Part shown: one piece after another, positions 1 through 64,000 of the stretch
Numbering within the stretch: position 1 is the stretch's first letter
Layout of the letters: every line of letters begins with the position of its first letter
IMG/VR virus record: IMGVR_UViG_3300009370_001221
Location: 1-64,000 of that record
Reading direction: 5' to 3' (one strand)
Length of the DNA: 64,000 bases
Translations under genes and position numbers: made by a program
Notes under the pieces: generated by a model
What the model was told of the DNA's origin: nothing
The model's database searches: none
The model's input: only the letters and a program-made list of their open reading frames with translations

Positions 1-266
1 ACATACATATCAATATGTGTGTCACCAGTATTGGTTAATCGTTGTCTAAAGGTTGCTCGTTCTGCATCTGTCCAAGTGTTAGACAAATACATTAAGGTTG
101 TATTAAACTTCTTTGACTGATCGTTAGTGAAAGGTCCTATCTTACCTAATAAAAAGGAAGACCTTACACCATGCAACGAGTGTATTTTATCGTATGCTTG
201 ACTGATACTAGGTACTAGTAATATACTAGAAAGTACCAGTGAAACCAAAAAAGATTTTGTTTTCAT
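1..266 (-). CDS. Partial secreted protein, tandem paralog of 226..1299 (runs off window start)
   Basis: Hand translation from ATG at 266: MKTKSFLVSLVLSSILLVPSISQAYDKIHSLHGVRSSFLL...GDTHIDMY. Matches AYDTNYSLHGHSASFLM...GDTHIYLY of the upstream gene; has a signal-peptide-like N-terminus. Confidence 0.75.
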   Translation of the reverse strand, partial: MKTKSFLVSLVLSSILLVPSISQAYDKIHSLHGVRSSFLLGKIGPFTNDQSKKFNTTLMYLSNTWTDAERATFRQRLTNTGDTHIDMY

Positions 267-1299
267 TAAAATCATCTGCTGTAGTATGGGATAATTCCAT
301 CTTAAAATTTAATGAATTATCATTTTTTTCAAACAAGTTAAATGTTTTCTGTGTGCCATATAGTTGATAATTGTCTGTTAAATCCATTTTCAATTCAAAA
401 TCATAGTTAGTATGCAAATAATATGCACCAACGGCGATTAAAGCAACACCAGCAACTGCCATTGCTGTTTCAGCATCTCTGTTTTTCTTTTTTGGCGGCT
501 CTTCTGCACCGCACAGTGTAATACTTCTACCGTTACCTGTACCTATTGCACCTGCCGCACACGCCGCATCACCTAATGCTCTAGCGTTCGCTGATCTACT
601 TTCAAATGAGTACTCGGACGCAACAACTGGTTTACCAGTTACTGCAATTGCATGAGCCACCATGGCCTTTACTTGTTCTGCTGTCTTACCAAAGCCGGTT
701 TGTAAAAATACATAATCAGCATTAGCAAAGTATGCCGGTTGAACACCTGGTGTCAAATGCACACCAACAGGTTTATTTGTTTTTGATTTTAAATGTGCTA
801 CTAGAGCCTGCACTTGAGCGGCACTCCAATATTCATCACATTCTAGGCAAGTAACATATCCTGTAACTTTGTCGTCAAACCTAGCAACCATATTACTAAA
901 GTGTGCCTTCTGGGCATCCATGGATTGATTTGTGATAGAAGGACTGTCATCAGGTGTCAACCATAAAACTGGTTTGAGTCCCATGTTGTTGAGTTCATCT
1001 AGTCTTGCTTCCCAATCTGGTTGGGGACTTATCTGTTCTAGATTGTAACCACCACCATTGTCACCACCATTTCTGGTGTAAAGATAGATGTGGGTATCGC
1101 CATTGGCCTTTGCGGCATTTCTCATACCGACTTTGTTGGCGTTAGGGTGAAGATAATTAAGTGTCATCCACTTATTATCTAACATCAAAAAACTTGCACT
1201 GTGTCCGTGTAGTGAATAATTTGTATCATATGCATAGATATTGGGCGAGCATATCATAGAAAACACCACTACAGCCAAAGTAGTTATATACTTTTTCAT
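226..1299 (-). CDS. Secreted/membrane-anchored protein, possibly glycoside-hydrolase-like TIM barrel
   Basis: Signal peptide, LECDEY and ASEYS acidic motifs at strand ends, hydrophobic helix near C-terminus; GAGG RBS. Confidence 0.45.
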   Translation of the reverse strand: MKKYITTLAVVVFSMICSPNIYAYDTNYSLHGHSASFLMLDNKWMTLNYLHPNANKVGMRNAAKANGDTHIYLYTRNGGDNGGGYNLEQISPQPDWEARLDELNNMGLKPVLWLTPDDSPSITNQSMDAQKAHFSNMVARFDDKVTGYVTCLECDEYWSAAQVQALVAHLKSKTNKPVGVHLTPGVQPAYFANADYVFLQTGFGKTAEQVKAMVAHAIAVTGKPVVASEYSFESRSANARALGDAACAAGAIGTGNGRSITLCGAEEPPKKKNRDAETAMAVAGVALIAVGAYYLHTNYDFELKMDLTDNYQLYGTQKTFNLFEKNDNSLNFKMELSHTTADDFNENKIFFGFTGTF

Positions 1300-1349
1300 A
1301 ATTAAATTACCTCAAGTATTAATTATCAAAAAATAATTTTAGGAGGTAA

Positions 1350-2240
1350 CTATTCGATAGTGCCAAATGTGGCCCATGTGCCAGGGTCACCTGATTCTAT
1401 ACAAACCCAACCAATTGGTTGGCCAATTGCTGGCTCTTGATTCCAAATAATCTCACTTCTATCATGCCAGCCTGGTTTTGGTTTAGAGTAGCCTGAGGAC
1501 ATTGTGACACCATCAAACTTAATATCACCACGTACTTCTAATGTAGCAGTGGGTTCGCGAGTGCCTATGCCAATATTACCATCAGTACAAACTGTCATAT
1601 GTACTGCTTTTTCACTTCCAAGCATATTAGTACCAAATACTAAATCAGTATTTCGAGCAGTACCAACATAACTTTTATCACCTACACCATCGACTACTAA
1701 TTCAGCACCACTGTCATTTTGTATATGTAGTGCGCCAACAGGTTCAGAAGTATTAATACCAACACGATTGGTTAATGAATTAACGTGGAAACTATATCCT
1801 GCATCTAGATTGCCAATTACAATCAACTTTTCTAAATGTCCCACTGTCCTTAAATTACTAAAGGCAATACCTGGACCTAATTCACTACGAGATAACACAG
1901 TATCATGTCCCATATGAATTAATCCTTGTTTACCTAAATGAATGCCATCTACTATCTCTTCTTGTGTAAATTTGTATTTGAGATTTTCTACAGTCATTGT
2001 ACCACTAACTGTAATATTAGTAACTTCTATATCATTACTAGTGATATTATCAACACTTAAACCATTATCATCTAGGTGTAAGGCAGGCTTGGTCGCTTCA
2101 TCTTTAATACCAGTACTGGAAAAATTCGTTATCGTACCACCATCTATATAGTCACCACTTAGATCATTGGCGTCAAAATTGATATGTTCTATTTTAATAG
2201 AACTTGGTGACATTAATGTTTCAAATGTTGCTATGCTCAT
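1350..2240 (-). CDS. Tail fiber-like virion structural protein
   Basis: RVGINTSEP / GNIGIGTREPTATLEVRG beta repeats typical of tail fibers; C-terminal GWVCIESGDPGTW. Confidence 0.6.
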   Translation of the reverse strand: MSIATFETLMSPSSIKIEHINFDANDLSGDYIDGGTITNFSSTGIKDEATKPALHLDDNGLSVDNITSNDIEVTNITVSGTMTVENLKYKFTQEEIVDGIHLGKQGLIHMGHDTVLSRSELGPGIAFSNLRTVGHLEKLIVIGNLDAGYSFHVNSLTNRVGINTSEPVGALHIQNDSGAELVVDGVGDKSYVGTARNTDLVFGTNMLGSEKAVHMTVCTDGNIGIGTREPTATLEVRGDIKFDGVTMSSGYSKPKPGWHDRSEIIWNQEPAIGQPIGWVCIESGDPGTWATFGTIE

Positions 2241-2248
2241 AATTTTTC

Positions 2249-3022
2249 CTATTGTGTCACTGATATAATATACTGACCACTATTACTATATATCGGTTTA
2301 TACAATAATTTTTTATGCACTGTAAAATTAGTCCAACCGGCTGAAGCAGTATGATATGCCAGTTGTTTAAAAAACATTGCTTGACGTTGTTGTGGTTCAA
2401 ATACTGTCATTTTTTTATTTGTTTGATCAATAGCATAAGAATAGTGCATCCACTTCTTTCTATCTTCCTGATCCCATTTTCTATAAGATACTAATATATA
2501 TTCTACTCCAGCAGTACTAATATAAAATGGTTCAGTAAACATTTTATTATTGAATTTAATATTCTTATAATCCATTAAAGATGTTAATAAAATACCTTCT
2601 GTATGTAATAAAGACAACGCATTATGTAAATTAGTTCTTTGTTGATCTTCACTATTAGCATATGTAAAATATTGATCCAATGCTAATACAGCATCATATG
2701 GTTCTTGTTTATCTTTATTCATATGATACTTAACACAAAATGCATCTAATGGCATATTGTGATTTTTAATTTTAACATCAAATTCCTTACACAAATTATT
2801 TACATATTTGACAAGTTTTTTATTCTCAGAAATATAACTTACATCTAAACCTTGTAAGGCAAAATCTACTAATATACTATGAAATTCAAGACTTATAATT
2901 CTTTCAGGCGCTTTATGTTTTTCTTCAAATGCTCTTTGAATTATTGACGCCTTTCGCTGAATTACTTTTTCAATTTTTTCTTTATCAATTAGAAGTGTAG
3001 CGAAATCGTAAAAATCGTTCAT
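2249..3022 (-). CDS. Degenerate SAM-methyltransferase-fold protein
   Basis: YDAVLALD...LLHTEGILL pattern of the class I MTase C-terminal half; no clear glycine motif I. Confidence 0.4.
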   Translation of the reverse strand: MNDFYDFATLLIDKEKIEKVIQRKASIIQRAFEEKHKAPERIISLEFHSILVDFALQGLDVSYISENKKLVKYVNNLCKEFDVKIKNHNMPLDAFCVKYHMNKDKQEPYDAVLALDQYFTYANSEDQQRTNLHNALSLLHTEGILLTSLMDYKNIKFNNKMFTEPFYISTAGVEYILVSYRKWDQEDRKKWMHYSYAIDQTNKKMTVFEPQQRQAMFFKQLAYHTASAGWTNFTVHKKLLYKPIYSNSGQYIISVTQ

Positions 3023-3097
3023 TAAACGTAGGTTGCTCCATTAAAGTAATATCTACCAGTATTTAGTTAAAATACCAATAATATTACTCGGAAAAAC

Positions 3098-3304
3098 CTA
3101 CGTTTTAGGTGGTTCGCCTGTTGATGTAAACTCTAAACCAGCATATCTACCATGATATACCTTAGCATCGGGAGTTTTTTTAAATAATTTTATAGGGGTA
3201 TCTGTGCCTACAATAGCAACTTCCAGCATTTTATCATTTTTATGTAAAATATCTGCTGGAGCAACTTGCCCATTATCTACACAATGTATTTCAGTTCTAT
3301 CCAT
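3098..3304 (-). CDS. Hypothetical phage protein
   Basis: ORF overlapping the stop of the upstream gene. Confidence 0.6.
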   Translation of the reverse strand: MDRTEIHCVDNGQVAPADILHKNDKMLEVAIVGTDTPIKLFKKTPDAKVYHGRYAGLEFTSTGEPPKT

Positions 3305-3761
3305 TGCCTACGTAATCGTCAAATAATCCATGTATAACATCTACAGCATTTTGAAAATCTTCAAATACCCAATTAACATTTGCCCTAATTAAAGGATGCT
3401 CTGTTAAGTACTCATCATCTGTTACTAATATAATAGGTTTCTTTAAACCAATTGCCCAACCAATCTCAATAGTTGTACCATAAGATGGCCGACGTTGGTT
3501 TAATTCACGTGGCATATATGCAAGAATTAAATCACACTTTTCTGTGTCATACCAATTCTTTGCCGCTATTGCTCCGGGGGAATTGTAACGTGGGTCGTTA
3601 CCTGGGCCGTATGTTTCTCCTTCCATAGGCTCACAACGTAGTGGGGAAATTCCAATTATGTTTGTGTGTAATTTATCACGAACATAACTGCGCCAGTCGT
3701 TTGCTTCCTGATAATTGCATTGCGCTATCGGGCCAGCAAGGTAAATATATTTTTTAGTCAT
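3297..3761 (-). CDS. Nucleoside 2-deoxyribosyltransferase family protein
   Basis: IYLAGPI, CDLILAY and SYGTTIEIGWA motifs. Confidence 0.85.
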   Translation of the reverse strand: MTKKYIYLAGPIAQCNYQEANDWRSYVRDKLHTNIIGISPLRCEPMEGETYGPGNDPRYNSPGAIAAKNWYDTEKCDLILAYMPRELNQRRPSYGTTIEIGWAIGLKKPIILVTDDEYLTEHPLIRANVNWVFEDFQNAVDVIHGLFDDYVGNG

Positions 3762-3767
3762 GCTATG

Positions 3768-3796
3768 ATTCTATAGCAAATCGTGTAAAATGTCAA
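3768..3796 (-). promoter_or_regulatory. Sigma70-type promoter, predicted leaderless transcript
   Basis: TTGACA-17nt-TAGAAT-6nt-ATG(3761). Confidence 0.75.
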
Positions 3797-3797
3797 G

Positions 3798-4070
3798 TTA
3801 TTTGTATTTCTCGTCGTTCCAGTTATCTAACTCTTTCCAGCCTTCCCAATTTGGGATAGATCTACGGATATTATTAGTATTACGTACAATTAATTTTGCT
3901 AATCCAAATCCAGCATATACAAATGGAAAAAATGCGTGAACAAATGACATTATTGACAAATAACCCAATAAAGCACCTGCTCTACATGCTATCCATGCGT
4001 GATAGCAGTAATAAGAAAAATTACATTTACGATTCGCCGCGATCGCGGCATTTTTTAAGTGTCCAGCCAT
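3798..4070 (-). CDS. Small membrane protein (DUF6356-like)
   Basis: SY..H...A...VHAFFPF pattern. Confidence 0.5.
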   Translation of the reverse strand: MAGHLKNAAIAANRKCNFSYYCYHAWIACRAGALLGYLSIMSFVHAFFPFVYAGFGLAKLIVRNTNNIRRSIPNWEGWKELDNWNDEKYK

Positions 4071-4100
4071 TAACCATCTCCCTTAATTAATGTTATTGAG

Positions 4101-4535
4101 TTATACTGACTCTGCTAAACCACGACCAGGATGACCTTGTAAGAAAGCATCTACTTCAGATGGTCTAATTTGATGTACACTCCCATGTTCATCATATACA
4201 AGTTCTGTTTTTTCATCAGCAGTATCAATACCTGCGGCTTGTAGAAACATTTCTTTATTAAAGCGAGGATTATCCTTCTCAAACATTGCTACTAAACGAC
4301 TCGCATAGTCATCACGAGTATCATTATCACTAATACTTTTTAACATATCAGCAAATAATTCAAAATGTTGCTTGGTAAATGCTTCGTCTAATTGCTGGCC
4401 AGGCAACAATTCTCCATCTTCATCTAACTTAAGAGTTTGTTCTATTTCACCCTCTTCTAATATTGTTTCAGGATCAATTTTTTCTTTCGTAAGTAACTCT
4501 AACGTTGTTAGAATATCTTTCATCTGTGTGCTCAT
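4101..4535 (-). CDS. Hypothetical acidic protein
   Basis: ORF track; FTKQHFE...DNPRFNKEMFLQA segment. Confidence 0.55.
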   Translation of the reverse strand: MSTQMKDILTTLELLTKEKIDPETILEEGEIEQTLKLDEDGELLPGQQLDEAFTKQHFELFADMLKSISDNDTRDDYASRLVAMFEKDNPRFNKEMFLQAAGIDTADEKTELVYDEHGSVHQIRPSEVDAFLQGHPGRGLAESV

Positions 4536-4574
4536 AATAATGTTTCCATTTATATGTATTTATTAAATATTAAT

Positions 4575-5498
4575 ATGAAGTTAGATTTAACCAAACAATA
4601 TATTGACTTAGAAACTGTTAATAAATTTATTGAATACAATTCTGATTTTTCTGACGTAAGACCTATACCAAATCCACATTTAGACGTAGTGTTTATGAGT
4701 TATAATGAGAAAGATGCTGATAAACATTATAAATTATTAAAAAAACGTGTACCTAACGCTAAACGTGTAAATGGTGTTAAAGGAATACTTAATGCGTATA
4801 ATGCGTGTAGGGAAATAACAGAAACTCCATACTACTTTATAGTTGAAGGAGATTCTATGGTATGTAAGGATTTTAACTTTAAACCACCGCAAAAATGGAC
4901 TAAACACTTAACCACATTAACTAATGACGAAATTAGTTATGAATATGTTAAAAGAAAACATAATATTAATTGGAATTCATTAAATCCGGTAAATGGTGAG
5001 ATACTTAATCATAGTCCTGTGGCTTTAGTTTGTAAAAGCACAAACAATTATAACTTATTTGAAAAATTCAAACTGCCTAATAATTATGACATCGATAATA
5101 CATATGAAATATTTGATGAAACTATAATTGAGGAAGATTATTGGAAAATGTGGGGTTCATGGCAAGAAAATAACATAGCAAGCATAAGTTTTTTTAATAC
5201 CTCGCCATATGACTCATGGAAAACAGGATTTAGAATTGGAAATAGACTAACTTATAAACTTCTTAATGAGACAAATAAACAAAACCATAATGATTATACT
5301 ATAAGATTAGATAAATGGTCTAGTGTAGGATATGAGCAAAAAAATGGTAAATACTGTATAGAAGGAGTGACATACGGCATAAAATGTGCTAAAATATGTA
5401 ATAATTGGATAGAGGAATACAGAAATACTTCAGACAATTATGATTGGTTAAGAGAAACTTTTGAGAAAGAATATGGAACACAACATAATACTAACTGA
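4575..5498 (+). CDS. Glycosyltransferase-like protein (GT-A fold), paralog of 12812..13549
   Basis: DVVFMSYNE...AKRVNGVKGI...FIVEGD motifs shared with 12812..13549; start reassigned to the ATG 5 nt after TAAATA. Confidence 0.6.
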   Translation: MKLDLTKQYIDLETVNKFIEYNSDFSDVRPIPNPHLDVVFMSYNEKDADKHYKLLKKRVPNAKRVNGVKGILNAYNACREITETPYYFIVEGDSMVCKDFNFKPPQKWTKHLTTLTNDEISYEYVKRKHNINWNSLNPVNGEILNHSPVALVCKSTNNYNLFEKFKLPNNYDIDNTYEIFDETIIEEDYWKMWGSWQENNIASISFFNTSPYDSWKTGFRIGNRLTYKLLNETNKQNHNDYTIRLDKWSSVGYEQKNGKYCIEGVTYGIKCAKICNNWIEEYRNTSDNYDWLRETFEKEYGTQHNTN

Positions 5499-5802
5499 AA
5501 CAGCAAAAAAACAGTTACTAACAGTTGCTACTAAAAATGACGTACCATACGTCCGCTATTCACTTGATGGCGGCGGGTGCTCAGGCTTAATTGGCAAATG
5601 GGAAAATTCTGACGAGTTAGAAGATGGTGATATTACTTTTGATTTAGGTGAGAGTAAACAATTCCTCATTGATAAATTTACAATTACACATATGACTGGT
5701 GCAACAATTGATTATACTGGTGATTTTATGCCAGCATTTAAAGTTACCATCCCAGATACTGCATCTTGTGGGTGTGGTGAATCCTTTATGATGAAGGGTT
5801 AG
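5473..5802 (+). CDS. iscA: A-type Fe-S cluster carrier (IscA/SufA/HesB family)
   Basis: GGGCSG and SCGCGESF signature motifs. Confidence 0.92.
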   Translation: MEHNIILTETAKKQLLTVATKNDVPYVRYSLDGGGCSGLIGKWENSDELEDGDITFDLGESKQFLIDKFTITHMTGATIDYTGDFMPAFKVTIPDTASCGCGESFMMKG

Positions 5803-6433
5803 TAATAAAGTTGTAAATATCTTTCCAATTTTTAGCAACTAAAGCAGGGCCTGGATAATCCATATTATGACCATGTTCCATTAGTATACCACGCAACCCC
5901 ATTTTTTCGCCAGTATCTACATTTTTCATTTTATCTTCTATCCACCAGCATCCTGAGTCCCTATAAGGTTCTAATGCGTCATCTTTATCAACGCCAGTAT
6001 CTAAACAAACTACTTTTTCAAATGCGGTTTCACCAAACAATTTGGCTAAATTCTGTTCTCTTAAACGTATCGCGTGTCTATTCAAACTTAATGATGTAAT
6101 TGCGTGAAATGCGTAACCATGTTGCTCATGTAATTTTTTTACATAAAACATAGCATCTCGTAATGGGGGGAGGAAACCTATTGAAGCACTCTCATTAAAA
6201 AACTCTGTTAATTTTTTAGCATTTGTACCAGTTATACCAAAACGCTTTGCTACGCTATAAACTAGTTTATGCCCATCTTCTGCTGTGTGTCCGTGCTCTT
6301 CCATCCACGTATGAAACGCGAATTCCCAGTCTAGCAAGACACCATCAACATCGGTTAATATGATTCTATCTTTCTTCATTGTTGAGTGACTTGTGAGTAG
6401 TGTTGCCAAAGAATTTACTTCTAAGGTAACCAT
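5786..6433 (-). CDS. HAD-superfamily hydrolase (5'-nucleotidase-like, T4 30.2-like)
   Basis: DVDGVLLD motif I and WIEDK motif; may start at MKKDRI (6379). Confidence 0.8.
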   Translation of the reverse strand: MVTLEVNSLATLLTSHSTMKKDRIILTDVDGVLLDWEFAFHTWMEEHGHTAEDGHKLVYSVAKRFGITGTNAKKLTEFFNESASIGFLPPLRDAMFYVKKLHEQHGYAFHAITSLSLNRHAIRLREQNLAKLFGETAFEKVVCLDTGVDKDDALEPYRDSGCWWIEDKMKNVDTGEKMGLRGILMEHGHNMDYPGPALVAKNWKDIYNFITNPSS

Positions 6434-6444
6434 TATATTCGTAT

Positions 6445-6651
6445 TTACGAGTCATTGCTAGAAGGTTTAGTGGTGTTTTTATACCAACCATCTCCTTTTA
6501 AAATAAATGATGATAATGAGGGTACTCTTTTAAATGTTTTCTCGCCACAATTTGGGCAAAATTCTATTGGCTCATCCTTAATGGATTGTGTTATTTCTAG
6601 GGTATGTTCGCAATTATCGTCTTCACATTTGTATTCATAAGTTGGCATCAA
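6445..6651 (-). CDS. FmdB-family zinc-ribbon protein
   Basis: MPTYEYKC...CPNCG...FILKGDGWY. Confidence 0.88.
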   Translation of the reverse strand: MMPTYEYKCEDDNCEHTLEITQSIKDEPIEFCPNCGEKTFKRVPSLSSFILKGDGWYKNTTKPSSNDS

Positions 6652-6941
6652 TCATCCTCTCGAATAATTACTCTATGTTTAATTACTGGGTCTGCTAATT
6701 GTATCATTGTTACTTCTTTTAATGAACCTGCATAAATTTTAGTATCACCTTCAAACTTTCTCATAACACGTTCTAACCATATCACTTGATTAGAGTGTTC
6801 TAACATTTGTACTTCTTTCTGTGTTCTATGGGATTTTCTTGGATTTAATTTCCACATGCGTATTGGACGCCACGCAAACCATTCATGCCATTGGCTCAGT
6901 CTAATTGCTCGTTCTTCTCTTGTTTCTCGTGTCCAGCGCAT
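6648..6941 (-). CDS. Hypothetical phage protein
   Basis: WHEWFAWRPI...WLERV motif; stop/start overlap with the neighbour. Confidence 0.55.
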   Translation of the reverse strand: MRWTRETREERAIRLSQWHEWFAWRPIRMWKLNPRKSHRTQKEVQMLEHSNQVIWLERVMRKFEGDTKIYAGSLKEVTMIQLADPVIKHRVIIREDD

Positions 6942-6954
6942 AAACTATTTAGTT

Positions 6955-7767
6955 TCATAAAAATGCTGTGCTTGTAATAGGAACGGGATTGTAATAATTC
7001 TCAATTAGTTCGCAGTCATCATCAAATCTAACATCTGCTGTAGGACTGTATTCCATAACTAATATTTTGCAAGGGAGTTTTGTTTCGTTATATATACGGT
7101 GAAATTGTCCTGATGGAACATAAAAATGCATATACTTTGTTAATGAGCGGGTTTTTAGTTTATTAACATCTTCTGGCCAAGCATATTCTACTTGACAATC
7201 ACCTTTAGCAACAAACCAAAATTCACTTTTCTTCTTATGACGTTCCATTTGCATTGTTGCGCCGGGATCTAAATGTACTTCCTTTACACGACATGTTGTG
7301 TCATTGTACAATACATTATAATAACCAAATTCCTCATACGACATACCAAATTTATAATTCTTAATTAAGTCACTTGAGGAGTTTTTCTTGTCATCACCGC
7401 CAATACTAAACACAAATTCTACACCCTCTACTTCTTGTTCTGGAACATTATCTTTACCACGATCTCCACCATTAGCAAATACAATTGTGTCATCAGGGTA
7501 ATGTCTTTTAACTTTGTTTAATGCATCTATAGCAGTATTGTCATTATCATTAAACGAGAAAACTTCATCCACCATTTGTAAATTGCGTACAATAAGGCGT
7601 CTTTCCTCAAATAACATAAAAGACCTGCCTTTTTTGCGTTGAAGCCACTTATCACTGTTTAACGCCACTACGAGTTTATCTCCTAGTGCTTTGGCTGAAT
7701 TAAATAAAGCGATATGTCCTTTGTGAATAGGATCGAAACCGCCTGAGACTACTATAATCTTTGACAT
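6955..7767 (-). CDS. Cytidylyl/adenylyltransferase (RfaE/TagD-like) fused to a cupin (type II phosphomannose isomerase-like)
   Basis: SGGFDPIHKGH (HxGH), FANGGDR, NSSS; C-terminal cupin with RHKKKSEFW and HRIYN. Confidence 0.85.
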   Translation of the reverse strand: MSKIIVVSGGFDPIHKGHIALFNSAKALGDKLVVALNSDKWLQRKKGRSFMLFEERRLIVRNLQMVDEVFSFNDNDNTAIDALNKVKRHYPDDTIVFANGGDRGKDNVPEQEVEGVEFVFSIGGDDKKNSSSDLIKNYKFGMSYEEFGYYNVLYNDTTCRVKEVHLDPGATMQMERHKKKSEFWFVAKGDCQVEYAWPEDVNKLKTRSLTKYMHFYVPSGQFHRIYNETKLPCKILVMEYSPTADVRFDDDCELIENYYNPVPITSTAFL

Positions 7768-7848
7768 GTTAATATTTAACTATAAATATACTTAACATAT
7801 ACTATTATATTATATTTCAATGATATTGTCAAGGAAAGAGGAATAATA

Positions 7849-8148
7849 ATGCCACACACAGTCAAATATAAAATAACATCTCTATTAGATGCAGAAAAAG
7901 TTTACAGTTCAACTACTGATTTTTGGAATGATCATAGCGAATATTTAGATGATGTATCTTCTAAAAGAGAAGAATATGAAACTGACAGAGTAATATCTAA
8001 AAGTCAAGAATTAGCAGAAGATGGATTATCAGTTATAACTACAAGAGAATTTGTAGATGAAGCAAAATATAATGAATATATGTCTCTGGTTATGGGAATA
8101 ACACCATCTAAAGATACTACACTAAAGTTTGAGAAAATTTCTTTATAA
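7849..8148 (+). CDS. Hypothetical protein
   Basis: GAGG RBS; first gene of a plus-strand operon. Confidence 0.6.
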   Translation: MPHTVKYKITSLLDAEKVYSSTTDFWNDHSEYLDDVSSKREEYETDRVISKSQELAEDGLSVITTREFVDEAKYNEYMSLVMGITPSKDTTLKFEKISL

Positions 8149-8165
8149 ATTTACATTATAAACGT

Positions 8166-8804
8166 ATGAATGATGATGATAAAGCACTTTTACGATTATA
8201 TTCTATGGTTGATTGGATTGAACTGAATAGATTTAACCATAAAAAGTTATTAAAAGAATTAGAAATATTCAAACTTAACTGGAAACGTTATAACCCTAGT
8301 AAACCAAATAACAGATGGGGATTAAGTGTGACCAGCATTGATGGTGGTCTTCACGGTGTCCCTGATTTAACAAGTTTAAGAGATTATGAAATAGAAACAG
8401 GGCAAGTAATACATAATCATGATATTAACGTAACAACCCCTGTATATGATCATTGCGAGGAATTACAAAATCTTTTAGAACCATGGAAACCATGGTTAGG
8501 TCGATGTCATTTTCTTCGTATGGATACAGGAAGTTTTTTTCCAGACCATTTTGATATTAATAAAGAAGATTATACTTACGAAGAAATTAGACTAGTTGGC
8601 TTTGTTAATACTAACGAATATCAATTCAAATGGATATATGATGATAAAATCATAAAAGGCAGAAACGGCAGTATTTGGTATTTTAATGGTAACAAAAGAC
8701 ACAGTGTTCACTCAGTAGCAGATAATATGATGTTATTAGTTATTTGTTTAAAATTTGATAAACATTTATTTCAAAAAGTATTAGATCTTGGTCATGTACA
8801 GTGA
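8166..8804 (+). CDS. Asp/Asn beta-hydroxylase-like 2OG-Fe(II) oxygenase
   Basis: PDHFD (HxD) and distal HSVH metal-binding triad. Confidence 0.7.
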   Translation: MNDDDKALLRLYSMVDWIELNRFNHKKLLKELEIFKLNWKRYNPSKPNNRWGLSVTSIDGGLHGVPDLTSLRDYEIETGQVIHNHDINVTTPVYDHCEELQNLLEPWKPWLGRCHFLRMDTGSFFPDHFDINKEDYTYEEIRLVGFVNTNEYQFKWIYDDKIIKGRNGSIWYFNGNKRHSVHSVADNMMLLVICLKFDKHLFQKVLDLGHVQ

Positions 8805-10087
8805 TTCTATTATTGTGGTCTTTATTTGGCATAGCAAGTGGAATAATTTTTGGAATCATTCCCGGCGCTGGTCCATTTTTAGCAATAGCAACAGTTTATG
8901 CTATATTAGCAAACACAGAGCCAATTAATATTTTAGCATTTTATATAGCACTCATAATAACATCAAATTATACAAACAGTGTTACTGCTATACTTTATGG
9001 AATTCCTGGTGACGCGACAGCAGTTACCACTGCAAGAATTGGTCATAAATTATTTACAAAAGGAGTTGGCCATCTTGCTGTAAGTAGCAACGCAATAGCA
9101 AGCAGTATAGGTTCTATATTTGCCGTAGGAGTATTTCTACTATTTTTCCCACAAATATTACATATTTTTAAATTTTACAATAGTACTATTCAATTAATTG
9201 TTATTGGTTTAGCAATTATATTAATAACATTATACACAAAACAACAAATATATAAAACATTACTTCTTTTTATATTAGGGGGTGTGCTTGCCAAAATTGG
9301 ATTTAATAATACTACATATGAAACATGGGGCACATTTGGTATAGATTACTTAACTTTGGGCATACCTTTTAGTAGTGTAATGATAGGCTTGTATATTATT
9401 CCTGAAATATTAAAATTTAAAAATTTAACTATCAGTACACCTAAAAAAATAACTAAATTTGCTATAGGAAAAAATACGTTACCTGCAACAATGTTAGGAA
9501 GTGTTGTTGGATTCTGGTGCGGACTTATACCTGGCATTACTAATATTCTAGGAAGTTTTGTTAGTGCGAATTTAGTAAAAAAATTCTTTAGAATGCCAAA
9601 CTTAAAAAGTATTTCAGCGGCCGAGGCGGCAAATAACAGTGGAGCATTGAGTAGTTTATTACCATTACTGATACTTGGCATACCAATTGTAGGAAGTGAG
9701 GTACTAATATACTATTTGATGATGTCTCAAGGTTATATATTCAATTTAGAGACAATTAAATCAGAATTTTTCTCTATACTTTATTGTATTCCAGTTATAA
9801 TACTAATTTGTCTATTATTATCATGGACAGGTTTTAACATGTTAGGTAAAATAGCATATCTTTATAAAGAACACAAAAATATAGTGAGCATTGGTATTGT
9901 AAGCATAATATGTATAATGAGTATTCAAATTTATCCAGTAGCAGAGTGGATGCTTATTTGTTTAATAGTATTAACTATACTAGGATATTATATGAGAAAT
10001 TTAGATACATTTCCAGTAATATATGGGTTCTTTTTAACTGACTTATTTTGGGATAACGCAATAAGAATAATAATAATATATCAATGA
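8801..10087 (+). CDS. Tripartite tricarboxylate transporter TctA-family permease
   Basis: GIIPGAG, AILYGIPGD, GLIPG and AAEAANNS...LLILGIP motifs; highly hydrophobic. Confidence 0.88.
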   Translation: MILLLWSLFGIASGIIFGIIPGAGPFLAIATVYAILANTEPINILAFYIALIITSNYTNSVTAILYGIPGDATAVTTARIGHKLFTKGVGHLAVSSNAIASSIGSIFAVGVFLLFFPQILHIFKFYNSTIQLIVIGLAIILITLYTKQQIYKTLLLFILGGVLAKIGFNNTTYETWGTFGIDYLTLGIPFSSVMIGLYIIPEILKFKNLTISTPKKITKFAIGKNTLPATMLGSVVGFWCGLIPGITNILGSFVSANLVKKFFRMPNLKSISAAEAANNSGALSSLLPLLILGIPIVGSEVLIYYLMMSQGYIFNLETIKSEFFSILYCIPVIILICLLLSWTGFNMLGKIAYLYKEHKNIVSIGIVSIICIMSIQIYPVAEWMLICLIVLTILGYYMRNLDTFPVIYGFFLTDLFWDNAIRIIIIYQ

Positions 10088-10734
10088 AATTAACAAACGA
10101 TAAACATTTTTATATACCAGAAGAAGATCATTGTGGTTGGCGTTGGAGTGCTAATTACGAATTTAATCCTTACTTATCTACAATAAAACAAATTGTTAAT
10201 AAGAATATAGCTTTAGATATTGGTGCTCATGTAGGCATTTGGTCCAAAAGACTTGCCTATGAATTTACAAAAGTGATAGCATTTGAACCAATACCACAAC
10301 ATATAGAATGTTGGGAAACAAATGTATTAGAAAAGAATGCAAGTTTAAACAAAGTGGCAATTTCTGACAGGGCAGGCACAGCAACTATGAAATATATAAA
10401 TTATTTCACTGGTATGTCTACCTTACACTATAATGCTGAAGAAATGGAAATAGAATTTAAAAAACTTACAAAGAAAAAAGTTATACAGACTCCAAAAGAT
10501 ATATCTGTTAACACTAAAACAATAGATAGTTATGATTTTCATAATGTGGATTTTATTAAAATGGATGTGGAAAGTCACGAATTAGAGGCATTAAAAGGTG
10601 CAGAGAAAACAATAAGAAAATTTAAACCACCAATTTACATTGAGATAGTAAATAAGGATGCCTACATTTTTTTAACAGAATTAGGATATAGACAAAAGGA
10701 AGATTTTGGTAACGATCATTATCTATTTAACTAA
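10084..10734 (+). CDS. FkbM-family methyltransferase
   Basis: LDIGAHVG, AFEP and FIKMDVESHELEALKGA motifs. Confidence 0.9.
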   Translation: MKLTNDKHFYIPEEDHCGWRWSANYEFNPYLSTIKQIVNKNIALDIGAHVGIWSKRLAYEFTKVIAFEPIPQHIECWETNVLEKNASLNKVAISDRAGTATMKYINYFTGMSTLHYNAEEMEIEFKKLTKKKVIQTPKDISVNTKTIDSYDFHNVDFIKMDVESHELEALKGAEKTIRKFKPPIYIEIVNKDAYIFLTELGYRQKEDFGNDHYLFN

Positions 10735-10812
10735 TACCAAGAATTGGTACCATATATCAATAATAAAGTAAATAAAATTAGTTGATATCAATTACAACAA
10801 GGAGTTAAATCA

Positions 10813-11583
10813 ATGAAAAAAGTTATAGTAGCACTATCTATGCTTTTAACTTCTTTTTCAGCTACAGCAGATGACAGTTATACAATCGTAAATGCTGGTA
10901 GCGACTCAGGAGATTTTAAAGCAGTATTGTCAATGATTGGCAATCAAGTTGATAGTAAATTTATACAGGCCAATAATCCTGTAGTTGCGGCCAGTCATTT
11001 TAATAATAAAAATGTACTTACTATGTGGAGTACAGAGTGGCCAGGCGATTCATCTATGCCATCAGTAGAAATGAATGAAAATACAATTATCGGTATTATG
11101 ACATATGAAACAATAATGTGTTCTCGCACTTTTACTTCAATGTCAGACATGTCTGGTAAAACAATTAAAATAGCAACATGGGGGAAATCACCCCCTGTTA
11201 AAAAATTCCTTGATAGGGTAGGAAAAGACAATAATATAAATTTTGTTATTGTTCCTTATGACGGAAGTGGTGCAACTACCAGAGGTTATCTAGGAAACGA
11301 CACTGATACTATTTTTACAACTCAAACTAAACAAGCTAAAGTAGAAGCGGATGGTAAATGCTTTGCATTTAGTGCAAATGGAGATTTAGATTTTGCATTT
11401 GTTGATGTTATTGTATCTATCAACGCATCTAAAACTGCCGTAAACAATGCTCGAAGTGTTGTTGCTAAACTAGTACAATCAGAAGCATGGGAAACTGCAT
11501 TTGGTGGAACTATGACATATATAATTAATAGTGGTGCTATAACTTCTAAAGTTAATAGTGCTATTAGTAATTTTTCAAATTAA
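10813..11583 (+). CDS. Periplasmic substrate-binding protein (TctC/Bug-like)
   Basis: Signal peptide; IVPYDGSGATTRGYLGNDTD resembles the TctC VPYxGxxxAxxxxLGGxxD motif; same operon as TctA. Confidence 0.65.
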   Translation: MKKVIVALSMLLTSFSATADDSYTIVNAGSDSGDFKAVLSMIGNQVDSKFIQANNPVVAASHFNNKNVLTMWSTEWPGDSSMPSVEMNENTIIGIMTYETIMCSRTFTSMSDMSGKTIKIATWGKSPPVKKFLDRVGKDNNINFVIVPYDGSGATTRGYLGNDTDTIFTTQTKQAKVEADGKCFAFSANGDLDFAFVDVIVSINASKTAVNNARSVVAKLVQSEAWETAFGGTMTYIINSGAITSKVNSAISNFSN

Positions 11584-12815
11584 TTTTCATATATAATACA
11601 CGCCTGTAACTGTTCTGAAATGGATCTATGTTTACTATCTAAACTAGATCCATTTTTTTCATCTGTTGACAACATAATCTCAATCCCTTTTGGTATATAC
11701 ATATTTTCAGGCAACGTATAACCAGGTTTTAATTGATGCAAACTTGTATCTCTTATATAAGGTTTTAAATGAGATATATCACTAATACTTTTAATTTTTC
11801 CTGGTTTTATATTAGCAATAGTCCATAGAAAATGTTTCCTTAAAGGAATAAACTTATCTTGTAATATAGATGAAAACAATTCATTATCATGTATTTGATC
11901 CATAAAAGATATACCACCACCAGGACGAGGATTTAAATCAATTATTTTTATATTACCATCATACATATAAAAGTCTGGGCCAGAAAATATCATATCTTTT
12001 ATTTCTAATGAAGTAACAAATGTACTTAAAAAATGTTTAGCAATTTCTACTAATTTAATAGGTACTTCATTTTCATTAATACTACGATGCGAAATAACTT
12101 GATTATCTTCTAACTTTATTGATAACCAAAATATTATTTCAGGAATACCTTTTTTCGTAATACGAGTATAAAGTCCAAACACTTGTGTACTAATCGATAA
12201 ACATTCTTGTGCCATTAAATGATATCTTATATTATTGAAATCTGGATGGGCAAATCCTTGTTTATTATCTTTAAAAAATGTTGGCCCTAACTCTTTCATA
12301 AAACTATTTTTATTTTTAAAACTTGTATATTCATAATCTTTATAAGGAGTTAAACATCTCATACCTGATCCAACAGTAGGTTTAACAAATATTCCTTTAT
12401 CTTTAAATATATCTAAATCTTCATGACATACAGGTATAACACTATCTGGTATAAGTTCTCCAAACCCTATTTCTTTACAATGATTATCAAACTTTTGTTT
12501 ATCAGACAACACTTGTGCTGTTTCATAATATAAATTACTTAACCCATAATATTGCTCAAGTTTGCATTGTAATGGCAACAGATCTTCAGTAAGACTGTAA
12601 ACTACATCTACTTCTTTTACATCTAATAGAATTTGTTTAATATCATATGTCGAGTTTATAAACAACTCCGCCCTATATATTTCAAAACTTTCAATTTGAT
12701 CTGGCCAATAATGATCTGACACAAGAAATACTCTATGATTTAAAAGTTTTAACCCTTTAATCATACCAGTACATTTATTCCAACCTCTACTATGGCACAA
12801 TAATAATATGTTCAT
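11580..12815 (-). CDS. ATP-grasp fold ligase
   Basis: DKQKF, FVKPTVGSG and IDLNPRPGG motifs. Confidence 0.8.
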   Translation of the reverse strand: MNILLLCHSRGWNKCTGMIKGLKLLNHRVFLVSDHYWPDQIESFEIYRAELFINSTYDIKQILLDVKEVDVVYSLTEDLLPLQCKLEQYYGLSNLYYETAQVLSDKQKFDNHCKEIGFGELIPDSVIPVCHEDLDIFKDKGIFVKPTVGSGMRCLTPYKDYEYTSFKNKNSFMKELGPTFFKDNKQGFAHPDFNNIRYHLMAQECLSISTQVFGLYTRITKKGIPEIIFWLSIKLEDNQVISHRSINENEVPIKLVEIAKHFLSTFVTSLEIKDMIFSGPDFYMYDGNIKIIDLNPRPGGGISFMDQIHDNELFSSILQDKFIPLRKHFLWTIANIKPGKIKSISDISHLKPYIRDTSLHQLKPGYTLPENMYIPKGIEIMLSTDEKNGSSLDSKHRSISEQLQACIIYEN

Positions 12816-13549
12816 ATAGTAATTTTTATTTTATACTGTTTTTGATATAATTTTTCTTTTAATTCATTAGTTACATCTATATAGTTTTCAATATTAGAAT
12901 TTGTAAATAACTCTTCTAAAAATTTAAAATCATTAACGTCTTGAAGACTAATTTTATTATCTATAGCATATAAAAAGCCAAGTCTTGCTCCAAACGCACA
13001 AGATTTTCCATTTTTTACTTCTCGTTTTATACACCATGAAAGTGTATAATTTATTCTAGGTTCACCAAACAACGAATGTGTTTTAAATGCTTCTCTAAAC
13101 CCTGCACAAAATGCTTGATATGTAGAACTATTAATGACAGTTTCACCAACACAAACATTTCCATCAGTTTGTTCAATATTATCACATCTATACCATTCTA
13201 AATTTTTATTAAAGTTATCTTTTGTTATATAGTTAAATGTATTTTTAGTCCAACATTTTATAGATCCACTTGCATCTGTAGCACCTAATATACTATTTTT
13301 TGTAGGATATCTAATTAATTGATTATCATTAGTAAAATTAAACTCTATATCTTTTAAATTATCCCAAACCACTGTATCACCATCTACAGTAATAAAGCAA
13401 TCAGACTCATTTAATTTAGATGCTTTATAATATGCCTCATAAATCCCTCTTACTCCATGAACCCTTTTAGCATGAGGAAATTTACTTAACAAATCTTGAT
13501 AATTTACTTCAGCATTGGGTTCTTTATAAGAAATGAAAATAATATCCAA
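12812..13549 (-). CDS. Glycosyltransferase-like protein (GT-A fold)
   Basis: DIIFISYKEPNA...AKRVHGVRGI...TVDGD (DxD) and AGFREA. Confidence 0.65.
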   Translation of the reverse strand: MDIIFISYKEPNAEVNYQDLLSKFPHAKRVHGVRGIYEAYYKASKLNESDCFITVDGDTVVWDNLKDIEFNFTNDNQLIRYPTKNSILGATDASGSIKCWTKNTFNYITKDNFNKNLEWYRCDNIEQTDGNVCVGETVINSSTYQAFCAGFREAFKTHSLFGEPRINYTLSWCIKREVKNGKSCAFGARLGFLYAIDNKISLQDVNDFKFLEELFTNSNIENYIDVTNELKEKLYQKQYKIKITI

Positions 13550-13550
13550 T

Positions 13551-14159
13551 TCATTTTCTACCTATTAACATATAACGAGTATATCCTGCAACATTAATAT
13601 CCAACTCCCCACCGTATAAGAGATTACTTATATAACATTGTTGTTTAAATTCCTCTAAACTATCAACACAATTAACATGTTCTTCTAATTCATTAAAATT
13701 ATTACTTTGCAATACTAATAATTTGTTATCTGGAATATTATCATACCAATCACTAAAGTTTTTTATATGTTCACAGGATGTATTAATAATAGTATCACAC
13801 TTATTGTAGTCTAAATTATGTATATCTTCTGTTATTGCCATAAACCTATTAACGTATTTGAAAGAATTCATATCATTTGCTATTTGGGTGCAAAATGAAT
13901 CTATGTCATACGAATAAATTCTAATAATAGGAAGTTTACTAATAAACAGCATAGAAGCCAATTGGCCATACCAACCACCACATATATACACAATGCCTAA
14001 ATCCACATCCCAGTGTAGTAATTTATCAACAAGCCATGATTTACTTTCTAACTGTCCTTTACTAAAAACATTTTCCCAATTAGCATTTGGATACTTGCTT
14101 GTTAATTTATCTATACTATGCGATCGTAGCGTATTTGTCAAGGTTTCGTTCGAATTCAT
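13551..14159 (-). CDS. SAM-dependent methyltransferase-like protein
   Basis: ICGGWYG motif I, SYDID and INTSCEH. Confidence 0.7.
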   Translation of the reverse strand: MNSNETLTNTLRSHSIDKLTSKYPNANWENVFSKGQLESKSWLVDKLLHWDVDLGIVYICGGWYGQLASMLFISKLPIIRIYSYDIDSFCTQIANDMNSFKYVNRFMAITEDIHNLDYNKCDTIINTSCEHIKNFSDWYDNIPDNKLLVLQSNNFNELEEHVNCVDSLEEFKQQCYISNLLYGGELDINVAGYTRYMLIGRK

Positions 14160-15150
14160 GCAAACGTTTCCATATGCTTCTTAGTTCTGTAATTGTAGTC
14201 CAGTTATGTAAGAACAATGCAAATCCACCATGTACTTTCTGGAATGCATTAGATACTTGTACTACTACACCTAACAATATTGCACCAGTAAACAAACCCG
14301 GGCCTACTATTAAGTATGGAACAATAATCATAAATTGATCATACATAATCATCCACGTATCAAAATATCCATAATGAAGATATAGTCTCTGATAGTTAAA
14401 ACGTATGCCAGTAAATAAACTCCACAGTGTTTCTGGCTGTGCATAATTTACTTTGTCATCCTCACCTAATACAAGGTCTTTTCTAAATGCCGCTTCTACT
14501 TTTTGGTTATTGTATTCAAGTCCAGGCAGTTTCCAACCCACAAACCATGAAATAATTATACCACCAACCGATACTGTTAACGCAGTCCAAACTAATGAGC
14601 CGGGTATATCACTAAAGAATGGAATAGCAACGTGCTCACTTAATCCCCACAATACTGGAATAAATGCTACAAGTGTCATAATTGCTCTTACTACTTGGAG
14701 TCCCAATGATTCTACAATTCGTGCAAACCGGTTGCAGTCTTCTTGAATACGTTGAGACGCACCTTCTATTTCTTCTTTAACTGTGCGCCAACGCGGAATA
14801 TAATCAAATGTCATTGCTTGTCGCCAACGCAATCCATATATACGGGTAAACCATCCAGTTAGCACCGCCAAAATAACATATGGGAACGCTAAAACTGCGA
14901 ATGACGGCTCGCCTTCAAAGCCATTAAGCCAATAATCAAAACTGAGTAACTTGTCGTAAAATAGTGCAATACCTTCTGCTGAGTTGTCTTTGTATGTACC
15001 CGATGTTTGTAGTAAGTTATAAAAGCCACCGTACCATTTGTTTATTGCTACAGTTATTTGTACTTGTACCCACAATGATAAAACTAATAATCCCCCACCA
15101 CCATATGCCCATAAGGCCCATTTTTTACTTCTAAAAAATGCCTTAATCAT
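14116..15150 (-). CDS. sbmA: SbmA/BacA-family peptide transporter
   Basis: INKWYGGFYNLLQ, WRQAM, IEGASQRIQED, NQKVEAAFRKDLVLGEDD and WTTITELRSIWKRLHEFE. Confidence 0.92.
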   Translation of the reverse strand: MIKAFFRSKKWALWAYGGGGLLVLSLWVQVQITVAINKWYGGFYNLLQTSGTYKDNSAEGIALFYDKLLSFDYWLNGFEGEPSFAVLAFPYVILAVLTGWFTRIYGLRWRQAMTFDYIPRWRTVKEEIEGASQRIQEDCNRFARIVESLGLQVVRAIMTLVAFIPVLWGLSEHVAIPFFSDIPGSLVWTALTVSVGGIIISWFVGWKLPGLEYNNQKVEAAFRKDLVLGEDDKVNYAQPETLWSLFTGIRFNYQRLYLHYGYFDTWMIMYDQFMIIVPYLIVGPGLFTGAILLGVVVQVSNAFQKVHGGFALFLHNWTTITELRSIWKRLHEFERNLDKYATIA

Positions 15151-15418
15151 GCTTTTTATCCTTGTATCGATATATTAGTGTATCTATTAATTGAAGTATA
15201 ATTGTTAAGTCATGGTTGAAATCATTATTTGTAGTATCGATACCGTGCTCATCTAATAAAGCTAACGTATCCCACAACCAAACTTCGGATATTACGCGAG
15301 TTGTTTCATCATTGAAAATGTCATCTCCTTTGCCGTGAAAGTCAGTTTCAATAATTTCCTTTAACGGAATTCTGTCTGCTTTCTTCCCTTCAAAGTCAAT
15401 AACATTATCGTCACTCAT
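15143..15418 (-). CDS. Hypothetical protein
   Basis: Likely start MSDDNVIDF overlapping the upstream stop. Confidence 0.5.
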   Translation of the reverse strand: MSDDNVIDFEGKKADRIPLKEIIETDFHGKGDDIFNDETTRVISEVWLWDTLALLDEHGIDTTNNDFNHDLTIILQLIDTLIYRYKDKKHD

Positions 15419-15764
15419 CAGGCCAATCTCTGAATAATGCGTGTTGTATATTGTCTGCAACATGCTGATTAAAGGCATGATGCTTTGTTTTAAGTTGACT
15501 TTCTATTTCGTCTAATGCATGATGTTCTACTTTAGCGACTCTCTGAAAAGCATTTTCTAATTGAGACATGTCTTTTGTTTCAATCATAATATGCCATTCA
15601 GGCAAATCTTGTATACTACGAAAGCCTAATTTACACCGAGTAATACGATAAGACTCGATTTTGTGTTCTTCTTTGAGTGATTTTAAAAATTCTCGAAGGT
15701 TATGTGCCCATTCTTTATCGGTAATATCACCTTCGATATCACACCAAACATGATAGATATCCAT
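15411..15764 (-). CDS. Conserved hypothetical protein (DUF6614-like)
   Basis: YRITRCKLGF...PEWHIMIE...ALFRDWPD. Confidence 0.6.
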   Translation of the reverse strand: MDIYHVWCDIEGDITDKEWAHNLREFLKSLKEEHKIESYRITRCKLGFRSIQDLPEWHIMIETKDMSQLENAFQRVAKVEHHALDEIESQLKTKHHAFNQHVADNIQHALFRDWPDE

Positions 15765-15790
15765 ATAGATATTTAGTGTAGGATTTAGTC

Positions 15791-16243
15791 TTATGGTTGG
15801 TTTTGTGGTATGGGACCGAGATTAAAACTTTCGCAGTGGCCGACCGCTTCACAGTCTATTATGCTAATATCTGCTTTTAATTTAGCACGTTCTAGCATTT
15901 CATACCAATGTTCTTCACTTTGATAACCTGCCCAACGTACTAGTTCGCGTTTATTAACTTCATCCCATATAATAAACGTAGGAACAGCATATAATCTCTT
16001 TATATTGCCTTCCCAATAATGCTCTAAATATTCTTGATTTGCAATAATACCATTAGTGATGTCTATTTTTATCATTGGTAAATCAATATCATCATAAAAC
16101 TCTGGAATTTCGTCTATCCAACGAGCACAAACAGGGCACCAGTTAGCAGTAACTACTAACAATTCCAATGCTTGTGCGGGCATAGCCACTAATAATAGCA
16201 ATACAAATAGGAACTTTTTCATATCAATTTGATTTAACTTCAA
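15791..16243 (-). CDS. Exported thioredoxin-fold protein
   Basis: Signal peptide, WCPVC (CxxC) and VPTFII. Confidence 0.75.
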   Translation of the reverse strand: MKLNQIDMKKFLFVLLLLVAMPAQALELLVVTANWCPVCARWIDEIPEFYDDIDLPMIKIDITNGIIANQEYLEHYWEGNIKRLYAVPTFIIWDEVNKRELVRWAGYQSEEHWYEMLERAKLKADISIIDCEAVGHCESFNLGPIPQNQP

Positions 16244-16595
16244 TTGCGTTCATTTGTTCACGCAGATTAACTTCTTCACTTACTTGTTTATAAATTTTAA
16301 TATTTTCTTGAATTTCTTTTAATTCGTTCTCTAGATGATTTAATCTCATATTCTGTTCAGCATCATCAGGTAATGAACCCAATTCACCACGAGGCCATTT
16401 AACACGAAATTCATTATTTGCTTTAACATGGACATCTTGAATTGCTAGATTATGCTCTAAAAACGTAATACGTCCTGTTACATTAAAATAACCAGTAATA
16501 GCAAGACCTACAAAGACGAACAATGCTATCAAATTACGAACTGGGATAGTTATCATTGATGAATCACTAACTGTCATACTTGTTTGTTTACTCAT
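16224..16595 (-). CDS. Membrane protein with coiled coil
   Basis: One TM helix then coiled coil; TAAATA-N5-ATG. Confidence 0.6.
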   Translation of the reverse strand: MSKQTSMTVSDSSMITIPVRNLIALFVFVGLAITGYFNVTGRITFLEHNLAIQDVHVKANNEFRVKWPRGELGSLPDDAEQNMRLNHLENELKEIQENIKIYKQVSEEVNLREQMNAIEVKSN

Positions 16596-16640
16596 GCCAA
16601 TATTTAAAGTGATGTTTTAATGATTAAAGCACTACTATAT

Positions 16641-17306
16641 TACTGCTGTAAATTATCCACTATTATTTCATATTAGCTTGTTCATTTTCTAAAACTATTG
16701 GATTACCATCTTTATCGGTTTTAGCGTACATAATATAAAGACTTAATCTTTTATAATTACATTTGGGAACCGAATGAACAATTCTTGGTTCAAGATAATT
16801 ATGATTAATATAACCCCTATTTAAACCATATTTTATTATTTTGTCTGAACCATCCATTTTAAATATAGTTCCAAAATTATCATTATCATTTAAATAAATT
16901 TGTATTGCAAGATGAACTTTATAATTATCAACATGATTACTCATAGAGAATCCTGGTTCATCCTTCCACAAAAAGGCATTATTAATAATAACAGGGTGAT
17001 CAACTGCGGTTTTTATAACAGAATCACAAAATTTCTCAATATCTTGTTTAACATCTAAATCCCAAAGATCTAATTTTTTACGAATACCACTCGCAACAGA
17101 ATAATTTATATCCACAAATTCATTATTGTTTGCAATCGATAAGATTTTATCAAGAATTTCTTGAGGAAAGAAATCTTTTACTTCAGTAACACGCATAAAT
17201 CGTCCTCCATTATTAATAAAATGGTAGTCGATTATGATTAATATATAGCTATGTTACCGCCATGTCAATATTTAACGTAATACTGCTATAAGTTATCCAC
17301 TATTAT
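16641..17306. repeat. 26-bp direct repeat pair (16641-16666, 17281-17306) flanking one gene
   Basis: TACTGCTGTAAATTATCCACTATTAT vs TACTGCTATAAGTTATCCACTATTAT, 2 mismatches. Confidence 0.8.
16663..17196 (-). CDS. 2OG-Fe(II) oxygenase
   Basis: HVD...IYLN...HSV...RLS motif set; GGAGG RBS. Confidence 0.75.
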   Translation of the reverse strand: MRVTEVKDFFPQEILDKILSIANNNEFVDINYSVASGIRKKLDLWDLDVKQDIEKFCDSVIKTAVDHPVIINNAFLWKDEPGFSMSNHVDNYKVHLAIQIYLNDNDNFGTIFKMDGSDKIIKYGLNRGYINHNYLEPRIVHSVPKCNYKRLSLYIMYAKTDKDGNPIVLENEQANMK

Positions 17307-17323
17307 AAATAGAACTTTACAGG

Positions 17324-17905
17324 TTGCTACCTAAATTGAATAACTTTTTCATTGACCCTGATATTTGCTTTGACGTGAGCAAATTACAGGATGCATTGCG
17401 CGAAGTTGATTCGCGAGTCGCAAGACAATCTCCTTTAGGCAAAAGAGACATCAATGCTATTTGTCTGACACAAATTCCCGGTGATCCAAACTCTATCACA
17501 GGTGGTAATGTAAGAGGATTATTTTGGACACGCCCAACAAGCAGTGGTGAAGAGGTCCAACGAGAAAATCCAATAGACGAATCCCAATATACTGAGTTTG
17601 TTAAACTATTTGAAGATACTTACTTCAAAGAAGTATACGATACACTTATTCCCAATTATAAATTAGGCAGAGTAAGATTGCTTTGGAAAATGCCACGCAC
17701 AACATTGAGTTGGCACAGGGATCCTGAACGCAGATTACACATACCTATCGTAACCAACCCAGGCGCACTAATGATTATTGATGATGAAGTAAAACATATG
17801 CCCGCAGATGGCAAAGTATGGATTACTGATAATACAAAATATCATAATGCGTTTAACGGAGGCGAGGAAGATCGCGTCCATTTAGTTGCTACAGTTATAG
17901 AATAA
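17324..17905 (+). CDS. Asp/Asn beta-hydroxylase-like oxygenase
   Basis: WHRD, RLHIPIVTN and HNAFNGGEEDRVHLV. Confidence 0.8.
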   Translation: MLPKLNNFFIDPDICFDVSKLQDALREVDSRVARQSPLGKRDINAICLTQIPGDPNSITGGNVRGLFWTRPTSSGEEVQRENPIDESQYTEFVKLFEDTYFKEVYDTLIPNYKLGRVRLLWKMPRTTLSWHRDPERRLHIPIVTNPGALMIIDDEVKHMPADGKVWITDNTKYHNAFNGGEEDRVHLVATVIE

Positions 17906-17936
17906 GGAAAGGCCCTAAACGGGCCCTTCCAAAAAA
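17906..17936. terminator. GC hairpin between the convergent oxygenase and tmRNA units
   Basis: GGAAAGGCCC-TAAAC-GGGCCCTTCC followed by A6. Confidence 0.55.
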
Positions 17937-18114
17937 GCAGATTGGGTAACAAGGTATGCTCTATACCCCGGAATACTGCCGTGATTAAGCGGCTAATGCG
18001 TATTCGTAATAATCGTCGTTTGCAATTATTTTAGTTTGCTGTTTTTTAACATGGAACTGCTCCCATGTGTCGTCCGTATATCGTCCTCACCCTGTCGAAG
18101 CCATGTCACCCCCG

Positions 18115-18258
18115 TCAAAAAAAGATTAAGTATACTATACCACCAATAATAATTATGTCGGCACAGATACTCCATGCGACATATATTTTAAACATATATT
18201 CTATAGCTTTCCTGAAAGGCCTTGGTAATGTTTTTATCTTGTTCCGGAGGAATCGCAT
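18115..18258 (-). CDS. 47-aa basic/transmembrane peptide inside the tmRNA intervening segment
   Basis: AGGAGG-8nt-ATG; MRFLRNKIKTLPRPFRKAIEYMFKIYVAWSICADIIIIGGIVYLIFF*; stop codon ends 1 nt before tmRNA G1. Confidence 0.65.
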   Translation of the reverse strand: MRFLRNKIKTLPRPFRKAIEYMFKIYVAWSICADIIIIGGIVYLIFF

Positions 18259-18292
18259 CGTCGCTTCCTCCTATCAATGTATTATAGTTCAT
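18188..18292 (-). CDS. Possible 34-aa ORF in the tmRNA intervening segment
   Basis: AAGGAGA RBS right after CCA; MNYNTLIGGSDDAIPPEQDKNITKAFQESYRIYV*; overlaps the 47-aa ORF out of frame. Confidence 0.35.
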   Translation of the reverse strand: MNYNTLIGGSDDAIPPEQDKNITKAFQESYRIYV

Positions 18293-18372
18293 TTTAATCT
18301 CCTTTTGGTGGAGGTGGTGGGGATCGAACCCACGTCCAGAATGCATATTGTCTACATCATACGACAATAAAG

Positions 18373-18546
18373 TTACTTACTTATTTTCTTTTCTTCATAT
18401 AAAACATGTTTGCGTACAACTGGGTCATACTTTTTTAATTTAAGTTTATTGCCACCCATCTTTCTTTTATTAACGGTTGTGGTATAATAATGCCCGGTAC
18501 CAGCAGTTGATACTAATTTAATAATTGTAATATTTTTACTTGCCAT
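18373..18546 (-). CDS. rpmG: 50S ribosomal protein bL33 (zinc-independent form)
   Basis: Hand translation: [57 protein letters not shown], with IKLVSxAGTGHxYTT and [10 protein letters not shown] signatures; TAATG overlap with the upstream gene; absent from ORF track (57 aa). Confidence 0.95.
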
Positions 18547-18890
18547 TACCATGCATCCTTAAATTGTGGTTTAGCGAAATTATCATTTTCTATAACATGT
18601 TCTTTTACTTCTTCTTTATCACCATAAGATATATTTTGCGGTGGCACATCTACAGAACTTCCTGTAGTATAAAATCTTGATGCTGTTTGTACATCATCAA
18701 AACTTTGTGATTTTTGTCCCATTGCTTTATCGAAAATGTCTTTATAGTCATTATAAATTTCCATATAGCTAGAAGGACCATATTTTTTCTCGGCCTCATC
18801 TGTGACAAACTTAACATACTCTGATGCTAAAGTCAAATCACCACCTGCTAATTTAAGACATTCTAATCTTATATGTGTTGAATCAATCAT
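18546..18890 (-). CDS. Hypothetical protein
   Basis: [10 protein letters not shown]-terminal motif; translationally coupled on both sides. Confidence 0.6.
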
Positions 18891-19048
18891 TCTTCGCCTT
18901 TAAATAGTGTCCATGCACCATAAATTATTGCGCCCCAGGCCGCCCACTTAACCAGTGGTGAAAATAAGAGGCATACTACACCAACAGCGACTAATACGCC
19001 GCCATCCCATGATGATCTTTCTGCCCATCGTGCTTTTAAATAGTCCAT
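18887..19048 (-). CDS. 53-aa two-helix membrane protein
   Basis: AGGAGA RBS; [53 protein letters not shown]; ATGA overlap; not in ORF track. Confidence 0.7.
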   Translation of the reverse strand: MDYLKARWAERSSWDGGVLVAVGVVCLLFSPLVKWAAWGAIIYGAWTLFKGEE

Positions 19049-19083
19049 ATTGTTATTCTCCTATGGTTTATATTTATAAAATA

Positions 19084-19386
19084 TTAATTATCTGCTTCTA
19101 TTTTTACTTGTAACGGGTAATTATTGTTACGAGATAGTACAGTGGTTTCAATACCTTTTTGTTCTGCTATTTCATACGGCAATACTGCTACTATAGCAAA
19201 CCCTTCTTGATGTATTTTATGTGTCAAATCTTGTGCGGCATCAATGGCATGCATAAAAATAGACATTAAACAATTTACAACAAAATCCATTGGTGTAACA
19301 TCATCATTAATAAAAACTACCTTATACAAAGGTGGTTCTTTTAACTTTAAATTTTCTTCTATTTTAGTTGCAGTATCTGACATCAT
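19084..19386 (-). CDS. clpS: ATP-dependent Clp protease adaptor ClpS
   Basis: PPLYKVVFINDDVTPMDFVV...IHQEG...YEIAEQK...YPLQ. Confidence 0.95.
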   Translation of the reverse strand: MMSDTATKIEENLKLKEPPLYKVVFINDDVTPMDFVVNCLMSIFMHAIDAAQDLTHKIHQEGFAIVAVLPYEIAEQKGIETTVLSRNNNYPLQVKIEADN

Positions 19387-20033
19387 TGTTGCTCATAATT
19401 CTTTTTTGGCCCTTCCATTAAGTCACGTAAATTATATACTATAAATTTTCCTGGATTACGTTGCCCTGCTCGTCCTTTATGTTTAGCGGCTCTCTTCCAT
19501 TCTAAGACCATTGGATTACCTTGTTCTCGTGCTTCTTTTGCTTGCTTTAACTTTTTCTGCAATTTTTTAGTATACGGTAATTTATATAATCGAGTATCTG
19601 TTTTACCTAAATGTTTAACCCATAATTCAATAACTTTACCTTGTCTTTGGCCGTCCATTACAATTACTTTTCCAACAGGAATCGTAGGATAAGCATACCC
19701 TAGAACGTCATTTAACTTATCCATTGTACTATATAATAAGAAAAAAAGCAAGGGAATTGTTAAGAATTTGATGTAAAGTTTCGCAGGAGTACGTATTAAT
19801 ATATAACTAACAAGAATAATTAACAACACCGCAGTAATAAACTCAATATTAAACGCATATAGTATATCATACCAAGCATTCCATTCAAGTTTCTCATCAC
19901 CTGCTATTGTGGAAAAATCTATTGCTTTTTCTTGTGCTGTTGCCATAATATTTGCCTCTGCATTGTTTTGATGATGACTTGCGTCTGTAATGTTTTGAGT
20001 TTCTTGTTGTTCATCAATCATCAATATCCCCAT
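19383..20033 (-). CDS. Membrane protein, third gene of the MotA/ExbB-like cassette
   Basis: Two TM helices then GYAYP...IELWV...RLYKLPYTKKL; start uncertain. Confidence 0.55.
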   Translation of the reverse strand: MGILMIDEQQETQNITDASHHQNNAEANIMATAQEKAIDFSTIAGDEKLEWNAWYDILYAFNIEFITAVLLIILVSYILIRTPAKLYIKFLTIPLLFFLLYSTMDKLNDVLGYAYPTIPVGKVIVMDGQRQGKVIELWVKHLGKTDTRLYKLPYTKKLQKKLKQAKEAREQGNPMVLEWKRAAKHKGRAGQRNPGKFIVYNLRDLMEGPKKNYEQQ

Positions 20034-20845
20034 AAGTGTAAAAATTCTTCTTTAATACCAGCAAAATTGCCAGCAGGATCAGGGGGCACTGGTGACTCAG
20101 GTGTTTGGTCTCCATGTGTACGTTCAATTAAATTTCCGTCAGGGCCTTCATGATATGTTGATTGCCACCTTTGGTCATATACAAATGGTGTCATATATGT
20201 ATTAACATCTGTTATATGATAAATCTTTTCTTCAGTTAGTTCTCCACCTTTTCGTTTAGTATATGTTTCTTCTACTACAGTAAAATTAAACGCTGTTTTT
20301 TCTTGCCCTGGTTTAACCAAATCAAATTTAATTAAACCTTTAGATTTATATGGATTAATTCTAATTAATTCCACTGTGACAGGTGCAGTTATTTCTTCTT
20401 GTGGTACATCTGCAGTAGAGCCTTGCCTATACGCATAATAATGAATATTAACAGTCCATTCGCCTGGAAGGAAACCACGTATTGTAACAATCTCTTGATT
20501 CATATCACTTGTTACATAACGACCATCTGCTAATTGAACAGTGTCATTACTAGTACCTAGATCATCTCGATCCAAATGCATCAGTCCTCTATCCCTGCCT
20601 CTAAAACTAACAATTTGTCCTAATGGATCTCTAACCCACATGTCAATATCTTTAGACGATCCTTCAGGCCAAGTTAATATGAGCAATATCTCTGCCTTTG
20701 GATCTATTTTTTTATCTGTGGGGACAGGAGGTGCTATAAGCAAGAATGCTATAACAAAAAGGAACACAAAACCGATTAAAGTATTAAACAATAAATCAGT
20801 AAATCCTAATCCTGATAGATATCTGTTACGCTTTCCTGTGGTCAT
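20021..20845 (-). CDS. MotB/ExbD-like TM helix plus periplasmic beta domain protein
   Basis: FTDLLFN TM helix with a conserved Asp; LTWP...DIDMWVRDP...LDRDDLG...NIHYY. Confidence 0.6.
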   Translation of the reverse strand: MTTGKRNRYLSGLGFTDLLFNTLIGFVFLFVIAFLLIAPPVPTDKKIDPKAEILLILTWPEGSSKDIDMWVRDPLGQIVSFRGRDRGLMHLDRDDLGTSNDTVQLADGRYVTSDMNQEIVTIRGFLPGEWTVNIHYYAYRQGSTADVPQEEITAPVTVELIRINPYKSKGLIKFDLVKPGQEKTAFNFTVVEETYTKRKGGELTEEKIYHITDVNTYMTPFVYDQRWQSTYHEGPDGNLIERTHGDQTPESPVPPDPAGNFAGIKEEFLHLWGY

Positions 20846-21296
20846 ATTCTAAGTTCATCAATTGTAATTTGGTAATAATTGAGCACACAAGGCCTACCAA
20901 TGTAGTTGTTAACGCGGTACTCATTCCCGCGGCCATATCTCGTATAACTTCCTTGGCTTGTCCTATATTAGTTAAATCTAAGTCAGCAAAAGCGCCACCT
21001 AGCATTATGATAAAACCTGTTACTGTACCAATTAACCCCAAAGTTATCATTGATTCAGCAAAGAACCATGATACTTCTATTGTGCGGAAATTTAAAGGTC
21101 GGCTTTTATAGAGTTTGTATGATTGATGTCCTAAATGGGCAGTTAAACCATAAAACAGTATTAATATACCAAAGCTTATCTTGGTTTGGTCTAAATGCCA
21201 GAGGGTGACCCACATATCGAAATAATGTACTACTGCCGTTGAGGCAAGTACAGCACATGTTATTAGCCACCACTTGAGAAAGCAATTTGATCGCAT
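20826..21296 (-). CDS. MotA/TolQ/ExbB proton channel family protein
   Basis: LGLIGTVTGFI...GMSTALTTTLVGL. Confidence 0.88.
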   Translation of the reverse strand: MRSNCFLKWWLITCAVLASTAVVHYFDMWVTLWHLDQTKISFGILILFYGLTAHLGHQSYKLYKSRPLNFRTIEVSWFFAESMITLGLIGTVTGFIIMLGGAFADLDLTNIGQAKEVIRDMAAGMSTALTTTLVGLVCSIITKLQLMNLEYDHRKA

Positions 21297-21347
21297 TCGT
21301 CGCTCCTAATCCGTCTTCAGTATTTAGCGCAATCTATAAATATTGGA

Positions 21348-22427
21348 ATGAATCCAAATCATAAATTCTTCTGCATAGAACCATATGTTAGTATGTCAAT
21401 AACAGAACCTGGCAAGGTATTTTGTTGTTGTTTACATGAAGGAGGTAAAGTAACTACTCCTGACGATGTATGGAATGATCCTTACCTTAAAGATATTAGA
21501 GCAAAATTTGACCGGGGAGAAATACCAGAAGAATGTGAAGGTTGCGTCGAAAACGAAAAACATAGTGACGGACGCTCGAGTAGAAGACTAGACGTTAACA
21601 GAAATTGGTTAAAACTACATAATAATTATGAAGATTACATCGATTCTGATGCTCCATATAGATTTGATTTTTGGGTAGGTAATTTATGTAATTTAGCATG
21701 TAATACATGTACATCTTATTATAGTTCAACATGGAATACGTTACTACAAAGACCGGCTGGCCATGATAGAAATCACAGAAACAGCATTGATATAAAAGAA
21801 TGGAAACCTATTACTGAAGATCCTCCAAACATTGATTATAAAAATTTAGAATGGATACATTTTAATGGTGGAGAACCATTACTCACAGCTACTCATCTTA
21901 AAACTTTAGAAAAAATACCAAAAGAACAACGAAGTTCAGTACGAGTAGAATATAATACTAATGGTACAGTAAAAGTAGATACTAATAGTGAAAAATACAA
22001 AATCTTTAAAGAATTTAGATCAGTTACCATGACATACAGCATAGATGGCATAGATGATGTTTTTGAAGAAATTCGTTGGCCGGCAAAATGGAATAAAGTA
22101 AGAGATAATATAGATAATTGGGTTGATCAAGTATGTGCAACTAAAGTAAGTGACAATTGGTTTTTTATGATAGGATTCAATTTAACAAAATCAGCATATA
22201 ATTACGATTCAATTAATGAAACAATAGACTACATCAAAGAAAGATGGACTGAACCTGTAAAAAATTATCTCATTCCGGAATACAAAAATTGGAACTATTA
22301 TGATATGATATTCTTATGCAACGATCACAGATCTATGAATTTTACCGATAAAGATTTTGAAGAATTTACACAAACCAAAGAGTTCATACGTGAAAAAGAG
22401 TTAATTGATCGGTTAAGAAAACGATAA
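21348..22427 (+). CDS. Radical SAM protein with N-terminal SPASM/twitch-like domain
   Basis: CNLACNTC (CxxxCxxC), GGEPLL, YNTNGT and SIDG; extra N-terminal Cys cluster. Confidence 0.88.
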   Translation: MNPNHKFFCIEPYVSMSITEPGKVFCCCLHEGGKVTTPDDVWNDPYLKDIRAKFDRGEIPEECEGCVENEKHSDGRSSRRLDVNRNWLKLHNNYEDYIDSDAPYRFDFWVGNLCNLACNTCTSYYSSTWNTLLQRPAGHDRNHRNSIDIKEWKPITEDPPNIDYKNLEWIHFNGGEPLLTATHLKTLEKIPKEQRSSVRVEYNTNGTVKVDTNSEKYKIFKEFRSVTMTYSIDGIDDVFEEIRWPAKWNKVRDNIDNWVDQVCATKVSDNWFFMIGFNLTKSAYNYDSINETIDYIKERWTEPVKNYLIPEYKNWNYYDMIFLCNDHRSMNFTDKDFEEFTQTKEFIREKELIDRLRKR

Positions 22428-22432
22428 ATATA

Positions 22433-22461
22433 TTGACATATCATAGTAATGGTGCTATAAT
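22433..22461 (+). promoter_or_regulatory. Consensus sigma70 promoter of hsp20
   Basis: TTGACA-17nt-TATAAT; AAGGAGG RBS downstream. Confidence 0.75.
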
Positions 22462-22526
22462 ATGTATATGAGTGCTCAATTTGGAGGCTCATAAACTTAC
22501 TCGCTTAACATAAGGAGGAACTTAAA

Positions 22527-22958
22527 ATGACTGAGTATAGAATCACTGCGGGAAATCTTATCCCCACACTTAACCGACACATGGTCGGATTCGATCGCTT
22601 ATTTGGCGATATGGACAGGCTTTTTACACATCAAGCACCGTCCTACCCACCCTACAATATTGAACGCATCAGCGACTCTGAGTATGTAATTACCATTGCC
22701 GTTGCTGGGTTTTCTCAGGGTGATCTTTCAGTAACTGTTGATAATGGACAATTGACTGTCGCTGGTCACAAAGAGGACTCAGACGAACAGAATTGGCTAC
22801 ACAAGGGCATCGCAACACGCGACTTCAGACGCTCTTGGAACTTGGCAGAATATGTCGAAGTTGTATCGGCAGTATGCAAGGACGGAATGTTAAAGGTTAG
22901 TCTTAAACAGGAAGTACCTGAAGCACTGAAGCCAAAGGAGATCGAAATTAAGTTCTAA
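22527..22958 (+). CDS. ibpA: Small heat shock protein Hsp20 (IbpA-like)
   Basis: GFDRLF, SYPPYNI, AVAGF, HKGIATRDF and DGML. Confidence 0.95.
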   Translation: MTEYRITAGNLIPTLNRHMVGFDRLFGDMDRLFTHQAPSYPPYNIERISDSEYVITIAVAGFSQGDLSVTVDNGQLTVAGHKEDSDEQNWLHKGIATRDFRRSWNLAEYVEVVSAVCKDGMLKVSLKQEVPEALKPKEIEIKF

Positions 22959-22980
22959 GTTTCGCTAACCCAAAGAGGAG

Positions 22981-23005
22981 AGGGGGGCATTGTGCCCCCC
23001 TTTTT
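22981..23005 (+). terminator. Rho-independent terminator after hsp20
   Basis: AGGGGGGCA-TTG-TGCCCCCCT followed by a T run. Confidence 0.85.
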
Positions 23006-23020
23006 CTTCACACGGCAGGG

Positions 23021-23341
23021 TTAATATTTTCGTTTACGATGGATGGAATTTTCAGCAACTTCTTTTAAATGTCGCTTACGGGCAATGTCTTTAGCACGTT
23101 TTCTTGCAATACTAGGTTTTTCATATTGTTCACGAGCTTTTAAATCTTGTAATTTACCGGAATTGGCTACTTTCTTTTTAAATTTGCGTAAGGCTTTATC
23201 CACATCACCATTTTGCACCCAAACTTTAAGTCCAGATATTTTTACTGGACTAACTTTATAATCTATTGGTTTTCTATAAGGTTTCTTTCCACCTCTATTT
23301 TTATCCCAACTTGTATTTTTATTATTCCAATCCCGTGCCAT
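23021..23341 (-). CDS. rpsU: 30S ribosomal protein bS21 with N-terminal extension
   Basis: VQNGDVDKALRKFKKKV...REQYEKPSIARKR. Confidence 0.92.
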   Translation of the reverse strand: MARDWNNKNTSWDKNRGGKKPYRKPIDYKVSPVKISGLKVWVQNGDVDKALRKFKKKVANSGKLQDLKAREQYEKPSIARKRAKDIARKRHLKEVAENSIHRKRKY

Positions 23342-23733
23342 TATTCCTCCAATTGTTTTATAGGCTCTATAATACTTTCTATTCTATTTGTGTTAAATAA
23401 TCCTACTAGTTTAGCAGTTTTATCATCACACTTATAATAACAATTACTCTTACTTAATAACCAACCAAAGCATATTGCATCTCTCTCTACTTTTGCCCAT
23501 TTAAGATTAAATATTATTATACTACATCTTAGAGCTGTGTCAAGCATCCATTCTGTATCTCTCTCGGGAGTCATATCATTTATTGCTAAACAGCACTCTG
23601 CATCTATATTATCAAGTACTAATATTAATTCACTTTGTTCGTCTTTACTAAAACCTGATATTAATATGTTTACATCAGCACCATAATATCTATCTGGTGG
23701 TGTTATTATTGTTAATTTATCCGCCGAGGACAT
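23341..23733 (-). CDS. Hypothetical protein
   Basis: IITPPD N-terminal motif; coupled to neighbours. Confidence 0.6.
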   Translation of the reverse strand: MSSADKLTIITPPDRYYGADVNILISGFSKDEQSELILVLDNIDAECCLAINDMTPERDTEWMLDTALRCSIIIFNLKWAKVERDAICFGWLLSKSNCYYKCDDKTAKLVGLFNTNRIESIIEPIKQLEE

Positions 23734-25723
23734 CTTGTCTGCTTAAATAATTTTGTAAGAACTCTTGTTCCTCATCTGTAAACTCTTCTATGTTTACACC
23801 ACTATTTAAGCGAGTAAGTAAATTATCTACCTGTTCCTGATTAAAATTAGCAGTATTTTCAGCACCAGTTAGTTTAGTTTTTAATTGTGCTATTTCTTTT
23901 TCTAACTTTTTAACTTTTTTCTTATCCTCTTTTAATACTACTATGGGAGTGCCTTCTAATTGCTCTGTTTCTACTACAGTTTTTTCTACTATTTTTTCAA
24001 CTTCTACCGGAACTTCCTTAATTACTTCTACTTCCTTAATTACTTCTACAGGAACTTCCTTCTCTACTATTTTCTCAACTTCTACAATTTTTTCTACAAT
24101 CTTTTCAACAGGAACTTCTACCTCTTTAATAACTTCTTTAATAACTTCTACTGGCACTTCTTTTTCTACAATTTTTTCAACAATTTTCTCTACTTCTACT
24201 TCTTTAATTACTTCTACTGGAACTTCCTTCTCTACTATTTTCTCAACAATAACTTCTTTCTCAACAGGAACTTTTACTTCTTTAATGATTTCTTTAATTA
24301 CTTCTACAGGAACTTCTTTTTCAACAACTACTTCCTTTTCAACAACAACTTCCTCTATTCTCACTGTTTCTTCCTGGTTAGAATCCTGCTTCGGCCCAGC
24401 GTGGATCGGTCTTTTTTTTTCGGAAGGATCTCTAAAACGTTTTAATGTCATATTACCAGCAACAACTAATAATACTGCAAGTGGATCAAATACAAATATA
24501 ATTGTAATAATTACCCAACGTACTGCTTCTTCTAATAAATCACGTGTAACATTAGATCCGTATACTAAACCAGCAATGTATTTAATAGGCCCTACTTCTA
24601 CTTCTAACTGGCGTACTTCTGTAGCAAGTACAAAACGTTGCTCTTTAAGTGTATCTATCTGTGTATAGTAATCTTCTATTACTACTTCTAATTCATTTAC
24701 TTTTGTTTCTACTTCATCTGCTTTCATACCCATTTGTTCTTGAAGTTGTTTAATTTCAGCATTAGCTTCATCAATTTCTGATTGGGTATTTTCACGCAAT
24801 TGTGCTATTTTATTTTGATGTGGTCGAATAGCAACTGCTAATGCTTCGCGCAATGCAGTAATTTCTGTTTGCACTTCATTTGAGATGGCAAGTTCATCCT
24901 GCCTTATACCATCTATCTCTTGCTCAATCTCTCTAATTTTAAATGCCAAGGCCTCTCGCTCGGGTTTTTGTTTTTCACGCAATTCTTTACCACGCTTAAT
25001 CCAATCAATCGGTTGTCCCCATGTCCGCTTCTCTACGCCTTTATCTACATATGCTTGAACTTCTTTATCTAATTGTGCTAATTGTTGATTTATACGGTCT
25101 ATTGCTTGTTGTTTAACAGCAACATCATCACGCACACGATCTATAGCATTAGACACTCGTTGTTCTTGTATAGCAATATCTTTTTCTAATTGCGCTCTTA
25201 ATGCTGTTATTTGTTGATTCTCTTGGCTAATACTACTGCTGACTCTACCCCAAGCACCATCACGTATTTCTTCTTGTTGTTCAATAGCTGAGGCAATATT
25301 TGTATTATGCTGACCGTGATCTTTACTTTGCAACCGCTCTATTTTCTCTTTAGTAACATTTACTCGCCCAGTAAATCGATTAATCTTTTCATTAATACGC
25401 TCTACTTTTGCTTCTGCTTGTGTTGTATTACTTGTTTGCTCTACGTGTGCTTTGGATAAAAAGCCAAAGATACCCATAGACGTAATGAACATTAAGACAA
25501 CAACTGCTATAGTAAGATAATACTTTAGAAATTTTGGTATGCGAGCCCAAAACTGGTAGAGCCACGAGGCAGTTACTAACTTACCTATCTCTAATACTAC
25601 ACCCATAATTGCTATAGGCACAGCGGCCGCGGCAAATATTGCCATTAAGCCAATAATACTATAATATGCGGCAACGGCGCTGATCGACAGCGCCGTCAAC
25701 AGAACAAATATTCCAAACTTCAT
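23717..25723 (-). CDS. Membrane-anchored long coiled-coil protein with C-terminal V/E/K/I/P repeats
   Basis: N-terminal TM helices, long heptad region, GPIKYIA...VFDPLAV TM, repeated EKIVEKEVPVEVIKE. Confidence 0.75.
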   Translation of the reverse strand: MKFGIFVLLTALSISAVAAYYSIIGLMAIFAAAAVPIAIMGVVLEIGKLVTASWLYQFWARIPKFLKYYLTIAVVVLMFITSMGIFGFLSKAHVEQTSNTTQAEAKVERINEKINRFTGRVNVTKEKIERLQSKDHGQHNTNIASAIEQQEEIRDGAWGRVSSSISQENQQITALRAQLEKDIAIQEQRVSNAIDRVRDDVAVKQQAIDRINQQLAQLDKEVQAYVDKGVEKRTWGQPIDWIKRGKELREKQKPEREALAFKIREIEQEIDGIRQDELAISNEVQTEITALREALAVAIRPHQNKIAQLRENTQSEIDEANAEIKQLQEQMGMKADEVETKVNELEVVIEDYYTQIDTLKEQRFVLATEVRQLEVEVGPIKYIAGLVYGSNVTRDLLEEAVRWVIITIIFVFDPLAVLLVVAGNMTLKRFRDPSEKKRPIHAGPKQDSNQEETVRIEEVVVEKEVVVEKEVPVEVIKEIIKEVKVPVEKEVIVEKIVEKEVPVEVIKEVEVEKIVEKIVEKEVPVEVIKEVIKEVEVPVEKIVEKIVEVEKIVEKEVPVEVIKEVEVIKEVPVEVEKIVEKTVVETEQLEGTPIVVLKEDKKKVKKLEKEIAQLKTKLTGAENTANFNQEQVDNLLTRLNSGVNIEEFTDEEQEFLQNYLSRQDVLGG
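23965..24360 (-). repeat. Coding tandem repeats (EKIVEKEVPVEVIKEV-like)
   Basis: Multiple imperfect copies visible in DNA and protein. Confidence 0.85.
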
Positions 25724-25758
25724 AATACATATTTATGCTATTTCCAAGCATAAATAAT

Positions 25759-25845
25759 TGGCTCCGGGGGTTGGGATCGAACCAACATTGCCCATTGGGC
25801 ACCCTATAAACGGTAGGGCCTGTATACCTATTCCAGCACCCCGGA
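25759..25845 (-). tRNA. Atypical tRNA, anticodon GUU (Asn), long variable arm, encoded CCA
   Basis: TCCGGGG/CCCCGGA acceptor, G73, CCA; D arm CTG-GAATAGGTATA-CAG; anticodon arm CCCTA-CCGTTTA-TAGGG; variable arm TGCCC-AAT-GGGCA; T arm GTTGG-TTCGATC-CCAAC; 87 nt. Confidence 0.9.
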
Positions 25846-25852
25846 TCATTTT

Positions 25853-26710
25853 TTATCGGTGCATATTTGCTACTATACCACGCAACTTATATTGTTCCAT
25901 CGCATGAATAAAACGTGTCATGCCTATTCCACCACCTACTCTTGGAATAAAATCTAATTGTAAAAAGTCATCTAGTTCTTTTGTTACACGATCTTTACCA
26001 AATGTTCCAAACAATAAATCTGCATACATACCATCACTAATTGTATGAAACATTTCTCGCATTTCAGTAGTGTCACTACTGCGCTCTGCTGAACCAATAG
26101 TTTCCATGCCCGCTATAATTACATCAATTTTTGCGGCCGTTCCGTCACCATTTTGTTTCATGTTCCAAAAAGGACTTGTGTAATTAGGGAAGTTTTTAAT
26201 CATGCAAACTCTACCTTGCCAATTCTTACACATTGCGTCTTCGTGCTCATGCTCGAGTTCTTGAACACCAAAATCCTCGCACCATGCAAGATAATCCTTT
26301 GCAACAACTCCACCCTTAGAACACCAACCTAAGTATTCCATAAGTTCTTTTTCCATTTTTTCTAAATCATTCATGTCACCTGGCATTTCAAATTCAAACA
26401 TTGGGAAAATTAAATCATGTCTACCTTCTACAACATTAGGTTCTTGCCTATAGGATGTTGAAACACAAAAAAACCCCGGGACATGGGGTTTAGTTAAAAG
26501 CTCGTACTCGAGCCACATTTGGCCAGTTTGTGGAAGTGGCCAAACTTCTCCGGCATAGTTATATGTTGCTACAGTTGTTGGATCTTCACACGCGGCTAAT
26601 ATTGATAATCTATTTTGAGTATGTACCTCTTCAAATCCTTTAGCCATAAAAAAAGACCTTAATAGGCCTGTGGCTTCAGTAAACTGTTGAGGGTTAATTA
26701 ATTGCGTCAT
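25853..26710 (-). CDS. Class IIb aminoacyl-tRNA synthetase catalytic-core protein (AsnRS/AspRS-like, no anticodon-binding domain)
   Basis: Motif 1-like LRSFFMAKGFEEVHT, LPQTGQMWLE, motif 2 SYRQEP...RHDLIFPMFEFE, ETIGSAER, motif 3 GGGIGMTR; 285 aa from the GGAG-preceded ATG at 26710. Confidence 0.85.
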   Translation of the reverse strand: MTQLINPQQFTEATGLLRSFFMAKGFEEVHTQNRLSILAACEDPTTVATYNYAGEVWPLPQTGQMWLEYELLTKPHVPGFFCVSTSYRQEPNVVEGRHDLIFPMFEFEMPGDMNDLEKMEKELMEYLGWCSKGGVVAKDYLAWCEDFGVQELEHEHEDAMCKNWQGRVCMIKNFPNYTSPFWNMKQNGDGTAAKIDVIIAGMETIGSAERSSDTTEMREMFHTISDGMYADLLFGTFGKDRVTKELDDFLQLDFIPRVGGGIGMTRFIHAMEQYKLRGIVANMHR

Positions 26711-26839
26711 TCTTATTCTCCAGTCAAATTTTTTTAGGCGCAAGACAAGCCGCCTAAACTGTTTTTATTTATACCTTTTCTTTATTATAGTACAATTAAG
26801 TCAAGTTATTATTATATCAGAAACCACTTTAAATATTAT

Positions 26840-27202
26840 ATGTTACCTACATTCTTAACAATACGAAAAAAGAAAGGCGTTTTTGTCCTATGCGCCGCAG
26901 AAGATATACCACATAGAAGATTTGTCGGAATAACTTCAGTTACTCATCCTCACATTCATGTGGGGCAAGGTCGCGGCCATGCTGGCGAGGGTTCTTTAAT
27001 AACTACAGAATTAGGTGCATTTTTAACAACATCAGACAACCCCAACTGCTCACTGCGAGAAATGATGTTATCAGGTGGTTATGATTGGGGACTACGGTAT
27101 GAAGAAGCATGGTGCTTACATTTATCTATTAACCGACCACTTAAAAAAGGTGAGATATTAACTGTACGATCTTTAACGGAAGGTGATAAAACTATTGATT
27201 AG
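26840..27202 (+). CDS. Degenerate SET-domain-like protein
   Basis: AAEDIP...LGAFLTTSDNPNC...RPLKKGEILTV follows the SET layout but lacks NHS and the terminal Tyr. Confidence 0.55.
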   Translation: MLPTFLTIRKKKGVFVLCAAEDIPHRRFVGITSVTHPHIHVGQGRGHAGEGSLITTELGAFLTTSDNPNCSLREMMLSGGYDWGLRYEEAWCLHLSINRPLKKGEILTVRSLTEGDKTID

Positions 27203-27205
27203 ATT

Positions 27206-27760
27206 TTAATCTTCGTCTTGAAACTCTGCAGGATTTTCTTTATCATAATCCCACTTCATTTTATCTTTATCTAATTTTTTTATTGCTCGTTTTTTATATG
27301 CATCAAGTACACCAAGTTCTTTAGCACGAACAATAATTGCTTTTGCTATTTCTACTTCTTGTCTTGATGGTGGATTTGTTTTTGACCTGCCATTAAATGA
27401 CATTAATACATTTGCTATGTCATCATCCAATTGGCCAGGCACATCACGTAGCATATGTAATGCTATTGCCATATCACCTGCTTCGGCAGCTATTAAATTT
27501 GTACTTGTACCAACACCAAACTCGGCTGTTTTAATTCTTGACAACATATCATCATGACTAGATTGTCGAGCCGCTTGTTGTTTTTCTGCCTGGTAATCAG
27601 CAAAATCAGGAAAAGCCGTTACTAAACGATCAAGTTCTTTTTGTAATTTAGCAGGCGCCTTGCCAGTTTTTTCTTTAGCAATCTCTATTTCTTGATTGAG
27701 TTTTTCAATCTTTTTAGCAAGGCGATCTTTATTCTCAAGTATTACTTCATTAATTTTCAT
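27206..27760 (-). CDS. Hypothetical protein, possible internal head protein
   Basis: MKINEVILE N-terminal motif. Confidence 0.55.
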   Translation of the reverse strand: MKINEVILENKDRLAKKIEKLNQEIEIAKEKTGKAPAKLQKELDRLVTAFPDFADYQAEKQQAARQSSHDDMLSRIKTAEFGVGTSTNLIAAEAGDMAIALHMLRDVPGQLDDDIANVLMSFNGRSKTNPPSRQEVEIAKAIIVRAKELGVLDAYKKRAIKKLDKDKMKWDYDKENPAEFQDED

Positions 27761-28680
27761 TACTTATTAACGTTATCTTGATCAAATGCTTTAGGTTGTG
27801 TTGCATTTTTCTTCATCCACTTCAGTAAATTCGGCTTTGCTGTTTTAGTATTGCCTTTATTATACCATTCTGGACTATCATCACCTCTTTTTGGTGTGCC
27901 GCGGCCGATCAAGTTCCGGCCGCCGCCGATATCGCCACCGATAGGTTTTTCCATCTGTTGTCGGATCTTATCTAGCCAGTTCTGATCCATCGTCCCAGAG
28001 CCAATGCGTGTCGGCCGTTGTAAAATTCCTGGAGGAGGAGTGTTAGGCATTGCTTGTTTTCTATCCAACCCAGCATTCTTCATCATACTGTCCAATTGAT
28101 TTTGAAGTCCTGGACGAACGCCTTGTGCTGGTTTTGGTGTTGCATAACCTGGTGGAGGTGTGTTTGGACCACTTGCCACTTGTGTACCTGGTGGAGGAGT
28201 ATTTGGTAACTCCGCTACCTTTGTTCCTGGTGGAGGAGTATTTGGTAAATTACTTGGTTTTGGTGTTGCATAATTTCTACCTGGAGGGCCACTTGCTCCT
28301 GTACCTGCGGCTACTTGTTTAGGGGCATATCGTCCTGCTGGGCCATCTGCACCCGTGCCTGCGGCTACCTGTCTTGGTGCATAATTCCTTCCTGGAGGGC
28401 CACTTGCTCCTGTGCCTGCGGCTACCTGTCTTGGTGCATAATTCCTTCCTGGAGGGCCACTTGCTCCTGTGCCAGCGGCTGGTACCCTTGTCGGTGTCAT
28501 AATGCCAGCGGCGCCCATATTGCCGCCGCTTGGTCCTTCAGCGTCATGCTTAGGATCAAATTCACCACCACTTTGAAGATCTGGATCACCACCACCCAAT
28601 GCGGCTTTCTCGGCGCGCAATGCGGCAATTTGCTTATCAATTTCTTCAGCTCTACCTTCTAAAATTTGCTTAATTTTCAT
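27760..28680 (-). CDS. Gly/Pro-rich repeat protein, possible internal head protein
   Basis: MKIKQILEG N-terminus; four AAGTGASGPPGRNYAPRQV-like units and four PNTPPPG units. Confidence 0.65.
   Translation of the reverse strand: MKIKQILEGRAEEIDKQIAALRAEKAALGGGDPDLQSGGEFDPKHDAEGPSGGNMGAAGIMTPTRVPAAGTGASGPPGRNYAPRQVAAGTGASGPPGRNYAPRQVAAGTGADGPAGRYAPKQVAAGTGASGPPGRNYATPKPSNLPNTPPPGTKVAELPNTPPPGTQVASGPNTPPPGYATPKPAQGVRPGLQNQLDSMMKNAGLDRKQAMPNTPPPGILQRPTRIGSGTMDQNWLDKIRQQMEKPIGGDIGGGRNLIGRGTPKRGDDSPEWYNKGNTKTAKPNLLKWMKKNATQPKAFDQDNVNK
28260..28480 (-). repeat. About four coding tandem repeats (unit about 57 bp)
   Basis: CCTGGAGGGCCACTTGCTCCTGT..GCGGCTAC..G core repeated. Confidence 0.85.
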
Positions 28681-28709
28681 AATAATAAATCCAAGTATAT
28701 TTAATATAT

Positions 28710-29060
28710 TTATCTACTACCACCTGAATATTTAGTTGCAAAGCCATGTTCTACAAGGTAATTATTAAGATTTACTTCTTCTATCATAATTTCACCTAGT
28801 AATCTACCAAACTTACCTTTCTTATCCAAGTATGTTTTAATAACAACATTAGATCCTACTGGGCACATTTCTTGCACTTTTGCTTTAGCGGCGAGTCCTT
28901 TTTCTTTTTCTACTAAATCGCGTGTTCTACTTTCAGGGGCGTTGATACCTAATAAGCGAACTCGTTGCTTTTTAAGTATAATACTAAATCCTAAGTCAAT
29001 ATCAACATCTATTGTGTCACCATCTACAACACGATCTATTGTTGCAGGATACTCATACAT
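28710..29060 (-). CDS. Thermonuclease (SNase) family nuclease
   Basis: RVVDGDTID, RVRLLGINAPE and GKFGRLLG. Confidence 0.9.
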   Translation of the reverse strand: MYEYPATIDRVVDGDTIDVDIDLGFSIILKKQRVRLLGINAPESRTRDLVEKEKGLAAKAKVQEMCPVGSNVVIKTYLDKKGKFGRLLGEIMIEEVNLNNYLVEHGFATKYSGGSR

Positions 29061-29194
29061 TACTTTCCCTGCCCTCTATATTTTTTCCAACTGCGCTTTT
29101 TATGTTTGTTTGTTGGACGTGATCTTGTACTATTCCCTATAGATGTTTTCTTTTTAACATAGATTCTCTTTTGAAACCCTATACTTTTTGCCAT
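29060..29194 (-). CDS. 44-aa highly basic protein (KKYRGQG type seen in T4-like phages)
   Basis: Hand translation MAKSIGFQKRIYVKKKTSIGNSTRSRPTNKHKKRSWKKYRGQGK*; TAATG overlap. Confidence 0.7.
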   Translation of the reverse strand: MAKSIGFQKRIYVKKKTSIGNSTRSRPTNKHKKRSWKKYRGQGK

Positions 29195-29203
29195 GATTGA
29201 TTC

Positions 29204-30853
29204 CTAGTGTGGTCCTGGACGTGGAGATAACGTATTTGTCCCTGTTACGCCCGCTTTATTTTGTAATGCATCATCAAATACTTGACTATCTGCTAATGCT
29301 TTAGTAGCACCGGATAAACATTCTCCTAATGCTTTTTTAATTTCTGGATTTGCCATTTTAGATGACAATGAAGATGCAAACCCTGATAATGCACCTTGAC
29401 TTTGTATTTTTTTAGCCGCATCCGACATCGCTAAACTCATATCTTTCATCGTAGCATTTTCCTTTGTCATTATTGAAGTAATTTCACTAGCCGACGATTG
29501 CATAGCTGCACTGGCAGACGCGGCGGCCGCTTCAGCATCTGGTATTAATTTAGTTAATACTGCTTGTAAAGATGTTTGATCAGCTGCATCAGTTCCTAAT
29601 TCTACTTCAGCTGCTCCTGGCCCTGTTATTGTTTCACCAGTATCACTAGTTGATGTAACACTACTCCAATCTCCATTGCAGGCATTTGCTATATCTGAAA
29701 AAACTGTTGTACTAATGCCACTCATAGCACTTTTATAGTTCGTTAAAGCCGCATCCATTGGGCCATTTTTACCCATTACTGAACCCATGACATCTTTAAA
29801 CGTCTTTGCACCATTAGTTCCGCTACCACCACCAAATTGTGATGTTAAATTGGTAGCAGTTGCGGCAGTTACTTTTTCTGTTCCTGCTGGGAAATTAGGA
29901 TTTGCAGTGGCACTTAAATCTTTAACAACTGTTCCCATATCACTAGCAGTATTTAATTGTCCAAAATCATCACCAAAATCTTTAGTCATTGCTGAGAAGT
30001 TTTCTACTGCACCACCTGATGCTTTAGCATAATCCATAATATCACTACCTGATGTTAATGTAGCATCTGGTGTCTTTAATATTGTCTTTACTTCATCCAT
30101 TGCTTTAGAACTTTTAAGTGAAGAAAGAACAGATGTTGCTTGGGCAGATGTGATGCTATCTGTGTCTAAACTACCATGAGCCGCCATAAAAGCTGCTTTT
30201 GCTTCTACTGCATTACCTGCTATAAGTTTATCTACAACATCAACTGGATTTTGATCAAGTGGTAATTCTCCTAGTTTTGCTAAATTTGCTCCAGCCGTAG
30301 CACCACTAAATCCACCTTCAGGACCTCCTTCCATCATTGGGCCAAATTGTCCTGCTACTTTAGCAAGAGGAGAAGATACTGTTTCTGTAGCACCTACTAC
30401 AGCGGCATGCATTGCTTGAGCAGATTGTTCCATTGCTTGTTCCATTTGCCCAAAATTCTCAGCAAATTTTGATGGATCACCACCACCAAGTATTTTATCT
30501 GTATGTGCTTGAACTGAATCCATTAAAGTACCAGTATCTCCCAAACCACCGCCAGCAATTTTACTAGCTATTGATTTTAATTGGTCCGCTTGGGCGGATG
30601 GTATACCAAACATACCACCTTCTTGTCCGGTACATTCTAGATTAGCAATAGCATCTACCATATCTTTAGCGGCTTTCTGAATTGGCAATTCTTTAATAGA
30701 ATCTATTAATGCTTTGGTAGTTGTTGGCATAGCCAAACCATTACCTTCCATTAATTCTGCCAATGCTTCAGATTCTAAACATTTGTCTCCAACTTCGCAA
30801 CTGCCCTGGGCACCTACGCCGCCTTCTCCATAAATGCTTTCACCGCCTGCCAT
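29204..30853 (-). CDS. Ala/Ser/Gly-rich virion protein (baseplate/tail-associated)
   Basis: Composition and position directly after PAAR. Confidence 0.45.
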   Translation of the reverse strand: MAGGESIYGEGGVGAQGSCEVGDKCLESEALAELMEGNGLAMPTTTKALIDSIKELPIQKAAKDMVDAIANLECTGQEGGMFGIPSAQADQLKSIASKIAGGGLGDTGTLMDSVQAHTDKILGGGDPSKFAENFGQMEQAMEQSAQAMHAAVVGATETVSSPLAKVAGQFGPMMEGGPEGGFSGATAGANLAKLGELPLDQNPVDVVDKLIAGNAVEAKAAFMAAHGSLDTDSITSAQATSVLSSLKSSKAMDEVKTILKTPDATLTSGSDIMDYAKASGGAVENFSAMTKDFGDDFGQLNTASDMGTVVKDLSATANPNFPAGTEKVTAATATNLTSQFGGGSGTNGAKTFKDVMGSVMGKNGPMDAALTNYKSAMSGISTTVFSDIANACNGDWSSVTSTSDTGETITGPGAAEVELGTDAADQTSLQAVLTKLIPDAEAAAASASAAMQSSASEITSIMTKENATMKDMSLAMSDAAKKIQSQGALSGFASSLSSKMANPEIKKALGECLSGATKALADSQVFDDALQNKAGVTGTNTLSPRPGPH

Positions 30854-30856
30854 GTC

Positions 30857-31147
30857 CTATTCTCCTATAATAACGTCTTCACTGCCCACAGCACGTGGAT
30901 GGCCACAAGTATCTTTATCAATTTTAGTTCGCAATGCTGGCTTTCCTTCAATAATAACTGACTTACATGTTGATACAGTTTTAGCACTACAATGAGGTGG
31001 GGATGGTAATGGACAAGGTGCATGAGGAGTGACATCCATTTGAGGTATGCCTGCTTTTCGTCCATTAATTAAGACAGATTCAGCACCGCCTTGAGCGATG
31101 CCGCCTGCTGAATTAGGGTCTTTGTCCCGCTGTGCTTTCCATGCCAT
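30857..31147 (-). CDS. PAAR-domain baseplate spike-tip protein
   Basis: SVLINGRKA, VTPHAPC..PPH, SVIIEGKPALR..DKDTCGH..GSEDVIIG. Confidence 0.88.
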   Translation of the reverse strand: MAWKAQRDKDPNSAGGIAQGGAESVLINGRKAGIPQMDVTPHAPCPLPSPPHCSAKTVSTCKSVIIEGKPALRTKIDKDTCGHPRAVGSEDVIIGE

Positions 31148-31159
31148 ACTACTATTTAT

Positions 31160-31456
31160 TTAACTTGGCATGGCAAGACCAGTAGTTCCTTGGATATACT
31201 GGTCAGACATTTCTTTTCTTGTTGGTGCAATTACTATACAATTATGTTTAGAAAGAGTTACAGTGGTATCCATTTCCATTGTTAACATAAATTGACTAAT
31301 ACCTACACCTTGCGGTCCTACTTGTAGAGACATTGGCTTGTCTACTGTAATATGAGTATCTGTTTCTTCTTCAAATCTAGCAACTAATTCTTCACCAGTT
31401 ACTAACTTAATTGATATTACATCACCTTTTTTATGATTGATTTCGATTAACATCCA
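31160..31456 (-). CDS. Sm-like-fold small phage protein
   Basis: ISIKLVTGEELVAR...QYIQGTTGL. Confidence 0.55.
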   Translation of the reverse strand, partial: WMLIEINHKKGDVISIKLVTGEELVARFEEETDTHITVDKPMSLQVGPQGVGISQFMLTMEMDTTVTLSKHNCIVIAPTRKEMSDQYIQGTTGLAMPS

Positions 31457-32051
31457 TACTTTCCTTAAAAATTCTAATAGCACTATAACATATTAATAGG
31501 CCTATACCACCACCAATTACGACATCTGGTATATTGCTCTGCGTTAGTCCTACTAATATACCAGCAATAATAATACCAACACTTGATATGGCATCATTTC
31601 TACAACAAATATATGCACTCTTTAAATTAATGTCTTTATTTTTATAATATAACAATAACATAGCAGATGCTATATTACCTATTAATACAAAAACTCCTAC
31701 TAAAGTAATAGGCGTAGCATTAGGCACATATCCTGTTATTACATTTTGAATAACATACCATAACGCTAATATACCAAAACTTAACATTATTATTGCTTTT
31801 AATAATGCGACTTTTGCTTTTACTATCAGACTAGAACTCATAACAAATATACTGCCTAATAGGATTAAAGCATCACCTATATTATGAGCACTATCACCAA
31901 GTAAACTAGCAGAATGGGATATTACACCAAAATATAACTCAACAACAAACATCAACGCATTAATTAAAAAACATATAATTAAAGCATTGCGTTCACATGC
32001 GCCACATTCTTCTAAATCATGACAGTCATCGTCTAAACATATTCGAAACAT
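31431..32051 (-). CDS. Cation diffusion facilitator (CDF) metal transporter
   Basis: SASLLGDSAHNIGDA and DINLKSAYICCRND; Cys/His-rich N-terminus. Confidence 0.88.
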   Translation of the reverse strand: MFRICLDDDCHDLEECGACERNALIICFLINALMFVVELYFGVISHSASLLGDSAHNIGDALILLGSIFVMSSSLIVKAKVALLKAIIMLSFGILALWYVIQNVITGYVPNATPITLVGVFVLIGNIASAMLLLYYKNKDINLKSAYICCRNDAISSVGIIIAGILVGLTQSNIPDVVIGGGIGLLICYSAIRIFKESMDVNRNQS

Positions 32052-32284
32052 TATCCCAGTAGTAGAGTATCTGGTGTCTCCACTAGTCCATTAAATCCGC
32101 CTTCTACTAATCGATCATTGATATAAATTTGTGGAACGGTTCTATGACCTTGTTCCAAAATCCATTGGCGTGCTTCTAGATCTTGTTCGATATTTACCTC
32201 TTCATATGTTATATTTTTTGATTCTAGATACTGCTTTGCTCTTACGCAGAAAGCGCAAGAGTTCTTACTATAAATTTTGATCAT
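32051..32284 (-). CDS. Glutaredoxin
   Basis: CAFC, RTVPQIYI and GGF. Confidence 0.92.
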   Translation of the reverse strand: MIKIYSKNSCAFCVRAKQYLESKNITYEEVNIEQDLEARQWILEQGHRTVPQIYINDRLVEGGFNGLVETPDTLLLG

Positions 32285-32412
32285 ATTAAACCTTTCCAGT
32301 CTTTACTATGATCTACTTTGTGGCAATCACAGCCACAATCTTCACAGGTACAAATTCCTGTCTCATCGCATTTACAATCTGGATTAGTGCATCCACAATC
32401 CTTTTCTATCAT
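32281..32412 (-). CDS. 43-aa Cys-rich metallothionein-like protein
   Basis: Hand translation MIEKDCGCTNPDCKCDETGICTCEDCGCDCHKVDHSKDWKGLI*, 9 Cys in CxC motifs; ATGA overlaps with both nrdJ and glutaredoxin. Confidence 0.75.
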   Translation of the reverse strand: MIEKDCGCTNPDCKCDETGICTCEDCGCDCHKVDHSKDWKGLI

Positions 32413-34322
32413 ATTTCGCATCCTCCGGCTACACATGCTAATTCTTGACTGCTTGTAGTCATATCTTGTTGTTCATATTCGCTTAAAGTTTCCCAACTTA
32501 CATTTTTGGGCATACTTTGCATTGCTTGTTCATACTGTTCTTTAGTGCAATCTTGGTATGGTGCTTGCCGATACGTATGATCACTAAACGGTAAAAACGA
32601 TACACCAGACATTTGATCAAAGTGTTCATAAACCCACGCTCCGACCTCCAACCACTCGTGTTCTTTGACACTAATTGTTACTGAGGGTTTGTGTTCACAC
32701 CAATTATCTTGATAAATTTTCCATAATTCTAACTGTTCTATGGCTGTCATATCTTTTCTATAAACACCATATTGTGGCCCTTTCATTGGAAAGGAAAATA
32801 CTACAGTATGTTCTGGTTTTGTTACATCATCTTCTACAGGAAATCCTGCTTCTATCATCATTTTTGCTAATGGATCTTTTTTATCTGCTCTAACTGTTCG
32901 AATATAATATTGATTATGTCTTGCATGTATTCCACTTGCGCTATCTACTAATTGACTTACTGTACCTGATGGTTTTACACAAGTAATTGCAACAGATTGA
33001 TTAATACCAAGTCTCTTTGCCCAATCCTTATTAGTAGCAACAGCAACTTTTTTAAGTTCTGTGAGTAATTCCTCTAAACCTTTCTTTTTACCATTTGTTA
33101 ATGGATTATCCATAATACCTGTTAAAGAAACACCCAATAAACGCTCTTCATCACAATTCTGTAACCATCTCTTATTAAGATATCTAAAATTAGTAAGTGT
33201 TGATTGGAATGTGCCTAAAATAGTTGCATTAATAACTTTATCTTTTAATGTTTCAAAAGTATCGTTTGGACGAATTACTACTTCAGATAAATTACAAAAT
33301 TCTTCTGATCTTAAAATAATTTCACTGCAAGGGTTGGTGCCAAAATTATGATTTGGATCTCTACGTTCATTTTTGCCTGCTTGTTCTTTAGCGGCACGTC
33401 TGTTAAATATGCCACGCTCACCGGATTTGGACTCATAGAGAGATTTCCATTCTTCCATAAAAATACCAATATCAGGACGTTCAGTGTAACAAGCAGAATT
33501 ATTTGCTAATGCTCGTTGAGTTTGTGTTTCCCACCACTGTCCTGATTTTGCTAAACGCATTCTGTCGTCAGACAAATTTGACAAACTGATCAACGCAGAA
33601 CGCCTTACACCACCTACTACTACTATCTCCGCAATTTTACATGTAATATCATGACACTCTAAGGATGTTAGTCTACGTCCAGCGGCGCCTTTGAAAATAC
33701 CTACACAAAAATTAAATAAGTCTTCTAAAGGTTCTGGACCTGATGCTCTACCACCAAATGTTTTTAATGGAGAACCTGCGGCTCTAACTCGCGTCAAATC
33801 CCATACAGGAATTTGTCCGCCGTACAATAGATGAACTAATTCTTTGAGTGCTTTGGCCCAACCCAATTTAGAGTCACTTACTACAATAGTAGTTTCTGTT
33901 GGATAAAAATCATCAGCAACTCGGGGCATTTCATTAATCATTTGGCGTTCAACACTAAAGCCAACGCCCGTACCATTCATTAAGATATAAAGTATTTCGT
34001 CAAATGCACGTGGGTTATCAATTGCTACAAATGAACAATTATAACCCGCGACATTCTCGCGATGTAATGCCTCTCCAGCAGTCATAAGACAGCGCATAGA
34101 AGGCATTGTTTCTAAATTTAATACAGAATCTTGAAGTTTTTCTTTAAGATCTTTTGACAAATTATAACTACATGTCTCCTTTAAATGTTCTGCGAAGAAA
34201 GTAAAGTATCTGTCTACTGTTTCTTCCCATGTTTCTCGTCGATTGTCTTCATAACGGTAACGAGAGTATCTTGATAAATGAATGTATTGCTGGTATAGGG
34301 AGGGTAATTGATTATCTGCCAT
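32409..34322 (-). CDS. nrdJ: Class II (adenosylcobalamin-dependent) ribonucleotide reductase
   Basis: RETWEETVDRY, YNCSF, GGVRRSALISLS, TNPCSEI, CVKPSGTVS, C-terminal CVAGGC; no small subunit adjacent. Confidence 0.92.
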   Translation of the reverse strand: MADNQLPSLYQQYIHLSRYSRYRYEDNRRETWEETVDRYFTFFAEHLKETCSYNLSKDLKEKLQDSVLNLETMPSMRCLMTAGEALHRENVAGYNCSFVAIDNPRAFDEILYILMNGTGVGFSVERQMINEMPRVADDFYPTETTIVVSDSKLGWAKALKELVHLLYGGQIPVWDLTRVRAAGSPLKTFGGRASGPEPLEDLFNFCVGIFKGAAGRRLTSLECHDITCKIAEIVVVGGVRRSALISLSNLSDDRMRLAKSGQWWETQTQRALANNSACYTERPDIGIFMEEWKSLYESKSGERGIFNRRAAKEQAGKNERRDPNHNFGTNPCSEIILRSEEFCNLSEVVIRPNDTFETLKDKVINATILGTFQSTLTNFRYLNKRWLQNCDEERLLGVSLTGIMDNPLTNGKKKGLEELLTELKKVAVATNKDWAKRLGINQSVAITCVKPSGTVSQLVDSASGIHARHNQYYIRTVRADKKDPLAKMMIEAGFPVEDDVTKPEHTVVFSFPMKGPQYGVYRKDMTAIEQLELWKIYQDNWCEHKPSVTISVKEHEWLEVGAWVYEHFDQMSGVSFLPFSDHTYRQAPYQDCTKEQYEQAMQSMPKNVSWETLSEYEQQDMTTSSQELACVAGGCEI

Positions 34323-34481
34323 AGTTGAGATCCTTAATTATAATATCTATTATACAATAAAACGCTTTGATTGTCACGCCTTATATGTATATATCGAGAA
34401 AATGATATTTGAAGTATTTACCTGGTCTGTAACCAGATTATCCACGTGTTTAACATTTGCTAATATTAACTTCTAGGTATT

Positions 34482-36311
34482 TTAATTAATGATTTCTATT
34501 GCGTTTACAAACGAGGCCACGGTACCAGTGTTTGTAGTAGTATACTTCAACGTTGCAATACCACCACTATGAGTAACTGTAAACGAAACTCCAGTTGCGG
34601 CTGTTTCTTCATATTCATCACTAATACTTGATGCACCTGTTTTAATTGCTATATCTAAAGTACCTACTCTAGACTCTGAACCACGTGTAATTTTATAAGA
34701 AATTTTAACATCTTTTATTGAAGCTTCAGCAAAAGTAAGTCCAGTTGTAACAGCAGTTTGATTATCTGCCAATGTTATTGTTGTAGGAATACGTGCTTCA
34801 TGTTTACCCCATACTTGTTTTTCATTAGGTATATTGTAATAAACATCAGCATTATTTGTAGCAATTCTATCAAATGTTCCTACATCTCCATCTGGACGTT
34901 TAAAGTTATCTGAAATACTAGTACAATTAGATACATTTGAACTAGCATAGTTAATTACATCAGCAACAGCACTAGTAGTACCATCACCTGAGTTATTATT
35001 ACCTACATCATCAAATGTGTTGCCAACTGAATAAATGGCTGAACCATAGTCTACGTTAATGGCTTCATAATCTATATCACGAAATAAAGACCCCATTACT
35101 TTAAAACTTGTCGGGCCAGTTCCTGATGATGTTGATTCACCTAACCATATACCTCTGTTTGCAATGTCAAAATTACAATTTGTAAAATTAAAACCTTCAA
35201 TGGCGTCATTTGAATATACTCCAATTGGAACGCCCAAAAACTGACAATTGTTAAATGTAATATTTCGTGTTTTTAATGCATTTGTTTGTGTAACTTTTAC
35301 AGCAGCTGGTCTATCAGTACTATTTAAACCATCACCATTAGTATATGTGCCCATAAATGCCACATTTTCAAAATATGAATTAAGTGTTGAATCAATTTGA
35401 ATACAATCTTGTAGTAAATGTGTTGTATCTGTCGTTTTAATACATAGGTTGCTAACTACTAAACTCTGTGGTTGTATAGCACTGTTATTACCAATATTTG
35501 GTGCGATTTGATTTTTAGAATCTGATGTACGCATTACACAACTATCATGTCCTGCCGTTGTTGAAGAAGTAATAGTTACTGTAGCACTTGAATAACCTGA
35601 ACCACCATTTGTAACAGTAATTGCTGTAACTACTCCACCAACAATTGTTGCTGTTGCTGTTGCACTACTACCATCACCTGTAATTGTTACTACTGGAGCA
35701 GTTGTATAACCTGCACCACCAGCACTAACAGCAATACTCGCCACAGCACCTGAACTTAAAGTAGCGGTAGCAGTTGCATTAGTTTGTGTTTCATTATACT
35801 GTATAAGTGATTTACCTGGACCATCACCAAAAATAGTTGCCCAAGTTGGTATTTTTATTGGAGCAGTTACTTTATAAACACCTGCAGGGAAATATAAACT
35901 TCTACGTGCTTTTTGTGTAGTATCTTTAACAAACAATTCATACATTGCCCTATCAATTGCGGCGGTGTCATCTACTGAACCATTACCACTTGCACCAAAA
36001 TCCATTACACTAACATAATCATCTAACCTATCTTGCAATTTTCTAACAGTTGGTGCGCCTGCTGTGGCTCCTGTTTGAACTGTTGATGTTGCATTTCCCT
36101 CGTAAGTATAGTTTAACAATGACACAATATTACTGTGTTCTGTTAATACTTGTGTATTACCTACAATTGGCGCGCCGGCACTCGTTGGGCCGTTGCCAAT
36201 ATATAATTTACGAGAATCAGTAACCCAACCTAATTCTGCATGTGATAGTTGTGGAAGATTTGATTCCAATCCTCTACGATGTTGTATTCTTGAAATTTGT
36301 ACTATTGCCAT
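34482..36311 (-). CDS. Tail spike/fiber protein with beta-helix (pectate lyase 3-like) domain
   Basis: IQHRRG..LPQL..AELGW N-terminal module; SVMDFGASGNGSVDDTAAI and LYFPAGVY. Confidence 0.8.
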   Translation of the reverse strand: MAIVQISRIQHRRGLESNLPQLSHAELGWVTDSRKLYIGNGPTSAGAPIVGNTQVLTEHSNIVSLLNYTYEGNATSTVQTGATAGAPTVRKLQDRLDDYVSVMDFGASGNGSVDDTAAIDRAMYELFVKDTTQKARRSLYFPAGVYKVTAPIKIPTWATIFGDGPGKSLIQYNETQTNATATATLSSGAVASIAVSAGGAGYTTAPVVTITGDGSSATATATIVGGVVTAITVTNGGSGYSSATVTITSSTTAGHDSCVMRTSDSKNQIAPNIGNNSAIQPQSLVVSNLCIKTTDTTHLLQDCIQIDSTLNSYFENVAFMGTYTNGDGLNSTDRPAAVKVTQTNALKTRNITFNNCQFLGVPIGVYSNDAIEGFNFTNCNFDIANRGIWLGESTSSGTGPTSFKVMGSLFRDIDYEAINVDYGSAIYSVGNTFDDVGNNNSGDGTTSAVADVINYASSNVSNCTSISDNFKRPDGDVGTFDRIATNNADVYYNIPNEKQVWGKHEARIPTTITLADNQTAVTTGLTFAEASIKDVKISYKITRGSESRVGTLDIAIKTGASSISDEYEETAATGVSFTVTHSGGIATLKYTTTNTGTVASFVNAIEIIN

Positions 36312-36326
36312 ATCTATATTTATACT

Positions 36327-37607
36327 TTAACTGTAATTACAATTACTACAGGTTGAAGCACAAATATGTAAATTTCCATTTTTACTATTATATGGTGCAT
36401 TTACTGTTTGGAGAAATATATTTTCTGATGTATCTGGTTTCCAAGTTTGTTTGACAAGATTCATAAATCCACTATCAAATACTGCTTTAATACTTCCATG
36501 CTTTAATGCATCATTTACATCTTGTTGTAAGCCTGCGTATTTTAAAAGTTCTCGAGTATCATATGTATATTCATTTGCTATTCTTGTATGGTTCAATCCC
36601 ATCATGCAACATGGATATACATAACCATCTGCTGTAATAAAAATTCGTTGTAAATCAACTGCCATACAATCTATTTTACGATTCTCAATAAAACGAGCTT
36701 CTCCTCCACCACGTAAAATATTATTAATATCTACATTATCAAAATTATTAGTAATATTGGCATATCCACCTAAATAACCTTCAAGCCAAGATTTCTCTGT
36801 AATATCTTTCTCCCAAGACTTTTCTTGATTTAAATATTTTTTACTGACAATTTTACCAAATTCTATTGTTTGTTTCATATCAACAGTATGCCCATCAAGT
36901 GCATCTACATTAGTATTTTCTTTTAAATTTGTTGTAGCATTCATATAACCATATTCATCTATAGTTGAGTCTTCCAATTGTCCAACATATACTCCTTTGT
37001 TATCCATAACAGGAGTACCATTAGGACGATCTGATTTAATAACATCAATATTATTAAAATTATATGCTTTAGCTAATCTTTTTACTTCTTCTAATTGATG
37101 TTGATTATGCTTAAACAATATAAATTGCCAACATGCATTTCCTCCAGCATCAATAAATGCTGTTGCATTACTTAATACTTTAAGATAACTTGTATTACGC
37201 CTATAAAACGAATGCACTTCTTCTGTAGTGCCATCAATTGCCCATATTATTTTCATCCCTTTACCATACTTTGCAAACTCTGCCCAATAATGTTGCTCAT
37301 ACATTGAACCATTAGTATTGAGGGTTGCCCAAATCTCTGGATTAACACTAAACAAATATTCTACCATATCGTGCAAATAAGGATTCATTTGGGCATCACC
37401 CAGATTACCACAAAAACTTATATCGTTTAATTGTTGCAAAAATTCTTCGGGCAATAGTATTTTAAACTGCTCAAGTGTCATATTGCCTTTATATATACCG
37501 GGTTTTGCCCCATAACCAAAATAATTTCGCGGACAGGCAGGACAAGCGGCATTGCACCGCTCTGTTATTTCTATTTGAACACTTTTAATATCGTTGAGAT
37601 TATACAT
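36327..37607 (-). CDS. Radical SAM/SPASM-domain protein
   Basis: CNAACPAC, FCGNLGD, NTNGS, IDG and GYVYPCC; start reassigned to MYNL. Confidence 0.88.
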   Translation of the reverse strand: MYNLNDIKSVQIEITERCNAACPACPRNYFGYGAKPGIYKGNMTLEQFKILLPEEFLQQLNDISFCGNLGDAQMNPYLHDMVEYLFSVNPEIWATLNTNGSMYEQHYWAEFAKYGKGMKIIWAIDGTTEEVHSFYRRNTSYLKVLSNATAFIDAGGNACWQFILFKHNQHQLEEVKRLAKAYNFNNIDVIKSDRPNGTPVMDNKGVYVGQLEDSTIDEYGYMNATTNLKENTNVDALDGHTVDMKQTIEFGKIVSKKYLNQEKSWEKDITEKSWLEGYLGGYANITNNFDNVDINNILRGGGEARFIENRKIDCMAVDLQRIFITADGYVYPCCMMGLNHTRIANEYTYDTRELLKYAGLQQDVNDALKHGSIKAVFDSGFMNLVKQTWKPDTSENIFLQTVNAPYNSKNGNLHICASTCSNCNYS

Positions 37608-38280
37608 TATAATACTGGGCGACTTTATCATTCCAACCTTCAGCCACGGTGTCAAACTCCTCACCTTCAATAACAAATTCTTGATATGTTAAATCACGAC
37701 TGCACATTAGTATAACTCCAGTATTTATTTCTGTATCAAACATCTCATTATGAGCCTGAGCATAAGCAGTAAGTTGGCAAAAGTAATCATCAACCCATTC
37801 TCTTTTCTTTGGTTTATTTGTTTGCTTAAAATCTAAAATTGCTAACTTACCATTCCATAAACCAACACAATCTGTTGTGCCGGCATATAAACCACTGGCA
37901 TACAACGAAACTTCTGTGCCATATATCTCTGCTACTTGCCTAAAACCTTCCGCTATAATAACATTAGACATACTATATGCTTGCTGATGTATTTGATTAC
38001 TGCCTACTTTTCTCTTTTCACTGTTAATGTATAATTCTAAATTTTTATGCATTAACGTGCCAACATTAGCAGCTTCTGTAGTAATTTGCTGTGCTTGCTC
38101 TGTGCCAACACGCTTTCTCCAATTTGCTAATGCTTCTCTTTTTTCTTTTGATTTTGTTGCATCTAGTATAGTTGTAACACTAGGAACACTTGAGCCATCA
38201 GGTAACTTATAATGGCGTTTTCTGTCTATTGTTGTTACTCTGTCAATAGGAGAGTATTCGTATTTCTCTAATAATAGCAT
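37600..38280 (-). CDS. PD-(D/E)XK exonuclease (phage Cas4-like family)
   Basis: PSVTTIL, GTLMH, YAGTTDC, ILDFKQ and QLTAYA. Confidence 0.88.
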   Translation of the reverse strand: MLLLEKYEYSPIDRVTTIDRKRHYKLPDGSSVPSVTTILDATKSKEKREALANWRKRVGTEQAQQITTEAANVGTLMHKNLELYINSEKRKVGSNQIHQQAYSMSNVIIAEGFRQVAEIYGTEVSLYASGLYAGTTDCVGLWNGKLAILDFKQTNKPKKREWVDDYFCQLTAYAQAHNEMFDTEINTGVILMCSRDLTYQEFVIEGEEFDTVAEGWNDKVAQYYNV

Positions 38281-38286
38281 TGTTAT

Positions 38287-38315
38287 ATTATAGTTGATTT
38301 ATATTTAAATGTCAA
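38287..38315 (-). promoter_or_regulatory. Consensus sigma70 promoter, predicted leaderless transcript
   Basis: TTGACA-17nt-TATAAT-6nt-ATG(38280). Confidence 0.8.
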
Positions 38316-38319
38316 GTAT

Positions 38320-39639
38320 TTAAGACAAAGGTCTTGTATGCGGATTATTTGTAGGTTGGGTGAGCCGCCACTCATCCCATTCTTTGGCTGTCATTGTACC
38401 ACCAGGAACTGCATCACCTTTCGCTTTAAAGGCCGCTAACTGGTCCGCCATTGATGAGTGTTCTTTATCATCATCATAATTTGGGTGGAATGGCATATCC
38501 AGTGTATTACCTACAGGACCAAATGTCTCAGGATTCTCTGCAAAAAAGTCATTTAATTTTTCAATATATGGTTTATATTTGTCAAGAGCTTGTTTATTTT
38601 GTTTGCCTAATGCTTCTATTGGCTCTATATTATTCATATCCATCTCTGGATCATATTCTGCAGATATATGAGACTCTCCATGTTTATCACGCAAACTATA
38701 AATTAAATGGCCGCCGGGTGATTCTCCAGTTTCTATATCAGCATCGGCTTCTATAATCCGGTGTGCCATCCAATCAAGTGCTTCTTCATCACTCATCTCT
38801 ACTACTAGATCTGCACCTATCTCTTCCTCCCACGGATCTACGCGGTCCAATTTATCCTCTATATAATCTTGAATGGAGCCGTTATCTTCTATCCAGTTTT
38901 CGAGGAACTCATAAACATTATCGTCAGTATGGTCTACTGGATCGTATTCGGCAGCAAATTCATTTCTTAATCCAAACGTTGGATCCATGGCTTCCTCTTG
39001 ACCAACTGGACAATAACCACTAATGCAATTTTGCATCATTTCGCCTTCGCGTTCCATTTCTTGTTTTGAGTCTAAACGCACCCACATAAAACCATTATCA
39101 AATCTCATTATAATTGGTGCTTCAGTTTCTAAACGTTGCCTTTCTACTTTATCATGTTTCCATTTTTGAGCACCTAATTGAGTCATAACATTCAGTGCTT
39201 TTTTTATGCCTTGGAAATCATATTTTCCTTGTTGATAAGCATTTTTAATAGGAGCAAGTTTATTTTTAATATCTATGTCAGTGTCCGGATCAGATAACTT
39301 TTCATGAAATTTGGAAAAGTTTGCGTTGTAAAGTGCCATTAAATCAACATGCAATTGATTTAAATCTTTTTCTTCAATTGTATATACTTGGTCTGTAGCG
39401 TTTTGAATATAATCTGGATCTTTTTCTGTTGGTGTGTAAGTTGTTAGCGCATACTCTACGTAGTTGCCATTAATAATATCCTTTCTCATTCTTTTTAAGA
39501 AAGCGTTGTGATTGATATCCATATCCAAATTTGACAAGTCAACACTTAAATCACGTATGAACTTGTCAAGACGTGCTAAACCCTGTGGCTCAACGTTTGC
39601 TTCAATTAGTATTGGATTAAAAAATTCGGCTAATAGCAT
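38320..39639 (-). CDS. PcfJ-like domain protein
   Basis: WVRL...EGEMMQNCISGY and IYSLRD...HISAE...GKQN motifs separated by an acidic insert. Confidence 0.55.
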   Translation of the reverse strand: MLLAEFFNPILIEANVEPQGLARLDKFIRDLSVDLSNLDMDINHNAFLKRMRKDIINGNYVEYALTTYTPTEKDPDYIQNATDQVYTIEEKDLNQLHVDLMALYNANFSKFHEKLSDPDTDIDIKNKLAPIKNAYQQGKYDFQGIKKALNVMTQLGAQKWKHDKVERQRLETEAPIIMRFDNGFMWVRLDSKQEMEREGEMMQNCISGYCPVGQEEAMDPTFGLRNEFAAEYDPVDHTDDNVYEFLENWIEDNGSIQDYIEDKLDRVDPWEEEIGADLVVEMSDEEALDWMAHRIIEADADIETGESPGGHLIYSLRDKHGESHISAEYDPEMDMNNIEPIEALGKQNKQALDKYKPYIEKLNDFFAENPETFGPVGNTLDMPFHPNYDDDKEHSSMADQLAAFKAKGDAVPGGTMTAKEWDEWRLTQPTNNPHTRPLS

Positions 39640-39658
39640 ATAACATATTTATTCCGCA

Positions 39659-41017
39659 TTAACCTCTACGTGTGGCTGGATTATCCACTGTAAAAGAAGT
39701 ATCACCAATTGAAACCCTTACTGCTGGTTCATACCCAGCACCTGGTTTTGGAAAACGGTATGTTCCACGATTGCCATTTGTAAATCCAGAAAAACTGCCA
39801 GTATCACCACCTACAATAACAGTTGTTTGGGCATATTTGGAAGGCAACAATACAACAAGATTGCCATCACCTTCAGATATTGGTTTCCAAACTGCTCCAG
39901 TTCCCAAAGCACCGAATGAAGTAATCCCTGAAAAAGTTGTAATAGATCCGCCACCGCCACCGCTGCCATGTGTGGTACTACTACCACCAGGATGTTCAGG
40001 AGTGCCAGAATCACCTGGCCGGCCAGCATTACCAGTTTCTGGTTTTCCTGCTGGATTATATGTATTATAATGATCTAAATCTTGTGTTACACCATCTCCT
40101 GTGTTTACTTTACCGGCTTGCAAGGCAAAATCGGACCCCACTTCACTACGTAATAAACCAGTCTGCGTCATGTGTCCAAAAGAAGTATCTAATGCACCAA
40201 TTAGTCCATTAACAACACCCATTACTTGTGCTATAGCAGCTCCTGCCGATGTTTCACTACTTCCACCCACATTAAATGCAGAACCATCACCAATATCAGC
40301 AGTTGCTTTAACTGCTGTATCATTTTTTGTACCGGCGGCCGCGGGACGCATAACTGTTTGCCCAGTACCTTTATTGCCTAAGCCATAAAATTCTATTTTT
40401 GTTTGATGATGTATTGGTTCAATTAATCCTGCAACGGGATGAACTTGTAATCCTGACGGCATGAGAGCCGAAGGATCTGCTGTTTTAGCACCAACTGGTG
40501 CTAGTTGATCTGGCTTGCCAATAACCAAAGTATCATCTATAACCGTTACATGATCAAATACAGTATTATTCCAGTTAAGAACCCATTTAATTTTATTTGT
40601 TGTTGTAGCATCAAACCAATTGCCTGGATGTATTTGATAACCAAACTTTCTAAAATGAGATAATACTGCGTTAATACGTTTATGATTAACAAATATATTT
40701 GGATCTATCTCTTTTATTGCCGCTTGTACTTCTTTCATGGTCATTTCTGTAATACCAGGAATACGTTGAACAGAAGTAAAATCTGTTCGTCCTTTCCACC
40801 CAGCACCGTACATATAAACTTCTTCCAATAACCACCAATCACCATAATTGTAAGCACCGGCCATACCGGCACCGGTAGAAATAACTGTTTTTACTTTGCC
40901 TGCATCAGAAGCATCTTCAATAGCATCATTGATAAACTCAATTTCTGCTTTTACTACTGAATCGCCTAGAATTACTTTGCCGCGCACATCGGCGGCTGAT
41001 TTAGTATGACTTGCCAT
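39659..41017 (-). CDS. Virion protein; N-terminal domain paralogous to 41248..41613
   Basis: Shared motifs (see findings); TATAAATA-N5-ATG. Confidence 0.55.
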   Translation of the reverse strand: MASHTKSAADVRGKVILGDSVVKAEIEFINDAIEDASDAGKVKTVISTGAGMAGAYNYGDWWLLEEVYMYGAGWKGRTDFTSVQRIPGITEMTMKEVQAAIKEIDPNIFVNHKRINAVLSHFRKFGYQIHPGNWFDATTTNKIKWVLNWNNTVFDHVTVIDDTLVIGKPDQLAPVGAKTADPSALMPSGLQVHPVAGLIEPIHHQTKIEFYGLGNKGTGQTVMRPAAAGTKNDTAVKATADIGDGSAFNVGGSSETSAGAAIAQVMGVVNGLIGALDTSFGHMTQTGLLRSEVGSDFALQAGKVNTGDGVTQDLDHYNTYNPAGKPETGNAGRPGDSGTPEHPGGSSTTHGSGGGGGSITTFSGITSFGALGTGAVWKPISEGDGNLVVLLPSKYAQTTVIVGGDTGSFSGFTNGNRGTYRFPKPGAGYEPAVRVSIGDTSFTVDNPATRRG

Positions 41018-41038
41018 ACTATTATTTATATGGGATTA

Positions 41039-41251
41039 TTATTGGGACTTCTGTTTTATCTTTTCTTTAACTGCTTTATCTACTTCAACTGCGTGATTAG
41101 CAGTTAGTGGGGTTGGGCGTTCTTGTTCTGTGCCGAGAGGACTAAACTTACCGTCAGGACTTTTAATATCAGAATCTACATCTGGGTTGGGATTTATGCC
41201 TGCTTGCGTTAAGACTGTGTCTTTAGGCGCGGTGAATTCTTTTAGTCTCAC
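41039..41251 (-). CDS. Hypothetical protein
   Basis: MRLKEF N-terminal motif; GTGA overlap. Confidence 0.5.
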   Translation of the reverse strand: MRLKEFTAPKDTVLTQAGINPNPDVDSDIKSPDGKFSPLGTEQERPTPLTANHAVEVDKAVKEKIKQKSQ

Positions 41252-41613
41252 CAGCTTATTTCCCAGTAAAAAGTATCGTTAGTTGTGGTGTTTTTCTTTC
41301 TAACAATAGTATATTTTTTACTGGTAAAGTGGGACATTACTTCGCTCATCTGTTCTGTTTTTAATGTGCTAGTAGAAGTACCTTTCCAAACTTTATAATA
41401 AGATTCTCCAGTAGCATCGTTTTTTGTCATTGGACTACCAGTAATTGTTGTGCCTGCGATTGTAACAGTTGTTGTATCTGTTGAAGTGGTTGTTAATGCG
41501 TTAGCTGCAATTGCCGCTAATACACGCAATTCTAATATTGAGATTTCTTGAGCAATTAGACTATTATCTTGTCCACGTTCTCTTGCTAATGTTGCTGTAG
41601 GGAAATATGCCAT
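41248..41613 (-). CDS. Hypothetical virion protein
   Basis: Thr-rich; ends YWEISW; in the late gene run. Confidence 0.55.
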   Translation of the reverse strand: MAYFPTATLARERGQDNSLIAQEISILELRVLAAIAANALTTTSTDTTTVTIAGTTITGSPMTKNDATGESYYKVWKGTSTSTLKTEQMSEVMSHFTSKKYTIVRKKNTTTNDTFYWEISW

Positions 41614-42000
41614 TTAAATTCTCTTTTTCATTGCTCGTTTAGCCATGTCATCTACTGTATTCTGACTTGGCTCATCTATATTCTCTGGATCTGAAAAACT
41701 TATTTCTTCTCCTGAATCGGTATTAAGTACAATTTCTTGGTCATTATGATCACGAATTAAATTTTCAAATGCACCTGGATCCATATCTTTTAATTGCAAA
41801 AATGCTTCATAATCCATAGGTATACCTGTTACATTATACACTTCTGCAGACAATACAGAAAAAGGCACTACTGCATCATTTGGATTTGTTGAGGATTCAG
41901 CTGAACTTAATTCATTAACCAAAATAGTAAGCAATGCATCCTGCTGTTCTTTAGCTCCTGAATCTTCAGTAACTTTATTAATGACCTCAACAATTCGCAT
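41614..42000 (-). CDS. Hypothetical protein
   Basis: MRIVEV N-terminus; VDDMAKRAMKKR C-terminus. Confidence 0.6.
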   Translation of the reverse strand: MRIVEVINKVTEDSGAKEQQDALLTILVNELSSAESSTNPNDAVVPFSVLSAEVYNVTGIPMDYEAFLQLKDMDPGAFENLIRDHNDQEIVLNTDSGEEISFSDPENIDEPSQNTVDDMAKRAMKKRI

Positions 42001-42001
42001 G

Positions 42002-43132
42002 TTACTCGCGCTCTGCTCTGCCTATTTCTTCTTCCGCACCAGCTGCTACATCAGCAGTTTCAAAATCTTCTTCTGGCATTGGTTCTGCATCCATAGGCAC
42101 TTCTTCAACTGGTGCTTCTACACCCATTGCTTGTGGTACTTGCTCTTCACCAGTAAGTATTCTGCTTGCTTGTGAAAGTGTTTCACGTGCTGTGCCATTA
42201 GCTGCAACTAGTTCATCTAATGTTGGAATAACAATGTTAGCATATGCTGTACTAATTTCTGCACCAACTTCATCACGCATTGCATCTAGCAATGGTGGGA
42301 GATCTTCGTTGCGTAATTTACTTAAATCATCAACTGCTTTTTGTACTCTATCTACAACATCTTTTGATGCTAGTAATAGTTCTGCTTGGTCTTCTTGACT
42401 TTCATATAAGCCACGTAATCTATCTGATATTTCTTCTTTACTTTCGTCAACACCCAACTGTTTCCTTGCACGTTTTGTAAGATTATTAAGCATTTGAACG
42501 TTTGCCATTCCACTCATCATAATATCATCTAGCATGTCTATCAATGGAAGAAATGATTTTACAAACATTGCTGGTACTGCTTTACCATCATGGGCCATTT
42601 CAATTGCCCTTTTAGCTCGCATCATATTTGCTGAGCCAACTAATTTACGTAGTGCTACAAATCCTTTTGGATCAAAAACAAAATGTCCTTTATCTTCATC
42701 AAGTTTTTCTTCATCAACCTTTTTATTTTTTTCGTCAACTTGAGCTGCTACTTTTTCCCATTTAGTACCGGCCGGCTTTATTTTCTTACCTGCGCCAAAT
42801 CCACCTTTGCTTGAACCACCTTGGCCTGGAATTGGTTGTGCATCTGCGGCGGCAGTATTTTCTTTGTTAAATTCATTAAGTTTAAGTTCAGCAATGTGCT
42901 TTTCTAAATTTTCTTTGATGAAAATTTTAGCCAAATAAGATTTTGTTTTATGTAAGTTGTGTCTATCTTCTGATAAACGTTGCTTCTGTATTTCTTCGTT
43001 AACAGAAAGTAGTAGTTGTGCTGACTTATCTAAGTCTAGTTTACTAATATCTACTTTCACACCAAACGTATTTTGCATACTATTTGCAAATTGGTTCGCT
43101 GTTTGCGTTGGTTTAATATCAGTTAAATTCAT
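42002..43132 (-). CDS. Helical virion protein, possibly head core/scaffold
   Basis: Acidic helical protein with several (L/I)xE sites, in the late cluster. Confidence 0.45.
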   Translation of the reverse strand: MNLTDIKPTQTANQFANSMQNTFGVKVDISKLDLDKSAQLLLSVNEEIQKQRLSEDRHNLHKTKSYLAKIFIKENLEKHIAELKLNEFNKENTAAADAQPIPGQGGSSKGGFGAGKKIKPAGTKWEKVAAQVDEKNKKVDEEKLDEDKGHFVFDPKGFVALRKLVGSANMMRAKRAIEMAHDGKAVPAMFVKSFLPLIDMLDDIMMSGMANVQMLNNLTKRARKQLGVDESKEEISDRLRGLYESQEDQAELLLASKDVVDRVQKAVDDLSKLRNEDLPPLLDAMRDEVGAEISTAYANIVIPTLDELVAANGTARETLSQASRILTGEEQVPQAMGVEAPVEEVPMDAEPMPEEDFETADVAAGAEEEIGRAERE

Positions 43133-43174
43133 AGTTGTGTATCCAAATATTGTAAAATAAGTTATATGTATTTA

Positions 43175-43657
43175 TTAAAAAACATGATTAAAATACATCG
43201 TGTTTAATTGTTTTAGAGCATATCTAGCCTTATACATGTATGTTTTCAGTCTATCTTCAAACAAATTGACTTTGAACCAATCTCCTTCATCTGCATATTG
43301 CCTCATTCTTTCCTTTGCAAATTTTAATTTTTCAATGTTTATTGAAAACTGCTCATCCAATTCTTTCACTTCTTTATACAACACACTATTTTGATTATTA
43401 TAAAAAATTGACAGCATAATTGCTGATTTTTTGTGTACAATATCTTTCTCTATTATAGAAAATCCACGATTAAACCCTTTCTTTAAAATATAGCCAGACT
43501 TGTTTTTTTGTATACGAATATCACCTACTTTAATACCTTTGTTTATTTTTTTAACTTTTAAATAATGAAGACGCTTCTCTTTCTTTAACTTATCAATTAA
43601 AGAATCGTATACATCAACGAATTTTTTATCAATTTTTTTCTTTGATTGCTGTTGCAT
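43175..43657 (-). CDS. Hypothetical basic protein
   Basis: ORF; TAAATA-N5-ATG. Confidence 0.6.
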   Translation of the reverse strand: MQQQSKKKIDKKFVDVYDSLIDKLKKEKRLHYLKVKKINKGIKVGDIRIQKNKSGYILKKGFNRGFSIIEKDIVHKKSAIMLSIFYNNQNSVLYKEVKELDEQFSINIEKLKFAKERMRQYADEGDWFKVNLFEDRLKTYMYKARYALKQLNTMYFNHVF

Positions 43658-43699
43658 AGTATTATTTAATTATAATTTAATAATTAGATTAATTACTGA

Positions 43700-44536
43700 T
43701 TAAGCATCAAAGGCTGGATTTGGATCGGTACCGTATTTTTTATACCACTCTACTGTGCCATATTTAGGTTTAGATACTTGTGCCACTGGCTCATCTCGCC
43801 GAGGTTCAGGTGCGTCTACACCTTGTGTTTTTTGTTTTGGTATTGGTGTAGCATAGTCTTGTTTTTGTTTGTATAACTCCATTTTATCAATGATATCTTG
43901 TTGATATTGTAATCCAGCATCTCCTTTAGGAGTTGGACCAGCATTATACATTCGTGATGCTTGATCATCTGTTTTTGCACCATATTTTTCTTTTTGTAAT
44001 TTCCAATATACTCCAGCAACTCTTATATTATCTTCAGGATCATGTAAATCTACTTTTCGACCAAGATACTTTTCTACATCTTTTCTTGCTAATTCTCTAA
44101 TTTGTCCTATACCAATTGCAGTACCTTTATCACCTGTAAGTGTTTTTCCAGTTTTATCATCTGTATGATTAAAACTTGATTCTTGATGTAAATGAGCAGC
44201 TAATCTCGCATATGGAATACCAAGTTCTTTTGCAATTTTAGCAATGCGTTCTTTATATATTTTATATGACCTAGGAATTTCTGAAGATTCAGTTAAAGGC
44301 ATTCTAACTTTTATATTAGATTCATTTATTTGGGTATTACGAACAAAAGCAATTTCACCTTCTCTTTTAACACGCTTAAATACAGACTTATTAACCAACC
44401 CATTAGCAGTATGAACTTCTCGTTCTGTTAAATCTTTTTTGTATATCGGCTCATTGGAATAAGAAAGTAAAAACTCACTTTCCACAAGACTAATATAAAC
44501 TAATGCTGTTAAACCTGCTACTTGTGCAAATCTCAT
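43700..44536 (-). CDS. Lytic transglycosylase (SLT) domain protein
   Basis: HQESSF, AIGIGQI, DPEDNIRVAGVY and YNAGP. Confidence 0.85.
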   Translation of the reverse strand: MRFAQVAGLTALVYISLVESEFLLSYSNEPIYKKDLTEREVHTANGLVNKSVFKRVKREGEIAFVRNTQINESNIKVRMPLTESSEIPRSYKIYKERIAKIAKELGIPYARLAAHLHQESSFNHTDDKTGKTLTGDKGTAIGIGQIRELARKDVEKYLGRKVDLHDPEDNIRVAGVYWKLQKEKYGAKTDDQASRMYNAGPTPKGDAGLQYQQDIIDKMELYKQKQDYATPIPKQKTQGVDAPEPRRDEPVAQVSKPKYGTVEWYKKYGTDPNPAFDA

Positions 44537-45051
44537 CGTATGTCCAGTGGAATCCCTTGCCGTTTCATTTTTCTTACAAGTTGTGCCTGCTCTGCTGGAC
44601 TACGCTCTATTTCAAGTGCAATGCCATTAGGACTCATAGTCACAAAATAATCTTTCCAACTTATTATTTTAGGACGTTTTGCTATATTATTTGGATCTGA
44701 AACATATAACCGGCCACTTCTTATTAAATTAGCTTGCGATTGTGCTATCCCTAATTGTAATAATTGTTCATCAGGTGTTATAATATATATTGTAGGATTT
44801 GCAGGCCATGGTTGCTCACGTATAGATATAGGATTACCAATTTGTCCTATTAAACCTAATGCTAATTTTGCTTCATCTGCTTCGGAAGGTTCAGTTGTCA
44901 TTTCACCAGTATCTGGATCAATACGCATATCACGCCCAGTACTATCTAAATCAACAGAAGTATCAACACCAGGTTGACCATGCAATTCAATATCATGTCC
45001 TGATACGCCTTTAATACTTAATGGTGCTTCAAATAATTCTGCTAATTTCAT
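44533..45051 (-). CDS. Hypothetical protein
   Basis: MKLAELFEA N-terminus. Confidence 0.6.
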   Translation of the reverse strand: MKLAELFEAPLSIKGVSGHDIELHGQPGVDTSVDLDSTGRDMRIDPDTGEMTTEPSEADEAKLALGLIGQIGNPISIREQPWPANPTIYIITPDEQLLQLGIAQSQANLIRSGRLYVSDPNNIAKRPKIISWKDYFVTMSPNGIALEIERSPAEQAQLVRKMKRQGIPLDIR

Positions 45052-45323
45052 CGTTTGCCAGCCTTATTTAATTTTTGTTTCATTATACTTGCTGGATTAG
45101 TTCTTTTTGTTCTCTTTGATTTTCGAGCAATTTTTGCACCAATCTTTGCTTTAAGCATTTTTAATTTAAAACGCTTTTTAATATCTGGTGCCGCAAAACA
45201 CTGTGCTGGCTTCGCAACAATCCTTCCTTTACGTCGGCCAGAAGTACACCGGTACTTACGAACGAGTTTTTTACCCGCCCTATGCCAAGCCATTTTTACT
45301 TCAAAGAGTTCTTCCAAATACAT
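45048..45323 (-). CDS. Basic protein, possible DNA-binding head protein
   Basis: MYLEELFE then K/R-rich; YRCTSGRRKGRIV..PAQC. Confidence 0.6.
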   Translation of the reverse strand: MYLEELFEVKMAWHRAGKKLVRKYRCTSGRRKGRIVAKPAQCFAAPDIKKRFKLKMLKAKIGAKIARKSKRTKRTNPASIMKQKLNKAGKR

Positions 45324-45342
45324 TGTATATGTATTTATTGAT

Positions 45343-45591
45343 TTATGCTATAGTTAATAGATAGATGACTGCTGAAAATAGAGCAGTAATGATGGAACCA
45401 CTTAAAATGTACATAGATTTATACTTATTTTTTTCGTTGACTAGTAGATTATGTCTAATTTCATCGAGTTGCTGTTCAATGACCGTTAAACGACTTTCAA
45501 TTCGTTCCATATTCTCCTCCAAGTAACCGTAGCGTTCACTGCAGATTTCTACGTGTGCCTCGAGGCTCTGTTTTTCAATCTCTGATGGCAT
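45343..45591 (-). CDS. Coiled-coil protein with C-terminal TM helix (XhlA/holin-like topology)
   Basis: LEAHVEICSERY coiled coil followed by a hydrophobic tail. Confidence 0.55.
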   Translation of the reverse strand: MPSEIEKQSLEAHVEICSERYGYLEENMERIESRLTVIEQQLDEIRHNLLVNEKNKYKSMYILSGSIITALFSAVIYLLTIA

Positions 45592-45619
45592 AATAATCCT
45601 TTAATGTCATACAAAAAAT

Positions 45620-45695
45620 GCCTACCGCCCGCCCTTTAATTTGTGCCTTTACAAATGCCTATCATTTCGCCTAAAATGAGCCTAAGTCTCTGCCT
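45620..45695 (-). repeat. Periodic AGGC motif array in the leader of 45343..45591
   Basis: GCCT (plus strand) at 45620, 45645, 45657, 45669, 45680 and 45692, plus GCCC at 45631. Confidence 0.7.
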
Positions 45696-45720
45696 AGTAC
45701 GAGTATTTATGAAGGGTGGG

Positions 45721-46278
45721 TTATAGATTAAAAGGTATTTTTTCGTTTAAAACAAAATATATATTTTTATTACGAGGATTACTAGCATCCCAAATGGGGG
45801 TTTTTAGTTTAATTGATTCTGTTAAATTAGCAATTACAGGAACATTAGTGAAATCATTTATCAGGCCTGATAATAGTTGATCTTCTTGTCCACGCTCGGT
45901 ATAAAGTCCAACTTGCTCTACACTAAAAGAAGTAGACCAAAATATATGTTTTCCTTTATATGAGGAACCAAAATTTAATTGCTTAATATCATCTACTGTA
46001 TATTTCCGTGGAAGTTCAATATACATAGGGTTTCCACGTAAACTAATAGTTTGTATAAATGTTTCACAATTGCTTTGTTGGTTTCTACTTTTATTCCAAG
46101 ACTGTTCATTATTGACTACTTGTTTTGCATCATCAATAAATGCAGAAATGTCTGCTCTGTAAGGTGACACCACGCCTGTTTGTGTAATATCTACTAGGGT
46201 ATATACAGTAATAAACTCACCAACGCCACTTCCAAACTTGCCTTCGCCAGCAATACCATGTGCTCTTTCTTTTGCCAT
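45721..46278 (-). CDS. Hypothetical virion protein
   Basis: YTLVDITQTG...RNQQSN...ISLRGNP...NIYF. Confidence 0.6.
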   Translation of the reverse strand: MAKERAHGIAGEGKFGSGVGEFITVYTLVDITQTGVVSPYRADISAFIDDAKQVVNNEQSWNKSRNQQSNCETFIQTISLRGNPMYIELPRKYTVDDIKQLNFGSSYKGKHIFWSTSFSVEQVGLYTERGQEDQLLSGLINDFTNVPVIANLTESIKLKTPIWDASNPRNKNIYFVLNEKIPFNL

Positions 46279-46318
46279 AACTTACCTATAATATGCTATT
46301 ATAATATTTAGTGTAGGC

Positions 46319-46347
46319 AAAAAAAAGCGGAGCATTTATGCTCCGCT
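46319..46347 (-). terminator. Rho-independent terminator
   Basis: AGCGGAGCAT-TT-ATGCTCCGCT preceded by an A run (U tract on the minus strand). Confidence 0.85.
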
Positions 46348-46405
46348 CTTTAAATCTACTAGTCTTTAGAAATTTCTAAAAACTGGGTGATTTTACGCTA
46401 GTATC

Positions 46406-46699
46406 TTATTCAAAGAAACATGCTACAGCTGCCGCTGTTACACCTGTTGCGCCACCATAGTTAGCACCTACTGCTGGGACTGGGCCTTCTACTAGTACGT
46501 GAACAACATCTGTTTCAGCTGTATTAAAACCGCCTGCTGTGTCATCACCAATACCTACAATAGTTGCTGTTGTCTGTATGTGTTGAGAACATTTATCAAG
46601 TTCTGCTTGAGTAATGTTTGTCTTTGATAGTGTGATCAAAGTTACCATTTTGCCTGCATAAACTACGCCGGCTTTTGCGGGGTTTGTTAAACTCGCCAT
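46406..46699 (-). CDS. Small, probably abundant virion protein (decoration-like)
   Basis: AAGGAGA RBS, TAAATA upstream, own terminator; Ala/Thr/Gly-rich. Confidence 0.5.
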   Translation of the reverse strand: MASLTNPAKAGVVYAGKMVTLITLSKTNITQAELDKCSQHIQTTATIVGIGDDTAGGFNTAETDVVHVLVEGPVPAVGANYGGATGVTAAAVACFFE

Positions 46700-46785
46700 T
46701 TTAAATCTCCTTTATCTTGTAGTGTGTAAACTAATTTACACCGTTAATATTATTTATCCCAAAAATAAGAAATTATTGGCTAATA

Positions 46786-47514
46786 TTAATATTTTTCGTA
46801 ATCATCAGCGTGTCCTTTTAAAGGACCGCCTGTAATTTTTCGAGCAATGCCTTTACCAATAAGGGCACCAGCACCAAACGCAGCCAAAGCACCCCAGGCA
46901 CCACCACCTGCACGAACTTTTTCAGGATTATCAACACCCTTAATCTCATAACCACCCTTACGAACAAATGATTCATATGGACTACGCAAATCACTACGAG
47001 CAGACTTTGCTTTCATTGCTTGTAATAAACGAGTTGCGCCAAGTTTACGTTCACTACCATATAATCTATTCCAATCACTCAATAATCTTCGTGTTGCACT
47101 ATATTGAGAATTGCGAATACCTAAATTTCTTTCAAGAGTCATCAAAAATTGTTTATCAAAGTTTGGATTTACTTTACCACTTGCAACTTGTCGTAAATAA
47201 TTTTTAAATTGCAATGTAGGCATACTCGCTCGTCCCATTGGTCCAATTTTATCCGCATAACGCTCTGGTTGGTTAAGTATAGCAACCCAATTATGCAAAT
47301 CAGTACCAGTAGTACGAATATTGTCGAATCCTGGATACGCTAATGTCTTTTTTGCGTATTCTTGGGCGAATTTCATAGAATTAGGATCATTCCTCATTGC
47401 TTGTAATGATAAAATATTCATAAACACCGATTCTGCTACTTCTTCTGCAGACATGTTTATTTGTTTAGAATTACGCAATGCTTTTGATTCAAAAATATTT
47501 TTAATAAATTCCAT
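46786..47514 (-). CDS. Hypothetical virion protein
   Basis: TAAATA-N5-ATG; Gly/Ala hydrophobic C-terminal segment. Confidence 0.55.
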   Translation of the reverse strand: MEFIKNIFESKALRNSKQINMSAEEVAESVFMNILSLQAMRNDPNSMKFAQEYAKKTLAYPGFDNIRTTGTDLHNWVAILNQPERYADKIGPMGRASMPTLQFKNYLRQVASGKVNPNFDKQFLMTLERNLGIRNSQYSATRRLLSDWNRLYGSERKLGATRLLQAMKAKSARSDLRSPYESFVRKGGYEIKGVDNPEKVRAGGGAWGALAAFGAGALIGKGIARKITGGPLKGHADDYEKY

Positions 47515-47522
47515 AATACTAT

Positions 47523-48788
47523 TTACCCACCTGCTAAAAAGTTACGTCGGGAAAATACTAATCTATCAATTAATTTTACGGCGCCGCCAACATGATCTAT
47601 TGCTACAAACCCTTCTGGGCCGGCAACTTCATAACCATTATCTGTTTTATAAAATGCTTGTATGCCTTCTATCTCATTAAGTTTTTTAAGCAGAATATTC
47701 TTAACTTGTATAATTTGTTTATAAACTGCCAATATTGACAACAATGTATTGCTATTATCTTCAATAAATTCTCTGGTTGCGTTTATTTTAGCAATCCGTG
47801 CTTCGGCAGCCGGACTCCATCCAGATTGTGTTTTGTCAGAAACACCACCGTCTTTAAGTTTATCTATTTCTGCTTGCTTTTTACTATCATAATAATCAAT
47901 AAACTCTTTCAAAAAAGCATTAGCATTTCCAACTTGTGGTAGGTCTGCTCTAATTTTACTATTAACAAATGGTTCAATATGCTCTCTAAACTCTTCATTT
48001 CTCATTAACGCATTAAATCTATTTGCATTTATTTTTTGTAAAATTACTTGTAATTTATCAAGTCCATTTGCTACTTGTGCTGTTTCACGTCCAGTCATTG
48101 TAGCACGACCAGTTAAATCTCTATAATCAGCATCTTGTGACCATACATTTTTATTTCCTACAGGGGCGGACGCACCAAATGATGCTGTAAGATCTGACAT
48201 TTCAGGGCCACCACTATATAATGTGTGCCATACAACACCAATCTCAGCCGCAAGTAATTCTTTTGCTAAGTCACTGTCCGCTGGAACAGCATATGCTATC
48301 TCATTTGGTTTAAAAACAACATATGACTCACCATCTATATCTTCGGTTGTTAAATCACCTTTAGTAAACATAATATCGCCTTGCAATATACCGTCAAAAT
48401 TAAGTTTACGCAAATGTTTCAATGCTATATTTAATTTATGTGCTAAACCTGGTATTTTACCATGATTTTTTCTAATATCTGCCGGGGTTTTGTTTAATAA
48501 TGGAGTAGCATTAAATACACTTTTTGTTCCTACAAAAAACTTACCATCTTTAGGATCATTACCAGCAATTACAGCAGGCTTACCATCCCATTTTACAGAT
48601 ATTCTGCCCGCTTCGCTTGTTCCTGATAACATTTCTGCTGTTTGTGCAAGATGATTTATTGCTTTCTTTACACCTTGATAACCTTGATAAAATACTAAAT
48701 CCTCTATATGAGTCATATGAGTATTTTTACCGCCAGTATCTTCAACAATCATCCATTTACTTTCGCCTTGGACTTCAAATAGTTTCAT
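47523..48788 (-). CDS. Conserved large-phage protein (DUF6267-like)
   Basis: HMTHIED, VKWDGKPA, GILQGDIMF, PEGFVA and VKLIDRLVFSRRNF. Confidence 0.65.
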   Translation of the reverse strand: MKLFEVQGESKWMIVEDTGGKNTHMTHIEDLVFYQGYQGVKKAINHLAQTAEMLSGTSEAGRISVKWDGKPAVIAGNDPKDGKFFVGTKSVFNATPLLNKTPADIRKNHGKIPGLAHKLNIALKHLRKLNFDGILQGDIMFTKGDLTTEDIDGESYVVFKPNEIAYAVPADSDLAKELLAAEIGVVWHTLYSGGPEMSDLTASFGASAPVGNKNVWSQDADYRDLTGRATMTGRETAQVANGLDKLQVILQKINANRFNALMRNEEFREHIEPFVNSKIRADLPQVGNANAFLKEFIDYYDSKKQAEIDKLKDGGVSDKTQSGWSPAAEARIAKINATREFIEDNSNTLLSILAVYKQIIQVKNILLKKLNEIEGIQAFYKTDNGYEVAGPEGFVAIDHVGGAVKLIDRLVFSRRNFLAGG

Positions 48789-49294
48789 TCTTTTTTACCA
48801 TTAGTACTAAATCGTGATGTTCGTCCTTTAGACCGATCTACTGTACGATCAGATGATCTACTAGGTCTGTTGCCTACTCTAGGAGTTGGGGTAACGTAAT
48901 TTTGTTCATCATTATCATCTGATTGAACTAAACTATCTAAATGTTCTTTTCGTTTTTTTTCTTGGGCAGTCCAGTGCCGCAACGCGGCTTCTTGTGCTGT
49001 TTCACCATCATCCCCAGTCCATTCAGGATTCCATTGAGGGTCGCCATTATCATCAATAATAACTTGGGGTATTGCTTTATAATGCCTATGTTGCCAATCT
49101 TCTAGTTCTTCTGGAGTTACTTCCATACCAAGAGTCTGTTTTAAAGCAAGCCATTTATCAAATAAAAAATTGTTTATTTTTTGAGCGGCTCCTGATTCCC
49201 ATGAATCAGGTGATACTGCCCAAGCTCTGCCCTTATCATCAAACGGTTTCCAGCGAATACCACTTTCCTCTTTTAAAAAATCTCTTGCTCTCAT
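48785..49294 (-). CDS. Hypothetical protein
   Basis: MRARDFLKEE N-terminus. Confidence 0.55.
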   Translation of the reverse strand: MRARDFLKEESGIRWKPFDDKGRAWAVSPDSWESGAAQKINNFLFDKWLALKQTLGMEVTPEELEDWQHRHYKAIPQVIIDDNGDPQWNPEWTGDDGETAQEAALRHWTAQEKKRKEHLDSLVQSDDNDEQNYVTPTPRVGNRPSRSSDRTVDRSKGRTSRFSTNGKKE

Positions 49295-49536
49295 ACTTCT
49301 TCGCTCTGAATAATCTCTAAAAGTTCTGTAATTGCATTACTAAAACGCTCTTTGGATTCAGGATTAATATCTTTCCAATCAACTTTAACCCATCTATCCA
49401 CAATATGTTCTAATTCTTCCGACATTCTATCCACAGTACCACTTTCACCACCATGTACGTGTGGATATTTTGGTTGTGGTCTATCTACGTGTATGTCGGG
49501 AGTATCTGAGAAATCAGATATTTCAATTAGTCTCAT
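49291..49536 (-). CDS. Hypothetical protein
   Basis: Likely start MRLIEIS overlapping the upstream gene end. Confidence 0.5.
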   Translation of the reverse strand: MRLIEISDFSDTPDIHVDRPQPKYPHVHGGESGTVDRMSEELEHIVDRWVKVDWKDINPESKERFSNAITELLEIIQSEEV

Positions 49537-49792
49537 TATCGCCAGCCTTACGTATGCTACGGATAAACTTTTTATTATCCTGGCCACGTATGCTGTTAAG
49601 GAGACGGCGCTCTAATTCAGAAGCAATTTCATGATCATAGTGTTCATATATAGTATTCACTAAATTAATTGCACTATCAATAATATGAATAGCACGACTT
49701 TCTATAATCGCACTTTTATTGTGATCCTTATATAAGGAATTCAATTCTTCTAGTATTGTCCTAGTCTTACGTTTCATTGTCATACATGTCAC
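49523..49792 (-). CDS. Conserved hypothetical phage protein
   Basis: MKRKTRTILEELN...IESRAIHII.SAINL...LERRLLNSIR. Confidence 0.6.
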   Translation of the reverse strand: MTCMTMKRKTRTILEELNSLYKDHNKSAIIESRAIHIIDSAINLVNTIYEHYDHEIASELERRLLNSIRGQDNKKFIRSIRKAGDNETN

Positions 49793-49827
49793 ATAGTGTT
49801 TATTATATTTAGTTAAAATGTGACTCT

Positions 49828-50316
49828 TTAATTATCAAAAACTGATGGTTTTCGTATGGCCCACCTACCAAAAGGGCGTACTGCCCAAAAGCAAGAAAAT
49901 ATTTTCCAATCTGGAATGTTAGGATCTGCATCATCCATGCCCTTCCTAAATACATTATCTGCTTGAGATCGTAATACTTTAACAGTTTGTGGATGCAATC
50001 CCTTTACTACTAAAACTTTACGTAAAGCACCATATAACACATCATGTATTACTGCCGCTCTCGCAACATCCCAGGGTGAAATAATATTCCATGTAATACG
50101 TGGTATAGATGCTAAATCTGTTTCATAACCAACTGGTGCTGTGATTAAAAGAGTACTTGGTGTAGATTTCATATCTACATTTAAATTTGTCCAACTAGAA
50201 ACCCATCTATCCATTTCAAGACTTCTACTTTTTTCTATCTCATATGTAAGAGGTTCAGTAAGTACCCAATGCTTTGCGCCGTGAAATTCTGCTTTCAATA
50301 AACCATGCCATGCCAT
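49828..50316 (-). CDS. DUF1353-family protein
   Basis: GYETDLASIPR, AAVIHDVLY, ADNVF and AVRPFG. Confidence 0.85.
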   Translation of the reverse strand: MAWHGLLKAEFHGAKHWVLTEPLTYEIEKSRSLEMDRWVSSWTNLNVDMKSTPSTLLITAPVGYETDLASIPRITWNIISPWDVARAAVIHDVLYGALRKVLVVKGLHPQTVKVLRSQADNVFRKGMDDADPNIPDWKIFSCFWAVRPFGRWAIRKPSVFDN

Positions 50317-50345
50317 TATTGATGCTCCTTTTAATATATGTATAT

Positions 50346-51761
50346 TTATATTTCATCAGGAGTATTCATGTTGCGTAATAATGATCTTATCTTACTTCCA
50401 CTTGCTTCAGCAGTTACTTTTGGAGTATCCTCGTTAGGTTGCACTGTAGCACTTCTGTTTATTCTATCAAATATGTTAGTTGATTGTGTTTGTGTTGCTG
50501 TATAAGAAGTATCTTCCTCTTGTTGCCCTTCTTCTCCCAAATCTCTTATACGCAAACTGCTTATATCAAATTCTAAATCTACTTTTGAGCCAACCCCACT
50601 ACTGCTTCTTGTTTTCATAAACTGCACTTGATAACGTCCACGTTCACGCATTGCCCTACTCGTAAAAATACCAATAACATTATCTGCTGTATTAATTTTA
50701 CTAATACCACCTGCAATGTGACTATGATCAAACTCTATTTCATCAACTGCACTTCTGTTTAACTGCGATGCTGTAACAAATACAACATCTAACTCTTTAG
50801 ATAAGTTACGCAATTCTTCTGCAACATATTTGTCTTTAACATATAAATCACTTGGTGCAACTTTTGTGCTAATTGGCATACACAAATCTAAATAATCTAC
50901 TAACACCACATCTGCTTTCATACCTTTTTGCACATTTAATTCTTTAACATAACTTCTAAAATCATTAATATTACTTTGTGCTGGCATATATTTTATTTGT
51001 AAATTGCCTGCTTTTTTACTTACAAGTTTAATTTTCATTTCAACAGTATCCAAATCTTTAAATATTTCCTTTGTAGAAATATTGGACACCATACTATCAA
51101 TTCTCATTGCAGTTAATTCCTCACTCAACTCCAATGTAAAATATAATACATTGAGTCCTGCAAGCACCCAATTAACTGCTAAATTTTGCATAAACAAACT
51201 TTTACCACTACCACTACCACCTGCAAATATTTGTAACTCACCTCTATTAAATCCACCAAACAATTTTCTATCAAACATTTCCCAACCAGTGCTAACTTGC
51301 CCATTACTTGTTTTTAATGTCATTAAACGTTCGCGTGGATTGTCCCAATAATCAGTTCCCATGTCTTTTGTAAGACCAACCTGTACAGCATCTTTAATTT
51401 TGGCCTCTACTAAACCATAATCACCTTTCTCTAACAAATCCGCACTGTCTAATATTGCACGTTCTAGTTCTTTATGCCTACTAAACTGTTCAAACTCATC
51501 TAATAACCAATTACTGTGTTCTTCTAACTGCTCAGTCACAACATCTTGTAATTTGGAACCTGTTTTGCTGTTTATTTGATTTACTTCTGGCAATGTTTTG
51601 TATTGATCTACATAATTTAATACAAATGTTGCTATTGGCCGCAAACTTCTATCAAAATTCTGCGGATTGAATATATTTTGCACTCTAACAAATGCTTCTG
51701 GATTGCTTACTAGCATTTCCAAATATAATTTCTGCAATTCTACGTTATATTCTTTATTCAT
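50346..51761 (-). CDS. DnaB-like replicative helicase (T4 gp41-like)
   Basis: GGSGSGKS Walker A, TLELSE, VDYLDL, TASQLNR and KTRSSSGVG. Confidence 0.93.
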   Translation of the reverse strand: MNKEYNVELQKLYLEMLVSNPEAFVRVQNIFNPQNFDRSLRPIATFVLNYVDQYKTLPEVNQINSKTGSKLQDVVTEQLEEHSNWLLDEFEQFSRHKELERAILDSADLLEKGDYGLVEAKIKDAVQVGLTKDMGTDYWDNPRERLMTLKTSNGQVSTGWEMFDRKLFGGFNRGELQIFAGGSGSGKSLFMQNLAVNWVLAGLNVLYFTLELSEELTAMRIDSMVSNISTKEIFKDLDTVEMKIKLVSKKAGNLQIKYMPAQSNINDFRSYVKELNVQKGMKADVVLVDYLDLCMPISTKVAPSDLYVKDKYVAEELRNLSKELDVVFVTASQLNRSAVDEIEFDHSHIAGGISKINTADNVIGIFTSRAMRERGRYQVQFMKTRSSSGVGSKVDLEFDISSLRIRDLGEEGQQEEDTSYTATQTQSTNIFDRINRSATVQPNEDTPKVTAEASGSKIRSLLRNMNTPDEI

Positions 51762-51774
51762 ATACTGTAATTAT

Positions 51775-52746
51775 CTATGTTTGTAAACGTTTTTGGTGTA
51801 ATTGAATTTTTAACCGTGTGGACTGAACATTATCCAATATATTCTTTAATGTAAACATTTTGCCGTAATTTAATACTGCTTCATTTATATCTTTGCAAGT
51901 ATCATACCAAGTTGGGAAACTAACATCCCAATTGTACTTCATTGCTTGTGTTATAAGTTTATTACCAGCACTATCATTATCTGGCACCATTATTACTTGC
52001 CTATTTAGACTTTCTATCAAGTCTACTTGTGCATCACCAATATCACTACCTAATATTGCAACTCCATCTATAGCAATTGCATCAAATGGGCCTTCTGTCA
52101 CAATAACAAACTTACGATCTTCAGTTTGCCTGTCCATATTAAACACATAACCCGCAGGCGTACTAGTAAAATATTTTGGATTACCACGAACTGCTAATCG
52201 TGCCGTGTATCCTACTATTTCATCTTGCCAAAAGAATGGAATTATTACTCGTCTATCAAATTTTGTCTCTGTAATTGGTGTCCAGTAATATGGATAATCA
52301 TTTTCATCCAATCCACGCTTATGTAAATATTCTAATATAAGTTTATTATCAGATGCTAATGGACTACTTTGTTCCGGAAAATCTTTCTTCTCAAAAGTAA
52401 ATTCAATTTCCTCTGGAATTAAGTTTTGCTCAATTGCTGTCTCTTTTAATTGTATAGCAGTTAATACAAGACGCTTTATGTCAGATTCCGGAGTACCAAG
52501 CCAATCCATAAATTGTCGCAGTTTACGACTTAATGGCCTACCTGGTTGCCACCCTGTTTTATATCCACAATTAAAACAATTATACGATATTGCCTCTCCA
52601 TTAAGTATAATACCGCCTCTACCACGTTTGTCTTGCGTTTCTCCGTTATGAACACAACATGGAGCATTAAAGGACTGCCAGCCACTGGAACTTTTCTTTA
52701 CCTTTCCTGGTAAATTACTCATAATGACTGACTGTATTTGATTCAT
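51775..52746 (-). CDS. DNA primase (T4 gp61-like; zinc finger plus TOPRIM)
   Basis: CC..H / CFNC zinc finger, VTEGPFDA, PDND and KDINEA. Confidence 0.9.
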   Translation of the reverse strand: MNQIQSVIMSNLPGKVKKSSSGWQSFNAPCCVHNGETQDKRGRGGIILNGEAISYNCFNCGYKTGWQPGRPLSRKLRQFMDWLGTPESDIKRLVLTAIQLKETAIEQNLIPEEIEFTFEKKDFPEQSSPLASDNKLILEYLHKRGLDENDYPYYWTPITETKFDRRVIIPFFWQDEIVGYTARLAVRGNPKYFTSTPAGYVFNMDRQTEDRKFVIVTEGPFDAIAIDGVAILGSDIGDAQVDLIESLNRQVIMVPDNDSAGNKLITQAMKYNWDVSFPTWYDTCKDINEAVLNYGKMFTLKNILDNVQSTRLKIQLHQKRLQT

Positions 52747-52752
52747 ACAGTT

Positions 52753-52781
52753 ATTATATAGGAGTTACTGCTAAAAGTCAA
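52753..52781 (-). promoter_or_regulatory. Sigma70-type promoter, predicted leaderless transcript
   Basis: TTGACT-17nt-TATAAT-6nt-ATG(52746). Confidence 0.75.
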
Positions 52782-53557
52782 GGACGATAAAGTACTTTTG
52801 CTAATCCGCCTGAAGATGGAGTACATTTAATACGAATTCTACTATGAACACCGTTCCAATTTGTATAACCAACACCAGTTTCATTAGTTAGATTTAATGT
52901 CTTAATATCAAAATAATCATCATCTGCTAATGAAATATTATCATTCAATGTACCTTGTATTACAATAGTACCAGTATATGTACCTGAAAAATAAAAAGCC
53001 GCAGTTTGCAACGCAGAGTTTTGATTAAGTTTAGAATCTGCTACTAGTGGATTACTTGTATGAGTTGAACCTGATATAGTAAAGTCTGCTGTGTTCAATA
53101 CTTTACTATCTGTAAGTGTTGGGAAAACACCATCTGCAATTTGTAATTGTCCTAATACATCATATGCACCATCTACATAACCAATACTTGTATTCGCTTC
53201 ACCATCAACTACTTTTACTGAATAATTAAGATATTGAGAGTCTAAATCTAGTAAATCATTTTCTGTTATAATAACTTTTGCCGTTCCTTTTATTCCATCT
53301 ACTATTGTGGCCGTTTTACTTAATATCACGCCAGTATCACCAACATTATCTAAAATGTTAAATGTAATTGTTTTATCAGTAATTGTTAACGACTTTTGAT
53401 TATCGTTCTTTAGTGACAATTGTATGGTATTGTCAATACCCTTGTATACCTTTATAGGATGATTATACATTTCATACCCCCAATGCTCCTTATCAGTGTC
53501 CGCCTTTATTTTCAGATTAACATTTTGGTTATATAAATAGACCGTAGTAACTAACAT
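52778..53557 (-). CDS. Beta-rich virion structural protein
   Basis: IKVYKGIDN, YTGTIVIQGTL and KVLYR; beta-strand rich. Confidence 0.5.
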   Translation of the reverse strand: MLVTTVYLYNQNVNLKIKADTDKEHWGYEMYNHPIKVYKGIDNTIQLSLKNDNQKSLTITDKTITFNILDNVGDTGVILSKTATIVDGIKGTAKVIITENDLLDLDSQYLNYSVKVVDGEANTSIGYVDGAYDVLGQLQIADGVFPTLTDSKVLNTADFTISGSTHTSNPLVADSKLNQNSALQTAAFYFSGTYTGTIVIQGTLNDNISLADDDYFDIKTLNLTNETGVGYTNWNGVHSRIRIKCTPSSGGLAKVLYRP

Positions 53558-53583
53558 ATTTTAAGACCTTTTACTATATTTAT

Positions 53584-53958
53584 ATGCCGAACATATATGA
53601 AGAGTTAACAGAAAAGTACCCTTTCATCAGTTATATCAAATATGCTGATAGGGAGATAGTAGGTATTATCCTCAATAAAGATGCAACCATTGTAAGCATT
53701 TACGACTTTAATGAGTTGCCGAACACAGAAGCAAAACAAAAATTTCTAGATCTGGGAGAAACATGGTGGTGGGAATCAAATAGAATGTTTCCTATAAACA
53801 TATTTCTTAAACAAGAATTTGCTATCTTCAAACCATTTATCAAAACATTTATGGCTAAAGATGTTGAAATAGTTCATGGTCCATATGTTAGTATGAATGA
53901 ATTAGCACAACGCCGGACCAAACGCAGGAATATACAACTAGTCCAAAAAGTTAAGTAA
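53584..53958 (+). CDS. Conserved hypothetical phage protein
   Basis: KYPFIS...VGII.N...WWWESNRMFPINIFL. Confidence 0.65.
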   Translation: MPNIYEELTEKYPFISYIKYADREIVGIILNKDATIVSIYDFNELPNTEAKQKFLDLGETWWWESNRMFPINIFLKQEFAIFKPFIKTFMAKDVEIVHGPYVSMNELAQRRTKRRNIQLVQKVK

Positions 53959-54516
53959 ATGATAGATACCTCTGCTGTAGTTAAAAGAGAAAATATATCC
54001 ACTAGAATATCGTGTCAAACCAAAAATTTTAGTTTTCATTATGAATATTATGTCTATCCAAAACTTCGTATCTATTATTGTAATATACCAAAATGTGCTT
54101 CTACTGCTTTAATGAAGTTCATTAGCAACAAAAATACAATACAAAAAAATCCACGATATTTCACAGTAGTTCGTGAGCCATTGAGTAGATTTAAATCATC
54201 TTTAAATTATCTTGATATGTTTTTTAGCGACTACGTAAAAAATAATTATAGTGGAGGTGTGAAAGACCAAATGGCACATCGGCTTCTGCATTTAATGCCA
54301 CAATCTTTTTTCATTAAATACTTTCCTTATACTATTAAAGAATTTTTTCATATGGGAAATGTTGATAAGATATTTAATGAAGAAGTTATCAGAAAGAATG
54401 CTAACGAATATAGTGATAAATTCAATATTGACTTTGATAATACGCTTAAAAATTATAAAAATTGGTTCGAGGACGTATATCAAAAAGATATAGAATTATA
54501 CAATAAGGTTAAGTAA
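53959..54516 (+). CDS. Sulfotransferase family 2-like protein
   Basis: IPKCAST and VVREPLSRFKS PAPS-binding motifs; HLMPQ. Confidence 0.75.
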   Translation: MIDTSAVVKRENISTRISCQTKNFSFHYEYYVYPKLRIYYCNIPKCASTALMKFISNKNTIQKNPRYFTVVREPLSRFKSSLNYLDMFFSDYVKNNYSGGVKDQMAHRLLHLMPQSFFIKYFPYTIKEFFHMGNVDKIFNEEVIRKNANEYSDKFNIDFDNTLKNYKNWFEDVYQKDIELYNKVK

Positions 54517-55068
54517 ATTCATATGCACAACTACTAAATGTGCATAAGCAACCGCGTGTGACTTCTTAAAATAATATCCTTCATCAGGCTTCTCCCACAC
54601 TTGCTCACCAATCTCTTTCCATGTTTTACCAATCAAATAACGCTTTGCTGGACGAATTACAGACAGAAACATTGCCATCCGCGGAATAGTATCTGGCTTC
54701 ATTTTTTTAATAAGATCATATTGATTGCCTACATGAATTAATTGCTCACAATATTCTTTTTCTAATAATCTTTCCCATGGTGGTTCTGTAAACATTAAAT
54801 CAATTAAATGTGCTTCACTTTTAACTTGACTATACACGTTTACATTAAGCAAATCTAATTTAAAATAACCACGGTCTTCCGCATCTTTATGATCAAGAGA
54901 ACAAATTCCTTTTACTGGATCAGTTGGAACATCGGTAAAGTATACTCCAGTATTATGTTTCACTAATTCATTTCCCCTAATAATAGTCGCAGGAATATGA
55001 TGCTTTACTTTTTCCAGCACAGCAGTTCTATCTGCAAAATCTATATCAATATCAAACTTAAGGCTCAT
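54496..55068 (-). CDS. Miniature DNA polymerase III alpha (DnaE)-like protein
   Basis: DIDIDF, KHNTGVY, FKLDLL, IRP and YYFKKSHAVAYA motifs in 190 aa. Confidence 0.8.
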   Translation of the reverse strand: MSLKFDIDIDFADRTAVLEKVKHHIPATIIRGNELVKHNTGVYFTDVPTDPVKGICSLDHKDAEDRGYFKLDLLNVNVYSQVKSEAHLIDLMFTEPPWERLLEKEYCEQLIHVGNQYDLIKKMKPDTIPRMAMFLSVIRPAKRYLIGKTWKEIGEQVWEKPDEGYYFKKSHAVAYAHLVVVHMNLLNLIV

Positions 55069-55765
55069 ATTGGTGTCTTGCCCTTGGTACAATCGGTAAT
55101 GCTAAAAATCCTAAACGTGGCATTGGCAAATTTCCACCAGCATCGTCAAATGCTTCTATATATACATAACCATGTTTAAAATATGTTTTTTTATAATAAC
55201 TTGAATCTTCCCACCACACTATTAATTCTTTATGCTTATCTATCGGATCTGGATTGGATCGTAAGTGTACTTCTATAATATTATCATCAATACACTCTAC
55301 ATTTATACTACTTACATCTTTTAGTTCATCAAACCAGTCTGGAAGTTTAATAAACCTATTTCTCTTAACCCATTTACTCCATCTCCACAACTTTTCTTCT
55401 CCTGTTTCCCTAAAACCTTCCCAACAATTTAATTGTCGCCAACCTTTTGCATAACGAGGAGTTCTTAATGGAACTTCCCATTCTTCTTCCCATATGAAAT
55501 CATATGAGAAATGCCTCCCTTCAAACTTTTCACACCAAAAATGGCCCGGCGGCAGAGTAGTATATTCATCTGGGTCCATCTCTACAGTTTCAGCACCTAC
55601 GCCCATACCTTCTAAATTCATAATAGGACGTACAATGTATTCTTCTTTAAGTAATACATTTACACCAGCCGGGCCACATCTATAGCCTAATTTTTCACTT
55701 AACCATAACTTGTTATACCATTTATGGTGATGTGGATATTTGTCATAGGCAACTGCGTCATCCAA
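55058..55765 (-). CDS. Conserved marine-phage protein, possibly ATP-grasp-like
   Basis: NKLWLS..LGYRCGP, IVRPIMNL.GMG, FWCEKFEG and IIEVHLR. Confidence 0.5.
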   Translation of the reverse strand: MDDAVAYDKYPHHHKWYNKLWLSEKLGYRCGPAGVNVLLKEEYIVRPIMNLEGMGVGAETVEMDPDEYTTLPPGHFWCEKFEGRHFSYDFIWEEEWEVPLRTPRYAKGWRQLNCWEGFRETGEEKLWRWSKWVKRNRFIKLPDWFDELKDVSSINVECIDDNIIEVHLRSNPDPIDKHKELIVWWEDSSYYKKTYFKHGYVYIEAFDDAGGNLPMPRLGFLALPIVPRARHQYEP

Positions 55766-55955
55766 ATTTCTGTTCCATAAACATTATTTTATCTTTAAGC
55801 CACAATTTTTCTTTTTTCAGTTCCATTATTTTCATATGTACTTCGCCAACGTCTTGTTCCTTTTCCTCAATTTCCCATATCATCTTATCCAACTCTCTGT
55901 GTCTAATTTTCAATTTTTCCAAATCAAGGTTGTATACTACGCTTTCGTCTGTCAT
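55758..55955 (-). CDS. DUF465/YdcH-like small coiled-coil protein
   Basis: HRELDKMI...LKKEKLWLKDKI. Confidence 0.75.
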   Translation of the reverse strand: MTDESVVYNLDLEKLKIRHRELDKMIWEIEEKEQDVGEVHMKIMELKKEKLWLKDKIMFMEQKFG

Positions 55956-55966
55956 TAAATGTCTCC

Positions 55967-56668
55967 TTACATTTTTGCGTCACTTAAAATATGCTTAACC
56001 CATTCTACATCGCTTACAAACGCTTCAAAACGTTTGCTCCAATATATTGGGTCTATAAAATCGTTAATCAATCCTAATTGTTCATCAGTCATTTTCTCTA
56101 ACATCTCCATACCTGTTTTACAATTATAGATTGTCCATGGACTTATTTTTCCATTTCTAATTAATGATACTGCTTTATTGAAACTTACAAACTTAAAGAA
56201 ATGATTGAATTGGGCATTATTGTCTGTTGCCCATTTTTCCATAGTTATAATACTGCGTTCTAATGCATCACGAACATTTTCAGTTTTAATATATGGCAAC
56301 AAATACTCTTCATATATTGCATCTTTACACCAATGATCCAATTTTTTATTTGCTTTTATAACATAGTCTATAAAATAGTCTGGATTTATTACGTTAATAT
56401 TAATAATGTGATTACCAAATTTTACAAAAGCATTATAATATTGACTTTGTGCAAAGTGCTCATATGTTTTAAAATTTGAACTCCCTTGTGTTAACTCATA
56501 GAACCGTTTATAAGCAATGTACGCAATTTGCACATGCTTTTCATCTCTTTGTTGATGCCTACGCTTGGGCTCACATACGTGCGCCGCTAGTGTTTTCTCT
56601 CTTGTAAAACTCCTTTTACAAAATTGGCACTCATAGTTTTTCTCTGATTGACTTATCGTCGTATCCAT
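55967..56668 (-). CDS. Zinc-finger-containing phage replication-region protein
   Basis: CQFC..F.....L..H.C N-terminus; GKISPW. Confidence 0.6.
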   Translation of the reverse strand: MDTTISQSEKNYECQFCKRSFTREKTLAAHVCEPKRRHQQRDEKHVQIAYIAYKRFYELTQGSSNFKTYEHFAQSQYYNAFVKFGNHIININVINPDYFIDYVIKANKKLDHWCKDAIYEEYLLPYIKTENVRDALERSIITMEKWATDNNAQFNHFFKFVSFNKAVSLIRNGKISPWTIYNCKTGMEMLEKMTDEQLGLINDFIDPIYWSKRFEAFVSDVEWVKHILSDAKM

Positions 56669-57101
56669 GTTCTATCGCTAACTGTTTGAGTTCTTTCTTA
56701 TCACACATCTCAGCATATGCTTCGATGTCACTTAATTTCCAAGTTGGATATAATTCCCTTAGAAACTTTGTCTTTTTATTATCTTTTACATTTTTTTTCA
56801 TTGGCAGATACTTGCGATTAAAACTGCCAATCTTGGGATTAATGGCACATAAAAGCATCCATACTAACTTTGGATGCTTACTAATTTCCCAGAAATCTTT
56901 ATTAAGTTCTTCATTTGTGGAGCGTATCATATATTCTTGCATGTCACTACTGCCTGTAGCACTTGCATTATATTTTAACTGCAAATAAGAACTAAATGCT
57001 TTTTGTTTTTCTTTTCCGATCCGCCCATAAAACCAATAATCTTTTTTATCTAATGCATTAAAGACCTCTTTAAGAGGCAATATTGGTTTTTTACTTGGCA
57101 T
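56631..57101 (-). CDS. Clamp-loader small subunit-like protein (T4 gp62-like)
   Basis: Size, context, KAFSSY..., HPKLVW and FLRELYP similar to gp62-type proteins. Confidence 0.5.
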   Translation of the reverse strand: MPSKKPILPLKEVFNALDKKDYWFYGRIGKEKQKAFSSYLQLKYNASATGSSDMQEYMIRSTNEELNKDFWEISKHPKLVWMLLCAINPKIGSFNRKYLPMKKNVKDNKKTKFLRELYPTWKLSDIEAYAEMCDKKELKQLAIEHGYDDKSIREKL

Positions 57102-57720
57102 TTCTTTCTCTAACGTGCATATGAAAATTATTTGTGAATACTTCTGATATGTATTCTTCTATTTTAACATGTTTCATGTATTTGTCAAGTTCAAACGGAA
57201 TATCATCAGCAATGCGTCTAATAAGTCCTATAGGATATTTCTCATTAAACCGATTACTAATCGCTTTTAAATTAAATGCATCCACAATATACCCACTCGC
57301 TGGCCTTGCTTCTGGCATATAACTAGGTGAGTTTTTATATACGTTATTAGTTAAACCATCTGGTGAGCCTAGATCAAACCCTATTAAATCTATTTCACAG
57401 TGATCCCGCATTGCTATTTGTAATGCCATACATCCAGCACTCATCATTGGCTCATACTCAGGCATATCCTCTACAAAATAAACATGCTTTGGCATACCAT
57501 AAAATGTTCTACCTTCAGGTATATTTGTAGTACGTCCTTTAAGATGAGTATTATACTCAAACTCTGTACGCATTGCTTCATCAATTATAACTAAATGATC
57601 CGCGGAAAAATCCCTATATAGTCCATTACAACCATATATTTCCCACTTGTCACGTCTAAATAAATTTAAACCAATTCGTTTACGACTCTCGCCGTTTCCT
57701 ACTACTAATGCTTTCTTCAT
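57091..57720 (-). CDS. DUF115/MAF-like Rossmann protein (sialyltransferase-like)
   Basis: VVGNGESR, YGCNGLYRD, SAG and IDLIGFD. Confidence 0.6.
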   Translation of the reverse strand: MKKALVVGNGESRKRIGLNLFRRDKWEIYGCNGLYRDFSADHLVIIDEAMRTEFEYNTHLKGRTTNIPEGRTFYGMPKHVYFVEDMPEYEPMMSAGCMALQIAMRDHCEIDLIGFDLGSPDGLTNNVYKNSPSYMPEARPASGYIVDAFNLKAISNRFNEKYPIGLIRRIADDIPFELDKYMKHVKIEEYISEVFTNNFHMHVRERNAK

Positions 57721-58220
57721 TACATTACTTGGTTAACATCTATTACCTCTGATTGTTTATTAATTTCGCTTACAAAATATGCACATTGGGGTTTTGGATT
57801 ATCGTTTAATGGTATTGCTAATAATTGTCCTGTTTTAAGTTTTGGAAAATACCATTTAACTTCTGTATAGATATCTACAATATCAATTTCTCTATACTCA
57901 TGCATATATCCACTCAAACAATTATATAAAAATGCTTCAAAACCTCTATCATTTACACTTGTTAAGGGCAAAACTTCCAAATCACCCACTTCAGGACTTC
58001 CCACTACAATATGCCAATCAACTGGCATCATTATTTTATCTTTCCCCAATTGAATTACTAGTGCTGGCGCATTAAAACTCTCTAAAAATATTAAGGGAAT
58101 AAAAAAGTAATCTGGGTCCTGTGGATTACTATTGTCCAATATACAAAAACGAACATCATCTACCTTTTCAGGCATTTCGTTCATAGCAAACGACTTATTA
58201 TCTAATGTTAAAATTCTCAA
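57720..58220 (-). CDS. Conserved hypothetical phage protein
   Basis: DYFFIPLIFLESF and KWYFPKLK; beta-rich. Confidence 0.6.
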   Translation of the reverse strand: MRILTLDNKSFAMNEMPEKVDDVRFCILDNSNPQDPDYFFIPLIFLESFNAPALVIQLGKDKIMMPVDWHIVVGSPEVGDLEVLPLTSVNDRGFEAFLYNCLSGYMHEYREIDIVDIYTEVKWYFPKLKTGQLLAIPLNDNPKPQCAYFVSEINKQSEVIDVNQVM

Positions 58221-58242
58221 TTGATTTCCTTTTGTTAATTGA

Positions 58243-58851
58243 TTAAAAAGGTGGGATTTGCTCTCCTGTCCCTTCGTCTTCTTTAAGATCGTCAGGTTTA
58301 GTCATAACATCTTTCCCCTTTTGTTTAGCATCACCGGGATTTACATATTTGGGATTTCGTACAATACCTTTAGCAGAATCATTAATCCAATAAGGTTCTT
58401 TTTTTGGATCTGCTGGCGTACCTGTTGACGTATTATTACTATCTACACTTCCAGCACTTTTAACTGTAGTATTTGCTCTCGGTGCTATACCTGGTGCAAC
58501 TGTTCCGGTTGCATAACTAGTGCCAGGTGGACTGCCTGGTGGCACTGGTTTAGGTGTAGCGTATGGCATTGGTGGTGGTACCGATACTGCTGGTCCAGTT
58601 TTAACATTTGCTTTCGCATCTTGTTCGTCTTTTTGATCTTTTAACTTTTGAGCAAGGTTTAAAGTATCAACTATTTTTTCTAATGATGCAATTTGCTTCA
58701 CTAATAAAATAATCTCAGACTGTAATCCCTTGTTCTCGGCTTTGGCCTTATCCAACTCTTCCGTAAGGTCCTTAATAGATTCTTGAATAGATTTGATGTC
58801 TTTGGACACTTCGTGATGTTTCTTATAAAGATCACTCACTTGTGTACTCAT
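58243..58851 (-). CDS. Coiled-coil and Pro-rich protein
   Basis: Start reassigned to the ATG 5 nt after TAAATA. Confidence 0.55.
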   Translation of the reverse strand: MSTQVSDLYKKHHEVSKDIKSIQESIKDLTEELDKAKAENKGLQSEIILLVKQIASLEKIVDTLNLAQKLKDQKDEQDAKANVKTGPAVSVPPPMPYATPKPVPPGSPPGTSYATGTVAPGIAPRANTTVKSAGSVDSNNTSTGTPADPKKEPYWINDSAKGIVRNPKYVNPGDAKQKGKDVMTKPDDLKEDEGTGEQIPPF

Positions 58852-58865
58852 GCCAATATTTAGCA

Positions 58866-60314
58866 CTACTGCCAGTTAATTTTATCTACTGTAAATGGAT
58901 ATTCTGCCTCCCTATAAAATCTTTTCCTTTTTGTTAAGTGGCGTTTTGCAAACTTACAAGTACTCGTTATATCCCATATTTGTACAAAGTCCTTATCTTC
59001 TGCTTTACGGACGCCACGCCCGATGCTCTGTATAACCCGCACAAAACTCTTACCTGGTTCTATTAACACAAGATTGAATATTCGTGGGATGTTAATTCCA
59101 ACTGCCGCAACACCATACGTTGCTATAATAATTTTTGCTTCTGCTGTACGTATTTCATCATAATGCTCTTTACGCTCATCTGCTTTTGTAGCACCACTAA
59201 TGAATACACTATCCTTTAATTTTAATTGTATTGCTTTGCCAGCACTAATTCTATCTACGAGTATAAGTGTATTGCCACTCTCTTTAACATCGTTTAAAAA
59301 CTCGCCTATATACGATACTCTATCCTCGTTGGTGAGCAAATACTTTAACTCGCTTTGATAGTTATTATACTCACCATAATCCTGTAACTGCACGATATTC
59401 ACGTGACAGTTTGCCAGAACGCCCTTCTCCTGCAAATCGACAGCGGCCACCCTATTGACTACTTCCCCTATGCTAACACGCAGTGACATCCATTCGAATT
59501 GCTCCTTAGGTATAGTTCCAGTTAATCCCCAACGTATAGGCACGTGGGACAACTGCTGAGTCAATAACTGCTTGAGCACGTCTGCCTTACTCTGATGTAC
59601 CTCATCCACTATCACACAGCAAACGTCCTCTATAAAGTCTCCAAACGTTATATCCACTTGAGCATTGCGAGTACGCTTCATCAGTATGTTAAGGGATTGC
59701 CAAGTACAAATAGTATGAGTGCGACCAAACTCTTTTCTATCTCCATAGAACACGCCCACATCTAATCCCAGATTAATGTAGTCTTCTTCTGTTTGCGTCA
59801 CTAAACTTTTATTAGGTACTATAACTATAGTCCGGCCATATACTTCACACTTATGGCTGAGTATTGCTGTAACAAGTGTCTTACCAGCACCTGTAGCAAC
59901 TTCTTGTATAGCATGTGGGGATTGTAAAAAGTTATTAATAACTTCTACTTGATAATCTCGCAATACAATAGGTTGCCCTTCATGCGTATGCTTTTTTGGC
60001 CACTTGACATGACTGTAACTAACTTCAGTTACTGGTTCAAATGCTAAATCAACTGGCTTGCGATAATCTATTAAATCAATTTTATAATTAGAAATGTCAT
60101 CTAATATATCTGGCAAGAGGTTGATAAACGTGCTACCACCTAATTGAAAGAAACTTACTTTGCCATCCCAACGCCCTAAACGAACCGCTGGCATAAATCG
60201 CGCATGTGGGATATCGAATTTAAACTTATTAGATAACTTTCGTCTATCTGTTAAATCTAAACCCTCAAATTTGCAATTTACTTCATCTTTTAAATATAAT
60301 TTACACTTTGGCAT
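58866..60314 (-). CDS. uvsW: UvsW-like SF2 DNA helicase
   Basis: LRDYQ, ATGAGKT, VDEVH, GLTGT and QSIGRGVR; GRWDGKVSFF N-terminus. Confidence 0.9.
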   Translation of the reverse strand: MPKCKLYLKDEVNCKFEGLDLTDRRKLSNKFKFDIPHARFMPAVRLGRWDGKVSFFQLGGSTFINLLPDILDDISNYKIDLIDYRKPVDLAFEPVTEVSYSHVKWPKKHTHEGQPIVLRDYQVEVINNFLQSPHAIQEVATGAGKTLVTAILSHKCEVYGRTIVIVPNKSLVTQTEEDYINLGLDVGVFYGDRKEFGRTHTICTWQSLNILMKRTRNAQVDITFGDFIEDVCCVIVDEVHQSKADVLKQLLTQQLSHVPIRWGLTGTIPKEQFEWMSLRVSIGEVVNRVAAVDLQEKGVLANCHVNIVQLQDYGEYNNYQSELKYLLTNEDRVSYIGEFLNDVKESGNTLILVDRISAGKAIQLKLKDSVFISGATKADERKEHYDEIRTAEAKIIIATYGVAAVGINIPRIFNLVLIEPGKSFVRVIQSIGRGVRKAEDKDFVQIWDITSTCKFAKRHLTKRKRFYREAEYPFTVDKINWQ

Positions 60315-61251
60315 AGTAATTCTGACCAGGCCCAACCATTCCTTCCTTTGATTTTATATTACTATAATAACATACTTTGGGTATTTGGTCAATTAAAATG
60401 TTAAAACTATTCTCATTTACCATTCGTGTAAAGAATATCAATTGTGGTTTAATGTTACTCTGTATCAATGTTTGTATTGAATAACTGTAGTAAACATCAC
60501 AATTAGACTTCATTTTGTGGTTAGGTGGTACTAATACTACACCAATTTTACTTTTGTCTATTAATCTATTAACTACTTTGGTTACTAATTCACTATAGTG
60601 TCCTAAATTAGGATCTTGACTATTATCTGGCTTGTAGAATACTATAGGTGTTCTCTTATACTTTAAGGCATATTGTATAATTTGCTCAAGTTTAGAGCGT
60701 TCATTTTTACTGCCAGTAAACAATGTCACATATTGATTATTGAGCATTGTATGCTCTACTGAATCATTTAACAAGTTTAAAACGTTACTACTTAATCCAT
60801 AACATAACTCGATAGATTTGTCTATTAATTGCCATACATTAATAATTTCATTTTGTTTAAGATATTCTATCAATTCATCACTGGCATTTTTCATAATTGG
60901 TTTGCCATTAACAAAATCTAACTGAATAAGATGATTGTGAATTTCTGATTGTACTTTTTCTATCTCATCTAAATAATAATAAACATCATCATCAAAAATA
61001 ACATCTTCTTGCATATCATTATTACGCAAATAATTAGCAATAAAAAGTAAATTGAGTTCGCTTAAACTAAAAATCCATGAATTTTCTGCTGAATCATAAT
61101 AAACATTTTGTGCCGCTTCTTTAACATGATCAAAAAATTGCTGTGATATTTTTTGAACATACGCAGTACCCCATTGCTCTAAATCGAACTCAGGTATCTT
61201 CACATGAATACTATCGTTTTCTATAGAAACTTTCCAGCAATTATAATTCAT
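60301..61251 (-). CDS. Hypothetical protein
   Basis: Long ORF; start placed downstream of the terminator. Confidence 0.55.
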   Translation of the reverse strand: MNYNCWKVSIENDSIHVKIPEFDLEQWGTAYVQKISQQFFDHVKEAAQNVYYDSAENSWIFSLSELNLLFIANYLRNNDMQEDVIFDDDVYYYLDEIEKVQSEIHNHLIQLDFVNGKPIMKNASDELIEYLKQNEIINVWQLIDKSIELCYGLSSNVLNLLNDSVEHTMLNNQYVTLFTGSKNERSKLEQIIQYALKYKRTPIVFYKPDNSQDPNLGHYSELVTKVVNRLIDKSKIGVVLVPPNHKMKSNCDVYYSYSIQTLIQSNIKPQLIFFTRMVNENSFNILIDQIPKVCYYSNIKSKEGMVGPGQNYYAKV

Positions 61252-61257
61252 ATCAAT

Positions 61258-61283
61258 AAAAAAGGAGGCCCGGTTAGGCCTCC
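61258..61283 (-). terminator. Rho-independent terminator after the AAA ATPase
   Basis: GGAGGCC-CGGTTA-GGCCTCC with an A run (U tract on the minus strand). Confidence 0.8.
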
Positions 61284-61347
61284 CCAAGCTTATAGATACT
61301 TATAGTTGGAGCGAGACTAAAGTATCTTTTAGGAAATTTTTATTATT

Positions 61348-62412
61348 CTAATTAGCCGACGCCTGCTTGTTGACGCGGGTCATAACCGTTGTCTCGGCTA
61401 GGCGCTTCCAGTTGTCTTTCGACATTTTACGCAGGTCACCAATCTTCAGTGCCATACGCAGGCTCATTTCCCGAAGCCTGTCCTTGTTTTCTTCCATAAA
61501 GTCCAAAATCTCATCTTGGACGGAAGATTTAAATCCGTACCCTGCGAACAGTTCACCGTTCTTGGCAATGTCCTTAATACGGAGTATTTTGTCGCGCATT
61601 GTGTCGAGCGTCAAATCCAGGTAATGGCAACGTGACTGAAGTGCGTCCAAGTGATCTTTCACCTTTTTGCTCCGGACGTTCTCAAACTTCACGTTCGTGA
61701 TAAAGATCGCTGAGCCATTAAAGTCGAAGTGATTTGGAATCCCTTCTGCTCTCAGTTTGGCACTATCAGCATTCCAGTGGATTCGGCGTCTCTTACCTGA
61801 GTCCAATGCCGCTTTCAGTATGTTGAGTGACAAGTCATCAAACAATACTGTGTCACAGTCATCAAACACCAGCACATTGTTGGCATCACTGTACTCATAC
61901 AGTTTGGCGTAAAGTCCAAGGGCAGTCATCGCGCCTTTGACTACGTCATAACGTATCTTCTTACCAGCAATCTTGTCGAACAATACGGCTTTCTCAAGAG
62001 TGGTTTCCACAATGTAGGACTTACCAACCCCTGGAGGGCCTGTTACGATCATTGCTCGGACATCACCGTCAATTGTGGCTTGGGTCATACTGCCCAAGAT
62101 CTCAAATCGTTCCGAAATGCGAGACATTACTTCGTCATCACTCTCACCCGCTTCAACAGGGTTGCCAACCATCTTGGCGGCCGCGTCTTCCGCTACTGAC
62201 TCACCCACACGCTCATAATGAAGTGGGGAATCGACCTTTACACGGATATTCCGCTGAGGGTAGGCAGGGTTGCCAGTTCCATCAACTGTGATGTACCCAC
62301 CTTTTTTGCCCACTTTATAATCGCGGACCAATGGGAATACTACATCTTCAACTATCCCACCGGGTGCATCTGCGTGGTATCCCTTCGTGACTGAAACATA
62401 TTCTTGTGACAT
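61348..62412 (-). CDS. Phage AAA+ ATPase
   Basis: GPPGVGKS Walker A, VFDDCD Walker B, FITN sensor and ALQSR; GGAG RBS. Confidence 0.85.
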   Translation of the reverse strand: MSQEYVSVTKGYHADAPGGIVEDVVFPLVRDYKVGKKGGYITVDGTGNPAYPQRNIRVKVDSPLHYERVGESVAEDAAAKMVGNPVEAGESDDEVMSRISERFEILGSMTQATIDGDVRAMIVTGPPGVGKSYIVETTLEKAVLFDKIAGKKIRYDVVKGAMTALGLYAKLYEYSDANNVLVFDDCDTVLFDDLSLNILKAALDSGKRRRIHWNADSAKLRAEGIPNHFDFNGSAIFITNVKFENVRSKKVKDHLDALQSRCHYLDLTLDTMRDKILRIKDIAKNGELFAGYGFKSSVQDEILDFMEENKDRLREMSLRMALKIGDLRKMSKDNWKRLAETTVMTRVNKQASAN

Positions 62413-62435
62413 AATTCGCTCCTGCGTGTCGTTGG

Positions 62436-62819
62436 TTAAACTAATTCGTAGGGTTTACTGTAGTTCCCTACTTCGAGGTTGAAGTAAAAAGCGGTGTGGA
62501 AATAATCCACCATCGCATCACTTTCATCGAACCATTCCCGGCCACCTTCTGCTTTTCCGGGAGCCTTCTTGATAACATCAACAATGTCATCAAAGAGGTT
62601 AGCATGTTTACCATACTGGTAAGTATGATACTGATTGATTTGGGCATAGCCATTATCACCTTCGCGCATTATATCGGAAAAATCGACATTGCCTTTCTTG
62701 ATGGTGACTTTGACTGAGGAATAATGTTCCTTCTTTACTCCAAATTTCAAATCGGGTCCAAACTCTTCTTTGAGAGCATTTCGAATCTCTCGAACTTCTG
62801 CTGTGGTAATATAAGCCAT
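62436..62819 (-). CDS. Early-type hypothetical protein
   Basis: IRNALKEEF..KFGV...WFDESDAMVDYFHTAFY. Confidence 0.65.
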   Translation of the reverse strand: MAYITTAEVREIRNALKEEFGPDLKFGVKKEHYSSVKVTIKKGNVDFSDIMREGDNGYAQINQYHTYQYGKHANLFDDIVDVIKKAPGKAEGGREWFDESDAMVDYFHTAFYFNLEVGNYSKPYELV

Positions 62820-62825
62820 TGTGCC

Positions 62826-63080
62826 TTATCTCTGTGAGTGGTGGTTGGTTTCAACTGTGCATCTTGGGACGCCATAACGGCCATCCATGTTCCAGCGATG
62901 CGTCAGTTTGCCTTCGATCCCATACCGTTCAACAGTAAGGGGTGTATCAAACCCGCCCTTGAGCAGGTTAAATTCCGCAACCGCATCCATTAGGGTGGCA
63001 GTACTGGCGGATGTAAAAACCCGAGCACCGCCCATTATGGGTTCGCGGTATAAAATTTTAAAACAGCCTTGATCTAACAC
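62826..63080 (-). CDS. Hypothetical early protein
   Basis: First ORF after the putative early promoter. Confidence 0.5.
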   Translation of the reverse strand: MLDQGCFKILYREPIMGGARVFTSASTATLMDAVAEFNLLKGGFDTPLTVERYGIEGKLTHRWNMDGRYGVPRCTVETNHHSQR

Positions 63081-63156
63081 TTGGGTAACTCTCTGTTTCT
63101 TAACTTACAATACTACTCTAACATATTACTCAGATTTGTCACTCTTTTCGTGCCTG

Positions 63157-63252
63157 TAAGTGCTTGATTTCATTGAAGAATCACAAATTTCTGATATTCT
63201 GATAAGTGGTTGAAATCATTGAAGAAAAAAAGTCAATGAAATCAATGACTTA
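63157..63252. repeat. Direct and inverted repeats containing IHF-consensus sites
   Basis: TAAGTGCTTGATTTCATTGAAGAA (63157-63180), TAAGTGGTTGAAATCATTGAAGAA (63203-63226), inverted TCAATGAAATCAATGACTTA (63233-63252). Confidence 0.75.
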
Positions 63253-63335
63253 CTGAAATCACTGATTTTTTATAAAATTTATATATAATTAACCCTATAT
63301 TTTGTAGGGTATTTGGGGTATTCATAAATATTCAT

Positions 63336-63914
63336 ATGAATCTCACTGAATCCCAAATCACGCAGAAATCCCAAGAATGCTTTGATTTTTGGTTTAGGGA
63401 TGTTGGGGTAGAAGGGCACAATCACGGATACATGTCTAAATCTTGTTTTATGTTTGAACACGTATTACACGGAATGCTAAAACCTGCCTACGGGAAATAT
63501 ATGCAAATGGGCACTAATTTTGGCATTAGTTTTGACATATTGTATAGGCAATATGGCGATCGCTGTATTGGGATAGATTTATGGAATCCTCTCAATCATC
63601 CAAATATTATTGAAAAGGACATATATGATTTAGAAAATATGAATCTTGGATTCTGCAATGTTGATGCAGGAGATTTTAGATGGACTCCCGAGTTAAGAAT
63701 GTTCTCTATAGACTACGCAATGCGTAATGTTGTACTACAAGGCGGAATAATATTTACTGCTGGTGGAGATTTTGTTAATGAATGTTTAGGATTAAACTTA
63801 TACGAATATCTCGAGGATCATGGATTTACAATAGCAAATTATCATGATTTTACCGATAAAGAACCATTACCTAACATAGGTATTGAAAACGAACTAATTG
63901 CTATTTCTTCTTAG
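63336..63914 (+). CDS. SAM-methyltransferase-fold protein
   Basis: MQMGTNFGISF, IGIDL and GGII; TAAATA-N5-ATG. Confidence 0.55.
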   Translation: MNLTESQITQKSQECFDFWFRDVGVEGHNHGYMSKSCFMFEHVLHGMLKPAYGKYMQMGTNFGISFDILYRQYGDRCIGIDLWNPLNHPNIIEKDIYDLENMNLGFCNVDAGDFRWTPELRMFSIDYAMRNVVLQGGIIFTAGGDFVNECLGLNLYEYLEDHGFTIANYHDFTDKEPLPNIGIENELIAISS

Positions 63915-64000
63915 TTTTTTTCTTGGCTTTCTTTTTAGTTTTCTTCTTCGTAGTTTTCTTAAGAGTTTTCCACTTATCATTGACGCCTTTAACCTTTTTT
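63901..64000 (-). CDS. Partial CDS: Lys-rich C-terminal tail
   Basis: ...WKTLKKTTKKKTKKKAKKKTKKK* in frame to the window end. Confidence 0.5.
   Translation of the reverse strand, partial: KKVKGVNDKWKTLKKTTKKKTKKKAKKKTKKK

What the first reader, a model, noticed from the sequence alone, without database searches (positions are those of the whole stretch)
4564..63338. TAAATA-N5-ATG at 12 gene starts: late genes appear to be leaderless
Seen: TAAATA lies exactly 5 nt before ATG at 4575(+), 7767, 15764, 16595, 21348(+), 31147, 36311, 41017, 43657, 47514, 58851 and 63336(+), and 6 nt before at 25723 and 39639. None has room for a Shine-Dalgarno between motif and start. Established: the T4 gp55 late promoter is TATAAATA, with transcription starting about 6 nt after its last base. 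Inference: these mRNAs start on the A of AUG, which makes leaderless translation a genome-wide strategy here.
Basis: partly seen in the sequence, partly recalled or inferred. Interest (0 to 1): 0.72.

Follow-up and report, generated by a model that had tools for sequence, protein, structure and literature searches.

The report
Promoters fused directly to start codons
In this uncultured marine jumbo phage, the T4-type late promoter core TAAATA (and, for early genes, an ordinary bacterial promoter) sits so close to the ATG that the messenger RNA should begin on the start codon itself, so about one gene in seven is probably translated without any ribosome-binding leader; this is inferred from sequence, not yet from RNA.

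Summary
All 14 listed sites exist and are gene starts. In the window TAAATA-N5-ATG occurs 13 times against 3.5 expected. In the 235-kb genome it occurs 24 times against about 6 at other spacings, and 21 of the 24 are gene starts.

TAAATA behaves like a promoter core:
- It is the rarest hexamer of its composition, yet 5-8 times denser between genes.
- One-mismatch variants show no peak.
- It is unchanged at all 20 alignable sites in a relative with 86% identity, while the spacer letters drift.
- A gp55-like late sigma factor is encoded outside the window.

T4's TATAAATA spans -13 to -6, so N5 puts +1 on the A of ATG. The base before the ATG is a pyrimidine in 17 of 19 cases, against 39% at Shine-Dalgarno-led starts.

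About 20 other TAAATA sites lie 16-28 nt upstream with a GGAG leader. About 10 early genes carry TTGACA-N17-TATAAT-N6/7-ATG, so the leaderless layout is not confined to late genes.

Both Pelagibacter myophages tested show the same spike. T4, PA5oct, Atu_ph07, PBECO4, Melnitz and three cyanophages do not.

No RNA 5' ends could be mapped, so the start point remains an inference.

The parts
4564..4577 (+). TAAATA-N5-ATG, start of a 307-aa ORF of unknown function; first gene of a divergent unit
   Evidence: conserved in relative G001 with two changes in the spacer
7765..7778 (-). TAAATA-N5-ATG, start of a 270-aa cytidylyl/adenylyltransferase-like protein (phrog_7878 match from residue 3)
15762..15775 (-). 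TAAATA-N5-ATG, start of a 117-aa DUF6614 protein (profile match from residue 1)
16593..16606 (-). TAAATA-N5-ATG, start of a 123-aa protein (phrog_20984)
21337..21350 (+). TATAAATA-N5-ATG, start of a 359-aa radical SAM protein; in G001 the spacer is two bases longer
25721..25735 (-). TAAATA-N6-ATG, start of a 668-aa ORF
31145..31158 (-). TAAATA-N5-ATG, start of a 96-aa PAAR-like spike-tip protein; intergenic gap only 12 nt
36309..36322 (-). TATAAATA-N5-ATG, start of a 609-aa tail fibre / baseplate protein (Mtd_N plus pectate-lyase fold); intergenic gap 15 nt
39637..39651 (-). TAAATA-N6-ATG, start of a 439-aa ORF; intergenic gap 19 nt
41015..41028 (-). TATAAATA-N5-ATG, start of a 452-aa ORF; motif and spacing kept in seven related IMG/VR contigs
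43655..43668 (-). TAAATA-N5-ATG, start of a 160-aa ORF
47512..47525 (-). TAAATA-N5-ATG, start of a 242-aa ORF; the TAA of the motif is the stop codon of the upstream gene
58849..58862 (-). TAAATA-N5-ATG, start of a 202-aa ORF (first ATG; a GTG lies five codons upstream in frame)
63325..63338 (+). TAAATA-N5-ATG, start of a 192-aa ORF; first gene of a plus-strand unit
3759..3796 (-). sigma70-type promoter fused to the start codon: TTGACA-N17-TAGAAT-N6-ATG, nucleoside deoxyribosyltransferase-like gene
38278..38315 (-). sigma70-type promoter fused to the start codon: TTGACA-N17-TATAAT-N6-ATG, exonuclease gene
52744..52781 (-). sigma70-type promoter fused to the start codon: TTGACT-N17-TATAAT-N6-ATG, DNA primase gene
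19046..19076 (-). leadered late promoter for comparison: TATAAATA, then a 22-nt leader holding AGGAG, then ATG
50314..50348 (-). leadered late promoter: TAAATA, 26-nt leader with AGGAG, ATG of a tail assembly chaperone
53555..53582 (-). leadered late promoter: TATAAATA, 19-nt leader with AAGG, ATG of a virion structural protein
17261..17274 (-). TAAATA-N5-ATG that is not a gene start (4-codon frame; overlaps a TTGACA box); counted as a chance match

Best explanation
TAAATA is the core of this phage's late promoter. It is read by host RNA polymerase carrying the phage's own gp55-like sigma factor.

At about 25 genes (14 in the window) the promoter is placed so that transcription should start on the A of the ATG, 5 or sometimes 6 nt after the motif. 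That gives an mRNA with a 5'-terminal AUG and no Shine-Dalgarno leader. Such an mRNA would have to be translated by the leaderless route, in which the ribosome and initiator tRNA bind the 5' AUG directly.

About 10 early DNA-metabolism genes get the same result with an ordinary host promoter, TTGACA-N17-TATAAT, placed 6-7 nt before the ATG.

Many of the late sites fill intergenic gaps of only 8-26 nt, or overlap the upstream stop codon, so each such gene carries its own minimal expression signal. The remaining late promoters use a 16-28-nt leader with GGAG.

Shown: the motif, its spacing, its selection, the sigma gene, and the split by gene function. Inferred: the exact start nucleotide, the timing, and the mode of translation.
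For: 1. Spacing spike: 24 against about 6 in this genome, 46 against about 9.4 in the 322-kb relative G001 (Poisson P 2e-8 and 1e-17).
2. The gap distribution is bimodal: 5-6 nt with no Shine-Dalgarno sequence, or 16-28 nt with GGAG. This is what a promoter would give, not a ribosome site.
3. The hexamer is strict. One-mismatch variants show no peak at N5.
4. TAAATA is the rarest of the 15 A4T2 hexamers (observed/expected 0.59), yet occurs at 2.76 per kb between genes against 0.34 (sense) and 0.54 (antisense) inside genes.
5. Against G001 (86% nucleotide identity), TAAATA is unchanged at 20 of 20 alignable sites. In the 16 N5 sites tallied, the -1 base and the ATG are unchanged at 16 of 16, while spacer positions -5 to -2 keep 11-15 of 16.
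6. A gp55-like sigma gene is present, followed by SbcD/SbcC as in T4 and PA5oct.
7. T4's box spans -13 to -6 (PMC2988020), so N5 gives +1 on the A. The sigma70 class has its own modal gap of 6-7, which is the canonical distance from the -10 box to +1. Each promoter type therefore places +1 on the same base.
8. The -1 base is a pyrimidine in 17/19, 25/28 and 11/12 N5 starts in three genomes, against 39-47% at Shine-Dalgarno-led starts (Fisher P 8e-5, 4e-5, 1e-3).
9. Start codons in the promoter-fused classes are ATG in 35/36 and 54/55 genes, against 75-84% in the Shine-Dalgarno class. The promoter-fused scan accepted ATG, GTG or TTG starts, but gene calls here are naive.
10. Gene functions split by promoter type. 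TAAATA genes include large terminase, head-tail adaptor, baseplate wedge, PAAR, tail fibre, portal and tail tube. sigma70 genes include primase, exonuclease, dNMP kinase and SbcD.
Against: - No RNA 5' ends were mapped. Four metatranscriptomes gave only a few short contigs at depth of about 2 to 6.
- No homologue of the T4 sliding clamp gp45 or of co-activator gp33 was found by sequence in this genome or in G001. The activation mechanism may therefore differ from T4, and the distance from box to start is borrowed from T4 rather than measured.
- Cultured phages with the closest sigma factors (PA5oct, Atu_ph07, PBECO4) show no such spike.
- Some motif-bearing genes are not classic late genes: two radical SAM proteins, a cytidylyltransferase-like protein and an HNH endonuclease.
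- In tight operons, read-through transcripts would also carry these ORFs, so leaderless transcripts need not be the only template.
Confidence: 0.72

Rival explanations
1. The motif is a late promoter, but RNA polymerase starts a few bases away from the A of ATG. If it starts 1-4 nt upstream, the mRNAs have very short leaders. If it starts inside the ATG, these genes must be translated from longer upstream transcripts.
For: The box-to-start distance is taken from T4, not measured for this sigma factor. It is only 28% identical to T4 gp55 over 93 residues and about 90 residues longer. N6 and a few N4 sites exist, so the distance is not absolutely fixed.
Against: The peak is sharp at one spacing. 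The -1 pyrimidine / +1 A pattern sits exactly on the ATG. The sigma70 class independently lands on the same base with its own canonical gap. A 1-4-nt leader would still have to be translated like a leaderless mRNA.
Confidence: 0.15
2. TAAATA-N5-ATG is a translation signal on polycistronic mRNA. It would be an A/U-rich ribosome landing or re-initiation site in the short gaps between genes, not a promoter.
For: Many sites lie in gaps of 8-26 nt after a co-directional gene, and in several the TAA of the motif, or a TAA just before it, is the upstream stop codon.
Against: - The same exact hexamer also heads divergent units far from any upstream gene: 4575, 7767, 21348, 63336 and 91059.
- It also stands 16-28 nt upstream of genes that have their own GGAG.
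- One-mismatch A/U-rich variants are not enriched.
- The hexamer is avoided inside genes on both strands.
- It matches the box of a sigma family that the phage encodes.
- An A/U-rich enhancer would not explain the parallel TTGACA-N17-TATAAT-N6/7-ATG class.
Confidence: 0.08
3. The pattern is a by-product of A+T-rich composition and has no function.
For: The genome is 64% A+T, and short A/T words are common before start codons.
Against: Shuffles, neighbouring spacings, the reversed-pattern control, conservation in the relative and depletion elsewhere all reject this. Equally A+T-rich phages lack the spike.
Confidence: 0.01

Closest known systems
Bacteriophage T4 late transcription (TATAAATA box read by gp55, with gp33 and the gp45 clamp)
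   Same: An A/T-only -10-type box with no -35 element, tightly kept to consensus. A gp55-family sigma gene sits next to SbcD/SbcC genes. The motif precedes structural and packaging genes on either strand (PMC2988020).
   Different: - The conserved core here is 6 bp (TAAATA); positions -13 and -12 are not conserved.
- No gp45 or gp33 homologue was found.
- In T4 the box is not fused to start codons: 10 matches against 5 for the reversed control. Here about half the boxes are.
Leaderless transcripts of Thermus phages (phiYS40, Lalka27a)
   Same: These are phages in which most transcripts begin on the A or G of the start codon, with the -10 element 6 nt upstream, in both early and late classes (bioRxiv 10.64898/2026.04.20.719267).
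   Different: - The host there is Deinococcus-Thermus, where leaderless expression is the norm (PMC12340547).
- Their late promoters are TAGGGT with a C at -25 and use the host sigma plus an unknown factor, not a gp55-type sigma.
- Here many genes keep strong GGAG sites, so two translation modes coexist.
Pelagibacter myophages HTVC008M and Mosig (T4-like, Kyanoviridae)
   Same: The same TAAATA-N5-ATG spike: HTVC008M has 14 at N5 against a background of about 3.3. Twelve of these open ORFs of at least 60 codons, and all 9 that lie in the first 50 kb coincide with annotated starts (baseplate, head closure, tape measure and others). Mosig has 11 against 3. The spacers are even alike, for example GTATT and GTAGT.
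   Different: They belong to a different phage lineage: 141-147 kb, true T4-like, with recognisable gp33 and gp45. Their sigma factor is only about 30-35% identical. No mention of the fused arrangement was found in the papers searched, and late-promoter prediction was reported as unsuccessful in pelagimyophages (PMC7029224).
PA5oct / Atu_ph07 / PBECO4 group of jumbo phages
   Same: They hold the closest sigma factors (46%, 42% and 38% identity) with the same neighbouring genes. PA5oct and Atu_ph07 also encode a bS21 ribosomal protein.
   Different: No TAAATA-N5-ATG enrichment: 15 against 12, 15 against 9, and 5 against 11. The PA5oct paper reports only TATAATA/TTGAC promoters (PMC7318152).
Classical single leaderless phage mRNAs (lambda cI from pRM)
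   Same: The promoter is placed so that the mRNA begins with AUG, and translation needs the 5'-terminal AUG (PMC10491246).
   Different: Those are isolated regulatory genes. Here about 36 genes in both temporal classes, including major virion and packaging genes, use the layout.

Membership tests
T4-type late promoter system | A/T-only -10-type box (TATAAATA) with no conserved -35 element, upstream of late genes | tested here: met
   An exact TAAATA core is present, with nothing conserved upstream of it. It lies upstream of terminase, adaptor, baseplate, portal and tail tube genes. Only 6 of T4's 8 positions are conserved.
T4-type late promoter system | Phage-encoded gp55-family sigma factor | tested here: met
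   G000 127005-127826, minus strand. Matches T4 gp55 at E 2.6e-6, phrog_12791 at 8e-76 and phrog_234 at 5e-24. It lies outside the window.
T4-type late promoter system | gp45 sliding clamp acting as mobile activator | tested here: inconclusive
   No match to T4 or HTVC008M gp45 or to PF09116 in G000 (67% complete) or G001 (90% complete). None was found in PA5oct or Atu_ph07 either. A gp44-like clamp loader is present in G001, so a divergent clamp may exist.
T4-type late promoter system | gp33 co-activator | tested here: inconclusive
   tblastn with the HTVC008M and Syn9 gp33-like proteins found nothing significant. gp33 is small and poorly conserved.
T4-type late promoter system | Transcription starts about 6 nt after the last base of the box | not testable with these tools
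   Metatranscriptome contigs were too sparse. Indirect support comes from the -1 pyrimidine / +1 A pattern on the ATG.
Leaderless mRNA | Primary transcript 5' end at, or within a few nt of, the start codon | not testable with these tools
   Inferred from promoter geometry only.
Leaderless mRNA | No Shine-Dalgarno sequence; AUG strongly preferred as start codon | tested here: met
   There is no room for a Shine-Dalgarno sequence. Start codons are ATG in 35/36 (G000) and 54/55 (G001) promoter-fused starts, against 75-84% in the Shine-Dalgarno class. TAAATA-N5-GTG or -TTG is not enriched.
Host sigma70 promoter (early class) | TTGACA and TATAAT boxes 16-18 bp apart | tested here: met
   66 sites pass a strict scan. 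Of the 21 that precede a gene within 150 nt, 8 have a gap of 6-7 nt to the ATG, and two more have slightly weaker boxes.

The most novel reading that the evidence does not exclude
Fusing promoters to start codons may be an adaptation to one kind of host, most likely SAR11-type streamlined marine bacteria, that two unrelated gp55-encoding phage lineages reached independently: this roughly 320-kb jumbo lineage and the T4-like pelagimyophages. This would imply that such hosts translate 5'-AUG mRNAs efficiently. The phages' own translation parts (a bS21 with an N-terminal extension, a two-piece tmRNA) might help shift ribosomes towards these mRNAs. The host link rests on 2 of 2 Pelagibacter phages showing the spike against 0 of 9 other cultured phages. 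The bS21 link is weak, because bS21 also occurs in three phages without the spike.
Probability: 0.25. Interest if true: 0.8.

Novelty: new variant of a known kind. Interest (0 to 1): 0.62.

Why it matters
T4-type late promoters and leaderless mRNAs are both textbook items. Their systematic fusion, in a phage whose other genes use strong Shine-Dalgarno sites, does not appear in the papers I could search.

If confirmed, four things would follow:
- Structural and packaging proteins that are needed in bulk can be made from leaderless mRNAs in a proteobacterial-type system.
- It would offer an explanation for why late-promoter prediction failed in pelagimyophages (PMC7029224).
- Gene callers could fix start codons in these phages by using TAAATA-N5-ATG as a start signal.
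- There is a culturable test bed, HTVC008M or Mosig on Pelagibacter HTCC1062, for asking how abundant ocean bacteria translate leaderless mRNAs.

The layout also shows how a 6-bp promoter lets every gene in a tightly packed operon carry its own expression signal at almost no cost in sequence.

Tried and rejected
- RNA evidence: two run searches found four metatranscriptomes holding 5-8% of the sampled words. Laying their contigs on 35500-41400 gave a dozen short pieces at depth of about 2 to 6, partly from a relative about 93% identical, with no usable 5' ends. The first run search failed as busy.
- Near-identical DNA in cultured phages: none. The 452-aa protein has no tblastn match in the phage collection.
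- gp45 clamp and gp33: no homologue found in G000 or G001.
- bS21 as a marker of the arrangement: rejected as specific, because PA5oct, Atu_ph07 and Vibrio phage 2.275.O encode bS21 without the spike.
- Host from bS21: the 5.8-billion-protein search timed out. The genome-collection scan returned one uninformative Clostridia MAG.
- Degenerate motif: one-mismatch variants of TAAATA are not enriched at N5.
- ARAGORN's second 'tmRNA' call (18306-18845) has no Rfam support.
- Poxvirus-like TAAATG late promoters were considered and dropped. This is a tailed phage with terminase, portal, tail tube and baseplate genes.

Full report
**What the window is.** The 64-kb window is the first part of a single 235,363-bp contig with 35.8% G+C. 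It is an IMG/VR viral record from marine metagenomes, rated 67% complete. It encodes a large terminase, portal, tail tube, baseplate wedge, PAAR protein, DnaB-type helicase, primase and a class II ribonucleotide reductase, so it is a tailed jumbo phage. There is no near-identical cultured phage. A 322,647-bp relative (G001, 90% complete, about 86% nucleotide identity over 179 kb) and a 158-kb near-identical fragment (G004) are in IMG/VR.

**The observation.**
- In the window, TAAATA-N5-ATG occurs 13 times against 3.54 +/- 1.75 in shuffles. The extra site, at 17261-17274, is not a gene start.
- Genome-wide, the histogram of TAAATA-Nk-ATG gives 24 at k=5 and 12 at k=6 over a background of about 6.
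- 21 of the 24 N5 sites are starts of real ORFs.
- TAAATA at -11 is the most position-enriched hexamer before gene starts, above any Shine-Dalgarno hexamer.
- Profile matches reach to within a few residues of the predicted N-termini, so these ATGs are the true starts.

**Is TAAATA a promoter?** Several independent lines say yes.
- The distances from TAAATA to the next gene start fall into two groups: 5-6 nt with no room for a ribosome site, and 16-28 nt with GGAG in the leader.
- The hexamer is strict. One-mismatch variants show no peak.
- TAAATA is the rarest of all fifteen hexamers of its composition in this genome, in G001 and in HTVC008M (observed/expected 0.59-0.67). Yet it is 5-8 times denser between genes than inside them, as expected if stray copies are selected against.
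- In the alignment with G001 the six letters are unchanged at all 20 alignable sites. In the 16 N5 sites tallied, the base before the ATG and the ATG are unchanged at 16 of 16, while the spacer letters and upstream flank drift. The spacing is kept at 19 of the 20.
- The genome encodes a gp55-family late sigma factor at 127005-127826 on the minus strand. It is 46% identical to that of Pseudomonas jumbo phage PA5oct and is followed by SbcD/SbcC genes, as in T4.

**Does transcription start on the ATG?** This step is inferred.
- In T4 the box TATAAATA runs from -13 to -6 (PMC2988020). TAAATA-N5 therefore puts +1 on the A of ATG.
- A second promoter class supports the geometry. Canonical TTGACA-N17-TATAAT promoters precede about 10 genes with a gap of 6-7 nt to the ATG. 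That is the usual distance from a sigma70 -10 box to +1.
- The two promoter types thus have different modal gaps, and both place +1 on the same base. A translation signal would not do this.
- The base before the ATG is a pyrimidine in 17/19, 25/28 and 11/12 N5 starts in three genomes. At Shine-Dalgarno-led starts it is a pyrimidine in 39-47%. Pyrimidine at -1 and purine at +1 is the usual preference at bacterial start sites (my own knowledge).
- The promoter-fused starts use ATG almost without exception, in line with the known need of leaderless mRNAs for a 5' AUG (PMC10491246).
- Direct RNA evidence could not be obtained. The metatranscriptome contigs were few and short.

**Which genes.**
- TAAATA-N5/6 genes include large terminase, a small-terminase-like protein, head-tail adaptor, two baseplate/tail-fibre proteins and PAAR. 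They also include two radical SAM proteins, an HNH endonuclease and a cytidylyltransferase-like protein.
- TAAATA-plus-leader genes include portal, tail tube, tail fibre, chaperone, virion proteins and the sigma gene itself.
- The sigma70-fused genes are primase, exonuclease, dNMP kinase, SbcD, a deoxyribosyltransferase-like protein and a dehydrogenase.
- The promoter classes therefore follow the early/late divide, but the leaderless layout occurs in both.
- By a simple classifier, 26 late and 10 early genes of 256 are promoter-fused, and 109 have a Shine-Dalgarno site.
- Many late sites fill gaps of 8-26 nt between co-directional genes. In two the TAA of the motif is the upstream stop codon.

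**Relatives.** Counts are TAAATA-N5-ATG against the reversed-pattern control.

| Genome | Matches | Control |
|---|---|---|
| G001 | 46 | 7 |
| G004 | 27 | 4 |
| HTVC008M (Pelagibacter) | 14 | 4 |
| Mosig (Pelagibacter) | 11 | 3 |
| Melnitz (OM43 host) | 5 | 3 |
| P-SSM4 | 4 | 6 |
| S-PM2 | 5 | 3 |
| Syn9 | 3 | 3 |
| Vibrio phage 2.275.O | 3 | 3 |
| PA5oct | 15 | 12 |
| Atu_ph07 | 15 | 9 |
| PBECO4 | 5 | 11 |
| T4 | 10 | 5 |

- In HTVC008M, 12 of the 14 sites open ORFs of at least 60 codons. All 9 sites in the first 50 kb coincide with annotated starts, mostly of baseplate and head genes.
- The trait does not follow the sigma phylogeny. It appears in this jumbo lineage and in both SAR11 myophages tested.
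- A pelagimyophage study reported that late-promoter prediction was unsuccessful (PMC7029224). I found no paper describing the fused arrangement.
- Leaderless transcription as a phage-wide habit is documented for Thermus phages YS40 and Lalka27a, with different promoters and a host phylum where it is the norm.

**Verdict.** The motif and its spacing are real and under selection. The promoter reading is well supported. The leaderless reading is the best explanation but lacks RNA proof. It is a new variant of known things rather than a new kind of system. It would gain interest if the link to SAR11-type hosts holds.

Noticed in passing
window 23021-23341 (-): The phage encodes a ribosomal protein bS21 homologue (PF01165, 58.9 bits, E 1e-16). 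It is 106 aa with an N-terminal extension of about 35 residues and is itself Shine-Dalgarno-led. It is 44% identical to the bS21 of Pelagibacter phage HTVC008M. bS21 is also present in G001, PA5oct, Atu_ph07 and Vibrio phage 2.275.O, and absent from T4, PBECO4, S-PM2 and Syn9.
   Followed up: partly
window 17903-18417 (-): A two-piece (permuted) tmRNA gene: Rfam tmRNA_permuted 119.7 bits and beta_tmRNA 99.6 bits, and ARAGORN also calls it permuted. Two-piece tmRNAs are reported mainly from marine phages such as Melnitz and pelagimyophages (PMC9004378).
   Followed up: partly
window 3759-3796, 38278-38315, 52744-52781 (-); also G000 93378, 126972, 155406, 215576, 222452, 225149, 228429: Canonical TTGACA-N17-TATAAT promoters sit 6-7 nt before the ATG of early or DNA-metabolism genes, so these early genes also look leaderless.
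   Followed up: yes
Pelagibacter phages HTVC008M (NC_020484) and Mosig (MT647606): Both cultured SAR11 myophages show the same TAAATA-N5-ATG spike at starts of late genes. The OM43 phage Melnitz and three cyanophages do not. This hints that the jumbo phage's host is SAR11-like.
   Followed up: partly
window 25759-25845 (-): A single tRNA-Asn (GTT) gene lies just upstream of the 668-aa gene that carries an N6 site.
   Followed up: no
window 38317-38467: This is a variable stretch of about 150 bp between the 439-aa gene and the exonuclease promoter. A metatranscriptome contig from a relative replaces it with 13 other letters, and the alignment with G001 also breaks here.
   Followed up: no
G000 13547-21727 against G001 ends: The two contigs are circularly permuted relative to each other: G001's ends fall inside the region matching window 15385-19367. 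The genome is therefore probably circular or terminally redundant and about 320 kb long.
   Followed up: no
window 21348-22427 (+); G000 91431-92768 (+): Two radical SAM genes carry the late TAAATA-N5-ATG signal, which is unusual cargo for a late promoter. A third radical SAM gene lies near the clamp loader in G001.
   Followed up: no

What the first reader, a model, noticed from the sequence alone, without database searches (positions are those of the whole stretch)
17930..18367. Phage-encoded circularly permuted two-piece tmRNA
Seen: the CCA-bearing acceptor piece lies upstream of the GGGGGTGA 5' piece, with G3.U70/A73 alanine identity and tag ANDDYYEYALAA. Established: permuted ssrA occurs in alphaproteobacteria, some betaproteobacteria and marine cyanobacteria, and the LAA C-terminus is the ClpXP degron. 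Inference: the phage supplies its own ribosome rescue and tagging RNA using host SmpB (no smpB in this window). It is also a host-range clue.
Basis: partly seen in the sequence, partly recalled or inferred. Interest (0 to 1): 0.7.

Follow-up and report, generated by a model that had tools for sequence, protein, structure and literature searches.

The report
Phage two-piece tmRNA hosting a gene
A large marine phage carries and transcribes its own split ribosome-rescue RNA (two-piece tmRNA), which is a known kind of thing, but the stretch cut out between the two pieces holds a conserved 47-residue membrane-protein gene, which I did not find described.

Summary
Rfam finds a full-length permuted tmRNA: RF04321 at 119.7 bits (cut-off 47) and RF01850 at 99.6 bits (cut-off 84). 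The acceptor piece is 18366..18306 and ends in CCA. The coding piece starts at G1 = 18113. G3.U70 and A73 are present, and the tag is ANDDYYEYALAA (18023..17985).

Three marine metatranscriptomes cover only 17966..18369. A DNA run covers all 5.9 kb around it evenly.

The record is a 235-kb fragment of a jumbo phage (35.8% GC, terminase present). No smpB was found in it.

Phage two-piece tmRNAs are already published (Melnitz, pelagimyophages), so the finding as written is a new member of a known kind. The host-range clue does not hold up.

It holds a 47-aa membrane-protein gene, 18258..18115, whose stop codon ends 1 nt before G1. That frame is under purifying selection (pN/pS 0.24-0.34). I found 31 distinct homologues in marine phage contigs: 13 inside tmRNA intervening sequences and 18 free-standing. 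Another phage tmRNA carries a 146-aa SNase gene at the same place.

bL33 and ClpS genes lie just upstream.

The parts
17903..18369 (-). Whole permuted tmRNA gene: acceptor piece, intervening sequence, coding piece and terminator
   Evidence: Rfam RF01850 18417..17903 and RF04321 18366..17985. RNA contigs cover 17966..18369 only.
18306..18366 (-). Acceptor piece: 5' strand of the inter-piece helix P2, T arm, 3' strand of the acceptor stem, A73 and CCA (18308..18306)
   Evidence: Rfam alignment. RNAalifold on 10 relatives shows compensatory changes in P2 and the T arm, and the U.G pair in 10 of 10. A poly(A)-tailed RNA contig of a 97%-identical relative ends at 18303-18306.
18114..18305 (-). Intervening sequence of 192 nt, removed from the mature two-piece RNA. 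Its ends form a 12-14 bp closing stem (18305..18294 with 18129..18118).
   Evidence: Relative L067 has only 9 nt here. Cellular beta-type genes have 3-44 nt.
18115..18258 (-). 47-aa membrane-protein gene nested in the intervening sequence. SD AGGAGG is at 18272..18267. The stop UGA is at 18117..18115, 1 nt before G1.
   Evidence: ORF list. pN/pS 0.24-0.34 in this frame against 0.8-2.8 in the other two frames for diverged pairs. Homologues.
17966..18113 (-). Coding piece as seen in RNA. G1 = 18113. The Rfam beta model extends it to the terminator at 17903.
   Evidence: X15 contig 17967..18113 has 0 mismatches at depth 20. X17 contig has depth 76 and ends at 18113.
17985..18023 (-). Tag reading frame ANDDYYEYALAA plus UAA; resume codon GCA at 18023..18021
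   Evidence: Rfam alignment. Relatives keep the frame through synonymous changes: L112 UUA to CUA; L067 reads ANDDYYDYAMAA. ARAGORN gives ANDDYYEYALAA for L121 and ANDSYYDYALAA for L123.
17906..17930 (-). Intrinsic-terminator-like hairpin closing the tmRNA gene, facing the convergent hydroxylase gene
   Evidence: last helix of the RF01850 alignment.
18373..18552 (-). Ribosomal protein bL33 gene. Its stop lies 6 nt upstream of the acceptor piece.
   Evidence: PF00471, E 1.7e-14. An RNA contig of a relative joins it to the acceptor piece. Synteny is kept in L121 and L112.
19084..19386 (-). ClpS (Clp protease adaptor) gene, same strand, about 0.7 kb upstream
   Evidence: PF02617, E 2.5e-24. Same order of genes in L121.

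Best explanation
The locus is a working, phage-borne, circularly permuted ssrA gene on the minus strand that doubles as the carrier of a small protein gene.

Steps of the model:
1. Transcription runs from the bL33 gene into the tmRNA gene.
2. The 3' strand of the acceptor stem (upstream piece) pairs with GGGGGUG of the downstream piece across a 192-nt intervening sequence whose own ends form a closing stem.
3. Host RNase P cuts 5' of G1 (18113), and host 3'-end maturation trims to CCA (18306). This gives a two-piece tmRNA held together by the acceptor stem and helix P2.
4. Host AlaRS charges it through G3.U70 and A73. Host SmpB delivers it to stalled ribosomes. The tag ANDDYYEYALAA sends the products to Clp-type proteases.
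5. The intervening sequence is not junk. It encodes a 47-aa protein with a basic N-terminus and a C-terminal membrane helix, carrying the invariant motif Y-x-AWSI-x-AD. The protein is made either from the precursor or from the excised stem-closed RNA.

Shown: the fold, the covariation, the tag frame, presence in RNA, purifying selection on the nested frame, and homologues both in this position and elsewhere.

Inferred: the processing enzymes, charging, use of host SmpB, translation of the nested gene, and what its protein does.
For: Fold:
- Covariance models accept it over their full length.
- RNAalifold on 10 related phage genes gives compensatory changes in 4 of 5 P2 pairs, in the T arm and in one acceptor-stem pair. 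The G.U pair is present in 10 of 10.

Tag frame: kept through synonymous changes in relatives.

RNA:
- Three metatranscriptomes cover 17966..18369 and nothing in the 2.6-2.8 kb on either side. DNA run X1 covers all 5.9 kb evenly at depth 4-5, with one perfect 1360-nt contig across the gene.
- Contigs end at G1. One poly(A)-tailed contig ends at the CCA. Contigs of the coding piece have higher depth (20, 76) than contigs of the intervening sequence (4, 6) in X15 and X17.

Nested gene:
- The same 47-codon frame is present in L112, whose tmRNA is 79% identical in DNA. Synonymous sites are near saturation there (0.78) while non-synonymous change is 0.22.
- A strong SD precedes it.
- 31 distinct homologues were found in IMG/VR contigs, 13 in tmRNA intervening sequences (beta-like and alpha-like) and 18 as ordinary genes.
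- A profile search finds 83 clusters (50% identity) among 1.84 billion representatives, nearly all under 120 aa.
- L117 carries a Pfam-supported SNase gene in the same position.

Phage identity.
Against: - No smpB was found in the record, and host SmpB compatibility is untested.
- The RNA evidence is from assembled contigs, not reads. Contigs break at sequence shared with other tmRNAs, so ends at G1 and at CCA are suggestive only.
- Some RNA contigs span both junctions, so precursor (or some DNA) is present too.
- There is no evidence of translation of the 47-aa frame.
- UGAU or UGAC just before G1 is common even in intervening sequences without an ORF. The position of the stop codon may therefore be an inherited motif rather than a design.
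- The protein has no known family.
Confidence: 0.8

Rival explanations
1. The tmRNA is real, but the 47-aa frame is not expressed as protein. The long intervening sequence is only a structured spacer, or the remnant of a gene that happened to land there.
For: The region is highly structured (MFE -64.4 kcal/mol, z -4.67). Its SD and AUG sit in a hairpin. The closing stem and the UGAN motif exist without ORFs in other phages. The close relative L067 does without it.
Against: pN/pS is 0.24-0.34 in this frame only, including between two copies that both sit inside tmRNA genes (WIN against L112). The frame length is kept. An SD is present. The Y-x-AWSI-x-AD motif is invariant across 29 aligned homologues, many of them ordinary genes.
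Confidence: 0.08
2. The locus is not a phage function. It is either host ssrA DNA carried at a prophage or attachment-site boundary, or a decoy that only titrates SmpB, like the TLD-only RNA of mycobacteriophage DS6A.
For: tmRNA genes are frequent integration sites, and many IMG/VR hits to the acceptor-arm pattern could be such boundaries. The DS6A precedent is in PMC4131195.
Against: The gene is complete, lies 18 kb inside a phage contig with phage genes on both sides, and has conserved phage synteny (ClpS-bL33-tmRNA) in other contigs. No species-representative genome holds its pseudoknot-region 26-mer. The tag frame is conserved through synonymous changes.
Confidence: 0.04
3. The nested gene is wired to trans-translation. 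After RNase P cleavage its mRNA ends 1 nt past the stop codon. Slight 3' trimming would then make it a non-stop message whose product is tagged and destroyed when tmRNA is active, and which accumulates when rescue is saturated. This is feedback of the kind known for ArfA.
For: The stop codon lies at -4..-2 from G1 in every nested copy seen. The gene is co-transcribed by construction with the tmRNA. The excised RNA would have both ends held in the closing stem. ArfA precedent: PMC10107115.
Against: The stop codon is retained in the predicted excised RNA, so it is not a non-stop message as such. The same UGAN motif occurs without ORFs. 18 of 31 homologues work as ordinary genes away from any tmRNA. 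There are no data on the ends of the excised RNA.
Confidence: 0.12

Closest known systems
Two-piece tmRNAs of marine phages: Methylophilales phage Melnitz, Pelagibacter phage Mosig, Melnitz-like and pelagimyophage contigs (Buchholz et al. 2022, PMC9004378)
   Same: A circularly permuted ssrA carried by a lytic marine phage, with no phage smpB reported, in an AT-rich genome. The published survey counts 53 two-piece tmRNAs among 18,146 phage genomes, 50 of them marine or aquatic.
   Different: This one is in a jumbo phage whose terminase is closest to the PA5oct and Atu_ph07 group (52% and 47%). It scores as beta-type rather than alpha-type and is linked to bL33 and ClpS. Its intervening sequence is coding. 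Mosig's own tmRNA is compact, 215 nt for 213 model positions. No glutamine riboswitch was found here.
Cellular beta-type two-piece tmRNA (Rfam RF01850; mainly Rhodocyclaceae)
   Same: The order of the pieces, the acceptor-arm sequence GCNUUCUGGACG..CCACCUCCACC, the CCUUGUUACC element in the 3' domain, and a score above the gathering score.
   Different: 99.6 bits against 222-285 bits for cellular members. Intervening sequence of 192 nt against 3-44 nt in 75 species. About 36% GC against 59-68%. No likeness outside the tRNA-like domain.
Oddities recorded in tmRNA intervening sequences and introns (tmRNA database 2025, PMC11915505)
   Same: That paper notes a tRNA-Ala gene inside one permuted tmRNA's intervening sequence, a repetitive element in another, and homing-endonuclease genes in group I introns of intron-form tmRNA genes. 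Passengers inside tmRNA genes therefore have precedent.
   Different: Here the passenger is a protein gene in the permutation gap, not in an intron. It recurs across many phage lineages and is fitted between CCA and G1. I found no report of this in the papers searched.
ArfA regulation by trans-translation in E. coli (PMC10107115)
   Same: A small protein whose message end is made by RNA processing, in a system tied to tmRNA.
   Different: The arfA message loses its stop codon. Here the stop codon is kept 1 nt inside the predicted cleavage site. The link to trans-translation is only a hypothesis.

Membership tests
Permuted (two-piece) tmRNA, Rfam RF04321 | Covariance model score above the curated gathering score over the full model | tested here: met
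   119.7 bits against 47, model positions 1-213 of 213
Permuted (two-piece) tmRNA, Rfam RF04321 | CCA-bearing acceptor piece upstream of the 5' piece, with a 7-bp acceptor stem formed between the pieces, G3.U70 and A73 | tested here: met
   Read. U.G present in 10 of 10 relatives, and one acceptor pair changes AU to GC on both sides.
Permuted (two-piece) tmRNA, Rfam RF04321 | Tag reading frame starting at an alanine resume codon and ending in a hydrophobic degron plus stop, conserved as coding | tested here: met
   ANDDYYEYALAA-UAA at 18023..17985. Synonymous changes in L112 and L067; variants ANDSYYDYALAA and ANDDYYDYAMAA.
Permuted (two-piece) tmRNA, Rfam RF04321 | Transcript cleaved into two stable pieces, with the intervening sequence removed | tested here: inconclusive
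   RNA contigs end at G1 (X15, X17). A poly(A)-tailed contig ends at CCA (X18). Coding-piece contigs have higher depth than contigs of the intervening sequence. But this is contig-level data, and contigs that span the junctions exist.
Permuted (two-piece) tmRNA, Rfam RF04321 | Works with SmpB | not testable with these tools
   PF01668 finds no match in the 235-kb record, which is 67% complete. The host is unknown.
beta_tmRNA, Rfam RF01850 | Score and architecture typical of the betaproteobacterial lineage | tested here: inconclusive
   99.6 bits passes the cut-off of 84, but cellular members score 222-285. The intervening sequence is 192 nt against 3-44 nt. Relatives that carry the same nested gene score as alpha_tmRNA.
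Intron-form tmRNA (group I intron in the T loop, sometimes with a homing-endonuclease gene) | Insert lies in the T loop and folds as a group I intron | tested here: not met
   The insert lies between the CCA end and G1, not in the T loop. The T arm is intact. No intron family is reported by Rfam in 17700..18700.
ArfA-like non-stop regulated rescue or sensor genes | The mature message lacks an in-frame stop codon | tested here: not met
   UGA at 18117..18115 lies upstream of the predicted RNase P site. This is a resemblance of logic only.
Known small-protein families (Pfam, PHROGs) | Significant profile match for the 47-aa protein | tested here: not met
   Best Pfam match is DUF2542, E 0.011, below its cut-off. 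Best PHROG E-value is 0.049. Atlas neighbours are unnamed.

The most novel reading that the evidence does not exclude
In marine phages the gap of a permuted tmRNA gene is a reusable expression slot. tRNA-type processing (RNase P at G1, 3' maturation at CCA) would punch out a stem-closed mini-mRNA whose stop codon sits at its extreme 3' end. Output of the passenger protein would then be tied to tmRNA synthesis and possibly to trans-translation activity. The passengers seen are a conserved 37-48 aa membrane protein, an SNase nuclease and others.
Probability: 0.2. Interest if true: 0.8.

Novelty: new variant of a known kind. Interest (0 to 1): 0.6.

Why it matters
The finding as written adds one more phage to a published list, with useful RNA-level support from metatranscriptomes.

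The nested gene is the part worth follow-up:
- It shows that the sequence discarded during two-piece tmRNA maturation can carry protein genes under selection.
- It offers a natural case of an mRNA defined by tRNA-like processing sites in a phage.
- It points to an uncharacterised, sharply conserved small membrane protein family (Y-x-AWSI-x-AD) that marine phages repeatedly keep next to or inside their ribosome-rescue RNA.
- It warns annotators: RNA-gene callers mask this ORF, and ARAGORN mis-assigns the tag because of the long insert.
- The ClpS-bL33-tmRNA cluster suggests a phage module that acts on translation and on the fate of tagged proteins.

Tried and rejected
- ARAGORN's second call, a standard tmRNA at 18306..18845 with a 33-aa tag, is rejected. 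It reuses the same T arm, its 'tag' is the C-terminus of the 114-aa ORF, and Rfam does not support it.
- The 34-aa ORF that starts right after CCA (MNYNTL...) is rejected. It is not conserved in L112, and its apparent SD (AAAGGAG) is the 5' strand of the closing stem.
- 'The stop 1 nt before G1 is a special design' is weakened, because UGAU or UGAC precedes G1 in many intervening sequences without an ORF.
- Host identification failed:
  - The 26-mer of the pseudoknot region has no hit in 185,579 species genomes.
  - The acceptor-arm pattern finds only high-GC genomes, mostly named Rhodocyclaceae, alike in the tRNA-like domain alone.
  - A scan of 151 genomes of that order gave 4 clear permuted tmRNAs (156-166 bits) and no names.
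- GenBank phages hold no match to the relative's tmRNA or to the peptide. The only DNA hit of the region is the neighbouring hydroxylase gene in phage Mosig.
- The search for related loci refuses a single 47-aa query, so an alignment was used instead.
- Pfam, PHROGs and the ESM Atlas give no function for the peptide.
- One paper (PMC516066) is not held.
- No structure or complex prediction was run, because none would have changed the conclusions.

Full report
**1. Observation**

ARAGORN reports a permuted tmRNA on the minus strand at 17751..18398, but with an implausible tag. Rfam is decisive:
- RF04321 (tmRNA_permuted) matches 18366..17985(-) at 119.7 bits (gathering score 47) over the whole model.
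- RF01850 (beta_tmRNA) matches 18417..17903(-) at 99.6 bits (gathering score 84).

Read from the sequence and the Rfam alignment:
- The upstream piece ends ...CACCUCCACCA, with CCA at 18308..18306.
- The downstream piece begins GGGGGUGA at 18113.
- The two form a 7-bp acceptor stem with G3.U70, followed by A73.
- The tag frame is 18023..17985, ANDDYYEYALAA then UAA.
- A terminator-like hairpin (17906..17930) closes the gene.

Only the strand was left unsaid.

**2. Independent support for the fold**

I aligned ten related phage genes found here. All carry a long intervening sequence, and some score as beta-type and some as alpha-type. RNAalifold recovers four helices:
- The inter-piece helix P2: 4 of 5 pairs changed on both sides.
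- The T arm: compensatory changes.
- The acceptor stem: U.G in 10 of 10, and one AU-to-GC exchange on both sides.
- A 12-pair stem closing the intervening sequence.

The tag frame is kept through synonymous changes. L112 has UUA changed to CUA. L067 has AAC to AAU, GCC to GCU and GCU to GCC, and reads ANDDYYDYAMAA. L123 reads ANDSYYDYALAA.

**3. It is in a phage**

- The window is the first 64 kb of a 235,363-bp IMG/VR record, CheckV 67% complete, with 35.8% GC and one tRNA.
- The record holds a large terminase at 74.8 kb. Its nearest cultured relatives are the PA5oct-like jumbo phages (52% identity), Sinorhizobium phage Phosso and Agrobacterium phage Atu_ph07.
- The window holds RNR, a DnaB-type helicase, another helicase and a structural-like protein.
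- The record has a ClpP-family gene at 215.9 kb and no ClpX/ClpA-type AAA_2 domain.
- No SmpB was found.

**4. It is present in RNA**

The locus is held by marine and seawater metagenomes and by several metatranscriptomes. I laid runs on 5.9 kb around the gene:
- DNA run X1 covers everything evenly at depth about 4-5. One perfect 1360-nt contig spans 17476..18835, so the long insert is real DNA.
- The three RNA runs X15, X16 and X17 cover 17966..18369 and nothing in the 2.6-2.8 kb on either side. This argues against DNA carry-over.

Details:
- An X15 contig (depth 20, no mismatch) and an X17 contig (depth 76) end at 18113, which is G1.
- Contigs of the intervening sequence have depth 4-6 in those runs.
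- Some contigs cross G1 (X16, 17966..18231) or the CCA end (X15, 18169..18369), so precursor is present as well.
- In a poly(A)-selected library (X18), a contig of a 97%-identical relative runs from the 114-aa ORF through bL33 and the acceptor piece. It stops at 18303-18306 followed by 18 non-templated A.
- That contig indicates co-transcription with bL33 and a 3' end at the CCA.

These are assembled contigs. Contigs break where sequence is shared with other tmRNAs, so the ends are suggestive, not proof.

**5. What is already known**

- Phage-borne two-piece tmRNAs are published. OM43 phage Melnitz and Pelagibacter phage Mosig carry them. Of 18,146 phage genomes, 402 had tmRNA; 53 of the 133 unique forms were two-piece, and 50 of those were marine or aquatic. 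17 of 47 Melnitz-like contigs had one (PMC9004378).
- Huge phages carry tmRNA and sometimes SmpB (PMC7162821).
- The 2025 tmRNA database lists 79 phage sequences (PMC11915505).
- Viral bL33 is also known (PMC6375957).

So the finding as framed is a new member of a known kind.

**6. Host clue**

- The RNA only just passes the beta model. Cellular beta-type tmRNAs score 222-285 bits.
- The 26-mer of its pseudoknot region is absent from all species-representative genomes.
- Its acceptor-arm signature occurs in 78 species. Most are named Rhodocyclaceae genera. All 19 loci printed have 59-68% GC, and they resemble the phage RNA only in the tRNA-like domain.
- With the Melnitz precedent of a phage ssrA type that does not match its host, the type of tmRNA does not identify the host here.

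**7.

Between CCA and G1 lie 192 nt. That compares with 3-44 nt in 75 cellular beta-type genes and 9 nt in L067, a phage relative whose tmRNA is 86-89% identical in the aligned pieces.

It holds a 47-codon frame, 18258..18115:
- SD AGGAGG lies 8 nt upstream of the AUG.
- The product has a basic N-terminus and a hydrophobic C-terminal helix.
- The UGA stop ends 1 nt before G1.

L112, whose tmRNA is 79% identical in DNA, has a frame of the same length with many third-position changes.

Nei-Gojobori counts give pN/pS of 0.29 (window-L112), 0.31 (window-L132) and 0.24 (L112-L132). Synonymous differences are 0.6-0.85 per site. The other two frames give 0.8-2.8.

Breadth of the family:
- A protein search finds 47-aa and 39-aa relatives.
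- Their contigs show the same ClpS-53aa-115aa-bL33-tmRNA order (L121), or a T4-like setting with lysozyme, gp59, transcription coactivator and ThyX (L124-L127). In that setting an alpha-type permuted tmRNA carries the homologous ORF in its gap.
- A degenerate-pattern scan of IMG/VR gives 41 loci and 31 distinct proteins.
- Of those proteins, 13 sit inside a tmRNA gap with the stop 0-1 nt before G1, and 18 are free-standing genes.
- Near-identical proteins occur in both settings: L133/L134, L135/L136 and L158-L160/L152. In L136 the gene sits just upstream of the tmRNA promoter.
- In L132 it is an ordinary gene between an Fe-S assembly gene and mazG, downstream of clpP.
- The motif Y-x-AWSI-x-AD is invariant in 29 aligned members.
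- A profile search of 1.84 billion representatives finds 83 clusters, nearly all under 120 aa.
- No Pfam, PHROG or Atlas name applies.

**8. Other passengers**

In the ORF-blind sample of 120 IMG/VR loci fetched with the acceptor-arm pattern, about 40 distinct intervening sequences are 60 nt or longer. Six of them are almost filled by an ORF that ends 1 nt before G1:
- L114: 26 aa.
- L100: 24 aa (weak; shuffle P about 0.06).
- L052/L072: 41 aa.
- L022: 54 aa.
- L112: 47 aa.
- L117: 146 aa.

The L117 ORF is a staphylococcal-nuclease homologue (PF00565, E 2e-11). It starts 12 nt after CCA and ends 1 nt before G1, in a T4-like phage context. Cultured phage Mosig has a compact gene without such an insert.

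**9. Anatomy of the insert**

- The first 12 nt after CCA (AAAGGAGAUUAA) pair with UUAAUCUUUUUU just before UGAC|G1. The last codons of the protein (L-I-F-F-stop) lie in this stem.
- The stem recurs, with G.U, A-U and G-C exchanges, in nearly all long phage intervening sequences, with or without an ORF.
- The 221-nt region folds far better than shuffles (-64.4 kcal/mol, z -4.67).
- The SD of the 47-aa gene pairs with codons 3-5, with the AUG in the loop. A start-codon hairpin made of different sequences recurs in about half of the family.
- The 34-aa ORF that starts right after CCA is not conserved, and its 'SD' is a strand of the closing stem, so I reject it.
- UGAU or UGAC before G1 is common without ORFs. 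The stop position may therefore be an inherited motif that passenger genes use.

**10. Mechanism**

Most likely this is an ordinary two-piece tmRNA: RNase P at G1, 3' maturation at CCA, Ala charging via G3.U70, host SmpB, and tagging with a YALAA-ending degron.

In addition, a passenger gene is expressed from the same transcript, either from the precursor or from the excised stem-closed RNA. What the small membrane protein does is unknown. Its sharp motif, with an aspartate inside the membrane helix, suggests a specific membrane partner.

The neighbouring ClpS is known in E. coli to steer ClpAP away from ssrA-tagged substrates (my own knowledge, not tested here). Together with bL33, it suggests a phage module acting on translation and on the fate of tagged proteins.

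A feedback link between the passenger and trans-translation, like that of ArfA, is possible but unsupported. The stop codon is retained, and most homologues work away from tmRNA.

**11. Verdict**

- The nested, selected protein gene in the permutation gap, recurring across marine phages, is the new element. I found no report of it in five literature searches.

Noticed in passing
window 18373-18552 (-): Phage-encoded ribosomal protein bL33 (PF00471), with its stop 6 nt before the tmRNA. An RNA contig of a relative joins the two, and the linkage is kept in L121 and L112.
   Followed up: partly
window 19084-19386 (-): Phage ClpS adaptor (PF02617), upstream on the same strand and in the same gene order as L121. 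The record also has a ClpP-family gene at 215.9 kb, but no ClpX/ClpA-type domain was found.
   Followed up: partly
window 18306-18845 (-): ARAGORN's second call, a standard tmRNA with a 33-aa tag, is a false positive built on the same T arm. ARAGORN also picks the wrong tag for the true gene, probably because of the 192-nt insert.
   Followed up: yes
window 17998 and 18113: In RNA run X17 a contig of depth 76 joins 17998 (inside the tag frame) back to 18113 (G1), reported as 'goes back 116'. It could be template switching at a true 5' end, a circular or ligated RNA, or an assembly loop. Unexplained.
   Followed up: no
L117:1581-2021 (-): A 146-aa staphylococcal-nuclease homologue fills the 454-nt gap of another phage's permuted tmRNA (tag ANDDYFALAA).
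   Followed up: partly
L135:2807-3015 and L136:1813-1987: A manA RNA motif (RF01745) lies directly downstream of the phage tmRNA in two contigs.
   Followed up: no
window 18245-18275 (-), and homologues: The SD of the 47-aa gene is paired with codons 3-5, with the AUG in the loop. Equivalent hairpins made of different sequences occur in about half of the family, which hints at translational control.
   Followed up: partly
window 17324-17905 (+): A convergent aspartyl/asparaginyl beta-hydroxylase-like gene (PF05118). It is the only stretch of the region with a DNA match to a cultured phage (Pelagibacter phage Mosig, 72% over 108 nt).
   Followed up: no
window 20826-21296 (-) and 15791-16243 (-): A MotA/ExbB-family membrane protein and a thioredoxin-like protein lie among the neighbours. 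Several small membrane proteins (53 aa, 216 aa) lie between ClpS and bL33.
   Followed up: no
L022, L052/L072, L114, L100 (intervening sequences): Further unrelated ORFs of 24-54 aa fill the tmRNA gap and end 1 nt before G1. There is no comparative evidence yet that they are coding.
   Followed up: partly

What the first reader, a model, noticed from the sequence alone, without database searches (positions are those of the whole stretch)
17930..26710. A 9-kb translation-takeover and proteostasis neighbourhood
Seen: tmRNA, bL33, ClpS, Hsp20, bS21, an atypical tRNA and an aaRS-like enzyme cluster together. Established: ClpS redirects ClpAP to N-degron substrates and inhibits its degradation of ssrA-tagged proteins. 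Inference: coordinated remodelling of both ribosomal subunits, rescue and protease specificity, possibly serving the leaderless mRNAs noted separately.
Basis: inference. Interest (0 to 1): 0.6.

Follow-up and report, generated by a model that had tools for sequence, protein, structure and literature searches.

The report
Phage Clp-chaperone cassette with translation add-ons
A marine jumbo phage carries a conserved chaperone and protease-adaptor gene cassette with a ribosomal protein inside it, and its lineage has added a two-piece tmRNA, a second ribosomal protein, and a truncated asparaginyl-tRNA-synthetase-like enzyme paired with its own odd tRNA.

Summary
All seven listed elements are at the stated coordinates in a 235-kb marine jumbo-phage contig. 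They are not one unit. The conserved core is bS21-Hsp20-ClpS. Hsp20 sits directly upstream of ClpS in 51 of 51 non-redundant viral loci. bS21 is upstream in 27 of 37, a virus-only membrane coiled-coil protein in 36 of 37, a true ClpX in 21 of 26, and ClpP downstream in 19 of 26. Cultured Pseudomonas phage PA5oct has ClpX-bS21-(2 genes)-Hsp20-ClpS.

The tmRNA, bL33 and the aaRS-like/tRNA pair are lineage-specific. They cluster with the core within 9.6-14.1 kb in four divergent marine relatives. In three other relatives (two of them complete) the tmRNA lies 155-224 kb from ClpS, and bL33 and the enzyme are absent. The enzyme+tRNA pair also occurs alone in T4-like cyanophages.

In the window the region holds several transcription units with two promoter types, so a single co-regulated programme is not supported. 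Nor is a link to leaderless mRNAs.

The most novel part is the enzyme, an AsnRS-like core without an anticodon-binding domain. A strongly covarying tRNA(GUU) follows it 5-11 nt downstream in most viral loci examined.

The parts
17906..18366 (-). Two-piece (permuted) tmRNA gene. Acceptor piece 18366..18306 ends in CCA. A 192-nt linker runs 18305..18114. The coding piece starts at 18113. The terminator hairpin is at 17930..17906.
   Evidence: Rfam RF04321 119.7 bits over model positions 1-213; RF01850 99.6 bits. G3:U70 and the CCA end were read from the sequence. Terminator.
17985..18023 (-). tmRNA tag reading frame, ANDDYYEYALAA followed by a stop
   Evidence: Translation; alignment to the Rfam consensus.
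18188..18292 (-). 34-aa ORF with an AAGGAG Shine-Dalgarno sequence, inside the tmRNA linker insertion. Its status is unknown.
   Evidence: Sequence. Relative L098 has a linker of only about 10 nt. The insertion is present in contigs from other marine samples.
18373..18552 (-). Ribosomal protein bL33 without cysteines. Its stop codon lies 6 nt before the tmRNA.
   Evidence: PF00471 and TIGR01023 above their cut-offs.
18546..19048 (-). Two small hypothetical genes (114 aa and 53 aa) between ClpS and bL33. A TATAAATA motif at 19078..19071 precedes them.
   Evidence: Conserved only in close relatives.
19084..19386 (-). ClpS adaptor
   Evidence: PF02617 85.3 bits. NDDxTPM and His pocket motif and the E-x-x-E-x-K helix are conserved. 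Docking on the ClpA N-domain is predicted.
19383..21296 (-). MotA/ExbB-like channel protein (20826-21296) plus two membrane proteins of 274 and 216 aa. The genes overlap end to end and run into ClpS. In this lineage the module is inserted between Hsp20 and ClpS.
   Evidence: PF01618 28.6 bits. The trio occurs elsewhere in relative L106.
21348..22427 (+). Twitch-domain radical SAM protein, with a TATAAATA motif 5 nt upstream of its start
   Evidence: NF033640 204.5 bits against a cut-off of 170.
22433..22461 (+). Perfect sigma-70 consensus promoter for Hsp20
   Evidence: 4 perfect sites in the window against 0.17 expected.
22527..22958 (+). Small heat-shock protein (Hsp20, IbpA-like), with a strong Shine-Dalgarno sequence
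   Evidence: PF00011 64.7 bits; Shine-Dalgarno sequence. A contig from an RNA-labelled run covers 22488-22902 (weak evidence).
22981..23001 (.). Bidirectional terminator between the convergent Hsp20 and bS21 genes
23021..23341 (-). Ribosomal protein bS21 with a 38-aa N-terminal extension. A perfect sigma-70 promoter lies at 23543..23516.
   Evidence: PF01165 57.5 bits and TIGR00030 60.1 bits; promoter.
23341..25723 (-). 130-aa hypothetical protein and a 668-aa membrane coiled-coil protein with VEKEV-type repeats. The family is virus-only and sits upstream of bS21 in most relatives.
25759..25845 (-). Atypical tRNA(GUU): U1-A72, G73, encoded CCA, C33, U37, long variable arm
   Evidence: Covariation across 50 homologues.
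25853..26710 (-). AsnRS/AspRS-like class IIb catalytic core without an anticodon-binding domain. A TATAAATA motif lies upstream at 26773..26766.
   Evidence: (phrog_29758).

Best explanation
The region is a composite accessory island of a marine jumbo myovirus distantly related to Pseudomonas phage PA5oct.

Its old, conserved core is a proteostasis cassette with a ribosomal protein embedded in it: a membrane coiled-coil protein, (ClpX), bS21, Hsp20 and ClpS, often with ClpP a few kb downstream. In this phage the core has been rearranged. ClpX is missing, Hsp20 is inverted and has its own consensus sigma-70 promoter, and a MotA-like module plus a radical SAM gene are inserted.

The marine sub-lineage has placed two further translation modules next to the core: bL33 with a two-piece tmRNA, and an AsnRS-like enzyme with a dedicated tRNA(GUU).

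Inferred mechanism:
- Host RNA polymerase expresses Hsp20 and bS21 from consensus promoters.
- bS21 and bL33, which are exchangeable ribosomal proteins, enter host ribosomes.
- Host AlaRS charges the tmRNA through G3:U70. With host SmpB, the tmRNA rescues stalled ribosomes and adds an ...YALAA degron.
- ClpS docks on host ClpA. This turns ClpAP away from ssrA-tagged proteins towards N-degron or aggregated substrates and leaves tagged proteins to ClpXP, which many relatives encode.
- Hsp20 holds unfolded proteins.
- The enzyme/tRNA pair raises the supply of Asn-tRNA(Asn).

Shown: presence, conservation, motif integrity and gene order. Inferred: every functional step and any coordination beyond the core cassette.
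For: - Element identities.
- Core cassette. In 80 ClpS-seeded viral loci Hsp20 is directly upstream on the same strand in 80 of 80. After collapsing to 51 ClpS clusters at 90% identity it is 51 of 51, with a median gap of about 41 nt. The coiled-coil protein is present in 36 of 37 and bS21 in 27 of 37.
- A true ClpX (zinc finger plus AAA_2) lies directly upstream of bS21 in 21 of 26 loci. A true ClpP (264.8 bits) lies downstream in 19 of 26.
- PA5oct has ClpX-bS21-hyp-hyp-Hsp20-ClpS. Its DnaB is 50% identical to this phage's.
- Marine relatives G002-G005 keep tmRNA, the aaRS-like gene, the coiled-coil protein, bS21 (not detected in G004), Hsp20 and ClpS within 9.6-14.1 kb in different orders.
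- Close relative L098 has the same order and the tag ANDDYYDYALAA.
- ClpS pocket and ClpA-contact residues are conserved.
- Predicted ClpS/ClpA-N complex: score 0.86, best of 3 controls 0.01. That mark was reached by 51 of 78 solved complexes and 2 of 108 mismatched pairs. The runs agree in at least 93% of contacts and the partner pLDDT is at least 87.
- Consensus promoters before Hsp20 and bS21. PA5oct depends on host RNA polymerase and uses TTGAC/TATAATA promoters (PMC7318152).
- Gene junctions from MotA to bL33 overlap or are short, the tmRNA starts 6 nt after bL33, and a terminator follows it.
- No SmpB and no ClpX/ClpA were found in the 235 kb held, so host partners are needed.
Against: - tmRNA, bL33 and the enzyme are absent from, or far from, the cassette in G007-G009 and in PA5oct.
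- The flanks of the cassette are also fairly conserved in the clade: downstream families occur in 18-19 of 26 loci. Part of the synteny is therefore simple common descent.
- There are two promoter types and both strands are used.
- Unrelated genes are interspersed.
- The only expression data are contigs from a run merely labelled RNA.
- The complex prediction may be recalled from solved ClpS-ClpA structures.
- The record is 67% complete and the host is unknown.
Confidence: 0.6

Rival explanations
1. The region is a plastic accessory-gene island. Host-derived genes accumulate wherever the phage genome tolerates insertions. The shared theme comes from which host genes are small and useful on their own, and the conserved order is inherited rather than selected. 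The products do not cooperate.
For: - Mixed strands, separate promoters and terminators.
- Interspersed radical SAM, MotA-like, hydroxylase and thioredoxin genes.
- Independent distribution of the tmRNA, bL33 and the enzyme pair.
- Conserved flanking families in the clade.
Against: - Hsp20-ClpS adjacency is invariant in 51 of 51 lineages, down to about 35-40% protein identity, and holds in PA5oct.
- ClpX, ClpS, ClpP and the sHsp belong to one biochemical system.
- The tmRNA and the enzyme stay near the cassette in several rearranged marine lineages.
Confidence: 0.3
2. The whole 9 kb is a single co-regulated takeover programme that remodels both ribosomal subunits, ribosome rescue and protease specificity together, and serves leaderless mRNAs.
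For: - Thematic coherence.
- A probable long operon MotA...ClpS...bL33-tmRNA.
- Leaderless-type promoter spacing exists elsewhere in the genome.
Against: - At least four transcription units and two promoter classes.
- Hsp20 and bS21 mRNAs have leaders with strong Shine-Dalgarno sequences.
- The members separate in relatives.
Confidence: 0.08
3. The aaRS-like enzyme does not charge tRNA. It is an archaeal-type asparagine synthetase A (AS-AR) that makes free Asn from Asp, ATP and ammonia. The adjacent tRNA(GUU) is an ordinary supplementary tRNA-Asn handled by host enzymes: AsnRS, or non-discriminating AspRS plus GatCAB.
For: - Same length and domain architecture as AS-AR. PDB 3reu aligns at Z 24.1 over 247 of 289 residues.
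- Cellular homologues (57-63% identity) have no adjacent tRNA.
- Some phage lineages keep the enzyme without the tRNA.
- The invariant tRNA positions (G34 U35 U36, G73, U1-A72) are, from my own knowledge of the field, the identity set for AsnRS/AspRS and for GatCAB.
Against: - The best sequence and structure matches are AsnRS.
- The NCBIfam AS-A model scores 23.6 bits against a cut-off of 389.
- The tight spacing of 5-11 nt to the tRNA in about 85% of the viral loci examined argues for a tRNA-linked role.
- The five cellular genomes checked have GatB but no full-length third class IIb synthetase. With no AsnRS there, free Asn would have no obvious use in translation.
Confidence: 0.35
4. The tmRNA is not functional. 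It is a leftover attachment-site fragment, since ssrA genes are common phage integration sites.
For: General knowledge only.
Against: - The full permuted model is matched, positions 1-213.
- Both pieces are present, with an intact G3:U70, a CCA end, a tag frame with a stop codon, and a terminator.
- Homologous complete tmRNAs occur in at least 8 related phage records.
Confidence: 0.02

Closest known systems
Pseudomonas jumbo phage PA5oct, genes gp255-gp260 (ClpX, bS21, two hypotheticals, heat-shock protein, ClpS)
   Same: Same core order bS21...Hsp20-ClpS on one strand. Related replication genes: DnaB is 50% identical. PA5oct depends on host RNA polymerase and uses sigma-70-type promoters.
   Different: PA5oct has ClpX directly upstream of bS21, and FtsH nearby. 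It has no tmRNA, bL33 or AsnRS-like enzyme. In the window ClpX is absent, Hsp20 is inverted, and four genes separate it from ClpS.
Published context survey of phage bS21 genes (Chen et al. 2022, PMC9723584) and surveys of phage ribosomal proteins and jumbo-phage genes (Mizuno et al. 2019, PMC6375957; Iyer et al. 2021, PMC7824862)
   Same: Within 10 genes of bS21 in 900 phages, Hsp20 was counted 127 times and two Clp families 50 and 47 times. bS21 and bL33 are enriched in aquatic viruses. ClpS and Hsp20 have been noted in jumbo phages.
   Different: Those papers report counts. None of the passages I read describes an invariant Hsp20-ClpS pair, a ClpX-bS21-Hsp20-ClpS cassette, or its linkage with a tmRNA, bL33 or an aaRS/tRNA pair.
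Bacterial ssrA/SmpB trans-translation with ClpXP/ClpAP and the ClpS adaptor (E. coli)
   Same: ALAA-ending tag, G3:U70 alanine identity, ClpS pocket and ClpA-contact residues.
   Different: The tmRNA is of the permuted two-piece type and carries a 192-nt linker insertion. No SmpB, ClpA or ClpX was found in the 235 kb held. In bacteria clpS is paired with clpA, not with an sHsp gene (my own knowledge, not tested here).
AsnRS and archaeal asparagine synthetase A (AS-AR, PDB 3P8T/3REU)
   Same: Class IIb catalytic fold, Z 24-27. Motif 2 and motif 3 arginines are invariant. The 'QxxLE' segment aligns with the AsnRS 'QLYLE' segment. Like AS-AR, it has no anticodon-binding domain.
   Different: About 20% identity to either, and far below the NCBIfam cut-offs for both. 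Unlike any described AS-AR or AsnRS, it is paired in phages with a dedicated atypical tRNA.
'tRNA ligase' (T4-GC 194) plus tRNA-Asn of cyanophages P-SSM2, P-SSM5 and P-SSM7
   Same: The same enzyme family at about 61% identity, with the same tRNA 8-10 nt downstream in P-SSM2 and P-SSM7.
   Different: There the pair sits among T4-like structural and replication genes, without a tmRNA, bL33, ClpS or bS21 nearby. The literature lists it only as a sporadic host-like gene (PMC3037559).

Membership tests
Two-piece (permuted) tmRNA | Full-length match to the covariance model above the gathering score, with the acceptor piece upstream of the coding piece | tested here: met
   RF04321 119.7 bits against 47, model positions 1-213.
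Two-piece (permuted) tmRNA | Acceptor stem with G3:U70 and a 3' CCA; tag frame starting at an Ala codon and ending in a stop codon, with an ALAA degron | tested here: met
   Read from the sequence; translation gives ANDDYYEYALAA*.
Two-piece (permuted) tmRNA | Processing into two RNAs, alanylation, SmpB binding, tagging activity | not testable with these tools
   No SmpB gene in the 235 kb held. Only assembled contigs were available for read mapping.
ClpS adaptor | ClpS domain above the Pfam cut-off; N-degron pocket (NDDxTPM and His) and ClpA-contact helix (E-x-x-E-x-K) | tested here: met
   PF02617 85.3 bits against 23. The motifs are invariant in the phage alignment. The residue roles come from my own knowledge of E. 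coli ClpS.
ClpS adaptor | Equivalog-level match to bacterial ClpS (NCBIfam) | tested here: not met
   Best score 81.5 bits against a cut-off of 149. It is a divergent member.
ClpS adaptor | Binds the ClpA N-domain | tested here: inconclusive
   In silico only: score 0.86, best control 0.01. The mark was reached by 51 of 78 solved complexes and 2 of 108 mismatched pairs. A similar complex has been solved, so the pass may reflect memory, and the host ClpA is unknown.
Ribosomal proteins bS21 and bL33 | Match above the curated cut-offs | tested here: met
   bS21: TIGR00030 60.1 bits against 28.95. bL33: TIGR01023 69.9 bits against 23.95.
Ribosomal proteins bS21 and bL33 | Incorporation into host ribosomes | not testable with these tools
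   Requires ribosome purification from infected cells.
Small heat-shock protein (Hsp20/IbpA) | Alpha-crystallin domain above the cut-off; C-terminal I-x-I motif | tested here: met
   PF00011 64.7 bits against 20.8. The protein ends ...EIEIKF. IbpA equivalog 112.7 bits against 212 is not reached.
Asparaginyl-tRNA synthetase (class IIb) | Catalytic core with motif 2 and motif 3 arginines | tested here: met
   R99, E101 and the G270-R277 block are invariant in 30 sequences. Fold Z 26.7 to AsnRS.
Asparaginyl-tRNA synthetase (class IIb) | N-terminal OB-fold anticodon-binding domain | tested here: not met
   The protein is 285 aa. The model aligns only to the catalytic domains of the 420-590-aa synthetases.
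Asparaginyl-tRNA synthetase (class IIb) | Equivalog score; aminoacylation of tRNA-Asn | tested here: not met
   asnS TIGR00457 28.6 bits against 342.6. Activity is not testable here.
Archaeal-type asparagine synthetase A (AS-AR) | Stand-alone class IIb core of about 290 aa | tested here: met
   3reu Z 24.1, 247 of 289 residues aligned.
Archaeal-type asparagine synthetase A (AS-AR) | Family-level sequence match; ammonia-dependent Asn synthesis | tested here: not met
   NF005055 23.6 bits against 389. Activity is not testable here.
Elongator tRNA | Cloverleaf supported by covariation | tested here: met
   99.9% of cells paired; 17 of 20 pairs have changes on both sides; 0 of 500 shuffles reach this.
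Elongator tRNA | Canonical anticodon loop (U33, purine 37) and a general tRNA model score | tested here: not met
   The window copy has C33 and U37 and no RF00005 match. Across 50 homologues position 33 is U in 34, and position 37 is U in 43. More distant homologues score 46-53 bits on RF00005.
Single operon / one regulon | One strand, one promoter class, no internal terminators | tested here: not met

The most novel reading that the evidence does not exclude
The truncated AsnRS-like enzyme and its co-transcribed tRNA(GUU) form a self-contained aminoacylation pair that needs no anticodon-binding domain, i.e. a minimal AsnRS that reads the acceptor end (invariant U1-A72 and G73). It would give phages a direct route to Asn-tRNA(Asn) that bypasses GatCAB. 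The stand-alone homologues could do the same for CPR and other reduced bacteria that lack a full-length AsnRS. A bolder variant is that the enzyme amidates Asp on the tRNA.
Probability: 0.35. Interest if true: 0.8.

Novelty: new variant of a known kind. Interest (0 to 1): 0.62.

Why it matters
Each piece is already known from phages: ribosomal proteins, tmRNA, ClpS and sHsp. This analysis adds three things.

- It separates an invariant core, (ClpX)-bS21-Hsp20-ClpS, which is conserved from a cultured Pseudomonas phage to 500-kb aquatic phages, from lineage-specific additions.
- Because PA5oct is culturable, the role of a phage ribosomal protein embedded in a Clp/chaperone cassette can be tested directly.
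- It identifies a very abundant marine protein family (at least 8000 clusters at 90% identity). This AsnRS-like core without an anticodon domain is paired in phages with a dedicated, strongly covarying but non-canonical tRNA. It also occurs in reduced bacteria that lack a full-length AsnRS.

If the enzyme charges tRNA, it would be a natural minimal synthetase/tRNA pair and a previously unrecognised route to Asn-tRNA.

Tried and rejected
- Megablast of the 8.9 kb against 50,697 phage records gave no match.
- ARAGORN's tag VATKW... and its second tmRNA at 18306-18845 are rejected as artefacts.
- The 668-aa coiled-coil protein was tested as a homologue of PA5oct gp255 (ClpX). It is not one, BLASTP E 3.7. 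It has no Pfam or PHROG family, and the protein atlas gives only viral hypothetical clusters.
- The closest relative, G001 (322 kb), cannot be judged for ClpS, bL33 or the tmRNA, because its contig ends directly after the 216-aa gene.
- In the 235 kb held I looked for ClpX/ClpA, SmpB and ClpP. Only weak AAA matches came up, SmpB was absent, and one ClpP-family ORF lies near 215.9 kb.
- Expression: no run on record as RNA holds the region. Two runs with RNA-type library labels gave a few contigs, the deepest on Hsp20. Contigs cannot show transcript ends or levels.
- The PA5oct paper holds no supplementary tables as text, so the temporal class of gp255-260 could not be read.
- Fold comparison does not separate AsnRS, AspRS, AS-AR and GenX: Z 22.8-26.7.
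- The host was not identified. The window's tmRNA scores best with the betaproteobacterial two-piece model, and distant relatives score best with the alphaproteobacterial model. This is a hint only.

Full report
**What the window is.** The window is the first 64 kb of a single 235,363-bp contig. Its GC content is about 35%. It encodes phage replication genes. IMG/VR classes it as a linear virus record, and CheckV rates it 67% complete. The same sequence occurs in marine and seawater metagenomes from 12 named studies. Its DnaB is 50% identical to that of Pseudomonas jumbo phage PA5oct, and less similar to the DnaB of Atu_ph07, Phosso and the Rak2-like phages. Megablast against the phage collection found nothing.

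**Observation check.**
- tmRNA: on the minus strand and of the permuted two-piece type. Rfam tmRNA_permuted scores 119.7 bits over 17985-18366, and beta_tmRNA scores 99.6 bits over 17903-18417.
- tmRNA anatomy: the acceptor piece ends in CCA at 18306. The coding piece starts at 18113 with GGGGGUGA. The acceptor stem has G3:U70.
- Tag: the frame 18023..17985 reads ANDDYYEYALAA and then a stop. A terminator hairpin follows at 17930-17906.
- ARAGORN artefacts: ARAGORN's tag and its second tmRNA call are artefacts.
- Proteins: bL33, ClpS, Hsp20 and bS21 all pass the Pfam cut-offs. bL33 and bS21 also pass the NCBIfam cut-offs.
- tRNA: it is 87 nt, has anticodon GUU and a long variable arm, and gets no Rfam tRNA match.
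- Enzyme: a class II D/K/N-type catalytic core without an anticodon-binding domain. Its 283-285-aa relatives indicate a start at the ATG at 26710.

**Synteny: the core.** I sampled viral contigs seeded on ClpS, independently of the other genes.
- Hsp20 lies directly upstream of ClpS on the same strand in all 80 loci. bS21 is upstream in 64, and a homologue of the 668-aa protein in 63.
- After collapsing to 51 ClpS clusters at 90% identity, Hsp20 is adjacent in 51 of 51, with a median gap of about 41 nt. Among loci with enough upstream sequence, the coiled-coil protein is present in 36 of 37 and bS21 in 27 of 37.
- In 21 of 26 loci with 8 kb on both sides, the gene directly upstream of bS21 is a true ClpX (ClpX zinc finger plus AAA_2). 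In 19 of 26 a true ClpP (264.8 bits) lies about 3 kb downstream of ClpS. An SprT-like peptidase is present in 10 of 26.
- PA5oct has ClpX, bS21, two hypotheticals, a heat-shock protein and ClpS in a row, with FtsH further on.
- Other flanking families are also fairly conserved, in 18-19 of 26 loci. Part of the synteny is therefore inherited collinearity, although the cassette is the most constant part.
- In the window and its close relatives (L097-L100, L149; ClpS 73% identical) the cassette is rearranged. Hsp20 is inverted, and the radical SAM gene plus the MotA trio sit between Hsp20 and ClpS. No ClpX was found.

**Synteny: the periphery.**
- Close relative L098 has the window's order, with bL33 63 nt before a tmRNA whose tag is ANDDYYDYALAA.
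- Four divergent marine fragments were examined: G002 to G005. Their enzyme is 64-66% identical to the window's, and in the three with aligned ClpS it is about 40% identical. All four keep the permuted tmRNA, the enzyme, the coiled-coil protein, Hsp20 and ClpS within 9.6, 10.4, 9.9 and 14.1 kb. bS21 was detected in three of them. The orders differ. In several, the tmRNA is divergently adjacent to the enzyme gene. G004 has a weak bL33 match next to its tmRNA.
- In G007 (524 kb) and G008 (352 kb), both complete, and in G009, the tmRNA lies 155-224 kb from ClpS. bL33 and the enzyme are absent. PA5oct has none of the three.
- The enzyme with its tRNA also occurs alone in the T4-like cyanophages P-SSM2 and P-SSM7.
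It is not met for the core, nor for the marine sub-lineage.

**Transcription signals.** All of these are motif-based inferences.
- Four perfect TTGACA-N16-18-TATAAT sites occur in the window, against 0.17 expected. One lies 66 nt before Hsp20 and one 175 nt before bS21.
- Both genes have strong Shine-Dalgarno sequences. They converge on a bidirectional terminator at 22981-23001.
- PA5oct depends on host RNA polymerase and uses TTGAC/TATAATA promoters.
- TATAAATA, the T4 late-promoter motif, is depleted in the genome: 17 sites against about 46 expected. Fifteen of the 17 lie 5-60 nt upstream of a gene start.
- Four of the 17 are in or directly flanking this region. They precede the hydroxylase gene, the hyp53-hyp114-bL33-tmRNA unit, the radical SAM gene and the enzyme-tRNA unit. 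CATAAATA precedes the coiled-coil gene.
- Gene junctions from MotA to bL33 overlap or are short, which suggests one long unit ending at the tmRNA terminator.
- The region therefore looks like several units of two promoter classes.
- The only expression hint is a 415-nt contig on Hsp20 (22488-22902) at 19x in a run labelled RNA-Seq. Other contigs from that run reach 2-3x. I give this little weight.

**ClpS and the tmRNA.**
- The phage ClpS family keeps the NDDxTPM and His pocket and the E-x-x-E-x-K helix. The roles of these residues come from my own knowledge of E. coli ClpS.
- A predicted complex with the E. coli ClpA N-domain scored 0.86, against 0.01 for the best of 3 controls. The mark was reached by 51 of 78 solved complexes and 2 of 108 mismatched pairs. 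The runs agree in at least 93% of contacts and the partner pLDDT is at least 87. The interface includes ClpS residues 69-76 and 79.
- A similar complex has been solved, so this pass shows likeness rather than binding in the real host.
- No SmpB, ClpA or ClpX was found in the 235 kb held.
- It is established that ClpS blocks ClpAP degradation of ssrA-tagged proteins and redirects ClpAP to N-degron and aggregated substrates. Combined with the ALAA tag and the ClpX/ClpP genes of relatives, this makes a coherent reading. That reading remains an inference.

**The enzyme and its tRNA.**
- The enzyme family is large: at least 598 viral stretches and at least 8000 clusters at 90% identity.
- An AlphaFold model from 30 sequences has a mean pLDDT of 85.7. 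It matches the catalytic domains of AsnRS (Z 26.7), AspRS (25.9), archaeal asparagine synthetase A (24.1, over nearly its whole length) and GenX (22.8).
- A profile search of PDB sequences puts AsnRS first. It aligns the invariant Q-x-x-L-E segment with the AsnRS QLYLE segment. The motif 2 and motif 3 arginines are invariant.
- In the best 80 viral loci the gene is followed 5-11 nt downstream by a tRNA in about 85% of distinct cases. That gives 55 distinct tRNA sequences.
- On 50 of them the cloverleaf is paired in 99.9% of cells. Seventeen of the 20 pairs show changes on both sides, and no shuffle or slid control comes near.
- Invariant positions are U1-A72, G73, G34 and U35. U36 is present in 49 of 50, and CCA is encoded in 46.
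- Position 33 is U in only 34 of 50, and position 37 is U in 43 of 50. The variable region ranges from 6 to 38 nt.
- More distant homologues score 46-53 bits on the general tRNA model. The window's sub-group does not reach the threshold.
- Some lineages keep the enzyme without the tRNA.
- Cellular homologues (57-63% identical; 384 stretches) are mostly in Patescibacteria. Others are in Dependentiae, Rickettsiales and Bacteroidota MAGs. None of these has an adjacent tRNA(GUU).
- Five such genomes have at most two full-length class IIb synthetases plus the truncated one, and all five have GatB. They appear to lack a full-length AsnRS.
- Two readings remain open: a minimal AsnRS, or an AS-AR-like asparagine synthetase. 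The invariant tRNA positions are those any tRNA-Asn needs for AsnRS/AspRS and for GatCAB (my own knowledge), so they do not decide between the two.

**Comparison with the literature.**
- Phage bS21 and bL33 in aquatic viruses are known (PMC6375957).
- ClpS and Hsp20 in jumbo phages are known (PMC7824862).
- Hsp20 and Clp families were counted near bS21 in 900 phages (PMC9723584).
- The cyanophage 'tRNA ligase' is listed as a sporadic gene (PMC3037559).
- My searches found no description of the invariant cassette, of its linkage with a tmRNA and bL33, or of the enzyme-tRNA pair. The library is partial, so this is not proof of novelty.

**Verdict.**
- The region is best described as a conserved Clp/chaperone cassette with an embedded bS21. 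In one marine lineage, rescue (tmRNA with bL33) and Asn-decoding (enzyme with tRNA) modules have gathered around it.
- Coordination is plausible within the core and unproven beyond it.
- The leaderless-mRNA link is unsupported for these genes, although leaderless-type promoter spacing does occur elsewhere in the genome.

Noticed in passing
window 18114-18305 (-), ORF 18292..18188: The linker between the two tmRNA pieces is 192 nt here, against about 10 nt in close relative L098. It contains a 34-aa ORF preceded by an AAGGAG Shine-Dalgarno sequence. The insertion is present in contigs from other marine samples.
   Followed up: partly
window 38287-38315 (-), 21335-21342 (+), 36317-36324 (-), 41023-41030 (-); genome C1 155370, 127008, 225185: Several perfect sigma-70 promoters end 7-8 nt before a start codon, and several TATAAATA motifs end 5 nt before one. 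The genes of this finding are not among them, except the radical SAM gene.
   Followed up: partly
whole genome C1: TATAAATA is depleted (17 sites against about 46 expected), yet 15 of the 17 lie 5-60 nt upstream of a same-strand gene start. This suggests a T4-type late promoter.
   Followed up: partly
window 19383-21296 (-): A MotA/ExbB-like protein (with a weak ZorA-like match) plus 274-aa and 216-aa membrane proteins form a three-gene module. The module also occurs 8 kb downstream of ClpS in relative L106. Its function is unknown.
   Followed up: no
window 23717-25723 (-), C-terminal third: The virus-only membrane coiled-coil protein carries a long run of VEKEV/PVEVIKEV-type repeats. Its N-terminal 440 residues are the conserved part.
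   Followed up: no
L187-L191, L204 (genome contigs): Several contigs filed in MAGs look like mis-binned phage contigs. The MAGs are Pacearchaeota, Thaumarchaeota, Legionellales, Flavobacteriaceae and Chloroflexota. Two have the same lengths as IMG/VR viral contigs (13,588 and 27,770 bp), and two carry the phage-type tRNA(GUU).
   Followed up: partly
L210, L202, L255, L242, L230 (Patescibacteria and Dependentiae genomes): Genomes with a stand-alone copy of the truncated AsnRS-like gene have GatB and at most two full-length class IIb synthetases, so they appear to lack a full-length AsnRS.
   Followed up: partly
L098 about 3410-3500: In the close relative, a GC-rich hairpin occupies the place of the tRNA after the enzyme gene. 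The tRNA has been lost while the enzyme is retained.
   Followed up: partly
L062 13151-13200 (-): A glutamine riboswitch (glnA RNA, 55.5 bits) is present in a related marine phage contig.
   Followed up: no
genome C1 about 215.85-216.5 kb (-): A ClpP-family ORF (212 aa, 107 bits) lies far from the cassette. It could be a true ClpP or a prohead protease.
   Followed up: no
window 21348-22427 (+) and 36327-37676 (-); L048: Radical SAM genes recur in this phage group, with three twitch-type copies in L048. Their substrates are unknown.
   Followed up: no
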